Assembly: GCA_030390025.1 (NCBI GenBank)
Contig: CM059431.1
Span: 154,630,001-154,694,000, forward strand
From: Squalus acanthias
Taxonomy: Eukaryota
Length of the DNA stretch: 64,000 bases
Direction of reading: 5' to 3'
Position numbers and translations under genes: made by a program. The notes beneath the pieces were generated by a model, which did no database searches, was not told the origin of the DNA, and saw nothing but the letters and a program-made list of their open reading frames with translations. Below, in pieces: positions 1 to 64,000 of this stretch. The stretch's first letter is position 1. Each line of letters begins with the position of its first letter.

Positions 1-399
1 TACGAACTTAACAGTATGACATTTCCTACGATCACGGCCGAGATTTTCCGCCCATTCTCCATCAAAACGGCCGTGCGCTTCGAATTGGATTGAGCCATTG
101 CCGGCGGCGCAGAATGAACAATTTCTACTGAACATATCCAATTGGTTTCTTCCATTCTACTTCTTGCTAAGCCCCACCCATACCTCGGCCCAAAACTCGG
201 ACGTCAACACACCTAGCCTCTCCCGAGGCCACATCCTCTCACCTCAGGAATGCCATAATGTCGCATTTCATAAAATAGCTGTAGTCTAATCTATGATGTT
301 TTTCTGCTCCCTTTCTCCAATAACTCCTCACTTATGTAGCACAACGTTGAAGAGACATATTACTGTGATTAAAGCTGGGAGGTTCAAGGTACAGATTGT

Positions 400-1600
400 C
401 TGAGGGTATGATATAATGATGTGATCGACGTGGCTTATTACAGATCATGATTGGGAGATGAATTGTGCTCTGTCACCTGAAGATCATGGTAATTAAGTTG
501 TATGCAAATAGGGAACATTCATTAATAACAGATTCAGTTGCAGAATTGGATCTTCAGGAATGATATAAGGAATGATTCAAAATAGAAATCTATATATTTG
601 CGGTGACACCAGAAAATGGAACTCTTTATCTACAAGGCTTCCGTTGTCTTACAGAAAATTGTGGAAAAGGGATAGCAGAAGAGTTATAGAGACAAATTGG
701 AGATAATGCAGCAATAGCAGTGGCAGTGATTGGTGACTGTAAATATCCAAAATACAAAAGTAACCTAAGTGAGGAAGGGAGGACGTGGTGTCTGAGGTTT
801 GTCTAGTACATTTTTCAGCTGTGTACAATTTTGGACGACAAGAAAGGATTCAGCCTTTCATCTATTTCTAGAAATGTGCAGGGGCTAGTCGGTGAGGTCC
901 GGGGTAGTGAAACATCGATCAATGATATCGTTAGTATTCATATGAATTATAAAATGTATCGTTACAATCAAAATAATAAATATGTTAAAGGATTAAATCT
1001 AATGTCAAGTAGGCTGACATATTAGCTCAGTTATATTGAGGAGGATATGATCAGATATCATCGTGGGTAGGCAATAGGAAGATAGCCAAAATATGTTTCC
1101 CACACAGGATACACAAATCACACGGGAATGAAAGCAGTGATGGGCAGACAAGAATTACTTGGGCTTGCAGATGTAATGAAATAAACAATAGATTTGAAAT
1201 TGAATGTAGGATAATTGAGCTAGTTATATAAAACAAATGAAAGGAGCCTGGGTAATATAGTGAACATTTAATAGATGAATGAGTGGCCGGTGACAGAGTT
1301 CGAGACAATGATCGCATTCTAAGTACACTTCGAGCAAAAAAGTTACACAAATGAAAGAGCAGTGTAGAGATGAAATGGGAATGGTTCATTTAGAGGGCGA
1401 AGGATTCACTGAAAAGCTATTGGTGCTGTTTCGATGAATTATCGTGATTTTGGAATGAATGAAAAACTCATTGAAGACAATGGAAAATAAAGTCAGCCAC
1501 AAGTAAAACTGGGCTGCCAATTTGCTTCAGCGCGTTTGACACAATTGGCCAACAACGGCCAACACCTTGTGACCCATTCTTTATGGTTGACAACTAGTGC
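400..1600 (+). mobile_element. Ancient CR1 ORF2 (endonuclease region) fossil in the long intron; present in every unit, coordinates approximate
   Basis: Residual translation such as IEEELYRQI..TVIGD(F/Y)KYP..KLVQD.. (ORF-track 37935, 52470) and aagggcaggattgggag (..GQDWE..), matching the CR1 motifs seen in the young copies. Confidence 0.65.
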
Positions 1601-2381
1601 AATCTGAGTTTCCAAAAAAGTAACTGTGAGCTTTCCACAATATTAAGGTCCTTAACTACCAATAATTATTCGTTTTGATCGTATCCTATACCTGTAACCG
1701 TAGCTTTGTGCTTTGATTTTGCACTTTCCTCTTTTCCATAGGTCAGTTGCTGGTTATAATGAGAGAAAGTCCAGTCGACCTGGGTGTCTCAAAGCTGATC
1801 TTTTCTATCTCTGTAACCTCTTCCAATCCTACAACCTGTCGAGATCCAGGCGCTGACCCAATTCTTACCTCTTGTGCATCCCCCATTTTCACCGCTCCAC
1901 CATTGATGGCCTTGGCTTACGCGGATTTGAACCTAAGCTCTGGAATTCACACCCGAAACCACTATGAATCTCTATCTCTCTCTTTTTTAAGACTCTCTTT
2001 AAATCTACTCTATGACCAAGCTTGGATCACCTGTCCTAATATCTTCCTCTGATGCTTGGTGTTACATTTTGTTTGATAACACTCCCTTTTCAACGCTTTG
2101 GGACGTTTTACTGCGCTAGTTCTTGTTGTTTCTTCTTAATTCTCATGGCAGGCACGCCTCCTGTCTGACTAATGGTGTATCTTCCTTTTATTCGCTTCTG
2201 GGATCTGGGCGACGCTGTCAAGGACAGCATTTATTGCTCATCCTTTATTTGTTTTCTGCATTAACTCCCGATTCTGAACGTTTCATGTCTCTCCGAAGGA
2301 AATGTTGAAATAGCAAAACGTTTCATATCCGAGTTTGTACATTACTTCTCTATATATGATTGCAATATCCATTCTTGTTAG

Positions 2382-2580
2382 GAAATCAGATCCCTAGCTG
2401 AATGTCACCGCAGAAACGATGCATGCCAACTCATTTTCGATACCGTGCTGGAAAAGGGGGCTCGGGGAGAAAGAACAATGTGGAACATATTGCATCAACT
2501 GCAGAACACCAAACCCAAGCTGAAAATGACATTGTCAGAGATAGAGAATAGATGTACAGAGGGAGAAAGTGATCTAGAAG
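2382..2580 (+). CDS. Exon B1 (C-terminal half of CARD-like repeat plus acidic linker)
   Basis: ttcttgttag|GAA...GAAG|gttagt, 199 nt: EIRSLAECHRRNDACQLIFDTVLEKGARGERTMWNILHQLQNTKPKLKMTLSEIENRCTEGESDLE+G. Confidence 0.85.
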
Positions 2581-5500
2581 GTTAGTAGTATCCAAATCTA
2601 ATTTTCCGTTAGTATAACAACGTTTTATATAAGATGAGCGCTATTTTTAACTCGTTTATGTGATGTGGGCGTCGCAGCCAATGCCAACATTTATTACCCA
2701 TCCCTAGTTGCCCTTGAGATGGTGGTGGTTAGCCGCTTTCCTGAAACGCTGCAGTATATGTGGTGAATGTTCTCCCACAATGCTTTTGGGGAGGCAGTGC
2801 CATGCGTTTGAGAAAGCGACAATGAAGGAACGGCGATATACTTCCAAGAGAGGATGGTGTGTTTCTTGGAGGGGAATTTGGAAGTAGTGGTGTTCCCAGG
2901 CGTTGATAATCTTGACCTACTAGTTGGTAGAAGTCGCGGGTTTCGGAGGTACTGGCGAAGAAGCCATGACGAGTTGCAGCAGTGCATCTTGTAGATGGTC
3001 CACTCTGCAGCCACTGTGTGGCAGTGGGGAAGGGACTGGATGCGACGAATTTTTACAGGCTTGTGTGAGTTTTATACTCGATTCCTTGAAAGACCTTTGG
3101 CACTGCCCGTTATAAATTTCAGCTTGAACAGAGCTACACTACTCCGAAGCAAATTCACCTTTTGTTCCACGGATCCGTGATGCAATCATTAACTGATCTA
3201 CTTTGTTTCCTTAAAACACAATTTGTGAAAGGCTCCTACTCATCCTCAAATCTCTCGCCTACCTTATCTGTAAAGTCGTCTTCACATCCCCTATTTTGCA
3301 CTCCAGTCCCTCCTCTCCCTTGCTGTGGTCTCCAGTGTACCAGTTCATCAGCTCCGAACTCCAGACATACAACTCATACACACCGACTGGAACTCAGTTC
3401 CTATGAGCTTCCATCTCTGTACTTCTTACTTATTAAAATAACGATCACATTTAGCTAGGCCTGCGTTGTTTCTCTTAACACCAGCAGAACCGTCAGCGTT
3501 AATTCAGAATACCACCTCTGTAAGGCACCACTGGCAATATTCACTGCTTGAAAGACACTCTGAAGAACTTCTGTCGCGATAGCATTTAGTTCAGAGTATT
3601 CACACTTTCATGACATTTATGTTAATCTGCTCTCGTTTACATCTTCACAGAAAATGCAGTTACTGAAATATTACCAACGTTGGCGAGCTACACGGATTTC
3701 CAGCTGCGCAGAGTTATCGTTTGCTATCGTCAGAGACTAGAACAGTCAATTGAAGAGGTAGTGGAGGCCGTTAGTCAGTCGCTTGTAGATGCAAACGTGC
3801 TTACTGAAACAAATCATAAGGTACGTTTCATCTATGTTAGAATCGTATAGCGTTAAATGAGTCAAACGATTGACTGTTTAGACAGAGAGTATTCTGTGCA
3901 AACCAACGATATAAGCAGTAAATAACGCTGTACTGGTTTAACTTCAGTAGACAATCTGAAATTAATGTCCTGTGCCAGTGATTAGAAATACTCTTCTGAG
4001 ATATCACTGTTAAATTTATTTTTCTTGAATTGTCAATGCATGCATTCTTAATAACAGAACAGGACCTCATGGACTAACCGTGATTTTTAATGACAGCCTA
4101 CTGTGCCCAATTGTCGTCAGCTGCTTCATGAATGACCTTCCTTCAAAAGGTCAGAGTTGGGGCTATTCGCTATTGCTTGCACAATGTTTAGTTCCGTTCG
4201 CAATTCCTCAGAAAATGAAAATGTCCATGCCCACACGCAGCATGACCCGGACAACATCCACGTTTGGGCCGATCAGTGACAGGTAACATTATGCTACGTA
4301 ATTTCAGTTACTGGCTACTTGCAACGAGAGAATGTGTAACCTATTACCATTGGGATTCAAACGCTTTACCATCGGCGTTCTACCACCATGAGTGTCTCGG
4401 TGATCACCAATAAAACCGGCTTTGAGAATGTACTGCCAAACATCTTTCAGTTAACGTTATAACAGTAGCCAAGACACTCGAAATGAGTAATTGAATAAGA
4501 CAAAACATGCAGCGCAAGCAACATACATCATCATTACAGTCCAATGGACAACCAGGTGCTAATTCAAAACAGTTATAATCACAAAATTCAAATCTCATGT
4601 GAATTAGTTAACTGAATCATACGAACTTAACAGTATGACATTTCCTACGATCACATGCGAGATGTTCCGCCCATTCTCCATCAAAACGGCCGTGCGCTTC
4701 GAATTGGATTGAGTCATTGCCGTTGGCGCGGACTGAAAAAATTCTGCTGGTCATATCCAATTGGTTTCTTCCATTCTACTTCTTGCTATGTCCCAACCCT
4801 ACCTCGGTCCAAAACTCAGGGAGGTCAACACACCTAGCATCTCCCGAGGCCACATCCTCTCACGTGAGGAATGATTAATGTCGCATTTCATAAAATAACC
4901 CTAGTCTAATCTATGATGTTTATCTGCTCCGTTTCTCCAATACCTCCTCAATCATGTAACACAAATGTAAACAGAAATAGTACTGTGAATAAAGCTGGGA
5001 ATTTCATGGTACAGTTTGTCTGAGGGGATGATATAATGATGTGATCGACGTGGCTTGTATAAGGGCAGGATTGGGAGATGAATTGTGCTCTGTTACCTGA
5101 AGATCATGGGAACTTAAGTTGTATTCGAATAGGGAGCATTCATCAATAACAGATTCAGTTGCAGAATTGGATCTTCAGGAATGATATAAGGAATGATTGA
5201 AAATAGAAATCTATAAGTTTGTCATAACACCATCATAACATAACTCTTTGTCTATAAGGCGTTCGTTGTCTTACACAACATAATGGAAACGTGATAGAAG
5301 AAGTGTTATATCGACAAATTGGAGATAATGCAGCAATAATAGTAACAGCGATTGGTGACAGTAAATATCCAAAATACAGAAGTAACCCAAGTGGGGAAGG
5401 GAGGCCGTGATGTCTGAAGCTTGTCCAGGACATTATTCAGCTGGTTAAAATTTTGGACGACAAGAAAGGATTGAGCATTTCATCTATTTCTCGAAATGGG

Positions 5501-8500
5501 CAGGGCTAGTCGGTGAGGTAAAGGTAGTGAAACACTACCAATGATATCGTTTGTATTCATATGAATTTTAAAATGTTTCCTTACAATCAAAACAATAAAT
5601 ATGTTAAAGGATTAAATCTAATGTCAACTAGGCTGACATGTAAGCTCAGTTATATTGAGGCCGATATGATCAAATAATATCGTGGGTAGGCAATCGGAAG
5701 ATACACAATATAGGTTTCCCATACAAGATACACAAATCACACGGGAATGAAAGCAGTGCAGGGCAGACAAGAATTACTTGGGCTTGCAGATATAATGATA
5801 TAAACAATAGATTTAAAATTGAATGTAGGAGTATTGGGCTAGTTATTTTAAACAAATGAAGGAAGCCTGGGTAATACAGTGAACATTTAATCGATGAATG
5901 AGTGGCCGGCGACAGAGTTCGAGACAATGATCATATTCCATATACACTTCAAGGAGAAATGGTACACAAAGTAAAGAGCTATGTCGAGATGAAATGGGAA
6001 TGGTTCATATAGGGGACGAAGGATTCACTGAAAAGCTGTTGGTACTGTTTCAGTTAATTAACGTGATACTTGGAATGAATGAAAAACTCATTGAAGTCAA
6101 TGGAAAAGAAAGTCAGACGCGAGTAAAAAGGGGCTGCCAATTCCCTTCTGCGCGTTTGACCCAATTGGCCAACAATGGCCAACACCTTGTGACCAATGTT
6201 TATGTTTGTCAACTTGTGCAATCTGAGTTTCTAAAAAACTAACAGAGAGCTTTCATAAATATTAAGTTGCTTAACTGCCAATAATTATTGGTTTTGATTA
6301 TATCCTACACCTGTATCCGTAGGTTTGTGCTTTGATTTTGCACTTTACCCTTTTCCATCAATCACTTCCTGGTTATAATGAGAGAACGATCAGTTGCCGT
6401 GGGTGTCTCAAAGCTGCTCCTTTCTATCACTGTAACCACTTCCAATACTACAACCTGGCGAGATCCAGGCGCTGGTCCAGTTCTGGCCACTTGTGCATCG
6501 CCATTTCCATCGCTCCACCATTGACGGCCTTGCCTTAAGCGGTTTAGACCCTAAGCTCTGGAATCCGCCCCCAGCGCCCCGCCCCCCCCGCCAAACCACT
6601 ATGAATCTCTATCTCTCTCTTCTCTAAGACTCTCTTTAAAGCTACTCTGTGACAAAGCTTTGGTCACCTGTCCTAATATCTTCATCTGATGCTTGGTGTT
6701 ACATTTTGCTTGATAACACTCCCTTTGCAACGCTTTGGGACATTTTACTTCGTTATATCTTGCTGTTTCTACATAATTCTCATTGCAGGCACGCCTCCTG
6801 TCTGACTAATGGCGTGTATTCCTTTTATTCGCTTATGGGATCTGGGCGTCGCTGGCAAGGACAGCATTTATTGCTCATCCCTTAATTGTTTTCTGCATTA
6901 ACTCCCGATTCTGAGCGTTTCATCTCTCTCCTAAGGAAAGCTCGATATAAAAAGGACGTTTCTTATCCGAGTTTGTACATTACTTATCTATATATGATTG
7001 CAATATACATTCTTGTTAGGAAATCAGATCCCTAGCTGAATGTCACCGCAGAAGCGATGCAACCCAACTAATTTTCGATACCGTGCTGGAAAAGGGAGCT
7101 CGGGGAGAAAGAACAATGTGGAACATATTGCTTCAACTGCAGAACACCAAATCCAAGCTGAAAATTTCGTTGTCAGAGATACAGAATGGAAGTACAGAGG
7201 GAGAAAGTGATCTAGGAGGTTGGTGGTATCCAAATCTAAATTTCCTTTAGAATGACAAAGTTTTATTTGAGGTGAGAATTTTATTTTATTCTTTTAAGTG
7301 ATGTCGGCGTCACTGGCAAGGCCAGCATTTATTGCCCATCCCTAGTTGCACTTGCGAAGGTGGTGGGTATCCGCTCCTGCTCATCCTAAAAGCCCTCCCC
7401 CACTTTATCTCTAAAATCGGCTTCACAACGCCTCTTTTACACTCCTGTCCGTCCTCTCCCCTTGCTGTGCTTTGCAGTCAACCAGTTCATCTGCTCCGGA
7501 CTCCAGACATAGAACTCATCCACACGGAGTTGAACACAGTTCCTATGAGCTTCCATCTCTGTATGTCTTACATATTTTAAGCACCGACCACATGTTGCAA
7601 AGCCTGGTTCGTTCTCTTAACTCCAGCAAAACAGTCAGCCTTAATTCTGAATTCCACCTCTGTAAGGCTCCACTGGCAGTGTCACCGCTAAAGAACTGCC
7701 GTCGCGATAGCAGTTAGTTCAGAGTATTCACTGTTTCATAGCGGAAATTTATGTTCATCTCTTCTCATTTATACCTGCAAAGAAAATGCAGTTACTGAAA
7801 TATCACTAACGTTGGCGAGCTACACGGATTTCCAGCTGCGCAGAGTTATTGTTTGCTACCGTCAGAGACTAGAACATTTAATTGAAGAATTCGTGGAGGC
7901 CGTTAGTCAGTCGCTTGTAGTTGCAAACGTACTTGCTGAAAAAGATCATAAGGTATGTTTCATATATGTTCGAATCGGATGATGTTAAATGAGTCAAACG
8001 ATTGACTGTTTCGACAGACTGTGTTCTGTGCAACTCAACTATATTAGCGGTACTTTACGCTGCACTTTATTGACTGAAATTGTTGTCCAGTGCCAGTGTA
8101 GTCAACATTTGAAGTACTCTTCTGAGATATCTCTCTGTTAAATTAATTTTTCATGAATTTTCAATGAATGTATTCATAATAAGAGAAGTTTCTAATGAAC
8201 TAACTGTGATTTTTTAACGCAGCCTGCTTGGCCCAATTATCGCCAGCTTCAATAATCTTCCTTCAAAAGCTCAGAGTTGGGGCTGTTCGCTGATGATTGC
8301 ACGGTGTTTAGTTCCATTCGCAAATCCTCAGAAAATGAAGCATTCCATGCGCACACGCAGCATGACCTAGATAACATCCATGTTTAGTCCGATAAGGGGC
8401 AGGTAACATTTATGCCACGGAGTACCAGGTACTGGCTACCTACAGCTGGAGAAAGTCTAACAAATTGCCATTGACATTCAATAGCTTTACCATCGGATTT

Positions 8501-11500
8501 CTACCACCATGAATGTCCTTGTGATCAGCAGTAAAACCAGCTCTGAGATTTCACTGCCAAACTTCTTGCAGTTAACGTAATTCCAGTAGCCAAGCACCTC
8601 GAAATGAATAATTGAATAAGACACAATGTGCAGCCTAAGCATCATGCATCCTCATTACAGCCCCAATGGACAACCTGGAGATAGATCAAAACTGTAATAA
8701 CCACATACTTCAAATCGCATGTGAATAAGTTAACTGACACATATGAACTTAACCGTATGAATTTCGCTACGATCACGGCCAAGATTTTCCACCCATTCTC
8801 CATCAAAACGAACGAGAATTTCCAATTGGATTGAGCCATTGCCGGTGGTGCGGATTTAAACAATTTCTGCTGAACATATCCATTCGTTTCTTCTATTCTA
8901 CTTCTGCTAATTCCCGCCCCTACTTTGGTCCAATGCTCAGGCACATGAAAAAAAACCGGCCTCTCCCGAGGCCACATCCTCTCCCCTCATGAATGCCATA
9001 ATATCCCAATCCTTAAAAAAAACCTAGTCTAATCTATGATGTTTATCTGCTCCCTTGCTCCAATAACTCCTCACTTATGTAACACAAATGTAATGAAACA
9101 TAATACTGTGAATAAAGCGTGTGAGTTCAATGAACAGTTTGTCTGAGGGTATGAAATAATGATTTGATCAACGTGGCTTATATAAGGGCAGGATTGGCAA
9201 ATGAAGTGCCCTGTTACCAGAAGATCATGGTAACTTAAGTTGTATGCAAATAGGGAGCAGTCATTAACAACAGATTCATTTGCCGCATTGGAGCTTCAGG
9301 ACTGATATAAGGAATGATTCAAAATAGAAATCTATAAGTTTGGGGTAACACAATAATAATGGAACACTTTTTCTATAAGGCGCTCGTTGTCTTACACCAA
9401 ATAGTGGAAAAGGGATAGAAGAAGAGTTATATAGACAAATTGGAGAAAATGCAGCAATAACATTAACGTTGATTTGTGACTTTAAATATCCCAAGAACAG
9501 AAGTAACATAAGTGGGGAAGGGAGGCCAGGCTTCTGAAGCTTTATCAGGACATTATTCAGATAGGTTCAATTTTAGGACAACAATAAATAATTGAGCATT
9601 TGATCCATTTCTAAAAATTAACAGCGGATACTCAGTGAGGTAAGTCTAGTGAAACATTCACCAATTCTATCGGTAGTATTCATGTGAATTAGAAAATGTC
9701 TCGTTAAAATCAAAAAAATAAATATGTTAAAGGAAAATATCTAATTTCAACGCGGCTAACATAGTAGCTCAGTTATATTGAGGCAGATATGATCAGATAA
9801 TATCGTGGTGAGGCAATAGAAAGATAGCCAATAGAAATTTACCATAAAAGATACACAAATCACACTTGACTGAAAGGAGTGCAGCAAAAACTAGAATTAC
9901 TTCGGCGTGCATAGAAAATGAAATAAAGAACAGATTTTACAATTGAATGTAGGAGTGCAGGGCTAGTTATATAAAACAAATGAAGGACCGCTTGATAATA
10001 TAGTGAATATATAATAGATGTTTGAGTTGCCGGTGACAGAGTTCAGACAATGATCACATTCCGTATAAACTTCAAAGAAAATAGTTACACAAACAACAGA
10101 GCTGCTTAGAGATGAAAAGGGAATGGTTCATATATATGACGAAGGATTCACTGAAAAGCTATTGGTACTGTTTCGATGAATGAAGGTGATACTTGGAATG
10201 AGTGAAAAACTCATTGAAGTCAAATGAAAAGAAAGTCAGAAGCGAGTAAAAAGTGCCGCCGATTCGCTTCAGAGCGTTTGACCCAGTTGTCCAACACTGG
10301 ACAACATATTGTGACGCATTATTTATGATTGTCAACTTGTGCAAACTGAGTTTCTAAAAATCAAGCTGTGAGCTTTCAAAACGATTATTGTCCTTAACAA
10401 CGAATAATTATTGATTTTGACCGTATCCCATAGCGGTAATCTTAAGTTTGTGTTTTGATTTGGCTCTTTACCCTTTTCAGTCAATCAGTTGCTGCTTAAA
10501 ATGAGAGAAAGTACAGTCGCCGTAGGTGTCTTAAAGCTGCTCCTTTCTATCTCTGTAACCTCTTCCAATCCTACAACCTGTCGAGAGCAAGGCGCTGGTC
10601 CTGTTCTGGCCTCTTGTGCATCTCCCATTTTCATCGATGCAACATTAATGGCCATGCCTTCAGCGGTTTAGATCCTAAGCTCTGGAATTCCCTCCCGAAA
10701 CTACTGTGAATCTCTAACTCGCTCTTTTCTAAGACTCTCGTTAAATCTACTCTATGACCAAGCTTTGGTCACCTGTCCTAATATCTTCCTCTGATCGTTA
10801 GTGTTACATTTTGTTTGATAACACTCCCTTTGCAAGGCTTTGGGACGTTTTACTACACTAGTTCTTTTTGTTTCTACTTAATTATCATTACAGGCACGCC
10901 TCCTGTCTGACTGATGACGTATCTTCCTTTCATTCGCTTATGGGATCTGGGCGTCGCTGGAAAGGCCAGCATTTATTGCTCATCCCATAATTGTTTTCTG
11001 CATTAACTCCCGATTCTGAGCGTTTCATCTCTCTCCTAAGGAAAGCTATAATTGAAAAGACATTTCCTATCAAAGATTGTACAATTCTTCTCTATATTTG
11101 ATTGCAATATACATTCTTGTTAGGAAATCAGATCCCTAGCTGAATGTCATCGCAGAAGCGATGCATCCCAACTCATTTTCGATACAGTGCTGGAAAAGGG
11201 AGCTCGGGGAGAAAGAACAATGTGGAACATATTGCTTCAACTGCAGAACACCAAACCCAAGCTAAACATGACATTGTCTGAGATACAGAATAGATGTACA
11301 GAGGGAGAAAGTGATCGAAAAGGTTAGTGGTGTCCAAATCTAATTTTCCGTTAGAATAACAAAGTTTTATTTAAGATGAGCACTATGTTTTACTCGCTTA
11401 TATGATGTGGTCTTCGCTGCCAAGGCCAGCATTTATTATCCATCCCTGGTTGCCCTTGAGAAGGTGGTGGTTCGCCGCTTTCCTGAAATGCTGCAGTCCA

Positions 11501-14500
11501 TGTGGTGAAGGTTCTCCCACAATGCTGTTGGGGAGGCAGTGCCATGAGTTTGACAAAGCGAAAATGAAGGAACGGCGATATACTTCCAAGAGTGGATGGT
11601 GTGTGTCTTGGAGGGGAACCTGGAAGTGTTGGTGTTCCCAGGCGCCTGATACTCTTGACCTTCTAGTTGCTAGAGGTCGCGGGTTTCGGAGGTACTGGCG
11701 AAGAATCCTTGACGAGTTGCCACAGTGCATCTCGTAGATGGTCCACTCTGCAGCCACTGTGTGGCAGTGGGAAAAAGACTGGATGCTACTAATTTATACA
11801 GGCTTGTGTGAGTTTTATACTCGATTCCTTGAACGAACTTATACATTTCAGTTTGCACAGAGCTCCACTACTCCTGTGCAATTTCACGTTTCTTTCCACG
11901 GATCCTTGATGCCCTCAATAACTGACCAACTTTGATTCCTTAAACCATATTGATCATTTGTTAAAGGCTCCTACTCATCCTCAAATCTCTCGCCTACCTT
12001 ATCTCTAAATCGTCTTAACATCCCCTCTTTTGCACTCCAGTCCCTCCGCTACCTTGCTGTGGTCTCCAGTGTACAAGTTCATCAGCTCCGAACTCCAGTC
12101 ATAGAACTCATCCACACGATCTGGAACTCAGCTCCTATGATCTTCAATCTCTGTACTTCTTGCTTATTTAAACAACGACCGCACTTAGCAAGGCCTGGGT
12201 TGTTTCTCTTAACTCCAGCAGAACTGTCAGCGGTAATTCTGAATACCAGCACTGTAAGGCATCACTGGCAGTGTTCACTGCTTGAAAGACACTCTTAAAG
12301 AACTTCTGTCGTGATAGCCGTTACTTCTGAGTATTTACTGTCCCATAGCATTTATGTTAATCTGTTCTCATTTACACCTTCACAGAAAATGAAGACACTG
12401 AAATATTACCAACTTTGGCGAGCTACACGGATTTCCAGCTGCGCAGAGTTATCGTTTGCTACCGTCAGAGACTAGAACAGTCAATTGAAGAGATAGTGGA
12501 GGCCGTCAGTCAGTCGCTTGTAGATGCAAATGTGCTTGCTAAAACAAATCATAAGGTATGTCTCATCTATGTTAGAATCGTATAGTTTTAAATGACTCAA
12601 ACGATTGACTGTTTATAGTCATAAAGTCATAGAGTCATAGAGTTGTACAACATAGAAAGAGGACCTTCGGCCCATCGCGTCCGGCGCCGGCCATCAAGCC
12701 CTGTCTATTCTAACCCCATTTTCCAGCACTTGTTCCGTTGCCTTGTATGATATGCCGTGTCAAGTGCTCATCCAAATGCTTCTTGAATGTTCTCTGGGTT
12801 CCTGCCTCTACCACCCTTTCACGCAGTGAGTTCCAGATTCCAATCACCCTCTGGGTGAAAATGTTTTTCCTGAAATCCCCTCTAAACCTTCTGCCCCTTA
12901 CCTTGAAGCTATGCCCCCTTCTTATTGACACCTCTACTAATGGGAAAAGGTCATTTCTATGTACCCTATCTATGCCACTCATAATTTTCTACACCTCAAT
13001 GAAGTCCCCCATCAGCCTTCTCTGCTCTAAGGATAACAACCCCAGCCAGTCCAGTCTCTCTTCATAGCTGTAGCGCTGCTACCCAGGTAACATCCTGGTG
13101 AATCTCCTCTGCACCCTCTCTAATGCAATCACATTCTTCCTATAATTTGGCGACCAGAACTTCACACAGTATTCCAGCTGTGGCCAAACTTGCGTTTTGC
13201 ACAGTTCCATCATAAACTCTCTGCTCTTATAATCTATGCCTCGTCTAATGAATGCAAGTATCCCATATTTCTTCTTAACCACCTTATATACCTGTCCTGC
13301 TGCATTCAGGGATCTATGTACATGCACACGAAGTTCCATCTGATCCTCTGTCCTTCCTAAGATCCTACCATACATAGTGTATTCCCTTGCCTTGTTAGTC
13401 CTCCCAAAATGCTTCACCTCAAACTTTTCAGGGTTAAACATAATTGGCCACTGTTCTGCCCATCTGACCAACACGTCTATATCGTCCTGTAGCCTAAGGC
13501 TTCCCTCCTCGCTATTTACCACCCCACCAATTTTCGTGTCATCTGCGAACTTACTGATCATACCTCCTACATTCATATCTAAATCATTAATGTACACTAC
13601 AAACAGCAAAAAGTCCCAGCACCGATCCCTGCGGTACACCATCGGACACAGGCTTCCAGTCATAAAAACAACATTCGACCATCACCCTCTGCATCCTGCT
13701 ACTAAGCCAATTGTGGATCCAATGTGCAAAGTTGCCCTGGATTCCATGGGCTCTTACCTTCTTGATCAGTCTCCCATGCGGGACTCTGTCAAAAGCCTTA
13801 CTGAAGTTCATGTAGCCACATCAACTGCACTACCCTCTTCCACACATCAAGTCACCCCCTCGAAAAATTCAATGAAATTGGTCAGACATGATCTCCCCCT
13901 GACAAAGCCATGCTGACTATCCTTGCCTCTCCATGTCGAGACTAATTCTGTTCCTCAGAATTGTTTCCAATAATTTCCCTGCCACTAATGTTAGGCTCAC
14001 TGGCCTATAATTCCCTGGTTTATCCCTACTACACATCTTGAATAACGGTACTACGTTAGCTGTTCTCCATTCCTTTGGCACCTCCACTGTGGCCAGAGAG
14101 GTTCTGAAAATTTGTGTTATAGCCCCTGCAATCTCCTCCCTTGCCTCACACATGAGCCTGGGATACATCTCGTCTGGCCCTGGGGATTTATCCACTTTTA
14201 AGCCAACTAAAACCGCTAGTAACTCCTCCCTCTTAATAGTAATTTGTTCAAGTATATCAAAATCCCCCTGTCTGATTTATATGCCTGCATCGTCCTTCTC
14301 CATAGTGAACACAGATGCAAGACATTCATTTAAAACCCCACCGACATCTTCTGGCTCAACACACAGATTGCCACTTTGGTCCCCAATGGGCCCTACTCTT
14401 TCCCTGGTTATCCTCTTGCACTTAATATACATATAAAACACCTTAGGATTTTCCTTTATTTTGCCCACCAGTGTTATTTTTTGCCCCCTCTTCGCTCTCC

Positions 14501-17500
14501 TAATTTCTTTTTTTAAGTACCCCCTGCACTTTCGATACTCCTCGAGGGCTTCCACTGTTTTTAGTCCTTTGTATGTGCCTAAAGCCTCCCTTTTTTCCTA
14601 CTCCATTCTACGCATATCCCTTGACATCCAGGGTTCAATTAGGTTGCTTGTCCCACCCTTGACCATTACGGGAACATGTTGCCGTTGTACACTCTCTATT
14701 TCTTTTCTGAAAGAATCCCACTGCTCTGATGTGGATTTTCCTAAAAGGAGCTGATCACAGTGCACTTTGGCCAGATCCTGCCTTATCATATTAAAATCGG
14801 CCTTCCCTCAATTTAGAACCTTTATTTCCGGTCCATCTTAGTCCTTTTCCATGACTACCTGAAATCTCACCGAATTATGGTCACTGTCACCAAAATGCTC
14901 TCCTACTAACACTTCTCCCACTTGCCCGGCTACATTACCGAGAATTAGGTCCAGTACCGCCCCCTTTTTGGTAGGACTTTCTACATGCTGGCTCAAAAAA
15001 CTCTCCTGGATGCACTTTAAGAATTTCGCACCCTCTAAGCCTTTCACACTCTGACTATCCCAGTTAATATTGGGGAAGTTGAAATCCACTACTATTATTA
15101 CCGTCTTATTTCTATACTTCCTTGAGATTTGCCTAAATATCTGTTCCTATATCTCGCCCTGACTGTTTGGGGGCCTATGGTAAATTCCCAGCAAAGTGCT
15201 TGCCCCCTTTTAGTTTTTAAGTTCTACCCATATGGCCTCATTAGAGGAACCTGCTAAGATATCATCCCTCCTTACAGCAGTAATTGACTCGTTGATTAAT
15301 ATGGCGACACTCCCTCCTCTTTTACACCCTCCTCTGCCTCGCCTGAAGATTCTATGCCACGGAATATTGAGCTGCCAGTCCTGCCCCTCCCGCAACCATG
15401 TCTCTGTGACAGCAATAAAATCGTACTCCCATGTGTTCAACAACGCCATCAATCCATCTACCTTACTCGAAAGACTACTTGCATTAAAATAAATGCCATC
15501 CAGCCTTGCCATACTCCCTTGTGCCGTTACATATTTGCTCTGCATGTCAGGCTGATTTGTTTTTTCCTCTATAGTTGGCAGTGCATCACCCCCTACTATC
15601 CTGCCACTCCATATCCCATCCCCCGGCCAAGTTAGTTTAAACCCGCCCCCCGCGCCCCCAACTGTTTTGGAAATATCCCCGCAAGGATGTTGGTCATGTT
15701 GCGGGTCAGGTGCAACCCGTCCGAATTGTACAGGTGCCACCTTCCCCAGAAGCAGACCCAGTGATCCAGGAAACTAAAGCCCTCCCTCGTGCACAAACAC
15801 TTTAGCCACGCATTCATCTGCTCGATCCTCCTATTCTTATACTCACTAGCAAGTGGCAACGGGAGTAATAAAGAGATTACTACCTTTAAGGTCCTGCTTT
15901 TAATCTGATACCTTGCTCTCTAAATTTTTTTGCAGGACCTAATCCCTCTTTCTAGCCATGTCGTTGGTACCAATGTGAACCAGGACGACTGACTGTTCGC
16001 CCTCCCCCTTCAGAATGCCCTGCAGCCGTTCAGTGACATCCTTGAACCTGGCACCAGCGAGGCAACATACCATCCTGGAGTCACGTCTGCGGCCACAGAA
16101 ACGTCTGTCTGTTCCCCTTACGATAGAGTCCCCTATCACTATTGCTCTCCCACTCTTTTTCCTCGCCTCCTGTGCAGCTGAGCCACTCGTAGTGCCACGG
16201 ACTTGGCTCTTGCTGCATTCCATTGAGAAAAAATCTCCCCCATCAGTATACAAAACGGAAAATCTGTCGGAGAGGGAGATGGACCCAGCGGACTTCTGCA
16301 CTACCTTCCTCGTTCTTTTACTCTGTCTGATGGTCACCCATTCCCTAGCTGCCTGTGCACTCTTTACAAGCGGTGTGACAACCTTGTTAAACGTGCTATC
16401 CACGAAGATCTCAGCTTCGCGGATTCTACACAGTGACTCCAGCCGCAGCTCCAGCTCCGAAACGCGGATTTCGAGAAGCTGCAGCTGGAGACACTTCCTG
16501 CACATGTGCTCGCCCTGGACACCTAAAGTGCCCCTGACTTCACAAAAAGCACAGGAGGAGCACTCCACGCTGTTTAGACAGTGAATATTCTGTGCAAACT
16601 AACCATATAGGCAATACATTACGCTGTACTGGTTTAACTTCAGCAGATAATCTGAAATTAATGTCCTATATCAGTGTATTGAAATACTCTTCTGAGATAG
16701 CTCTTTTAAATTAATTATTCCTGAATTGTCAATGCATGCATTCATAATAAGAGAACAGTACCTCATGGACGAACCGTGCTTTTTTAATAGAAGCCTTCTG
16801 TGCCCAAGTATCGTCAGCTGCTTCATCAATGACCTTCCTTCAAAAGGTCAGAGTTGGGGCTATTCGCTAATGATTGCACAATATTTAGTTCCGTTCGCAA
16901 TTCATCAGAAAATGAAGCAGTCCATGCCCGCACGCAGCATGACCCGGACAACATCCACGTTTGGGCCGATAATGACAGTTAACATTTATGCCACGTAAGT
17001 TTCAGGTGCTGGCTACTTGCAACTCGTGAAAGTCTAACCCATTAACATTGACAATCAATGGCTTTACCATCAGCGTTCTACCACCATGATTGTCCCGGTG
17101 ATCACCACTAAAACCAGCTCTGAGAATTTACTGCCAAACCTCTTGCAGTTAAAGTTATTCCATTAGCCAAGCCACTCGAAATGAGTAATTGAATAAGACA
17201 AAACTTGCAGCGCAAGCAACACACATCATCATTACAGTCCAATGGACAACTAGGTGCTAAGTCAAAAGTGTTATAATCACATAATTCAAATATCATGTGA
17301 ATAATCAACTGACACATACGAACTTAACAGTATGACATTTCCTACGATCACGGCCGAGATACTCTGGTCATTCTCCATCAAAACGGCCGTGCCTTTCGAA
17401 TTGGATTGAGCCATTGCAGGTGGCGCGGACTGAACAATTTCTACTGAACATATCCAATTGCTTTCATCCATTTTACTTCTTGCTAAGTCCGACCCCTAAC

Positions 17501-20500
17501 TCGGCCAAGACTCAGGGAGGTCAACACACCTAGCCTCTCCCGAGGCCACATCCTCTCACCTCAGGAATGCCATAATGTTGCATTTCATTAAATAGCCTTA
17601 ATCTAATCTATGATGTTTAACTTCTCCCTTTCTCCATTAACTCCTCTCTTACGTAACACAAATGTAAAGAGACATAGTACTGTGAATAAAGCAGGGAATT
17701 TCAAGGTACAGTTTGTCTGATTGTATGATATAATGATCTGATCGACGTGGCTTATCGAAGGGCAGGATTGGGAGATGAATTGTGCTCTGTTACCTGAAGA
17801 TCATGTTAATTAAGTTGTATGCAAACAGGAAGCATTCATTAATAACAGATTCATTTGCAGAATTGGATCTTCAGGAATGATATAAGGAACGATTCAAAAT
17901 AGAAATCCATAAGTTTGGGGTAACACCACAAATTGGAACTCTGTCTATAAGGCGTTCGTTGTCTTACAAAAAATAGTGGAAAAGGGATAGCAGAAGAGTT
18001 ATATAGACAAATTGGAGATCATGCAGCAATAACAGTAGCAGTGATTGGTGACTTTGTATATCCAAAGTACAGAAGTAACCGAAGTGGGGAAGGGTGGCCG
18101 TGGTGTCTTAGGTCCGTCCAGGACATTTTTCAGCTCGCTACAATTTTAGAACGACAAGGAAGGATTGAGCATTTCATCTATTTTTTGAAATGGGCAGGGG
18201 CCAGTCGGTGAGGAAAGGGTAGTGAAACATCTACCAATTATTTCGTTAGTATTCATATGAATTATAAAATGTTAAAGGAATAAATCTAATGTCAAGGAGG
18301 CTGACATATTAGCTCAGCTTAATTGAGGCGGATGTGATCAGATAATATCGTGGGTAGGCAATAGGAAGATGGACAAAATACGTTTCCCATACAAGATACA
18401 CAAATCATACGGGAATGAAAGCAGTGCAGGGCAGACAAGATTTACTTGGGCTTGCAGAGACATGAAATAAACAATAGATTTAAAATTGAATGTCGGCGTG
18501 TAGGGCTAGTTATATAAAACAAATGAAGGAAGCCTGCGTAATATAATGAACATAATAGATGTATGAGTGGCCGGTGACAGAGTTCGAGACAATGATCATA
18601 TACACTTCAAGGAGAAAAGTTACACAAAGAAAAGCGCTGTGTAAAGATGAAATGGGAATGGTTCATATAGAGGACGAAGGATTCACTGAAAAGCTATTGG
18701 TACTGTTTCGATGAATTAAGGTGATACTTGGAATGAATGAAAATCTCATTAAAGTCAATGGAAAAGAAAGACAGAAGAGAGTAAAACTGGGCTGCCATTT
18801 CGCTTCTGCGCGTTTTACCCAATTGGCCAACACTGGCCAACACATTGTGACCCCTTCTTGATGGTTGTCAACATTTGCAATCTGACTCTCTAAAAAACTA
18901 ACTGTGAGTTTTCTAAAATATTAAGGACCTTAACTACCAATAATTATTGGTTTTGTTCGTATCCTATACCTGTAACCGTTGCTTTGTGCCTTGATTTTGC
19001 AATTTCCCCTTTTCCATCAATCAGTTGCTGTTTATAATGAGAGAAAATCCAATCGCCCTGGGTGTCTCAAAGCTGATCTTTTCTATCTGTGTAACCTCTT
19101 ACAATCCTAAAACCTGTCGAGATCCAGGCACTGACCCAATAGTTACCTGTTGTGCATCCCCCATTGTCATCGTTCCACCATTGATGAGCTTGCCTTAAGC
19201 GGTTTAAACCCTAAGCTCTGTAATTCACTCCAGAAACCACTATGAATCTCTTCCTCTCACTTCTCTAAGACTCTCTTTAAATCTACTCTGTGACCAAGCT
19301 TTGGTCACCTGTCCTAATATCTTCCTCTGATGCTTGGTGCTACATTTTGTTTGATAACACTAGCTTTGCAACTCTTTTGGACATTTTACTAAGCTAGGTC
19401 TTGCTGATTCTGCATAATTCTCATTGCAGGCACTCCTGCTGTCCGCCTAATGGCTTATTCTCCTTTTTTTTCGCTCAGGGGATCTGGGCGTCGCTGGCAA
19501 GGACAGCATTTATTCCTCATCCCTTAATTGTTTTCTGCATTAACTCCCCTTTCTGAGCGTGTCTTCTCTTTCCCCAGGAAAGCTAGAAATAGAAAAGACG
19601 TTTTTTCTCCGAGTTTGTAAATTTCTTCTCTATATATGATTGCAATATACATTCTTCTTAGGAAATCGGATCCCTAGCTGCATGTCACCGCAGAAGCGAT
19701 GCTTCCCAACTCATTTTCGATACCGTGCTGGAAAAGGGAGCTCGGGGAGAAAGAAAAATGTGGAACATATTGCTTCAACTGCAGAACACCAAACCCAAGC
19801 TGAAAATGACATTTTCAGAGATACAGAACAGATATACAGAGGAAGAAAGTGATCTGGAAGGTTAGTGGCATCGAAATCTATTTTTCCCTTAGATTAACAA
19901 CGTTTTTTTAAGGTGAGAACTATTTTTTATTCGTTTATTGGATGTGGGCGTCGCTGACAAGGCCAGCATTTATTACCCATCCCTAGTTGCCCTTGAGTTG
20001 GTGGTGGTTAGCCGCTTTCCTGTAACGCTGCAGTCTATGTGGTAAAGGTTCTCCCACAATCCTGTTGGGGAGCGAGTGCCATGAGTTTGACAAAGCGACA
20101 ATGAAGGAACGGCGATATACTTCCAAGCCAGGATGGTGTTTCACTAGGAGTGGACCTTGGAAGTGTTGGTGCTCCCAGGCGTCTGCTGCACTTGTCCTTC
20201 TAGATGGTAAGGTCGCCGGTTTGGGGGTACTGCCGAAGAAGCCTTGACGAATTGCCGCAGTGCATCTTGTAGATGGTCCACTCTGCAGCGACGATATGGC
20301 AGTGGGGAAGGGCTTGAATGCTAGCAATTTATACAGTCTTGTATGAGTTTTATACACGATTCCTCGAACGACTTTTGGCACTGCCCGTTATAAATTGCAG
20401 CTTGGACAGAGCTCCAATACTCCTATGCAAATTCACCTTTTGTTCCACGGATCCGTGATGCCCTCATTAACGGACCTACTTTGATTCCTTAAAGCACATT

Positions 20501-23500
20501 GATCATTTGTGAAAGGCTCCTACTCATTCTCAAATCTTTCGCCTACGTTGTCTCTAAAGTCGTCTTCACATCCCATCTTTTGCACTCCAGTCCCTCTTCT
20601 CCTACTTTGATTCCTTAAAGCTTGAAAGACTCTGCAAGGAACATCTGTCGCGATAGCCGTTAGTTCAGAGTATTTCATAGCATTTATGTTAATCTGTTCT
20701 CACTTACACCTTCACAGAAAATGCAGATACTGAAATATTAATACCGATGACGAGCTACACGGATTTCCAGCTGCGCAGAGTTATCGTTTGCTACCGTCAG
20801 AAACTAGAACAGTCAATTGAAGAGGTAGTGGAGGCCGTTAGTCAGTCGCTTGCAGATGCAAACGTGCTTACTGAAACAAATCATAAGGTATGTTTCATCT
20901 ATGTTTGAATCGTATCGTGTTAAATGTGTCAAACGATTGACTGTTTAGACAGAGTGTATTCTGTGCAACGCAACGATATAAGCAGTTCATAAAGCTGTGC
21001 TGGTTTAACTTCCGTAGACAATCTGAAACTTGTCCTATGCCAGTGATTTGAAATACTCTTCTGAGATATCACTGTTAAATTATTTTTTCTTGAATTGCCA
21101 ATGCATGCATTCTTAATAAGAGAACAGTACCTCATGGACTAACCGAGATTTTTAATGGCAGCCTTCTGTGCCCAATTACAGTGAGCTGCTTCATCAATGA
21201 CCTTCCTTCAAAAGGTCAGAGTTGGGGCTATTTGCTAATGATTGCACAATGTTTAGTTCCGTTCGCAATTCCTCAGAAAATGAAGCAGTCCATGCCCGCG
21301 CGCAGCATGACCCAGACAACATCCAAGTTTGGGGCGAGAAGTGACCGGTAACATTTATGCCACGTAAGTTTCAGGTGCTGGCTACTTGCAACTAGAGAAA
21401 GTCTAACCCATTAACATTGACATTCAATGGCTTTACCATCAGCGTTCTACCACCATGAGTGTCCCGGTGATCACCACTAAAACCAGCTCTGAGAATTTAC
21501 TGCCAAACCTCTTGCAGTTAAAGTTTTCCAGTAGCCAAGCCACTCGAAATGAGTAATTGAATAAGACAAAACTTGCAGCGCAAGCAACACACATCATCAT
21601 TACAGTCCAATGGACAATCAGGTGCTAAGTCAAAACTGTTATAATCACATAATTCAAATATCATGTGAATAATCAACTGACACATACGAACTTAACAGTA
21701 TGACATTTCCTACGATCACGGCCGAGATACTCTTCTCATTCTCCATCAAAACTGCCGTGCGTTTCGAATTGGATTGAGCCATTGCCGGTGGCGCGGACTG
21801 AACAATTTCTACTGAACATATCCAATTGCTTTCTTCCATTCTACTTCTTGCTAAGTCCGACCCCTAACTCGGATAAGACTCTGGGAGGTCAACACACCTA
21901 GCCTCTCCCGAGGCCACATCCTCTCACCTCAGGAATGCCATAATGTTGCATTTCATTAAATAGCCTTAGTCTAATCTATGATGTTTAACTTCTCCCTTTC
22001 TCCATTAACTCCTCTCTTACGCAACACAAATGTAAAGAGACATAGTACTGTGAATAAAGCAGGGAATTTCAAGGTACAGTTTGTCTGAATGTATGATATA
22101 ATGATCTGATCGACGTGGCTTATCGAAGGGCAGGATTGGGAGATGAATTTTGCTCTGTTACCTGAAGATTATGTTAATTAAGTTGTATGCAAACAGGAAG
22201 CATTCATTAATAACAGATTCAGTTGCAGAATTGGATCTTCAGGAATGATATAAGCAATGATTCAAAATAGAAATCCATAAGTTTGGGGTAACACCACAAA
22301 ATGGAACTCTGTCTATAAGGCGTTCGTTGTCTTACATAAAATATTGGAAAAGGAATAGCAGAAGAGTTATATAGACAAATTGGAGATCATGCAGCAATAA
22401 CAGTAGCAGTGATTGGTGACTTTGTATATCCAAAGTACAGAAGTAACCGAAGAGGGGAAGGGTGGCCGTGGTGTCTTAGGTCCGTCCAGGACATTTTTCA
22501 GCTGGCTACAATTTTAGAATGACAAGGAAGGATTGAGCATTTCATCTATTTTTTGAAATGGGCTGGGGCCAGTCGGTGAGGAAAGGGTAGTGAAACATCT
22601 ACCAATTATTTCGTTAGTATTCATATGAATTATAAAATGTTAAAGGAATAAATCTAATGTCAAGGATGCTGACATATTAGCTCAGCTATATTGAGGCGAA
22701 TGTGATCAGATAATATCGTGGGTAGGCAATAGGTAGATAGACAAAATACGTTTCCCATACAAGATACACAAATCATACGGGAATGAAAGCAGTGCAGGGC
22801 AGACAAGATTTACTTGGGCTTGCAGAGACATGAAATAAACAATAGATTTAAAATTGAATGTCGGCGTGTAGGGCTAGTTATATAAAACAAATGAAGGAAG
22901 CCTGCGTAATATAATGAACATAATAGATGTATGAGTGGCCGGTGACAGAGTTCGAGACAATGATCATATACACTTCAAGGAGAAAAGTTACACAAAGAAA
23001 AGCGCTGTGTAAAGATGAAATGGGAATGGTTCATATAGAGGACGAAGGATTCACTGAAAAGCTATTGGTACTGTTTCGATGAATTAAGGTGATACTTGGA
23101 ATTAATGAAAATCTCATTAAAGTCAATGGAAAAGAAAGACAGAAGCGAGTAAAACTGGGCTGCCATTTCGGTTCTGCGCGTTTTACCCAATTGGCCAACA
23201 CTGGCCAACACATTGTGACCCCTTCTTGATGGTTGTCAACTTTTGCAATCTGACTCTCTAAAAAACTAACTGTGAGTTTTCTAAAATATTAAGGTCCTTA
23301 ACTACCAATAATTATTGGTTTTGTTCCTATCCTATACCTGTAACCGTTGCTTTGTGCCTTGATTTTGCAATTTCCCCTTTTCCATCAATCAGTTGCTGTT
23401 TATAATGAGAGAAAATCCAATCGCCCTGGGTGTCTCAAAGCTGATCTTTTCTATCTGTGTAACCTCTTACAATCCTAAAACCTGTCGAGATCCAGGCACT

Positions 23501-26500
23501 GACCCAATTCTTACCTCTTGTGCATCCCCCATTTTCATCGTTCCAGCATTGATGGCCTTGCCTTAAGCGGTTTAGACACTAAGCTCTGTAATTCACTCCC
23601 GAAACCACTATGAATCTCTTGCTCTCACTTCTCTAAGACTCTCTTTAAGTCTACTCTGTGACCAAGCTTGGTGCTACATTTTGTTTGATAACACTAGCTT
23701 TGCAACTCTTTTGGACATTTTACTAAGCTAGGTCTTGCTGATTCTGCATAATTCTCATTGCAGGCACTCCTCCTGTCCGCCTAATGGCTTATCTTCCTTT
23801 TTTTTCGCTCAGTGGATCTGGGCGTCGCTGGCAAGGACAGCATTTATTCCTCATCCCTGAATTGTTTTCTGCATTAACTCCACTTTTTGAGCGTGTCTTC
23901 TCTTTCCCCAGGAAAGCTAGAAATAGAAAAGACGTTTTTTCCCGGAGTTTGTAATTTTCTTCTCTATATATGCTTGCAATATTCATTCTTCTTAGGAAAT
24001 CGGATCCCTAGCTGCATGTCACCGCAGAAGCGATGCTTCCCAACTCATTTTCGATACCGTGCTGGAAAAGGGAGCTCGGGGAGAAAGAAAAATGTGGAAC
24101 ATATTGCTTCAACTGCAGAACACCAAACCCAAGCTGAAAATGACATTTTCAGAGATACAGAACAGATGTACAGAGGAAGAAAGTGATCTAGAAGGTTAGT
24201 GGCATCGAAATCTAATTTTCCCTTAGATTAACAACGTTTTTTTAAGGTGAGAACTATTTTTTATTCGTTTATTGGATGTGGGCGTCGCTGGCAAGGCCAG
24301 CATTTATTACGCATCCCTAGTTGCCCTTGAGTTGGTGGTGGTTAGCCGCTTTCCTGTAACGCTGCAGTCTATGTGGTAAAGGTTCTCCCACAATCCTGTT
24401 GGGGAGGGAGTGCCATGAGTTTGACAAAGCGACAATGAAGGAATGGCGATATACTTCCAAGCCAGGATGGTGTTTCACTAGGAGTGGACCTTGGAAGTGT
24501 TGGTGCTCCCAGGCATCTGCTGCACTTGTCCTTCTAGATGGTAAGGTCGCCGGTTTGGGGGTACTGCCGAAGAAGCCTTGACGAATTGCCGCAGTGCATC
24601 TTGTAGATGGTCTACTCTGCAGCGACGATGTGGCAGTGGGGAAGGGATTGAATGCTACCAATTTATACAGTCTTGTATGAGTTTTATACACGATTCCTCG
24701 AACGACTTTTGGCACTGCCCGTTATAAATTGCAGCTTGGACAGAGCTCAAATACTCCTATGCAAATTCACCTTTTGTTCCACGGATCCGTGATGCCCTCA
24801 TTAACGGAACTACTTTGATTACTTAAAGCTCATTGATCATTTGTGAAAGGCTCCTACCCATCCTCAAATCTCTCGCCTACCTTGTCTCTAAAGTCGTCTT
24901 CACATCCCATCTTTTGCACTCCAGTCCCTCTTCTCCCCTTGCTGTACTCTCCAGTGTACCAGTTCATCAGTTCCGAACTCCAGACATAGAATTCATCCAC
25001 ACCGACTGGAATTCAGTTCCTATGAACTTCCATCTCTGTACTTCTTACTTATTTTAAACAGCGAGCACCTGCAGCAAGGCCTTGGACGTTTCTCTTAACT
25101 CCAGCAGAACAGTCAGCGTTAATTCTGAATACCACCGCAGTAACATAGAAACATATAAGATGGGAGCAGGAGTAGGTCATTCGGCCCCTCGAGCCTGCTC
25201 CGCCATTCAATGTGATCATGGCTGATCATCCAACATTAGTACCCTCTACCTGTCTTCACCCCATATCCTTTGATACCTTTAGCTTTAAGAAATATATCTA
25301 ACTCATTCTGGAATATACTTCAAGACTTGGCCTCAACTACCTTCTGTGGTAGAGAATTCCACTGTTTCACCACTATCTGGTGAAGAAAATCTTCCGCAAT
25401 TCTGTCCTAAATGGCTTACCCCTTATCCTTAGATTATGACCCCTGGTTCTGGACTTTCCGACCATCGGGAACATTCTTCCTGCATTTAGTTTGTCCAGAC
25501 CTGTCAGAATTTTATATGTTTCGATGAGATCCCCTATCATTCTCCTATACTCCAGCGATTATATGCCCAATCGACCCAATATCTCCTCATATGTCATTCC
25601 TGCCATCCCAGGTATCAACCTTGTGAATCTTCGCTGAACTCCTTCCTTGGCAAGAACATCCTTCCTCAGATAAGGCGACCAACACTGCACACCAAGGCAC
25701 TGTACAACTGCAGCAGGACATCCCTCTTCATACTCTCAAACCCTTTCGCTATGAAGGCCAGCATACCATTTTCCTTCTTCACCGCCTGCTGCAACTGCAT
25801 GCTTACCTTCAGCGACTGGTGCAGAAGGACACCCAGGTTTCGTTGCACTTCCCCTTCTCCCAATCTATTGCCCTTCAGATAATAGTCTGCCTTTCTGTTT
25901 TTTGACACCAAAGTGGATAACCTCGCATTTATCCACGATATGTTGCATCTGCCACGCTTCTGCCCACTCACCAAATCTGTCCAAATTATCCTGGAGTTTC
26001 TCGGCATCCCCCTCGCAGCACACACGCCCACCCAGCTTTGTGTCATCTGCAAACTTGGCGATATTACATTTAGTTCCCTTATCTAGATCATGAATAGATA
26101 TTGTGAATAGCTGGGGTCCAAGTCCGATCACTGCGGTACCTCACTAGTCACTGCCTGCCACTCGGAAAAAGACCCATTAATTCCTATTCTATGCTTTCTG
26201 TCCGCCAACCAGTTCTCCATCCATGTCAATACCTTGCCTCCAATCCCATGTGCCTTAACTTTACACGCTAATCTCTTATGCGAGACCTTATCGAAAGCCT
26301 TTTGAAAGACAAATACACCACATCTACTGTTTCTCCCTTATCTATTTTCCCAGTTACATCCTCAAAAAATTCCTGTAGATTATTCAAGCACGATTTACCT
26401 TTTGTAAATCCATGTTGACTTTGTCCGATCCTGTCACTGTTTTTCAAGTGCTCAGCTATTACATCCTTTATAATGGACTCTAGCATTTTCCCCACTACCG

Positions 26501-29500
26501 ATGTCAGGCTTACCGGTCTGTAATTCCCCGCTTTCTCTCTGCCACCCTTTTTGAATAGTGGGGTAACATTAGCTACCCTCCAATCCATGGGTACAGTTCC
26601 AGATTCCATCAAATGTTGGAAGATGATGAGCATGCATCTACTATTTCTAGGGCCACATCCTTAAATACCCTAGGATGTAGATTATCAGGACCTGGGGATT
26701 TATCGGCCTTCAATCCCGTCAATTTCCCGAACACCATTTCCCTGCAAATATTGTTTTTTTTCAATTCCTCCCTTTCATCCGACCCTATGTTCTCCAAGAT
26801 CTCTGGGAGGTTATTTGTGTCCTCCTTTGTGAAGACAGAACCAAAATATGCATTTAATTGGTCTGCCATTTATTTGTTCCAAATTATAAACTCCCCTGCT
26901 TCTGACTGCAAGGTACATACTCTCGTTTCACTAATCTTTTTTTCTTCACATATCTATAAAAGCTCTTACAGTCAGTTTTTATGTTCCCTGCAAGCTTATT
27001 TTCATATTCTATTTTCCCCTTCTTAATTAATCCCTTTGTCCTCCTTTGTTGCATCCTATACTGCTCCCAATCCTCAGGGTTACCGCTTTTTTCTGGGCAA
27101 TTTATATACCCTCTCCTTGGATCTTATGCTACCCCTAATTTCCATTGTTAGCCACGGTTGAGTCACCCTTTTTGTTTTTTTTCTTATGAACCAATTCTGT
27201 AGTTCATCCATGCAGTCTTTTAATGTTTGCCATTGCCTATCCACCGTTAACCCTTTGAGTGACATTCCCCAATCAATCCTACCCAATTCGCAACTCATAC
27301 CATCTTAGTTTCCTTTATTTAAATTCAGGACCCAAGCCTCTGATTCAACTACTTCACTCTCCATCCTAATGAAGAATTCTATCATATTATGATCACTCTG
27401 ACACAAGGGGCCTCGTACAAGAAGATTGCTAATTAATCCCTTCTCGTTACATAATACCCAGTCTAAGATGGCCCGATCTCTGGTTGGCTCCTCGACATAT
27501 TGTTCCAGAAAACCATCCCGTAAACATTCTAGGAATTCCTGCTCCACAGTATTCTTACTAATTTGGTTAGACCAATCTACATGTAAATTAAAGTCACCCA
27601 TGATGACTGCTGTGCCCTTACTGCATGCTTCTCTAATTTCCCTTTTAATGCCGTTATCAACCTGCGTATTACTGTTTGGAGTTCTATATACCACTCCCAC
27701 TAACGTTTTCTGCCCCTTGTTATTTCTCAGTTCTACCCATACAGATTCTTCATCATCAGAGCTAATATCGATCCTTTCAATTGTGTTAATTCCCTCTTTA
27801 ACGAGCAATGTTACCCCACCTCCCTTTCTTTTTAGCCTATCTTTCCTAAATATTGAATACCCCTGGATGTTGAGTTCCCAGCCTTGGCCACCCTGGAGCC
27901 ATGTTTCTGTAATCCCAATCAAATCGTATTAATTTACCTCTATTTGCGCAGCTAATTCATCCACCTTGTTCCGAATGCTCCTTGCATTCAGACACAAAGC
28001 CAACAGGCTTGTTTATTTTAACGCTCTCAGACCTATATGAATTATTATTTACTGTGTACATGTTTGATTTAAACCGCTGAGTTCTTTGCCTTCTACTTTT
28101 GTTTTTCTCCTTCCTGTCTATTTCTTTTATCCCTGTTTCCCTTTCCTCTGTCTCCCTGCTCAGGTTCCCAAACCCCTGCCACTTTAGTTTAAACCCTCCC
28201 CAATCGCACTAGCAAACACTCCCCCGAGGACATCGGTCCCGGCCCTGCCCAGGTGTAGACCATCCCGTTCGTACTGGTCCCACCTCCCCCAGAACTGGTT
28301 CCAATGTGCAAGGAATTTGAATCCCTCCCCGTTGCACCATTCCTCTAGCCACTTATTCATTTGAATTATCCTCCTATTTCTACTCTGACTGGCAGATGGC
28401 ACTGGTAGCAATCCTGAGATTATTATCTTTGAGGTGCTATTTTTTGATTTAGCTCCTAACTCCCTATATTCTGCTTTTAGGACCTCATCCCGTTTTTTAC
28501 CTATATCGTTGATGCCTATGTGTACCACGACAATTGGCTGTTCGCCCTCCCCCTCCAAAATGTCCTGTAGCCGCTCCGAGACGTCCTTGTCCCTTGCACC
28601 AGGGAGGCAACACACCATCCTGGAGTCTCGTTTGGGGCCCGCAGAAACGCCTATCTATTCCCCTTACAATTGAGTCCCCTATCGCTATAGATCTTCCACA
28701 CTTTTTCCTCCCAGGCTGTGCAACAGAGCCACCCATGGTGCCAGGAAGTTGGCTGCTGCTGCCTTCCCCTGATAAGTCATTCAACCAACAGTATCCAAAG
28801 CGAATTATCTGTTTGAGAGGGGGATGGCCACAGGGGACCCTTTCACAACCTGCCTGCACCTCTTACTCTGCCTGGTGGTCACCCATTCACTTCCTGCCTG
28901 TACACCCATTACCTGCGGTTTGACCAACTCGCTAAACGTGCTATCCACGAAGTTCTCAGTGTCGCGAATGCTCCAATATGCAACCATCCGCATCTCCAGC
29001 GCCGCAATGCGATCTATCAGTAGCTGCAGCTGGATACAATTCCCACACACGTGGTCGTCAGGGACACAGGAAGCGTAACTGATTTCCCACATATTGCATG
29101 AGGAGCATATCACGGGGCGGAGCTGTCCTGCCATGACTAACACTTTATTTAATTAATTAAAATTAAATTAAATAAATCCCACCAATTACACTTCAATTAA
29201 ATGATATACTCAAGGGCCCTTTTCCGACATTGGCCTCTGTAAAAAGCCCACGAAAGTGAGTTTCAATACTCACTGTGCTGCTGCTCTCTACGCCCCCGAC
29301 ACTGGACTCTAGAAAAAAGCCCGCGAAAGTGAGTTTAAAAATTCACTGTGCTACCGCTCTCTCCGCTCCCGACACTGGCCTCTGGAAAAAAAACAGCGAA
29401 AGCGAGTATAAATACTCACTGTGCTGCTGCTCTCTCTGCTCCTGACACTGGACTCTGTAAAAAAAACCGCGAAAGTGAGCTTAAATACCCACTGTGCTGA

Positions 29501-32500
29501 TGCTCTCTCCGCTCCCGACACTGGCCTCTGGAAAAAAGCCCGCGAAACTGAGTTTAAATACTCACTGTGCTGCTGCTCTCTCCGCTCCCGACAATGGCCG
29601 CTGGAAAAAGGCACTCGAAATTGAGTTTTAATAATCACTCTGCTGCCCGACTACCCGCTCCTGGCACTGGCTTCTGTAAAAAAAAAACGCGAAAGTGAGT
29701 TTAAATATTCACTGTGCTGCTGCTCTCTCCGCTCCCGACACTGGTCTCTGTAAAAAAAAGCCCGCGAATGGCACCCCTAACAGAGTTTACTGCATGAAAG
29801 ACTCTCGAAAGAACTTCTGTCGCGACAGCAGTTAGTTCAGATAATTCACTGTTTGATAGAGGGCATTTATGTAAATCTGTTCTCATTTATACCTTCAAAG
29901 AAAATGCTGATACTGAAATATCACTAACGTTGGCGAGCTACACGGATTTTCAGCTGCGCAGATTTATCGTTTGCTACCGTCAGAGTCTAGAACATTCAAT
30001 TGAAGAGGTAGTGGAGGCCGTTAGTCAGTCGCTTGTAGATGCAAACGTGCTCACTGAAACAAATAATAAGGTATGTTTCATCTATGTTAGAATCGTATAG
30101 TGTTAAATGAGTCAAACGATTGACGGTTCAGACAGAGTGTATTCTGTGCAGCCCAACGAAATAACCAGTAAATAATGCTGTACTGGTTTAACTTCAGTAG
30201 AAAATTATTGTCCTGTGCCAGTGATTTGAAATTCTCTTCTGAGATATCTGTGTCAAAATTTTTTTTCATGAATTGTCAATGCATGTATTCTTAATAAGGG
30301 AAGAGGATCTCATGGACTAACCGTGATTTTTTAATGGCATCCTTCTGTGCCCAATTATCCTCAGCTGCTCCATCAATGACCTTCCTTCAGAAGGTCAGAG
30401 TTGGGGCTATTCGCTAATGATTGCACAATGTTTAGTTCCGTATGCAATTCCTCAGAAAATTAAGCAGTCCATGCCCGCACGCAGCATGACCCGGACAACA
30501 TCCAAGTTTGAGCCGATAATGACAGTTAACATTTATGCCACGTCAGTTTCAGGTGCTGGCTACTTGCAACTAGAGAAAGTCTAACCCATTACCATTGACA
30601 TTCAATGGCTTTACCATCGGCGTTCTACCACCATCAGTGTCCCGGTGATCACCACTAAAACCAGCTTTGAGAATTTACTGCCAAACCTCTTGCAGTTAAC
30701 GTTATTCCAGTAGCCAAGCCACTCGAAATGAGTAATTGAATAAGACAAAACATGCAGCGCAAGCAACACTCATCATCATTACAGTCCAATGGACAACCAG
30801 GTTCTAAGTCAAAACTGTAATAATTACATAACTAAAATCTCATGTGAATAATTTTACATGACACATACGAACTTAACATCATGTCATTTCCTACGATCAC
30901 GGCCGAGATGTTCCGCCCATTCTCCATCAAAACGTCCGTGCGTTTTGAATTGTATTGAGCCATTGTCGGTGGCGCGGAATGAACAATTTCTTCTGAACAG
31001 AACCAAATGGTTTCTTCCATTCTACATCTTGCTAAGCCCCACCCCTACCTCGGCCCAAAACTCAGGGACGTCAACACACCTAGCCTCTCCCGAGGCCACA
31101 TCCTCTCACCTTAGGAATGATATAATGTCGCATTTCATAAAATAACCCTAGTCTAATCTATGATGTTTATCTGCTCCCTTTCTCCAATACCTCCTAACTT
31201 ATGTAACACAAATGTAAAGAGACATATTACTGTCAATAATGCTGTGATGTTCAAGGTACAGTTTGTCTGAGTGTATGATATAATGATGTGATCGACGTGG
31301 CTTTTATAAGGGCTGGATTGGGAAATGAATTGTGCTCTGTTACCTGATGATCATGGTAACTTAAGTTGTATGCAAAGAGCGATCGTTCATTAATAACAGA
31401 TTCAGTTGCAGAATTGGATCAATTAACGTGATTCTTGGAATGAATGAAAAACTCAATGAAGTAATTGGAAAAGAAAGTCAGACATGAGTAAAACTGGGCT
31501 GCCAATTCACTTCAGCGCGTTTGAACCAATGGGCCAACACTGTCCAACAACTTGTGACCCATTCTTTATGGTTGTCAACTTGTGCAATCTGAGTTTCTAA
31601 AAAACTAACTGTGAGCTTTGCAAAATATGAATGTCCTTAACTACCAATAATTATTCGTTTTGTTCGTATCCTATAACTGTAACCGTAGTTTTGTGCTTTG
31701 ATTTTGCACTTTCCCCTTTTCCAGCAATTAGTTTCTGGTTATAATGAGAGAAAGTCCAGTCGACTTGGGTGTCTCAAAGCTGAACTTTTCTAGCTCTGTA
31801 ACCTCTTCCAATCCTACAACCTGTCGAGATCCAGGCGCTGAGCCAATTCTTACCTCTTGTGCATCCCCCATTGCCATCGCTCCACCATTGATGGCCTTGC
31901 CTTACGCGGATTTGACCCTAAGCTCTGGTATTCACAACCGAAACCACTGTGAATCTGCATCTCTCTCTTTTCTAAGACTCTCTTTACATCTACTCTGTGA
32001 CCAAGCTTTGGTCACCTATACTAATATCTTCCTCTGATCCTTGCTGTTACATTTTATTTGATAACACTCCCATTGCAACGATTTGGGACGTTTTACTATG
32101 CTAGTTCTTGTTGTCTCTACTTAATTCTCATCGCAGGCATGCCTCCTCTGACTAATGGCATATCTTCCTTTTATTCGCTTATGGTAGCTAGGCGTCGCTG
32201 GCAAGGATAGCATTTATTGCTCATCCCTTAATTGTTTTCTGCATTAACTACCGATTCTGAGCGTTTCATCTCTCTCCTAAGGAAAGCTAGATATAGAAAA
32301 GAAGTTCCATATCCGAGTTTGTACATTACTTCTGCATATATGATGCAAAAATCATTTTTGTTAGGAAATCAGATCACTAGCTGAATGCCACCGCAGAAGC
32401 GATGCATCCAAACTCATTTGCGATACCGTGCTGGAAAAGGGAGCGCGGGGAGAAAGAACAATGTGGAACATATTGCTTAAACTGCAGAACACCAAACCCA

Positions 32501-35500
32501 AGCTGAAAATGACATTGTCAGAGATAGAGAATGGATGTACAGAGGGAGAAAGTGATCTAGAAGGTTAGTAGTAACCAAATCTAATTTCCCGTTAGTATAA
32601 CGAAGTTTTATTTAAGATGAGTACTATATTTAACTCGGTTATGTGATGTGGGTGCCGCTGCCAAGGCAGGCATTTATTACCCATCCCTAGTTGCCCTTGA
32701 GAATGTGGTGGTTCGCCGCTATCCTGAAACACTGCAGTCCATGTGGTGAAGGTTCTCCCAAAATGCTGTTGGGGAGGCAGTGTCATGCGTTTGACAAAGC
32801 GTCATTGAAGGAACGGCGATATACTTCCAAGAGAGGATGGTGTGTGTCTTGGAGGGGAATTTGGAAGTGGTGGTGTTCCCAGGCGCCTGATACTCTTGAC
32901 CTTCTGGTTGGTAGAGGTCGCGGGTTTCGGATGTACTGGTGAAGTAGCATTGACGAGTTACTGCAGTGTATCTTGCAGATGGTCCACTCTGCAGCCACTG
33001 GGTGGCAGTGGGGAAGGGACTGGATGCTACGAATTTATACAGGCTTGTGTGAGTTTTATAATCGATTCCTTGAACGACCTTTGGCACTGCCCGTTATAAA
33101 TTTCAGCTTGGTCAGAGCTCCACGACTCCGATGCAAATTCACCTTTTGTTCCACGGATCCGTGTTGCCCTCATTAACGGACCTACTTTGATTCCTTAAAC
33201 CACATTGATAATTTGTGAAAGGCTCCTACTCATCCTCAAATCTCTCGCCTACCTTATCTCTAAAGTCGTCTTCACGTCCCCTCTGTTTCCCTGCAGTCCC
33301 TCCTATCCCTTGCTGTGGTCTCTTGTGTACCATTTCATCAGCGCCGAACTCCAGATATACAAATCATACACACCGACTGGAACTCAGCTCCTATCAGCTT
33401 CCATCTCGGTACTTCTTACTTATTTAAACAACGACCACACATAGCCAGGCCAGCGTTGTTTCTCTTAACTCCAGCAGAACAGTCAGCGTTAATTCTGAAT
33501 ACCATCTGTGTAAGGCACCACTAGCAATGTTCACTGCTTGAAAGTATCTCTAAAGAACTTTTGTCGCGATAGCAGTTTGTTCCGAGTATTCACTCTTTCA
33601 TAACGTTTATGTTAATCTGTTCTCATTTACAACTTCACAGAACATGCAGATACTGAAATATCACTAACGTTGGCGAGCTACACGGATTTCCAGCTGCGCA
33701 GAGTTATCGTTTGCTATCGTCAGAGACTAGAACAGTCAATTGAAGAGGCAGTGGAGGCCGTTAGTCAGTCGCTTGTAGATGCAAACGTGCTTGCTGAAAA
33801 AAATCATAAGGTATGTCTCATCTATGTTAGAATCGTATAGTGTTAAATGAGTTAAACGATTGACTGTTTAGACAGGGAGTATTCTGTTCAACCCAACGAT
33901 ATAAGCAGTAAATAACGCTGTACTGGTTTAACTTCAGTAGACAATCTGAAATTAATGTCCTGAGCCAGTGATTAGAAATACTCTTCTGAGATATTAATGT
34001 TAAATTTATTTTTCATGAATTGTCAATGCATGCATTCTTAATAACATAACAGTACCTCATGGACGAACCGTGATTTTTTAATAGCAGCCTTCTGTGCCCA
34101 AGTATCGTCAGCTGCTTCATCAATGACCTTCCTTCAAAAGGTCAGATTTGGGGCTATTCGCTAATTATTGCACAATGTTTAGTTCCGTTCGCAATTCCTC
34201 AGAAAATGAAGCAGTCCATGCCTGCACGCAGCATGACCCAGACAACATCCACGTTTGGGCCGATCAGTGACAGATAACATTTATGCCACGTAAGTTTCAG
34301 GTACTTGCTACTTGCAACTAGAGAAAGTCTAATATTTTACCATTGACATTCAATCGCTTTACCATCGGCGTTCTACTTCCATGAGTGTCCCGGTGATCAC
34401 CAATAAAACCATCTCTGAGAATTTACTGCCAAACATATTTCAGTTAACGTTATAACAGTAGCCAAGCCACTCGAAGTGATTCATTGAATAAGACAAAACA
34501 TGCAGCGCAAGCAACACACATCATCATTACAGTCCAATGGACAACCAGATGCTAAGTCAAAACTGTTATAATCACATAATTCAAATATCATGTGAAAAGT
34601 TAAAAAACACATACGAACTTAACAGTATGACATTTCCTACGATCACGGCCGAGATTTTCCACCCATTTTCCATCAAAATGGCCGTGCGTTTCGAATTGTA
34701 TTGAGCCATTGCCGGTAGGCGCGGAATAAAACAATTTCTGCTGAACATATCCAATTGGTTTCTTCCATTCTACATCTTGCTAAGTCCCACCCCTACGTCG
34801 GCCCAAAACTCAGGAAGGTCAACACCCCTAGCCACTCCCGAGGCCACATCCTCTCACCTCAGGAATGCCATAATGTCGCATTCATAAAATAATCCTAGTC
34901 TAATCTATGATGTTTATCGGCTCCCTGTCTCCAATACCTCCTCACTTATGTAACACAAATGTAAAGAGACATAGTACTTTAAGTAAAGCTGGGAATTTCA
35001 TGGTACAGTTTGTCTGAGGGTATGATATAATGATGTGATCGACGTGGCTTATATAAGGGCAGGGTTGGGAAATGAAATGTGCTCTGTCACCTGAAGATCA
35101 TGATGTGGAGATGCCGGTGTTGGACTGGGGCGGACAAAAATGAGAAGTCGCACAACACCAGGTTATAGTCCAACAGTTTTATTTGAAATCACACGCTTTC
35201 GGAGCTGCTGCTCCTTCGGCGGGTGAAGTAAAGAGATACAGAATCGCCAAAGCATATATAGATAGAGAACAATGCATGTGTACCTTACAATGGCTTCGAC
35301 TAAATTTAATCATCCTGACTGTTTATCTGCCGAGGTGTGACAAAAGGCAATCAGGTCAGCCAGGAAGGTACCACATCAAAGACATAGCAAGATACAACTG
35401 AGAAAATGAGGTGGAGTTACAGGGGGTCTAACGTGCCAAAAGCTGCAGTCGGTATGTAAAACGATAAACTTTAAAATGTTTACTTTTTTACTGGGAATCG

Positions 35501-38500
35501 CATCTGTGAACAAGCCAACGACGACTCGAGTTTGGATCACGTCATGTATCGTGACATAAACCCAAGATCCCGGTTGAGACCGTCCTCATGAGTGCAGAAC
35601 TTGGCTATCAGTTTCTGCTCGATGATTTTGCGTTGTCGTGTATTTCTAAGGCCGCCTTGGAGAACTCTTACCCGCAGATCCGAGGCTGAATGTCCTTGAC
35701 TGCTGAAGTGTTCCCCGACTGGGAGGGAACACTCCTGCCTGGTGATTGTTGCGCGGTGTCCGTTCATACGTTGTCTCAGTGTCTGCAAGGTCTCGCCGAT
35801 GTACCATGCCACGGTGCATTCATTCCTGCAACGTATGAGGTAGACAAAGTTGGCCGAGTCAAATGAGTATGTACCATGTACCTGGTGGGTAGTGTCCTCA
35901 CGTGTGATGATGGTATCTGTGTTGATGACCTGGCATGTCTTGCAGAGGTTGCCGTGGCAGGGTTGTGTTGTGTCGTGGTCGCTGTTATCCTGAAAGCTGG
36001 GTAATTAGCTGCGAACGATGGTACTTCTGAGGTTAGGTGGCTGTTTGAAGGCAAGTAGTGGAGGCGTGGGGATGGCCTTAGCGAGGTGTTCATCGTTATC
36101 GATGACTTGTTGAAGGCTGCGAAGAACATGGCTTAGTTTCTCCGCTCCGGGGAAGTACTGGACGACGTAGGGTACCCTGTTGGTTGTGTCCCGTGTTCGC
36201 CTTCTAAGGAGGTCTATGCGATTTTTCGCTGTGGCCCGTCGGAACTGTCGATCGATGAGTCGAGCGACATATCCCGTTCTTCCGAGGGCGTTTTTCAGCG
36301 TCCGTAGGTGTCCATCGCGTTCCTCCTCGTCTGAGCAGATCCTGTGTATTCGGAGGGCTTGTCCATAGGGGATGGCTTCTTTAACGTGGTTAGGGTGGAA
36401 GCTGGCGAAGTGGAGCATCGTGAGGTTGTCCGTGGGCTTGCGGTAGAGTGAAGTGCTTAGTTGTCACTCTTTGATGGAGATTCGTGTGTCCAGGAATGAA
36501 ACCGATTCTGAGGAGTAGTCCATGGTGAGTTTGATGGTGGGATGGAACTTGTTTATGTTATCGTGTAGTCTTTTCAGTGATCCTTCGCCATGGGTCCAAA
36601 GGAAGAAAATGTCGTCGATGTATCTGGTGTACAGCGTTGGTTGGAGGTCCTGTGCAGCGAAGAAGTCTTGCTCGAACTTGTGCATGAAGATGTTGGCGTA
36701 TTGGGGTGCGAATTTGGTCCCCATGGCTGTTCCGTGTGTTTGGGTAAAAAAATAGTTGTCGAAGGTGAAGACATTGTGATCAAGGATGAAGCGGATGAGT
36801 TGTAGGATGGCGTCTGGAGATTGGCTGTTGTTGGTGTTGAGCACTGAGGCTGTCGCAGCGATGCCGTCATCGTGGGGGATACTGGTGTAGAGTGCCGATA
36901 CGTCCATCGTGGCAAGGAGTGTTCCTGGTTCAACTGTTCCATGGGTGCTGAGTTTTTGTAAGAAGTCTGTAGTGTCGCGGCAGAAGCTGGGGGTTCCCTG
37001 TACGATGGGTTTCAGAATGCCCTCGACGTATCCAGAGAGGTTCACACACAGGGTTCCGTTGCCTGATACGATAGGACGTCCGGGTGTGTTGGCTTTGTGT
37101 ATCTTTGGGAGGCAGTAGAAGTCTCCCACGCGGGCAGTACGTGGCATGAGAGCGCGTAGGATGTTTTGAAGGTCTGGATCGAAGGTCTTGATCAGTCTAT
37201 TGAGTTGGCGGGTGTGTTCTTTGGTCGGATCTGCGGGTAGCTGTCTGTAGTGTTCCTGGTTGTCCAGTTGTCGGTATGCTTCTTTGCAATAGTCCATTCT
37301 GCTCTGTATGACGATGGCTCCTCCTTTATCCGCTGGTTTGATGTCGATGTTGCGGTTGGTCTTGAGAGCGTGAATGGCATTGCGTTGTGCTCGGGTGACA
37401 TTCTGGACTGTCTTGTGAGTGCGGCTGATGAATCTGGCGTCGATACATCTCCTGACAGCTTGAGCATACATGTCAAGCTTGGGGCAGCGACCCTCCGGAG
37501 TGGTCCATTTTGACTCTTATTTCTTCGGTTGCTGCACTGCGAGTCCCTCTGTCTGCTGTTCTGGATCATTGATTGTCTGATTGGGTTTGTTGCTGACATC
37601 TTGTGATTTGTGGAAGTATTCCCGCAGCCTCATTCTCCTGATGAATTCCACCGTGTCTGCCGCGAGACCGATGGGGTCCATTTTGGTGTTGGGGCAGAAC
37701 TTGAGCCCTAGGGCGAGAACTTCGATTTCGTCTGGTTGAAGGGTATGGTCGGACAAATTGACGATGGATTCAAAAAGGGAGCATTCGTTAATAACAGATT
37801 CAGTTGCAGAATTGGATCTTCAGGAATGATATAAGGAATGATTCAAAAAGAAATATCCAAGTTTGTGTTAACACCATCATCACATAACTCTTATTGTATA
37901 AAGCGTTCGTTGTCTTACACAAAATAATGTAAAAGTGATAGAAGAAGAGTTATACAGACAAATTGGAGATAATGCAGCAATAACAATAACAGTGATTGGT
38001 GACTATAAATATCCAAAGTACAAAAGTAACCTAAGTGGGGAAGGGAGGCCGTGGTGTCTGAAGCTTGTCCAGGACATTATTCAGCTAGCTACAATTTTGG
38101 ACGACAAGAAAGGATTGAGCATTTCATCTATTTCTCGAAATGGGCAGGGGCTAGTCAGTGTGGTAAGGGTAGTGAAACACTACCAATGATATCGTTAGAA
38201 TTCATATGAATTATGAAATGTTTCCTTACAATCAAAACAATACATATGTTAAAGGATTAAATCTAATGTCAACGAGGCTGACATATTAGCTCAGTTATAT
38301 TGTGGCCGATATGATCAAATAATATCGTGGGTATGCAATAGGAAGATAGACAACGATAGCAAAATACTGCGGATGCTGGAAATCCGAAATAACAACAGAA
38401 AACGCTGGAAAAACTCAGCAGGCCAGGCAGCATCCGTGGAGAGAGAAAGAGAGTTAACGTTTAAAGGTCATCGACCTGAAACGTTAACTCTCTTTCTCTC

Positions 38501-41500
38501 TCCACGGATGCTGCCTGGCCTGCTGAGTTTTTCCAGCGTTTTCGGAAGATAGACAATATAATTTTCCAATACAAGATACACAAATCACACGGGAATTGTA
38601 GCATTTCAGGGCAGAGAAGAATTACTTGGGCTTGCAGAGATAATGAAATAAACAATAGATTCAAAATTGAATATCTGAGTGTAGGGCTAGTTATATTAAA
38701 CAAATGTAGGAAGCCTGGGTAAGATAGTGAACATTTAATCGATGAATGAGTGGCCGGTGACAGATTTCGAGAGAAGGACCCTATTTCTTATACACTTCAA
38801 GGAGACATGGTACACAAAGTAACGAGCGATGTAGAGATGAAATGGGAATGGTTCATCCAGAGGACGACTGATTCACTGAAATGCTGTTGGTACTTTTTCG
38901 ATGAATTAACGTGATACTTGGAATGAATGAAAAACTCATTTAAGTCAATGGACAGAATGTCAGACGCGAGTAAACTGGGCTGTCAATATGCTTCAGCGCG
39001 TTTGACCAAATTGACCAACAACATAGAAACATAGAATCTAGGAGCAGGAGTAGGCCATTCGGCCCATCGAGCCTGCTCCACCATTCAATACGATCATGGC
39101 AGATCATTCAAATCCAGTATCCTGTCCCTGCTTTAATCCCCACAGTACACATATCCCACCCTACCCCCGTAACCCCACGTATTTAATTCCTCCGAACATA
39201 TCCCATCCTATCCCCATAACCCCACATATTGAATCCCCCCCTAGCACTAAGGGTCAATTTATCATAGCCAAATCAACCTAACCCGCACATTTTTGGACTG
39301 TGGGAGGAAACCGGAGCACCCGGAGGAAACCCACGCAGACTTGGGAGAATGTGCAAACTCCACACAGACAGTCACTCGAGGTCAGATTCGAACCCGGGTC
39401 CCTGGCGCTGTGAGGCACCAGTGCTAACCACTATGCCACCGTGTGACCCATTTTTATGGTTGTCAGCTTGCGCAATATGAGCTTTTAAAAAACTATCAGT
39501 GAGCTTTGAAAAATATTAAGTTGCTTAACTGCCAATAGTTATTGGTTTTGATCGTATCCTATATCTGTAACCGTAGCTTTGTGCTTTCATTTTGCACTTA
39601 AACCTTTTCCATCAACCAGTTGCTGGTTATAATGAGAGAAAGATCAGTTGCCCTGGGTGTCTCAAAGCTGCTCCTTTCTGTCTCTGTAAACTCTTCCAAT
39701 CCTACAAACTGTCGAGTATCAGGCGCTGGCCCAATTCTTATCTCTTGTGCATTCCCCATTTCCATCGCTACACCATTGATGGCCTTGCCTTAAGCGGTTT
39801 AGATACTAAGCTCTGGTATTCCCTCCCAAACCACTATGAATCTCTAACTCTCTCTTCTGTAAGACTCTCTTTAAATCTACTCTGTGACCAAGCTTTGGTC
39901 ACCTGTCCTAATAACTTCATCTGATGCTTGGTGTTACATTTTGTTTGATAACACTCCCTTTGCAACGCTTTGTGACGTTTTACTACGCGAGTTTTTGTTG
40001 TTTCTACGTAATTCTCATTGCAGGCACGCCTCCTGTCTGACAAATGGCGTATCTTCCTTTTATTCGCTTATGGGATCTGGGCGTCGCTGTCAAGGACAGC
40101 ATTTATTGCTCATCCCTTAATTGTTTTCTGCATTAACTCCCGATTCTGAGCGTTTTATCTATCTCCGATGGAAAGCTTGAAATCGAAAAGACGTTTCTAA
40201 TCCGAGTTTTTACATTACTTCTCTATATATGATTGCAATATACATTCTTGTTAGGAAATCGGATCCCCAGCTGAAGGTCACCGCAGAAGCGATGCATCGC
40301 AACTCATTTTCGATACCGTGCTGGAAAAGGGAGCTCGGGGAGAAAGAACAATGTGGAACATCTTGCTTCAACTGCAGAACACCAAACCCAAGCTGAAAAT
40401 GACATTGTCAGAGATACAGAACAGATGTACAGAGGGAGAAAGTGATCTAGGAGGTTGGTGTTATACAAATCTAATTTTCCGTTGGAATAAGAAAGTTTTA
40501 TTTAAGGTGAGAATTATATTTTATTCTTTTAAGGAATGTGGGCATCACTGGCAAGACCAGCATTTATTGCCCATCCCTAGTTGCACTTGCGAAGTTGTTG
40601 GGTAACCGCTTTCCTGAAACGCTGCAGTCGATGTGGTGAAGGTAAACCCACAATGTTGTTGGAGAGGGAGTGCCATGAGTTTGACACAGCGACAATGAAG
40701 GAAAGCGATATACTTTAAAGTTAAGATGGTGTGTGAGTTGGAGGGGAAAATGGAAGTAGTGGTGTTCCCAGGCGCCTGCTGCTCTTGTCCTTCTAGGTGG
40801 TAGATCTCGTGGAATTGGTGGGTACGTCGAAGAAGCCTTGACGAGTTCCCACAGTGACTCTTGCAGATGGAACACTCTGCAGCCACGATGTGGCAGTGGG
40901 GAAGGGACTGGATGCTACTAATTGATTCATGCTTGTATGAGTTTTATACTTTATTCCTTAAACGAACTTTGGCACTGCCCGTTATAAATTTCAGCTTGGA
41001 CAGTGACCAATACTCCTATTCAAATTCACCCTTAATTCCACGGCTCCGTGATGCCCACATTATCTGACCTACTTTAATTAATTATCCCATATTGACCATT
41101 TGTGAAAAGTTCCTGCTCATCGTAAAAGCCCTCCCCCACTTTATCTCTAAAGTCGTCTTCAAAACCCGTCTTTTGCACTCATGTCACTCCTCTCCCCTTG
41201 CTGTGGACTCCAGTGTACAAGTTCATCTGCTCCGGACTCCAGACATAGACTTCTTTCACACCGACTGGAACTCAGTTCCTATGAGCTTCCATCTCTTCAC
41301 GTCTTACTTATTTTAAGCATCGACCATATGTTGCAAGGCCTGGTTAGTTCTCTTATTTCCAGCAAAACAATCTGCGTTAATTCCGAATTCCACCTCTGTA
41401 AGGCTCCACTGGCAGTGTCACCGCTAAACAACTGCTGTCGCGATAACAGTTAGTTCAGAGTATTCACTGTTCCATAGCGGGCATTTATGTTAATCTGTTC

Positions 41501-44500
41501 TCTTTTATAATTTCAAAGAAAATGCAGTTACTGAAATATCACTAACGTTGGCGAGCTACACGGATTTCCAGCTGCGCACAGTTATCGTTTGCTACCGTCA
41601 CAGACTAGAACAGTCAATTGAAGAATTCGTGGAGGCCGTTAGTCAGTCGCTTGTAGATACAAACGTATTTACTGAAACAGATCATAAGGTATGTTTCATA
41701 TATGTTCCAATCGTATGGTGTTAAATGAGTCAAACGATTGACTGTTTAGACAGACCGTGTTCTGTGCAAACCAACTAAAATAGCGGTACTTTACGCTGCA
41801 CTTTATGAACTGAAATTATTGTCCAGTGCCGGTGTAATCAACATTTGAAGTACTCTTCTGAGATATCTCTCTGTTAAATTATTTTTTCAGGAATTTTCAA
41901 TGAATGTATTCATAATAAGAGAAGTTTCTCATGGACTAACATTGAGTTTTTTAATGGCAGCCTTCTTGGCACAATTATCGCCAGTTTATATACTCTTCCT
42001 TCAAAAGCTCAGAGTTGGGGCTGTTCCCTGATGATTGTACGGTGTTTAGTTCCATTCTCAAATCCTCAGAAAATGAAGCAGTCGATGCCCATACGCAGCA
42101 TGACCTAGACAACATCCATGTTTAGGCCTATAAGGGGCAGGTAACATTTATGCCGCGTCGTACCAGCTACTGACTACCTACAGATAGAGAAAGTGTAACT
42201 CTTTGCCGCTGACATTCAATGGCTTTACCATCGGAGTTCTACCACCATGAGTGTCCCGTTGATCACCAGTAAAACCGGCTGTGAGAATTCACTGCCAAAC
42301 TTCTTGCAGTTAACGTAATTCCAGCAGCCAAGCCCCTCGAAATGAGTAATTGAATAAGACACAATGTGCAGCCTGAGCATCACGCATCCTCATTAAAGCC
42401 CCAAATGGACAACCTGTAGATAGATCAAAACTGTAATAACCACATACGTCAAATCGCATGTGAATAAGTTAACTGATACATACGAACTTAACAGTATGAA
42501 TTTCCCTACGATCACGGCCGAGATTTTCCGCCCATTCTCCATCAAAACGGCCGAGAATTTCCAATTGGATTGAGCCATTGACGGCGGATTTAAACAATTT
42601 CTGCTGAACATATCCAATTCGTTTCTTCTATTCTACTTCTTGCTAAGTCCCGCCCCTACTTTGGTCCAATGCTCAGAGACATCAACAAACCCGGCCTCTC
42701 CCGAGGCCAGATCCTCTCACCTCATGAATGCCATAATTTCCCATTTCTTAAATAAACCTAGACTAATCTATGATGTTTAACTGCTCCATTTCTCCAATAG
42801 CACCTAACTTATTTAACATAAATGTAATGCAACATAGTATTGTGAATAAAGCTTGTGAGTTCAATGAACGCTTTGTCTGATGGTATGACATAATGATTTG
42901 ATCAGCGTGCCTTATATAAGGGCAGGATTGGGAAATGAAGTTCCCTGTTACCAGAAGATCATGGTAACTTAAGTTGTATGCAAAAAACTGGAGCAGTCAT
43001 TAATAACAGATTCATTTGCAGCATTGGAACTTCAGGACTGATATAAGGAATGTTTCAAAATAGAAATCCAGAAGTTTGGGGTAACACAATAATAATGGAA
43101 CACTTTTTGTATGAGGCGTTCGTTGTCTTACACCAAATTGTGGAAAAGGGATAGGCGAAGAGTTAGATAGACAAATTGGAGAAAATGCAGCAATAACAGT
43201 AACGGTGATTGTTGACTTTAAATATCCTAAGAACAGAAGTAACATAAGTGGGGAGGGATGCCAGGAGTCTGAAGCTTTCCCAGGACATTATTCAGATAGG
43301 TGCCATTTTAGGACAACAAGAAAGGATTGAGCATTTGATCCATTTCTAAAAATTGACAGCGGCTACTCAGTGAGGTAAGTCTAGTGAAACATTCACCAAT
43401 TTTATCGTTAGTATTCATATGAATTAGAAAATGTTTCGTTAAAATCAAAACAATAAATATGTTTAAGGAAAATTTCTAATTTCAACGTAGCTAACATATT
43501 AGCTCAGTTATATTGAGGCAGATATGATCAGATAATATCGTGGTGAGGCAATACAAAGATAGACAATAGAAGTTTACAATACAAGGTACACAAATCACAC
43601 GTGAATGAAAGGAGTGCAGCACAAACTATAATTACTTGAGCACGCATAGAAAATGAAAAAAAGAACAGAATTTACAATTGAATGTAGGAGTGTAGGGCTA
43701 GTTATATAAAACAAACGAAGGACGTGTTGGTAATATAGTGAATATATAATAGACGAATGAGTGCCCGGTGACAGAGTTCATATAATGATCAAATTCCGTA
43801 TAAACTTCAAAGAAAATAGTTACACCAATAACAGAGCTGCTTAGAGATGAAAGGGGAATTGTTCATATAGATGACGAGGGATTAACTGAAAACTATTAGT
43901 ACTGCTTCGATGAATGAAAGTGATACTTGGAATGAGTGAAAAACTCATCGAAGTCAATTGAAAAGAAAGTCAGACGCGAGTAAAACGGGCCGCCGATTCG
44001 CTTCAGAGCGTTTGGCCAGGTTGGCCAAAACTGGCCAACACCTTGTGACCCATTATTTATGGTTGTCAACTTGTGCAATCTGAGCTTCTAAAAACCAAGC
44101 TGTGAGCTTTCAAAACGATTATTGTCCTTAACAACGAATAATTATTGATTTGATCGGATCCCATACCTGTAATCTTAAGTTTGTGCTTTTTTTGCACTTG
44201 ACCCTTTTCCATCAATCAGATGCTGGTTATAATGAGAGAAAGTCCATTCGCCGTGGGTGTCTCAAAGTTGATCTTTTCTATCACTTTCACCTCTTCCAAT
44301 CCTACAACCTGTAAGATCCAGGCGCTGGTCCAGTTCTGGCCTCTTGTGCATCCCCCATTTTCATCGCTGCACCATTCCTTCAGCAGTTTAGACACTAAGC
44401 TCTGGAATTCTCTCCAGAAACGAACATGAATCTCTAACTCTCTCTTCTCTTAGACTCTCTTTAAATCTACTCTGTGACCAAGCTTTGGTTACCTGTCCTA

Positions 44501-47500
44501 ATATCTTCCTCTGATGCTTGGTGTTACATTTTGTTTGATAACACTTCCTTTGCAACGCTTTGGGACGTTTTACTACACTAGTTCTGGTTGTTTCTACTTA
44601 ATTCTCATTGCAGGCACGCCTCCTGTCTGACTAATGGCGTTACTTCCTTTTATTCGCTTATGGGATCTGGGCGTCGCTGGCAAGGATAGCATTTATTGCT
44701 CATCCCTTAATTCTTTACTGCATTAACTCCCGATTCTGAGCGTTTCATCTCTCTCCGAAGGAAAGCTAGAAATAGAAAAGACGTGTCTTATCCGAGTTTG
44801 TACATTACTTCTCTATATATGATTGCAATATACATTCTTGTTAGGAAATCAGATCCCGAGTTGAATGTCACCGCAGAAGCAATGCTTCCCAACTCATGTT
44901 ATGTACCGTGCTGGAAAAGGGAGCTCGGGGAGAAAGAACAATGTGGAACATATTGCTTCAACTGCAGAACACCAAACCCAAGCTGAAAATGACATTGTCA
45001 GAGATACAGAACAGATGTGCAGATGGAAAAAGTGAGCTAGGAGGTTAGTAGTATCCAAATCTAATTCTCCGTTAGAATAACAAAGTTTTATTTAAGATGT
45101 GCACTATTTTTTACTCGTTTATGTGATGTGGGCGTCGCTACCAAGGCCAGCATTTATTAACAATCCCTAGTTGTCCTTGAGAAGGTGGAGGCTTGCCGCT
45201 TTGCTGAAACGCTGCAGTCCATGTGTTGAAGGTACTCCCAATATGCTGTTGGGGAGGCAGTGCCATGAGTTTGACAAATGTCAATGAAGGAACGGCTGTA
45301 TACTTCCAAGAGAGGATGGTGTGTGTCTTGAAGGGGAACTTGGAAGTGTTGGTGTTCCCAGGCGCCTGATACTCTTGCCCTTCTCCCTGGTAGAGGCCGC
45401 GGGTTTCGGAGGTACTGGCGAAGAAGCCTTGACGAGTTCCCGCAGTGCATTTTGTAGATGGTCCACTCTGCAGCCACTGGGTGGCAGTGGGGAAGGGTCT
45501 GGATGCTACTAATTTATACAAGCTTGTGTGAGCTTTATACTCGATTCCTTGAACGAACTTATAAATTTCGGCTTGGACAGAGCTCCACTGCTCCTATGCA
45601 AATTCACCTTTTGTTCCTCGGATCCGTAATTCCCTCATTAACTGAACTACTTTGATTCCTTAAACCACATTGATCATTTGTGAAAGGCTCCTACTCATCG
45701 TCAAATCTCTCGCCTACCTTTTCTCTGAAGTCGTCTTCACATCCCCTCATTTGTACTCCAGTCCCTCCTCTCCCTTGCTGTGCTCTACATTGTACCAGTT
45801 CATCAGCTCCGAACTCCAGACATACAACTCATCCCCACCGAATGGAACTCAGCTCATATGAGCTTCCATCTCTGTACTTCTTGCTTATTTAAACAACGAC
45901 CACACGTAGCCAGGCCTGGGTTGTTTCTCTTAACTCCAGCAGAACATTCAGCGTTAATACTGAATACAACCACCTCTGCAAGGAAACACTAACAGTGTTC
46001 ACTGCTTGAAAGACTCTCGAAAGAACTTCTGTCGCGATAGCCGTTAGTTCAGAGTATTCACTTGTTCCATAGCATTTCTGTTAATCTGTTCTCATTTACA
46101 CCTTCACTGAAAATGCAGATACTGAAATATTACAAACGTTGGCGAGCTACACGGATTTCCAGCTGCGCAGAGTTATCGATTGCCACCGTCAGAGACTAGA
46201 ACAGTCAATTGAAGAGGTAGTGGAGGCCGTTAGTCAGTCGCTTGTAGATGCAAACATGCTTACTGAAACAAAACTTAAGGTATGTTTCATTTATGTTAGA
46301 ATCGTATAGTTATAAATGAGTCAAACGATTGACTGTTTATACTCATAGAATCAGAGAGTCATCGCCCAGATATTGGAGTTCAATGATTGCCGCGGGGGTA
46401 ACGATCCGCCGCGATATCGCACTCCGCGCCTACCTTTATGGTTTTGGCCCACACGAACTACAGTTCCTGGGCCTCTCCCTGGTGCCGGCGCGCAGTGTGT
46501 GCGTGTCCCAGAGGCACAGTTAATTCGATATGACCTCTGGGATCACGTGGACCAGTTAGAGCCAATGGCAGCACACCATCTTTCATTCATCGTTTTGACA
46601 GCAAGAGCTGTCAAAACTATGAACACAACAAGACCGCAAAAGAACAGCTAAACCTCAATTATTTTTTTTAAAAAGCCATCACATTAATAAAATAACTATA
46701 GTAAAATAAATTAACCACTTTAAACAAAAATTTTAATTTTTGAAAAAGTTTTAAATTCTTTTTAAAAGTTATAAAAATAAACTTACCTTCTTTACAGTCT
46801 CTAAAAAAGATAAACGTGTTGAAAAAAATTTAAAATTATACTTAATTAACTACTTACCTTGTTAAAAGGGGGTCTTACGCCTGCTTTCTTTATGTGTAAA
46901 ATCTTCAACACTTACCTGCACTTTCAAACCTGAAAAAAAAACTAAGTGCGCTGCATGCGCACAACCTGTAGCGCGCACCCGGTTCACTTAGGAACCGCCC
47001 CCTTCGCAATACCCGAAGTGCCGGTTTCCCGCGCATGCGCAGTGCATGCAGGAAACCGGCACTTCGGGACCAAATACGCGAGAGCACACAGCTCGTACTC
47101 TTCCGCATTAGGTCTAATTTTCGGGCCATTGAGTTGACAACACAGAAAGAGGCCCTTCGGCCCATCGTGTCCGGCGCCGACCATCAAGTCCTCTCTTTTC
47201 TGATCCCATTTTCCAGCACTTGGTCCGTATCCTTGTATGCTATGGCGTTTCAAGTGCTCATCTAAATGCTTCTTGAATTTTGTGAAGGTTCCTGCCTCTA
47301 CCACCCTTTCAGGAAGTGAGTTCCAGATTCCAACAACCCTCTGGGTGAAAAAGTTTTTCCTCAAATCCCCTCTAAACCTCGTGCCCCTTTCCTTGAAACT
47401 GTGCCCCCTTGTTATTGAACCCTCGACTAAGGGAAAACGTTCATTTCTATCTACCGTATCTGTGTCCCTCATAATTTTGTACACCTCAATCAGGTCCCCC

Positions 47501-50500
47501 CTCAGACATCTCTGCTCTAAGGAAAACAACCACAGCCTGTCCAGTCTCTCTTCTTAGCTGTAGCGCTGCTACGCAGGTAATATCCTGGTGAATCTCCTCT
47601 GCTCCCTCTCCAATGCAATCACATCCTTCCTATAGTGTGGCGACCAGAACTGCACACAGCATTCCAGCTGTGGCCTAACTAGCGCTTTGTAAAGCTCCAT
47701 CATAACCTCCCTGCTCTTATATTCTATGCCTCGGCTAATGAAGGCAAATATCCCATATTTCTTCTTAACCAGCTTATCTACCTGTCCTGCTGCATTCAGG
47801 GATATATATGCATGCACACGAAGTTCCCTCTGATCTTTTGTCATTCCTAAGGTCCTACCATTCATTGTCTATTCCATTCCCTTGTTAGTCCTCCTAAAAT
47901 GCATCACCTCACACTTTTCAGGGTTAAATTCCAATTGCCACTGTTCTGCCCATCTGAACAACCCGTCTGTAACGTCCTGTAGCCTAAGGCTTCCCTCCTC
48001 CCTATTTACCACGCCACCAATTTTCGTGTCATCTGCGAACTTACTGATCATACCTCCTACATTCATATCTAAATCATTAATGTACACTACAAACAGCAAA
48101 GGACCCAGCACCGATCCCTGCGGTACACCACTGGGCACAGGCTTCCAGTCGCAAAAACAACCTTCGACCACCACCCTCTGCCTCCTGCCACGAAGCCAAT
48201 TTTGGATCCAATGTACCAAGTTGCCCTGGATCCCATGGGCTCTTACCTTCTTGATCAGGCTCCCATGCGGGACTGTTTCAAAGCCTTGCTGATGTGCATG
48301 TAGCCACATCAACTGCACTACCCTCATCCACACACATACTCACCCCCTCGAAAAATTAAATCAAATTGATCAGACATCATCTCCCCCTGAAAAAGCCATG
48401 CTGACTATCCTTGATTTATCCTTGCCTCTTCAAGTGGAGAGTAATACTGTCCTCAGAAGTTTTTCGAATAATTTCCCTACAAATGATGTTAGGCTCACTG
48501 TCCTATAATTACCTGGTTAATCCCTACTACCCTTCTTGAATAATGGTACTACGTTAGCTGTTCTCGAGTCCTCTGGCACCTCACCTGTGGCCATGAGGTT
48601 CTGAAAATTTATGTCATAGCCCCTGCAATCTCCTCCCTTCCCTCACACAGCAGCCTGTGATACATCTCGTCTGGGCCTGGGGATTTATCCACTTTTAAGC
48701 CCGCTAAAACCGATAGTACCTCCTCCCTCTTAATAATAATTTGATAAGTATATCACAATCCCCCTGTCTGATTAATATGACTACATCTTCCTTCTCCATA
48801 GTGAACACAGATGCAAAATATTCATTTAAAACCCCACCTACATCTTCTGGCTCGACACACGGATTGCCACTTTGGTCCCTAATGCGCCCTACTCTTTCCC
48901 TGGTTATCCTCTTGACCTTAATATACATATATAACACCTTAGGATTGTCCTTTATTCTGCCCGCCAGTGTTAATTCATGCCCCCTCTTCACTCTCCTAAT
49001 TTATTTTTTTCATTAACCCCCTGCACTTTCGATACTCCTCTAGGGCTTCCACTGTTATTAGTCCTTTGTTTCTGCCAAAATACTCCCTTTTTTCCGACTC
49101 CATTCTCGTATATCCCTTGACATCCACAGTTCCCACATTGGCTTGTTGGTCCCACCCTTGACATTTACGGGAACATGTTGCCGTTGTACTCTCTCGATTT
49201 CCTTTCTGAAAGAATCCCACTGCTCTGATGTGGATTAACCTACAAGTAGCTGCTCCCAGTCCACTTTGGCCAGATCCTGCTTTATCATATTAAAATCGTC
49301 CTTCCCCCAATTTAGAACAGTTATTTCCACTTATCTTTTCCTTTTCCATGACGACCTTACATCTCACCGAATTATGGACACTGTCACCAAAATGCTCTCC
49401 TACTAACACTTCCACCACTTACACGGCTACATTCCCTAAAATTAGGTCCAGTACCGCCCCCTCTCTTGTAGGACTTTCTACATGCTTGCACAAAAAGCTT
49501 TCATGGAAGCCCTTTAAGAATTTCGCACCCTCTAAGCCTTTCGCACTCTCACTGTCCCAGTTTATATTGGGGAATTTGAAATCTCCTACTATTTTTACCT
49601 ATTATTTCTACACTTCTCTGAGATTTGCCCAAATATCTATTCCTCTATCTCTCCTGACTGTTTGGGGGCCTATGGTACACTCCCAGCAAAGTGCTTGCCT
49701 CTTTTTGTTTTTAAGTTCTACGATACGGCCTCATTAGAGGAACCTGCTAAGATATCAATCCTCCTTAAAGCAGTAATTGATTCCTTGATTAATATTGCGA
49801 CACCCCCTCCTCTTTTACACCCCCCTCTGTCTCGCCTGAAGATTCTATGCCCCGGAATATTGAGCTGCCAGTCCTGCCCCTCCCTCAACCATGTCTCTGT
49901 GATAGCAACAACATCATACTCCCATGTGTTCATCAACACCTTCAATTCATCTACCTGACTCGCAACACTACTTGCATTTAAATAAATGCCATCTAGCCTT
50001 GCCATAATCAATTTTGCCTTTACATATTTGCTCTGCCTATCAGGCTGACTTGCTTTTTCCTCTATAGTTGGCTGTGCAACACCCCCTACTATCCTTCCAC
50101 TCCGTATCCCATCCTTATGCCAAGTTAGTTTAAACCCCCCGCAACAGTATTGGAAATCTCCCCGCAATGATGTTGTTCCCGTTTCGGTTCAGGTGCAACC
50201 CGTCCGACTTGTACAGGTCACACCTTCCCCAGAAGCAGACCCAGTGATCCAGGAAACTAAACCGCTCCGTCGTGCACCAACCCTTTAGCCACGCATTCAT
50301 CTGCTCTATCCTCCCATTCCTATACTCACCAGCACGTGGCACCGGGAGTAATCCAGAGATTACTTCCTTTGATGTCCTGCTTTTTAAATATGCTACCTAG
50401 CTCCCTAAATTCTTTTTGCAGAACCTCATCCCTCTTTCTACCCATGTCGTTGGTACCAATGTGAACCAGGACCTCTGACAGTTCGCCTTCCCCCATCAGA

Positions 50501-53500
50501 ATGCCCTGCAGCCGTTCAGTGACATTCTTGACCCTGGTAACAGGGAGGCAACATATCATCCTGGAGTCACGTCTGTGGCCAGATTAACGTCTATCTGTTC
50601 CCCTTATGATAGAATCCCCTATCACGATTGCTCTCCCACTCTTTTTCCTCCCCTCGTGTGCAGCTGAGCCACTCGTAGTGCCAAGGACTTGGCTCTTGCT
50701 GCATTCTCCTGAAAAACCATCTCCCCCATCAGTATCCAAAACGGAACATCTGTCGGACAGGGAGATGAACCCAGGGGACTTCTGCACTACCTTCCTAGTT
50801 ATTTTACTCTGACTGATGGTCACCCATTCCCTACCTGCCTGTGCACACTTTACCTGTTGTGTGACCACCTTGTTAAACGTGCTATCCTCGAAGCTCTCAG
50901 CTTCGCGGATTCTGCACAGTGACTCCAGCCGCAGCTCCAGCTCCGAAATGCGGATTTCGAGAAGCTGCAGCTGGAGACACTTCATGCACATGTGCCCGCC
51001 CTGGACACCTAAAGTGTTCCTGACTTCCAACATAGCACAGGAGGAGAACTCCACGCCTTTTATTCAGAGATTATTCTGTGCAATCCAACGATATAAGCAG
51101 TACATTACGCTGTACTGTTTTAACTTCAGTTGAAAATCTGAAATTAATGTCCTGTCTCAGTGATTTGAAATACTCTTCAGTGATATCTCTGTTAAATTAA
51201 TTTTTCATGAATTGTCAATGCATGCATTCCTAATAAGAGAACAGTACCTCACGGACGAACCGTGATTTTTAATAGCTGCCTTCTGTGCCCAAGTATCGTC
51301 AACTGCTTCATCAATGACCTTCCTTCAAAAGGTCAGAGTTGGGGCTATTCGCTAATAATTGCACAATGCTTAGTTCCGTTCGCAATTCCTCAGAAAATTA
51401 AGCAGTCCATGCCCACACGCAGCATGACCCGGACAACATCCAGGTTTGGGGCGATAAGTGAGAGGTAATATTTATGACACGTAAGTTTCAGGTGCTGGCT
51501 ACATGCAACTAGAGAAAGTCTAACCCATTACCATTGACATTCAATGGCTTTACCTTAGGCGTTCTACCATCATGAGTGTCCCGGTGATCATCAGTAAAAT
51601 CAGCTCTGAGAATGTTATGCCAAACCTCTTGCAGTTAACGTTATTCCAGTAGCCAAGCCACTCGAAATGAGTAATTGAATAAGACAAAACATGCAGCGCA
51701 AGCAACACACATCATCATTACAGTCCAATGGACAACCAGGTGCTAAGTCAAAACTGTTATAATCACATTATTCAAATCTAATGTGAATAACTGACACATA
51801 CCAACTTAACAGTATGACATTTCCTACGATCACGGCTGAGATACTCTACACATTATCCATCAAAACGGCCGAGCCTTTCGAATTGGATTGAGCCATTGCC
51901 GGTTGCACGGACTGAACAATTTCTACAATAACATATCCAATTTGTTTCTTCCATTCTACTTCTTGCTAAGTCCCACATCTACCTCGGCCCAAAACTTAGG
52001 GACGTCATCACTCCGAGCATCTCCCGAGGCCACATCCTCTCACTTCAGTAATGCCATAATGTCGCATTTCATAAAAAACCCTAGTCTAATCGATGATGTT
52101 TATCTGCTCCCTTTCTCCAATAACTCCTCACTTATGTAACACAAATGTAAAGAGACATAATACTGTGAATAAAGCTGGGAGGTTCAAGGTACAGTTTGTC
52201 TGAGGGTATGATATAATGATTTGATCGATGTGGCTTATATAAGTGCAGGATTGGGAGATGAATTGTGCCCTGTTACCTGAAGATCATGGTAACTTAATTT
52301 GTATGCAAATAGGGAGCATTCATTAATAACAGTTTCAGTTGCAGAATTGGAACTTCAGGAATGATATAAGGAATTATTCAAAATAGAAATCTCAAAGTTT
52401 GGGGTAACACCATCATAACATAACTCTTTTTTATAAAGCGTTCGTTGTCTTACACAAACTAATGGAAAAGTGATGGAAGATAAGTTATATAGACAAATTG
52501 GAGATAATGCAGCAATGACAGTAACAGTGATTGGTGACTGTAAATATTCAAAGTACAGAAGTAATCTAATTGATTTAGGGAGGCCTTGGTGTCTAAAGCT
52601 TGTCCAGGACATTATTCAGCTGGCTACAATTTTGGACGACAAGAAAGGATTGAGCATTTCATAAATTTCTAGAAATGGGCAGGGACTAGTCGGTGAGGTA
52701 AAGGCAGTGAAACATCTACCAATGTTATCGTTTATATGTTCATATGTTAGTATTCATATGAATTATAAAATGTTTCGTTACAATCAAAACAATAATTATG
52801 TTAAAGGAATAAATCTAATGTCAACGAGGTTGACATATCAGCTCAGATACATTGAGGCGGATATTATCAAATAATATCGTGGGTAGGAAATAAGAAGATA
52901 GACAATGTAGGATTCCCATACAAGATACACAAATCACACGGGGAATGAAAGCAGTGCAGGACAGTTAAGAATTACTTGAGCTTGCAGAGATAATGAAATA
53001 AACAATAGATTTAAAATTGAATGTAGGAGTGTTGGGCTAGTTATATAAAACAAATGAAGGAAACCTGGGTAATATAGTGAACATTTAATCGATGAATCAG
53101 TGTCCGGTGACAGAGTTCGAGACAATGATCATATTCCAAAGACACTTCAAGGAAAAAAGTTAAACAAAGAAAAGTGCTGTGCAGAGATGAAATGGGAATA
53201 GTTCATATAGAGGACTTAGGATTCACTGAAAAGCTATTGGTACTGTTTCGATGAATTAACCTGATACTTGGAATGAATGAAAAACTCATTGAAGTCAATG
53301 GAAATGAAAGTCAGATGAGAGTAAAACTGGGCTGCAAATTCGCTTCAGCGCGTTTGACCCAATTGGCCAACACCGGCCAACACCTTGTGACGCATTTTTA
53401 TGGGTGTCAACTTGTGCAATCTGAGTTTCTAAAAAATTAACTGTGAGCTTTCAGAAATATTAAGTTGCTCCACTACCAATAAATACTGGTTTTGATCATA

Positions 53501-56500
53501 TCCTATATCTGTAACGGTAGCTTTGTGCTTTGATTTTCCACTTTACCCTTTTCCATCAATCGGTTCCTGGTTATAATGAGAGAAAGATCAGTTGCCCTGG
53601 GTGTCTCAAAGCTGCTCCTTTCTATCTCAGTTACCTCTTCCAATCCTACAACCTGTCAAGATTCAGACGCTGGGCTAATTCTTACCTCTTGTGCATTCCC
53701 CTTTTTCCATCGCTCCACCATTGACGGCCTTGCCTTAAGCGGTTTAGACCCTAAGATCTTGAATTCCCTCCCCAAACCACTATGAATCTCTAATCTCTCT
53801 TCTCTTAGACTCTCTTTAAATCTACTCTCTGACCAAGCTTTGGTCAACTGTCCTAATATCTTCCTCTGATGCTTGATGTTACATTTTGTTTGATAACACT
53901 CCCTTTGCAACGCTTTGGAACGTTTTACTACGCTAGTTGTTGTTGCTTCTAATTAATTATCATTGCGGGCGCTCCTCCTGTCTGACAAATGGCATATCTT
54001 CCTTTTATTCGATTATGGGATCTGGGCTTCGCTGGCAAGGACAGCATTTATTGACCGTCCCTTAATTGTTTTCTGCATTAACTCCCGATTCTGAGCATTT
54101 ATTCTCTCTCCTAAGGAAAGCTAGAAATAGAAAAGACGTTTCCTTTCCGAGTTTGTACATTACTTCTCTGTATATGATTGCAATATACATTCTTGTTAGG
54201 AAATCAGAACACTAGCTGAATGTCACCGCAGAAGCGATGCATCCCAACTTATTTTCGACACCGTGCTGGAAAAGGGAGCTCGGGGAAAAAGAACAATGTG
54301 GAACATATTACTTCAACTGCAGAACACCAAACCCAAGCTGAAAATGACATTGTCAGAGATGCAGAATAGAAATACAGAAGGAGAAAGTGATCTAGAAGGT
54401 TAGTGGTATCCAAATCTATATTTCCGTTAGAATAACAAAGTTTCATTTGAGGTGAGAATTTTATTTTATTCCTTTAAGGGATGTGGGCGTTACTGGCAAG
54501 GCCAGCATATATTGCACATCCCTAGTTGCACTTTCGAAACTGTTGGGTATCCGCTTTCTGAAACGCTGCAGTCGATGACTTGAAGTTACTCCCACAATAC
54601 TGTTGGGGAAGGAGTGCCATGAGTTTGACACAGCGACAATGAAGGAAAGGCGATATTCTTTAAAGTTAGGATGGTGTGTGAGTCGGAGGGGAAAATGGAT
54701 GTAGTGGTGTTCCCAGGCGCCTGCTGCTCTTGTCCTTCTCGGCGGTGGATCTCGTGGATTTGGGAAGTGCCGTCGAAGAAGCGTTAATGAGTATCCGCAG
54801 TGCATCTTGTAGATGGAACACTCTGCAGCCACGGTGTGGCAGTGGGGAAGGGACTGAATGCAACAAATTGATTCATGCTTGTATGAGTTTTATACTCGAT
54901 TTCTCAAATGAACTGCCCGTTATAAATTGCAGCTTGGACAGCGACCTCTACTCCTATTCAAATTCATCCTCAATTCCACGTTTCCGTGATGCCCAAAATA
55001 ACTGACCTACTATGATTTCTTATCCCATATTGATCAATTGTGAAATGCTGCTGCTCATCCTAAAAGCCCTCCCCCACTTTATCTCTAAAGTCGTCTTCAC
55101 ATCGCCTCTTTTACAATCCTGTCCGTCGTCTCCCCTTGCTGTGATCTCCAGTGTACCAGTTCATCTGCTCCGGACTCCAGACATAGAATTCATTCACACC
55201 GACTGGAACTCAGTTCCTATTAGCTTCCATCTCTGTACGTCTTACTTATGTTAAGCATCGACCACATGTTGCAAGGCCTGGTTCGTTTTCTTAACTCCAG
55301 CAAAGCAATTCTGCGTTAATTCTGAATTCCACCTCTGTAAGGCTCCACTGGCAGTGTCACCGCTAAACAACTGCTGTCGCGATAGCAGTTAGTTCAGAGT
55401 ATTCACTGTTTCATAGCGGAAATTTATGTTAATCTGTTCTCATTTACACCTTCAAAGAAAATGCAGTTACTGAACTATCACTAACGTTGGCGAGCTACAC
55501 GGATTTCCAGCTGCGCAGAGTTATCGTTTGCTACCGGCAGAGACTGGACCAGTCAATTGAAGAATTCGTGGAGGCCGTCAGTCAGTCGCTTGTCGATGCA
55601 AACGTATTTACTGAAACAGATCATAAGGTATGTTTCATATATGTTCCACTCGTATGGTGTTAAATGAGTCAAACGATTGACTGTTTAGACAGACTGTGTT
55701 CTGTACAACCCAACTGTATTAGCGATCCTTTACGCTGCACTTTATTTACTGAAATTATTGTCCAGTGCCAGTGTAATCAACATTTAATGTACTCTTCTGA
55801 GGTATCTCTCTGTTAAATTATTTTTTCAGCAATTTTCAATGAATGTATTCATAATAAGATAAGTTTCTCCTGGACTAACAGTGATTTTTTAATGGCAGCA
55901 TTCTTGGCACAATTATTGCCAGCTTCAATAATCTTCCTTCAAAAGCTCAGAGTTGGGGCAGTTCCCTGATGATTGTACGGTGTTTAGTTCCATTCGCAAA
56001 TCCTCAGAAAATGAAGCAGTCGATTCCCACACGCAGCTTGACCTAGACAACATCCATGTTTAGGCCGATAAGGGGCAGGTAACATTTATGCTGCGTAGTA
56101 CCAGGTACTGACTACCAACAGATAGAGAAAGTCTAACACATTGCCGTTGACATTCAATAGCTTTACTATCGGAGTTCTACCACCATGAGTGTCCCGGTGA
56201 TCACCAGTAAAACCAGCTGTGAGAATTCACTGCCAAACTTCTTGCAGTTAACGTAATTCCAGGAGCCAAGGCCCTCGAAATGAGTAATTGAATAAGACAC
56301 AATGTGCAGACTAAGCATCACGCATCCTCATTAAAACCCCAAATGGACAACCTGTAGATAGATCAAAACTGTAATAACCTCATACGTCAAATCGCATGAG
56401 AATAAGTTAACTGACACATACGAACTTAACAGTATGAATTTCCAACCGATCACGTCCGAGATTTTCCGCCCCTTCTCCATCAAAACGGCCGAGAATTTCC

Positions 56501-59500
56501 AATTGGATTGAGCCATTGACGGCGGATTTAAACAATTTCTGCTGAACATATCCAATTCGTTTCTCTATTCTGCTTCTTGCTAAGTCCATCTCCTACTTTG
56601 GTACAATGCTCAGGGACATCAACAAACCCGGCCTCTCCCGAGGCCACATCCTCTCACCTCATGAATGCCAGAATATCCAATTTCTTAAAGAAACCTAGAC
56701 TAAGTTATGATGTTTGTCTGCTCCATTTCTTCAATACCTCCTCACTTATGTAACATAAATGTAATGCAACATAGTAATGTGAATAAAGCTTGTGAGTTCA
56801 ATGAACACTTTGTCTGATGGTATGACATAACGATTTGATCACCGTGACTTATATAAAGGCTATATTGGGAAATGAAGTGCCCTGTTACCAGCAGATCATG
56901 GTAACTTAAGTTGTATGCCAAAAAGGGAGCAGTCATTAATAACAGATTAATTTGCCGCATTGGAACTTCAGGACTGATATAAGGAATGATTCAAAATAGA
57001 AATCTATAAGTTTGGGGTAACACAATAATAATGGAACACTTTTCTATAAGGCGTTCGTTGTTGTACACCAAATTGTGGAAAAGGGATAGGCGAAGAGTTA
57101 TATAGACAAATTGGAGGAAATGCAGCAATAACAGTAACGGTGATTGGTGACTTTAAATATCCCAAGAACAGAAGTGACATAAGTGGGGAGGGAGGCCAGG
57201 AATCTGAAGCTTTGCCAGGACATTATTCAGATAGGTACCATTTTAGGACAACAAGAAAGGATTGAGCATTTGATCAATTTCTAAAAATTGACAGCGGCGA
57301 CTCAGTGAGGTAAGTCTAGTGAAACATTCACCAATTATATCGTTATTATCCATATAAATTAGAAAATGTTTCGTTAAAATCAAAACAATAAATATGTTAA
57401 AGGAAAATATCTAATTTCAACGTGGCTAACATATTAGCTCAGTTATATTGAGGCAGATATGATCAGATAATATCGTGGTGAGGCAATAGAAAGATAGACA
57501 ATAGAAGTTTACCATATAAGGTACACAAATCACACGTGAATGAAAGGAGTGCAGCACAAACGAGAATTGCATGAGCGCGCATAGAAAATGAAATAAAGAA
57601 CATAATTTACAATTGAATGTAGGAGTGTAGGGCTAGTTATATAAAAAAAAAACAAGGACGTGTTGGTAATATAGTGAATATATATAATAGATGAATGAGT
57701 GCCCGGTGACAGAGTTCAGATAATGATCACATTCCGTATAAACTTCAAAGAAAATAGTTACAGAAATAGCTGAGCTGCTCAGAGAAGAAAAGGGAATGGT
57801 TCATATAGATGACGAGGAATTAACTGAAAACTATTAGTACTGCTTCGATGAATGAAAGTGATACTTGGAATGAGTGAAAAACTCATTGAAGTCAATGGAA
57901 AGAAAGTCAGATGCGAGTAAACTGGGCTGTCAATACGCTTCAGCGCGTTTGACCAAATTGACCAACAATGGCCAACAAACTGCGACCCATTTTTATGGTT
58001 GTCTTCTTGTGCAATATGAGTTTTTTTTAAACTATCAGTGAGCTTTGAAAAATATTATGTTGCTTAACTACCAATAGTTATTGGTTTTGATCGTATCCTA
58101 CATCTGCAAACGTAGATTTGTGCTTTGATTTTGCACTTTACCCTTTTCCGTCATTCAACTGCTGGTTATAATGAGAGAAAGGTCAGTTGCCGTGGGGGTC
58201 TCAAAGCTGCTCCTTTCTGTCTCTGCAACCTCTTCCAATCCTACAACCTGTCGAGATTCAGGCGTTGGCCCAATTCTTACCTCTTGTGCATTCCCCATTT
58301 CCATCGGTCCACCATTGATGGCCTTGCATTAAGCGGTTTAGACACTAAGCTCTGGAATTCCCTCCCCAAACCAGTATGAATCTCTAACTCTCTCTTCTCA
58401 AAGCCTCTTTTAAATCTACTCTGTGACCAAGCTTTGGTCACCTGTCCTAATATCTTCATCTGATGCTTGGTGTAACATTTTGTTTGATAACACTCCCTTT
58501 GCAACGCTTTGTGACGTTTTACTACGTTAGTTTTTGTTGTTTCTACTTACTTCTCATTGCAGGCACGCCTCCTGTCTGACTAATGGCGTAACTTCCTTTT
58601 ATTCGCTTATGGGATCTGGGCATCGCTGTCAAGGACAGCATTTATTGCTCATCCCTTAATTGTTTTCTGCATTAACTCCCGATTCTGAGCGTTTCATCTC
58701 TCTCCGAAGGAAAGCTAGAAATCGAAAAGACGTTTCTTATCCGAGTTTGTACATTACTTCTCTATATATGATTGCAATATACATTCTTGTCAGGAAATCA
58801 AATCCCGAGCTGAATGTCACCGCAGAAGCGATGCATCCCAACTCATTTTCGATACCGTGCTGGAAAAGGGAGCTCGGGAAGAAAGAACAATGTGGAACAT
58901 CTTGCTTCAACTGCAGAACACCAAACCCAAGCTGAAAATGACATTGTCAGAGATACAGAACAGATGTACAGAGGGAGAAAGTGATCTAGGAGGTTGGTGT
59001 TATCCAAATCAAATTTTCCGTTGGAATAAGAAAGTTTTATTTAAAGTGAGAATTATGTTTTATTCTTTTAAGGAATGTGGGCGTCACTGGCAAGACCAGC
59101 ATTTATTGCCCATCCCTAGTTGCACTTGCGAAGTTGTTGGGTAACCGCTTTCCTGAAACGCTGCAGTCGATGTGGTGAAGGTCAACCCACAATGTTGTTG
59201 GAGAGGGAGTGCCATGTATTTGACACAGCGACAATGAAGGAAAGCGATATACTTTAAAGTTAAGATGGTGTGTGAGTTGGAGGGGTAAATGGAAGTAGTG
59301 GTGTTCCCAGGCGCCTGCTGCTCTTATCCTTCCAGGTGGTAGATCTCGTGGATTTGGGAGGTACCGTCGAAGAAGACTTGACGAGTTCCCGCAGTGCCTC
59401 TTGTAGATGGAACATTCTGCAGCCACGATGTGGCTGCGGGGAAGGGACTGTATGCTACTAATTGATTCATGCTTGTATGAGTTTTATACTCGATTCCTTA

Positions 59501-62500
59501 AACGAACTTTGAAACTGCCCGTTATAAATTTCATCTTGGACAGGGACCACTACTCCTATTCAAATTCACCCTTAGTTCCACGGCTCCGTGATGCCCACAT
59601 TATCTGACCTACTTTGATTCCTTATCCCATATTGATCATTTGTGAAAAGCTCCTGCTCATCCTATATGCCCTCCCCCACTTTATCTCTAAAGTCGTCTTC
59701 AAATCCCCTCTTTTGCACTCATGTCACTCCTCTCCCCTTGCTGTGGACTCCAGTGTACAAGTTCATCTGCTCCGGACTCCAGACATAGACTTCTTTCACA
59801 CCGACTGGAACTCAGTTCCTATGAGCTTCCATCTCTTCACGTCTTACTTATTTTAAGCATCGACCATATGTTGCAAGGCCTGGTTCGTTCTCTTATTTCC
59901 AGCAAAACAATCTGCGTTAATTCCGAATTCCACCTCTGTAAGGCTCCACTGGCAGTGTCACCGCTAAACAACTGCTGTCGCGATAGCAGTTAGTTCACAG
60001 TATTCACTGTTCCATAGCGGGCATTTATGTTAATCTGTTCTCTTTTATAATTTCAAAGAAAATGCAGTTACTGAAATATCACTAACGTTGGCGAGCTACA
60101 CGGATTTCCAGCTGCGCACAGTTATCGTTTGCTACCGTCACAGACTAGAACAGTCAATTGAAGATTTCGTGGAGGCCGTTAGTCAGTCGCTTGTAGATAC
60201 AAACGTATTTACTGAAACAGATCATAAGGTATGTTTCATATATGCTGCAGTGGTATGGAGTTAAATGAGTCAAACGATTGACTGTTTAGACAGACTTTGT
60301 TCTGTGCAACCCAACTATATTAGCGGTACTTTATGCTGCACTTTATGAACTGAAATTATTGTCCAGTGCCAGTGTAATCAACATTTGAAGTACTCTTCTG
60401 AGATATCTCTCTGTTAAATTATTATTTCAGGAATTTTCAATGAATGTATTCATTATAAGAGAAGTTTCTCATGGACTAACAGAGATTTTTTAATGGCAGC
60501 CTTTTTGGCACAATTATCGCCAGCTTCAATAATCTTCCTTCAAAAGCACAGAGTTGGGGCTGTTCCCTGATGATTGTACGGTGTTTAGTTCCATTCGCAA
60601 ATCCTCAGAAAATGAAGCAGTCGAATCCCACACGCAGCATGACCTAGACAACATCCATGTTTAGGCCGATAAGGGGCAGGTAACATTTATGCCGCATAGT
60701 ACCAGGTAGTGGCTACCTACAGATGGAGAACGTCTAACACATTGCCGTTGACATTCAATGGCTTTACCATAGGAGTTCTACCACAATGAGTGTCTCGGTG
60801 ATCACCAGTAAAACCAGCTGTGAGAATTCACTGCCAAACTTCTTGCAGTTTCCGTAATTCCAGTAGCCAAGCCCCTCGAAATGAGTAATTGAATAAGACA
60901 CAATGTGCAACCTAAGGATCACGCATCATCATTAAAGCCACAAAAGGACAACCTGTAGATAGATCAGAACTGTAATAACCACATACGTCAAATCGCATGT
61001 GAATAAGTTAACTGACACATACGAACTTAACAGTATGAATTTCCCTACGATCACGGACGAGATTTTCCGCCCATTCTCCAACAAAACGGCCGAGAATTTC
61101 CAATTGGATTGAGCCATTGACGGCGGATTTAAACAATTTCTGCTGAACATATCCAATTCGTTTCTCTATTCTGCTTCTTGCTAATTCCCGCCCTTACTTT
61201 GGTCTAATGCTCAGGGACATCAACAAACCCGGCCTCTCCCGAGGCCACATCCTCTCACCTCATGAATGCCATAATATCCAATTTCTTAAAGAAACCTAGA
61301 CTAATCTATGATGTTTATCTGCTCCATTTCTTCAATACCTCCTCACTTATGTAACATAAATGTAATGCAACATAGTTTTGTGAATAAAGCTTGTGAGTTC
61401 AATGAACACTTTGTCTGATGGTATGACATAATGATTTGATCAGCGTGGCTTATATAACGGCTGGATTGGGAAATGAAGTGCCCTGTTACCAGAAGATCAT
61501 GGTAACTTAAGTTGTATGCCAAAAAGGGAGCAGTCATTAATAACAGATTAATTTGCCGCATTGGAACTTCAGGCCTGATATAAGGAATGATTCAAAATAT
61601 AAATCTATAAGTTTGGGGTAACACAATAATAATGGAACACTTTGTCAATAAGGCGTTCGTTGTTGTACATAAATTGTGGGAAAGGGATAGGCGAAGAGTT
61701 ATATAGACAGATTGGAGAAAATGCAGCAATAACAGTAACGGTGATTGGTGACTTTAAATATCCCAAGAACAGAAGTAACATAAGTGGGGAGGGAGGCCAG
61801 GAATCTGAAGCTTTGCCAGGACATTATTCAGATAGGTACCATTTTAGGACAACAAGAAAGGATTGAGCATTTGATCCATTTCTAAAAATTGACAGCGGCT
61901 ACTCACTGAGGTAAGTCTAGTGAAACATTCACCAATTATATCGTTAGTATCCATATGAATTAGAAAATGTTTCGTTAAAATCAAAACAATAAATATGTTA
62001 AAGGAAAATATATAATTTCAACGCGGCTAAAATATTAGCTCAGTTATATTGAGGCAGATATGATCAGATAATATCGTGGTGAGGCAATAGAAAGATAGAC
62101 AATAGAAGTTTACCATACAAGGTACACAAAGCACACGTGAATGAAAGGAGTGCAGCACAAACTAGAATTACTTGAGCGCGCATAGAAAATGAAATAAAGA
62201 ACAGAATTTACAATTGAATGTAGGAGTGTAGGGCTAGTTTTTAAAACAAACGAAGGACGTGTTGGTAATATAGTGATTATATATAATAGATGAATGTGCG
62301 CCCGATGACAGAGTTCAGTTAATGATCACATTCCGTATAAACTTCAAAGAAAATAGTTACAACAATAACAGAGCTGCTCAGAGATGAAAAGGGAATGTTT
62401 CATATAGATGACGAGGGATTAACTGAAAACTATTAGTACTGCTTCGATGAATGAAAGTGATACTTGGAATGAGTGAAAAACTCATTGAAGTCAATTGAAA

Positions 62501-63581
62501 AGAAAGTCATACGTGAGTAAAACGGGCCGCCGATTCGATTCAGAGCGTTTGGCCAGGTTGGTCAAAACTGGCCAACACCTTGTGACCCATTATTTATGGT
62601 TGTCAACTTGTGCAATCTGAGCTTCTAAAAACCAAGCTGTGCGCTTTCAAAACGATTATTGTCCTTAACAACGAATAATTATTGATTTGATCGGATCCCA
62701 TACCTGTAATCTTAAGTTTGTGCTTTGTTTTGCACTTGACCCTTTTCCATCAATCAACTGCTGGTTATAGTGAGAGAAAGTCCAGTCGCCGTGGGTGTCT
62801 CAAAGCTGATCCTTTCTATCACTTTCACCTCTTCCAATCCTACAACCTGTAAGATCCAGGCGCTGGTCCAGTTCTGGCCTCTTGTGCATCCCCCATTTTC
62901 ATCGCTGCACCATTCCTTCAGCGGTTTAGACCCTAAGCTCTGGAATTCCCTCCAGAATCGAACATGAATCTCTAACTCTCTCTTCTCTTAGACTCTCTTT
63001 AAATCTACTCTCTGACCAAGCTTTGGTCACCTGTCCTAATATCTGCCTCTGAAGCTTGGTGTTACATTCTGTTTGATAACACTTCCTTTGCAACGCTTTG
63101 GGACGTTTTACTGCGCTAGTTCTTGTTCTTTCTTTTTAATTCTCATTGCAGGCACGCCTCCTGTCTGACTAATGGCGTTATTTCCTTTTATTCGCTTATG
63201 GGATCTGGGCGTCGCTGGCAAGGATAGCATTTATTGCTCATCCCTTAATTCTTTGCTGCATTAACTCCCGATTCTGAGCGTTTCATCTCTCTCCTAAGGA
63301 AAGCTAGAAATAGAAAAGACGATTCTTATCCGAGTTTGTACATTACTTCTATATATATGATTGCAATATACATTCTTGTTAGGAAATCAGATCCCGAGTT
63401 GAATGTCACCGCAGAAGCGATGCTTCGCAACTCATGTTCGGTACCGTGCTGGAAAAGGGAGCTCGGGGAGAAAGAACAATGTGGAACATATTGCTTCAAC
63501 TGCAGAACACCAAACCCAAGCTGAAAATGACATTGTCAGAGATACAGAACAGATGTACAGCTGGAAAAAGTGAGCTAGGAG
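2382..63581 (+). CDS. Partial multi-exon gene encoding >=10.5 tandem 123-aa CARD/death-fold-like repeats (poly-CARD protein, possibly the N-terminus of an NLR); 21 exons in the window, 5' and 3' ends outside
   Basis: Alternating exons B (199 nt) and A (170 nt) with AG/GT sites and complementary phases. All 21 are open, totalling 3,889 nt. The amphipathic helical pattern with L..VLT...EI...A..L.DTV..KG resembles CARDs. Domain identity is by eye, not by HMM. Confidence 0.85.
2660..3030 (-). mobile_element. LINE 3'-end fossil in the short intron; present in each unit, approximate
   Basis: Minus-strand remnants such as ..SNSWHSLPNSIVG..P.GLQ.F.KAA.HHLLKGN, typical of a LINE ORF2 C-terminus, followed by a 3' UTR. 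Confidence 0.65.
3651..3820 (+). CDS. Exon A1 (N-terminal half of CARD-like repeat)
   Basis: cttcacag|AA...AAG|gtacgt, 170 nt: (E)NAVTEILPTLASYTDFQLRRVIVCYRQRLEQSIEEVVEAVSQSLVDANVLTETNHK. Confidence 0.85.
4095..4420 (+). mobile_element. LINE RT fossil in the long intron; present in each unit, approximate
   Basis: SCFINDLPS followed by frameshifted ttcgctgatgattgc (FADDC, clearest at 8286-8300) and cagcatgacctagacaacatc (Q.DLDNI). Confidence 0.7.
7020..7218 (+). CDS. Exon B2
   Basis: ag|...|gttggt, 199 nt: EIRSLAECHRRSDATQLIFDTVLEKGARGERTMWNILLQLQNTKSKLKISLSEIQNGSTEGESDLG. Confidence 0.83.
7783..7952 (+). CDS. Exon A2
   Basis: gcaaag|...|gtatgt, 170 nt: (E)NAVTEISLTLASYTDFQLRRVIVCYRQRLEHLIEEFVEAVSQSLVVANVLAEKDHK. 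Confidence 0.82.
11124..11322 (+). CDS. Exon B3
   Basis: 199 nt: EIRSLAECHRRSDASQLIFDTVLEKGARGERTMWNILLQLQNTKPKLNMTLSEIQNRCTEGESDRK; donor gttagt. Confidence 0.85.
12386..12555 (+). CDS. Exon A3
   Basis: cacag|...|gtatgt, 170 nt: (E)NEDTEILPTLASYTDFQLRRVIVCYRQRLEQSIEEIVEAVSQSLVDANVLAKTNHK. Confidence 0.85.
12616..16569 (-). mobile_element. CR1-clade LINE, degenerate, truncated at the ORF1 start; copy 1
   Basis: ORF1 fragments with a CxxC zinc knuckle and GDSL/SGNH esterase motif (IVIGDSIVRG, 15632-16568). ORF2 fragments with APE endonuclease (AVTETWL, SDH) and RT (GVPQGSVLG, KFADDTK), 12710-15500. Octamer tail (tcatagag)n at the left end. TSD CTGTTTA at 12609-12615 and 16570-16576. Confidence 0.95.
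19662..19860 (+). CDS. Exon B4
   Basis: 199 nt: EIGSLAACHRRSDASQLIFDTVLEKGARGERKMWNILLQLQNTKPKLKMTFSEIQNRYTEEESDLE; donor gttagt. Confidence 0.85.
20718..20887 (+). CDS. Exon A4
   Basis: cacag|...|gtatgt, 170 nt: (E)NADTEILIPMTSYTDFQLRRVIVCYRQKLEQSIEEVVEAVSQSLADANVLTETNHK. Confidence 0.85.
23996..24194 (+). CDS. Exon B5
   Basis: 199 nt: EIGSLAACHRRSDASQLIFDTVLEKGARGERKMWNILLQLQNTKPKLKMTFSEIQNRCTEEESDLE; donor gttagt. Confidence 0.85.
25144..29769 (-). mobile_element. Near full-length CR1-clade LINE of a second family, degenerate, with tandem-repeat 5' UTR
   Basis: ORF1 fragments (CSSC..CGNC, GDSIVRG) at 28184-29143. ORF2 endonuclease (IGITETWL, GDFN, SDH) at 27305-27922 and RT (KFADDTK) at ~26000. 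The host intron resumes at ~29770 (ggcacccctaacagag). Confidence 0.93.
29222..29769 (-). repeat. ~73-bp tandem repeat (about 7.5 copies) forming the CR1 5' UTR
   Basis: Unit ccgacactggcctctggaaaaaagcccgcgaaagtgagtttaaatactcactgtgctgctgctctctccgctc, lying directly upstream of ORF1 on the minus strand. Confidence 0.9.
29901..30070 (+). CDS. Exon A5
   Basis: ttcaaag|...|gtatgt, 170 nt: (E)NADTEISLTLASYTDFQLRRFIVCYRQSLEHSIEEVVEAVSQSLVDANVLTETNNK. Confidence 0.82.
32365..32563 (+). CDS. Exon B6
   Basis: 199 nt: EIRSLAECHRRSDASKLICDTVLEKGARGERTMWNILLKLQNTKPKLKMTLSEIENGCTEGESDLE; donor gttagt. Confidence 0.85.
33641..33810 (+). CDS. Exon A6
   Basis: cacag|...|gtatgt, 170 nt: (E)HADTEISLTLASYTDFQLRRVIVCYRQRLEQSIEEAVEAVSQSLVDANVLAEKNHK. 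Confidence 0.85.
35103..37770 (-). mobile_element. Penelope-like retroelement (RT plus GIY-YIG endonuclease), 5' truncated
   Basis: Single frame 37756->35537 broken by three in-frame stops. Motifs IKPADKGG, LPKIHK, DVSALYTSIP, GTAMG, RYIDDIF, CHGNLCKTC and VYLIRC...YIGET. Confidence 0.95.
38354..38543. mobile_element. Short fold-back (hairpin) insertion, probably derived from a Penelope pLTR
   Basis: Perfect 65-bp inverted arms at 38398-38462 and 38479-38543. Flanking 13-bp direct repeat GGAAGATAGACAA at 38341-38353 and 38544-38556. Absent from the other units. Confidence 0.85.
39021..39443 (-). mobile_element. tRNA-derived V-SINE (shark HE1-like) with CR1-derived 3' tail
   Basis: Minus-strand head ggtggcatagtggttagcact...gggttcgaatc (A and B boxes), V-domain gtgggtttcctccgggtgctccggtttcctccca, and a 3' end matching the CR1 tail at 25144-25230. 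Confidence 0.9.
40255..40453 (+). CDS. Exon B7
   Basis: 199 nt: EIGSPAEGHRRSDASQLIFDTVLEKGARGERTMWNILLQLQNTKPKLKMTLSEIQNRCTEGESDLG; donor gttggt; the same frame appears in ORF-track entry 40318..40605. Confidence 0.83.
41519..41688 (+). CDS. Exon A7
   Basis: ttcaaag|...|gtatgt, 170 nt: (E)NAVTEISLTLASYTDFQLRTVIVCYRHRLEQSIEEFVEAVSQSLVDTNVFTETDHK. Confidence 0.82.
44845..45043 (+). CDS. Exon B8
   Basis: 199 nt: EIRSRVECHRRSNASQLMLCTVLEKGARGERTMWNILLQLQNTKPKLKMTLSEIQNRCADGKSELG; donor gttagt. Confidence 0.83.
46110..46279 (+). CDS. Exon A8 (usual acceptor mutated AG->TG; in-frame CAG 9 nt downstream would start the exon at 46119)
   Basis: cttcactg/aaaatgcag|AT...AAG|gtatgt: (ENA)DTEILQTLASYTDFQLRRVIDCHRQRLEQSIEEVVEAVSQSLVDANMLTETKLK. 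Confidence 0.7.
46340..51055 (-). mobile_element. CR1-clade LINE copy 2 (duplicate of the 12616-16569 insertion), interrupted by a nested element
   Basis: Same insertion point (gactgttta|, 60 bp after an exon A), same 5' truncation (...ctccacg|), and colinear ORF1/ORF2 fragments at 47140-51054. Confidence 0.93.
46363..47127. mobile_element. Nested non-autonomous element (MITE-like, unclassified) in the CR1 3' tail
   Basis: Absent from CR1 copy 1. Flanked by AT on both sides. Degenerate terminal inverted repeats CGCCCAGATATTGGA vs GGCCCGAAAATTAGA (10/15). AT-rich core and an internal palindrome at 47012-47068. Confidence 0.7.
54200..54398 (+). CDS. Exon B9
   Basis: 199 nt: EIRTLAECHRRSDASQLIFDTVLEKGARGKRTMWNILLQLQNTKPKLKMTLSEMQNRNTEGESDLE; donor gttagt. 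Confidence 0.85.
55458..55627 (+). CDS. Exon A9
   Basis: ttcaaag|...|gtatgt, 170 nt: (E)NAVTELSLTLASYTDFQLRRVIVCYRQRLDQSIEEFVEAVSQSLVDANVFTETDHK. Confidence 0.82.
58794..58992 (+). CDS. Exon B10
   Basis: ttgtcag|...|gttggt, 199 nt: EIKSRAECHRRSDASQLIFDTVLEKGAREERTMWNILLQLQNTKPKLKMTLSEIQNRCTEGESDLG. Confidence 0.83.
60059..60228 (+). CDS. Exon A10
   Basis: ttcaaag|...|gtatgt, 170 nt: (E)NAVTEISLTLASYTDFQLRTVIVCYRHRLEQSIEDFVEAVSQSLVDTNVFTETDHK. Confidence 0.82.
63383..63581 (+). CDS. Exon B11
   Basis: 199 nt: EIRSRVECHRRSDASQLMFGTVLEKGARGERTMWNILLQLQNTKPKLKMTLSEIQNRCTAGKSELG; donor gttagt. Confidence 0.83.
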
Positions 63582-64000
63582 GTTAGTGGTATCCAAATTT
63601 AATTCTCCGTTAGAATAACAACTTTTTATTTAAGATGAGACCTATTTTTTACTCGTTTATGTGATGTGGGCGTCGCTACCAAGGCCAGCATTTATTACCC
63701 ATCCCTAGTTACCCTTGAGAAGGTGGTGGTTCGCCGCATTCCTGAAACGCTGCAGTCCATGTGTTGAAGGTTCTCCCACCATGCTGTTGGGGAGGCAGTG
63801 CCATGCGACAATGAATGAACGGCGGTATCCTGCCAAGAGAGGATGGTGTGTGTCTTGAAGGGGAACTTGGAAGCGTTCGTGTTCCCAAGCGTCTGATACT
63901 CTTGCCCTTCTACTTGGTAGAGCTCGTGGGTTTCGGAGGTACTCGCGAAGAAGCCTTGACGAGTTCCTGCAGTACATTTTGTAGATGGTCCACTCTGCAG

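Follow-up and report, generated by a model that had tools for sequence, protein, structure and literature searches.

A tandem array of two-exon CARD modules in a putative NLR gene of the shark Squalus acanthias

The 64-kb stretch of Squalus acanthias DNA analyzed here (the window) probably, though with considerable doubt, represents the central part of one NLR gene of ~143 kb on the + strand (at least C7:154573319-154716755, with C7 being the contig that carries the window), in which 17 arrayed CARDs are followed by one NACHT-winged-helix-HD2 exon and a short tail resembling LRRs. Self-BLAST of the window reveals tandem units of ~4.6 kb that share 82-95% identity and are interrupted by insertions, and tblastn locates 11 copies of one exon (exon B) and 10 of another (exon A), all on the + strand from position 2382 to 63581, open in 21/21 cases and strictly alternating in the order B,A,...,B. 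Exon A measures 170 nt (acceptor ..cacag^AAAATG and donor AAG^gtatgt, with ^ marking the boundary) and exon B 199 nt (acceptor ..ttgttag^GAAATC and donor GAAG^gttagt), and the codon at the B-to-A junction is split, with one base contributed by exon B and two by exon A. Together, the two exons form a symmetric, phase 1-1 module of 369 nt or 123 codons, which means that skipping any module preserves the frame. When the 21 window exons are joined by their coordinates, they give 3,889 nt or 1,296 codons with 0 stops; the linkers between modules are acidic and ~10 residues long, and the module-to-module junction codes for ..TEGESDLE^ENA(D/V)TE...

In the numbering of the whole array, the window opens with exon B of module 5 (2382-2580, + strand as are all others; open, with an AG acceptor and a GT donor), whose partner exon A, at C7:154629029, falls shortly before the window begins. 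Tblastn, exon boundaries, and the joined frame together define both exons of modules 6 (A 3651-3820, B 7020-7218), 9 (A 20718-20887, B 23996-24194), 12 (A 41519-41688, B 44845-45043), and 14 (A 55458-55627, B 58794-58992), as well as exon B of modules 7 (11124-11322), 10 (32365-32563), and 13 (54200-54398) and exon A of modules 8 (12386-12555), 11 (33641-33810), and 15 (60059-60228). The remaining copies are marked by particular features of their introns or positions: exon A of module 7 (7783-7952) follows a short B-to-A intron of 0.56 kb; exon B of module 8 (19662-19860) follows a 7.1-kb intron with an antisense LINE fragment; the B-to-A intron before exon A of module 10 (29901-30070) has grown to 5.7 kb and holds an antisense LINE with an endonuclease ORF plus a 73-bp tandem repeat; and an antisense ORF for reverse transcriptase (36467-37516) lies in the intron of exon B of module 11 (40255-40453). 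The last window exon is exon B of module 15 (63383-63581), with modules 16-17 lying beyond. Across the array, some introns reach 6-22 kb and are LINE-rich. A preliminary description of this DNA had proposed the two-exon module with these sizes and phases, the uninterrupted frame of 21 exons, and the acidic linker at the junction, all of which are borne out. Its set of 21 exons holds, every copy being open, with one correction: exon A of module 13 (46110-46279) has TG in place of AG as its acceptor dinucleotide, and use of the next AG downstream would shift the frame by 8 nt.

The array also continues off both window edges, as had been anticipated. In the 324 kb searched, 17 intact A+B modules occupy C7:154573319-154710688, comprising 15 similar modules and two more divergent ones on the 5' side; every one of their 34 exons (17 A and 17 B) is open and the two kinds alternate strictly, with AG acceptors in 33/34 and GT donors in 34/34. 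Located 1.9 kb downstream of the last module is an intact NACHT exon (C7:154712649-154714368), whose open frame of 614 codons matches Pfam NACHT at 113.2 bits (cut-off 26.7), shows the P-loop motif GSSGIGKST in translation, and matches NOD2_WH at 29.6 bits (cut-off 23.1), with NLRC4_HD2 slightly under its cut-off (30.5 bits, cut-off 33.1). The acceptor of this exon is phase 1 and compatible with exon B. On the 3' side of the NACHT exon come three short exons with canonical splice sites, which share 57-59% identity with the C-terminal tails of the proteins P0003 and P0053; they lead to a TAG whose last base is 154716755. The resulting tail is very short (~110 residues); no Pfam LRR was found in the two longer 3' exons, each scanned alone, and by eye their sequence resembles ribonuclease-inhibitor-type LRRs. 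Joined together, the 38 exons yield a conceptual frame of 2,776 codons that runs without interruption to its terminal TAG. Where the preliminary description had pointed to the flanks for a start exon and further domains, the NACHT and terminal exons were recovered and the start exon was not, with no 5' exon or promoter of the array gene identified at the locus.

Mis-assembly of a shorter repeat, by which the length of the array would be inflated, is a very improbable explanation. In its favor, there is a colinear copy situated 912.6 kb upstream that might be a haplotype left uncollapsed or a false duplication; in the three 3.2-kb stretches that were compared, its identity is 98.7-99.1%. However, between array units there is 5-18% divergence, and LINE insertions and intron lengths vary from unit to unit, which argues that these are distinct sequences rather than one unit repeated, and no N is present in 324 kb (the 64-kb window and the surrounding 204 kb; in the outer 120 kb none was noticed, with no separate count). 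Paralogous loci hold 8 modules before a 94%-identical NACHT exon and ~13 before a 99%-identical one.

The module is predicted to be a divergent CARD of ~123 residues, in agreement with the death-fold assignment made earlier, on the basis of profiles that link it to canonical CARDs, above-cut-off Pfam CARD scores in relatives, and the AlphaFold model of a relative. The exon-B profile matches P0010 (Arctogadus glacialis CAL8349490.1) with E 5.3e-9 in a library of 1.84 billion proteins; P0010 contains 8 Pfam-verified CARD stretches (304.8 bits, 9.3e-93), and hhalign of the 17 modules against these 8 CARDs gives a probability of 87% (E 3.8e-6, 64 columns). P0010 resembles the array in that it, too, is predicted from a vertebrate and has numerous CARDs in tandem (8, plus 2 death domains), but it is a teleost protein without NACHT, has canonical ~90-aa CARDs, belongs to an unrelated gene family, and is a prediction only. 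Whole modules of the relatives P0006 and P0053 match Pfam CARD at 30.3 and 40.4 bits, respectively (cut-off 23.9), and those of P0004 (22.9) and P0005 (23.4) fall slightly under this cut-off. Taken alone, each window exon is a half-domain, with exon A scoring 12.8 bits (E 0.12) against the same cut-off and exon B giving no Pfam CARD match.

The single-module AlphaFold model is that of module 2 of P0004, a 55%-identical relative, rather than of the window's own spliced module, and consists of six helices and one extra N-terminal helix (pLDDT 90.1, pTM 0.81). VIA-align superposes this model on the CARDs of SP100, ARC, NLRC4, NOD1, Apaf-1, caspase-1, and NLRP1 (Z 8-12, rmsd 1.4-2.2 A, 80-96 residues), with death and death-effector domains lower (Z 6-8). 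Going by row titles and the ranges aligned, CARDs or N-termini that bear one fill 31 of the first 33 rows (Z 8.1-12.0), a death domain is first reached at rank 34 (Z 8.1), and a pyrin domain is absent from the 50 rows; these scores should be read with the program's own warning that Z below ~13 is common for helical bundles. The top 11 Foldseek matches are likewise all CARDs (probability 0.80-1.0, with E-values of just 0.4-1.1), and the tandem CARDs of RIG-I and MDA5 are among the structural matches. Among the best structural matches of the relative's model are the CARDs of the NLRC4 filament (6mks; rmsd 2.1 A over 87 residues, Z 11.6), caspase-1 (9wz6; Z 10.6), and NLRP1 (3kat; Z 10.3), whereas sequence identity to the NLRC4, NLRP1, ASC, and caspase-1 CARDs is 8-19%, and each chain of those proteins has a single CARD, multivalency coming only from oligomerization. 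In a two-module AlphaFold model of P0004, both modules are folded, with a linker pLDDT <50 and an overall pTM of 0.44, which gives no confident CARD-CARD packing between neighbors, although they may nonetheless pack.

The exon copies are under constraint. Among the 15 similar modules, 0 indel events occur in 372 exon alignment columns versus 132 in 1,325 flanking-intron columns, compared with ~37 exon events expected from the intron rate (Poisson P ~8e-17, a crude value), and there are 0 stops, where the 204 substitutions inferred for the exons would be expected to yield 8-10 (P 3e-5 to 4e-4). Substitutions per site in the exons are 0.42 of the intron value, although the contrast between exons and introns may be due in part to poorly alignable introns, and modules differ from one another at 8-9% of exon sites. 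Protein-level constraint on each copy is weak, as seen from a dN/dS of 0.69 among these modules and near-equal rates of change at the three codon positions (0.52, 0.52, and 0.61 per site).

Such a dN/dS and flat codon-position pattern could also be produced if the array consisted mostly of silent young duplicates, with the NACHT-adjacent module or modules alone being used and the unexpressed upstream copies being a by-product of unequal crossing-over that looks intact through youth or through gene conversion templated by the used copy. The paralogue array lengths of 8, ~13, and 17, which indicate fast turnover, are in keeping with this, as are the TAA in one exon B of the paralogous array with the 99%-identical NACHT exon and the loss of one acceptor in the present array. 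This explanation is nevertheless unlikely: the copies are not young, given their exon differences and the many indels confined to their introns; the expected stops are missing; and any conversion that erased defects should have homogenized the exons too, which are not homogenized. Real decay (stops, one split copy, and truncated copies) is seen instead in a nearby module cluster at 154.37-154.46 Mb, which serves as an internal control and after which the listed NACHT exons include no close relative.

We suggest that unequal crossing-over amplified the two-exon CARD module to 17 tandem copies, of which the two 5' ones would be older, and that most modules are spliced in series to yield a poly-CARD NLR with a maximum of 2,776 residues. 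Serial splicing is suggested by the observation that each exon is internal, having an acceptor and a donor of its own, and that the next exon A offers the nearest acceptor after each exon B, while the long, LINE-rich introns and the one lost acceptor count against it; module number may vary among isoforms, since the symmetry of the module keeps the frame on skipping. Alternatively, the array could be transcribed with each mRNA keeping one or a few modules, the 17 copies offering a choice among variant CARDs or CARD numbers. Phase 1-1 symmetry would keep any subset of modules in frame, the differences among exons and the dN/dS value represent protein variety on offer, annotated relatives in the fetched sample reach 5 modules at most, and the module with the dead acceptor must be skipped along with its exon B; such a reservoir of cassettes would likewise hold every copy under selection. 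However, no sequence mark of mutually exclusive exons is present, every exon has an acceptor and a donor with no internal promoters visible, so that default exon definition predicts inclusion, and the gene models of relatives join all neighboring modules in series. Selective use of cassettes is possible but rather unlikely.

All close relatives are shark or ray 'NLRP3-like' proteins, which, together with the NACHT exon after the last module, agrees with the earlier suggestion of an N-terminal domain of expanded elasmobranch NLRs; by these comparisons, the NLR family of the gene is one seen in sharks and rays alone. The module was counted in 203 shark and ray proteins (from 244 proteins fetched, limited to <=2000 aa or <=3070 aa), of which 37 contain two copies, 5 contain three, one contains four, and one contains five. 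In the multi-copy proteins, the modules mostly stand directly before NACHT, with neighbors in series in the gene models (e.g., Scyliorhinus torazame P0053, 1405 aa, with 5 modules and NACHT; Mustelus asterias XP_078087540.1, with 3 modules and NACHT; many Hypanus, Hemitrygon, and Mobula models with 2-3 modules). These relatives are like the array in their modules (46-55% identical to those of the window), NACHT exon (47-50% identical), module position before NACHT-WH-HD2, and junction form (..E^ENxDT..), but the 244 fetched proteins, which are predicted and uncharacterized, have at most 5 copies versus 17 here. A literature search found no paper on these tandem-module shark and ray proteins. 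The presence of 2-5 tandem copies in public gene models makes the array an extreme variant rather than a new kind, and the proposal in the preliminary description that the architecture may be undescribed was overstated; the principle of tandem modules is already present in the databases, with copy number alone out of range here.

Comparison with other sensors places the array in context. NOD2, RIG-I, and MDA5 similarly bear repeated N-terminal CARD-fold signaling domains on an oligomerizing sensor, but theirs are two mutually different CARDs (those of RIG-I pack as a rigid pair) versus 17 near-equal copies on acidic linkers. As described by Howe et al. (2016; PMC4852459), the zebrafish NLR-B30.2 genes are also an NLR family expanded in one lineage, with exon shuffling between genes and exon-encoded N-terminal repeats that are 'extensively duplicated' before the NACHT exon. 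The repeat in that account is a ~30-aa peptide motif with one exon per repeat and is confined to those NLRs; a repeat of this type was rejected for the module, which has 123 aa over two exons and a death-fold predicted in a relative.

Tentatively, and as a prospect short of being probable, we propose a single chain of ~2,800 residues in which 17 covalently linked CARDs and a single NACHT would serve a downstream CARD partner as an integral seed or platform, tuned by copy number, with unequal crossing-over adjusting valency over short evolutionary times. CARD signaling is a nucleated polymerization, and NLRC4, NOD2, and RIG-I nucleate such assemblies with one or two CARDs. In the proposed chain, ligand-driven oligomerization of NACHT would bring the flexibly linked CARDs to a very high local concentration, at which they would seed a helical CARD-CARD assembly that takes in a CARD-bearing adaptor, kinase, or caspase acting downstream, and module copy number would set valency and threshold. 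Known CARD filaments have roughly four CARDs per helical turn, so that a single 17-CARD molecule could provide several turns. The preliminary description had likewise proposed more than 10 CARDs linked in one protein, with a filament seed, a scaffold, or a decoy as hypothetical roles.

The known vertebrate sensors have, to our knowledge, one or two CARDs per chain. If the proposal is true, a receptor with 8-17 CARDs per chain would test the roles of valency, linker length, and copy number in death-fold filament nucleation, the three paralogues of differing copy number would constitute a natural dosage series, and valency tuning by unequal crossing-over would be a mode not described for any vertebrate NLR. 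NLR evolution would here proceed by effector-domain amplification within a gene, unlike whole-gene amplification, and would involve a class of exons likely missed by repeat-masking and gene predictors. Even if most copies are skipped, the locus would still be a clear domain-cassette array held open by selection.

Comparison of the window with itself resolves a tandem array of units of ~4.6 kb that are 82–95% identical and interrupted by insertions. Two types of short open segment alternate strictly on the forward strand, with exon B found eleven times and exon A ten times by six-frame reading and tblastn, and the frame is open in all 21 copies. Boundaries drawn from the flanks (marked here by a slash) give an exon A of 170 nt (acceptor ..ttctcatttacaccttcacag/AAAATG.., donor AAG/gtatgt) and an exon B of 199 nt (acceptor ..cattcttgttag/GAAATC.., donor GAAG/gttagt, or gttggt in some copies). 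Because a codon is split at the junction, with its first base supplied by the end of exon B and the other two by exon A, an A+B pair is 369 nt (123 codons) long and constitutes a symmetric phase 1-1 module. Concatenating the 21 exons by coordinate yields a stop-free sequence of 3,889 nt, or 1,296 codons, which is exactly the single uninterrupted frame reported in the preliminary description; the one flaw is the exon A at 46110, where the acceptor AG is replaced by TG and the next AG lies 8 nt inside the exon.

Across the 324 kb read around the window (C7:154630001-154694000), a hidden Markov model (HMM) built from the modules follows the strict alternation of exons A and B from C7:154573319 to C7:154710688 (C7 being contig CM059431.1), giving 17 modules (numbered from the 5' side) and no further exon of this kind between these positions on either strand. 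Modules 3–17 share 78–100% protein identity with one another, and modules 1 and 2 are older (58–72% identity). An intact NACHT exon, which the preliminary description had suggested seeking in the flanks, is located 1.9 kb beyond the final exon B as an open frame of 614 codons with Pfam matches to NACHT (113.2 bits), NOD2_WH (29.6 bits), and NLRC4_HD2 (30.5 bits, slightly under its cut-off of 33.1). Its acceptor, at positions 2647-2648 of the flanking stretch L023, has phase 1, as exon B needs, and coincides with the start of the alignment to relatives. Three short exons with canonical sites follow, leading to a TAG and showing 57–59% identity to the C-terminal tails of relatives; the two longer ones, scanned singly in Pfam, gave no LRR call. 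Taken together, the 38 exons that run from exon A of module 1 to the TAG comprise 2,776 codons with no internal stop. By its NACHT and WH matches the gene belongs to the NLR family, and it carries a CARD-fold effector. The start exon that was also sought did not appear: no upstream coding exon was found by tblastn with the N-termini of relatives from Mustelus asterias (P0003), Scyliorhinus torazame (P0053), and Cetorhinus maximus (P0004) and of a further relative (P0014), or by scanning every open frame in the 324 kb with an HMM, and no 5' exon or promoter was identified in the region read. Module 1 holds an in-frame Met where a second S. torazame relative (P0002) begins, which is only a hint that the protein might start there. 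Elsewhere in the region, 16.5 kb upstream of module 1, lies an exon-B-like exon of a more distant subfamily (C7:154556836-154557030, stretch L030; 43% identity) that has an acceptor and a donor and no partner exon A. The next locus is preceded at a distance of 13.4 kb by a second copy (C7:154791545, stretch L026), which matches the first with 96% identity across 2.3 kb. Since the frame of this second copy differs at the 3' end, the orphan exon is probably a relic carried along by segmental duplication.

Exon A of the window alone, a half-domain too short for Pfam, scores 12.8 bits (E 0.12) against Pfam CARD, and a single exon B gave no match in a word-indexed protein search, unlike the exhaustive profile search, in which a profile of the 17 exon-B peptides matched 45 of 1.84 billion representative proteins at E ≤ 1e-3. 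Ten of the 45 were identified by name, nine from sharks or rays and one from cod. The latter (P0010; Arctogadus glacialis CAL8349490.1, a predicted protein), matched at E 5.3e-9, contains eight Pfam CARDs (304.8 bits), and hhalign of the array's 17 conceptual modules against these eight gave a probability of 87% (E 3.8e-6). Whole modules of the relatives P0006 and P0053 score 30.3 and 40.4 bits against Pfam CARD, where the cut-off is 23.9, and sequence searches of the PDB with the exon-B and module profiles yielded no meaningful match. A structure was predicted for module 2 of P0004, the closest stored relative (55% identical), in place of a module of the window itself, using an alignment that included the window exons. 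The model (pLDDT 90.1, pTM 0.81) has a leading helix and six further helices, and its top Foldseek matches are all CARDs (Apaf-1, NLRC4, MDA5/MAVS, zebrafish NLRP1-like, RIG-I, ARC, and caspase-1), with probabilities of 0.8–1.0 yet E-values of 0.4–1.1. In VIA-align, which is independent of Foldseek, 31 of the 33 top rows (Z 12.0–8.1) are by our reading CARDs or CARD-bearing N-termini, the best CARD rows reach an rmsd of 1.4–2.2 Å over 80–96 residues, and death and death-effector domains rank lower (Z 6–8). Since Z below ~13 is common among helical bundles, the structural match carries weight only in combination with the sequence links. From the profile links and the predicted fold we read the module as a divergent CARD, although 'PYD' features in names assigned automatically to its relatives, and the original proposal of a CARD repeat is borne out to this extent. 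A pyrin-domain reading, which comes from database names such as 'NLRP3-like', is not favoured, no pyrin occurring among the 50 VIA-align rows listed.

That the array consists of silent duplicates is a less likely reading, to be set beside the way in which the copies have changed. Among the 15 similar modules, exon sites differ by 8–9% and the 400-nt flanks by 11–33%, the high end reflecting non-alignable insertions. Fitch counting on FastTree trees gives 0.548 changes per site in exons and 1.296 in introns (ratio 0.42), with no indel event in 372 exon columns and 132 in 1,325 intron columns; ~37 exon events would be expected (P about 8e-17, a crude value). From the 204 exon substitutions inferred, 8–10 stops are expected and none is observed (P 3e-5 to 4e-4). 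The dN/dS of 0.69 speaks against strong protein-level constraint, and the rates of change per site are 0.52, 0.52, and 0.61 for codon positions 1, 2, and 3. Given the lack of indels and stops together with this ratio and the near-flat codon positions, frame and splice sites are clearly retained in every copy, and the residues of the module are only loosely constrained or partly diversifying, as is common in immune receptors. Where decay is permitted, it can be seen. Further upstream than the region read, at C7:154370556-154462950, lies a cluster of exons of this type, followed by no NACHT exon of close relationship among those listed; it includes exon A copies that bear TAG, one that is split in two, and two that are truncated, as well as an exon B with TGA and TAA. 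This cluster, at 154.37–154.46 Mb, is a decayed array and serves as a natural control.

The arrangement recurs on the same contig, where exon B and the NACHT exon have both undergone massive amplification across C7:153.7-159.7 Mb. Many of these genes are plain, with one exon B 2–4 kb upstream of the NACHT exon, and arrays directly before a NACHT exon have 13, 17, 8, 5, and 3 modules, with further runs of 8–15 modules that have no NACHT exon matched to them (all lower-bound counts). Two other arrays end in NACHT exons that are 99% and 94% identical to that of the window gene. The first (C7:153719773-153800317) is colinear with the window in array and NACHT exon at an offset of ~912.6 kb upstream, and is 98.7–99.1% identical to the window array in the three 3.2-kb stretches compared, which is too close for measuring selection; one of its exon B copies carries TAA. 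This copy stems either from segmental duplication in the very recent past or from duplication in the assembly, for instance of a haplotype. Mis-assembly as the source of the window array itself is regarded as less likely. The 94% copy has eight modules, all of them open.

The introns of the array have a repeat content of their own. B-to-A introns carry a minus-strand open frame of 110–150 codons from one repeated element (..SIQSLPHCHTVAAE.TIYKMHCGNSS..), at 2697-3071, 11401-11793, 19986-20387, 24320-24721, 32722-33093, 40548-40943, 45141-45593, 54464-54889, and 59106-59483. The one copy scanned has no Pfam match, another copy, 75% identical, is found beyond the array, and bins with the element reach depths in the thousands in three small sequencing runs; it looks like a high-copy interspersed repeat carried along with the unit. 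Antisense LINE fragments enlarge introns at 12600-17300, 24300-29800, 35100-39400, and 46400-51100, with minus-strand endonuclease and reverse-transcriptase (RT) ORFs at 27308-27928 and 36467-37516, respectively, and a near-full-length endonuclease and RT ORF of 988 codons lies in the intron of the last module just outside the window (L017:731-3694, minus strand; L017 is a flanking stretch). The sole detection by TRF in the window, with periods restricted to ≤500, is a 73-bp tandem repeat at 29224-29768 (7.4 copies, 81% matches), which borders a LINE insertion a short distance before exon A of module 10.

The module is present in 203 of the 244 proteins fetched from public databases, a sample limited to proteins of ≤2000 aa or ≤3070 aa in which one source was the best 120 of 557 matches. 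One copy occurs in 159 of the 203, two in 37, three in five, and four and five in one each, although two of the 'two-copy' proteins, with modules ~1,000 residues apart, evidently result from the fusion of adjacent genes. Against the NACHT exon of the window gene, no database protein exceeds 50–51% identity, so this genome's own annotation is not in the protein collection searched. Hydrophobic, transmembrane-looking segments adjoin the modules of some relatives (P0004, P0053, and P0003): in P0004 (342 aa) a segment (..LISVMAEFLLGALFEIIAIICCF..) that follows the two modules is one long helix in the model (263-298), and in P0053 modules 4 and 5 are separated by a similar segment. No exon for such a segment was found in the array of the window gene. 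Sharks may have multi-CARD proteins that are anchored in the membrane and lack NACHT. The nearest known systems include the two-CARD receptors NOD2, RIG-I, and MDA5, the eight-CARD cod protein, and zebrafish NLR-B30.2 genes, for which the available text describes amplified N-terminal exon repeats of ~30 aa (PMC4852459). For the whale shark genome, the available text describes an expanded novel NLR family near NLRPs and does not mention repeated CARDs (PMC8455134). A full-text search, with subscription journals outside its reach, found no paper on poly-CARD NLRs of cartilaginous fishes. Gene models of other sharks and rays have 2–5 modules, whereas the window gene has 17. The suggestion that the architecture is undescribed therefore stands only for copy number: database entries of this family already illustrate the use of effector-domain modules in tandem, and 17 intact copies in one gene are far outside the range seen.

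Querying sequencing runs with the NACHT exon listed no RNA run as containing it. Three small runs carrying the same species label (their being RNA is a guess), compared with window positions 2001-22000, placed their depth almost wholly on interspersed repeats, with 0–12 in exon bins and no exon-exon joint among the 15 listed of 44 joints. An acceptor and a donor accompany every exon, and beyond an exon B the first acceptor encountered is that of the following exon A, usually at 0.6–1.3 kb, so ordinary exon definition predicts serial inclusion; gene models of relatives likewise splice neighbouring modules in series. The symmetric phases also make isoforms with any subset of modules possible, and inclusion of the modules as such cassettes is the main rival to serial splicing. 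A protocadherin-like organisation with the modules as alternative first exons is rejected, because an acceptor with a pyrimidine tract is kept in 16 of the 17 exon A copies. On these splice signals, co-splicing of many modules is slightly favoured, and a single giant full-length poly-CARD protein, though plausible, seems rather doubtful; of the earlier interpretation, the identity as a CARD-bearing NLR is solid, and the giant protein is inferred. Such a protein would be a receptor combining NACHT with as many as 17 CARDs, joined by short acidic linkers (..CTEGESDLE/ENA..). The model of the two-module relative P0004 has two separate domains (pTM 0.44) with a linker at pLDDT < 50 and no confident mutual packing, which suggests a chain of modules like beads on a string. 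Nucleation through CARDs is established for NLRC4, NOD2, and RIG-I. By analogy, oligomerisation of the NACHT domain could assemble CARDs by the dozen and so nucleate a partner that has a CARD, in which case the number of modules would set the valency of the receptor.
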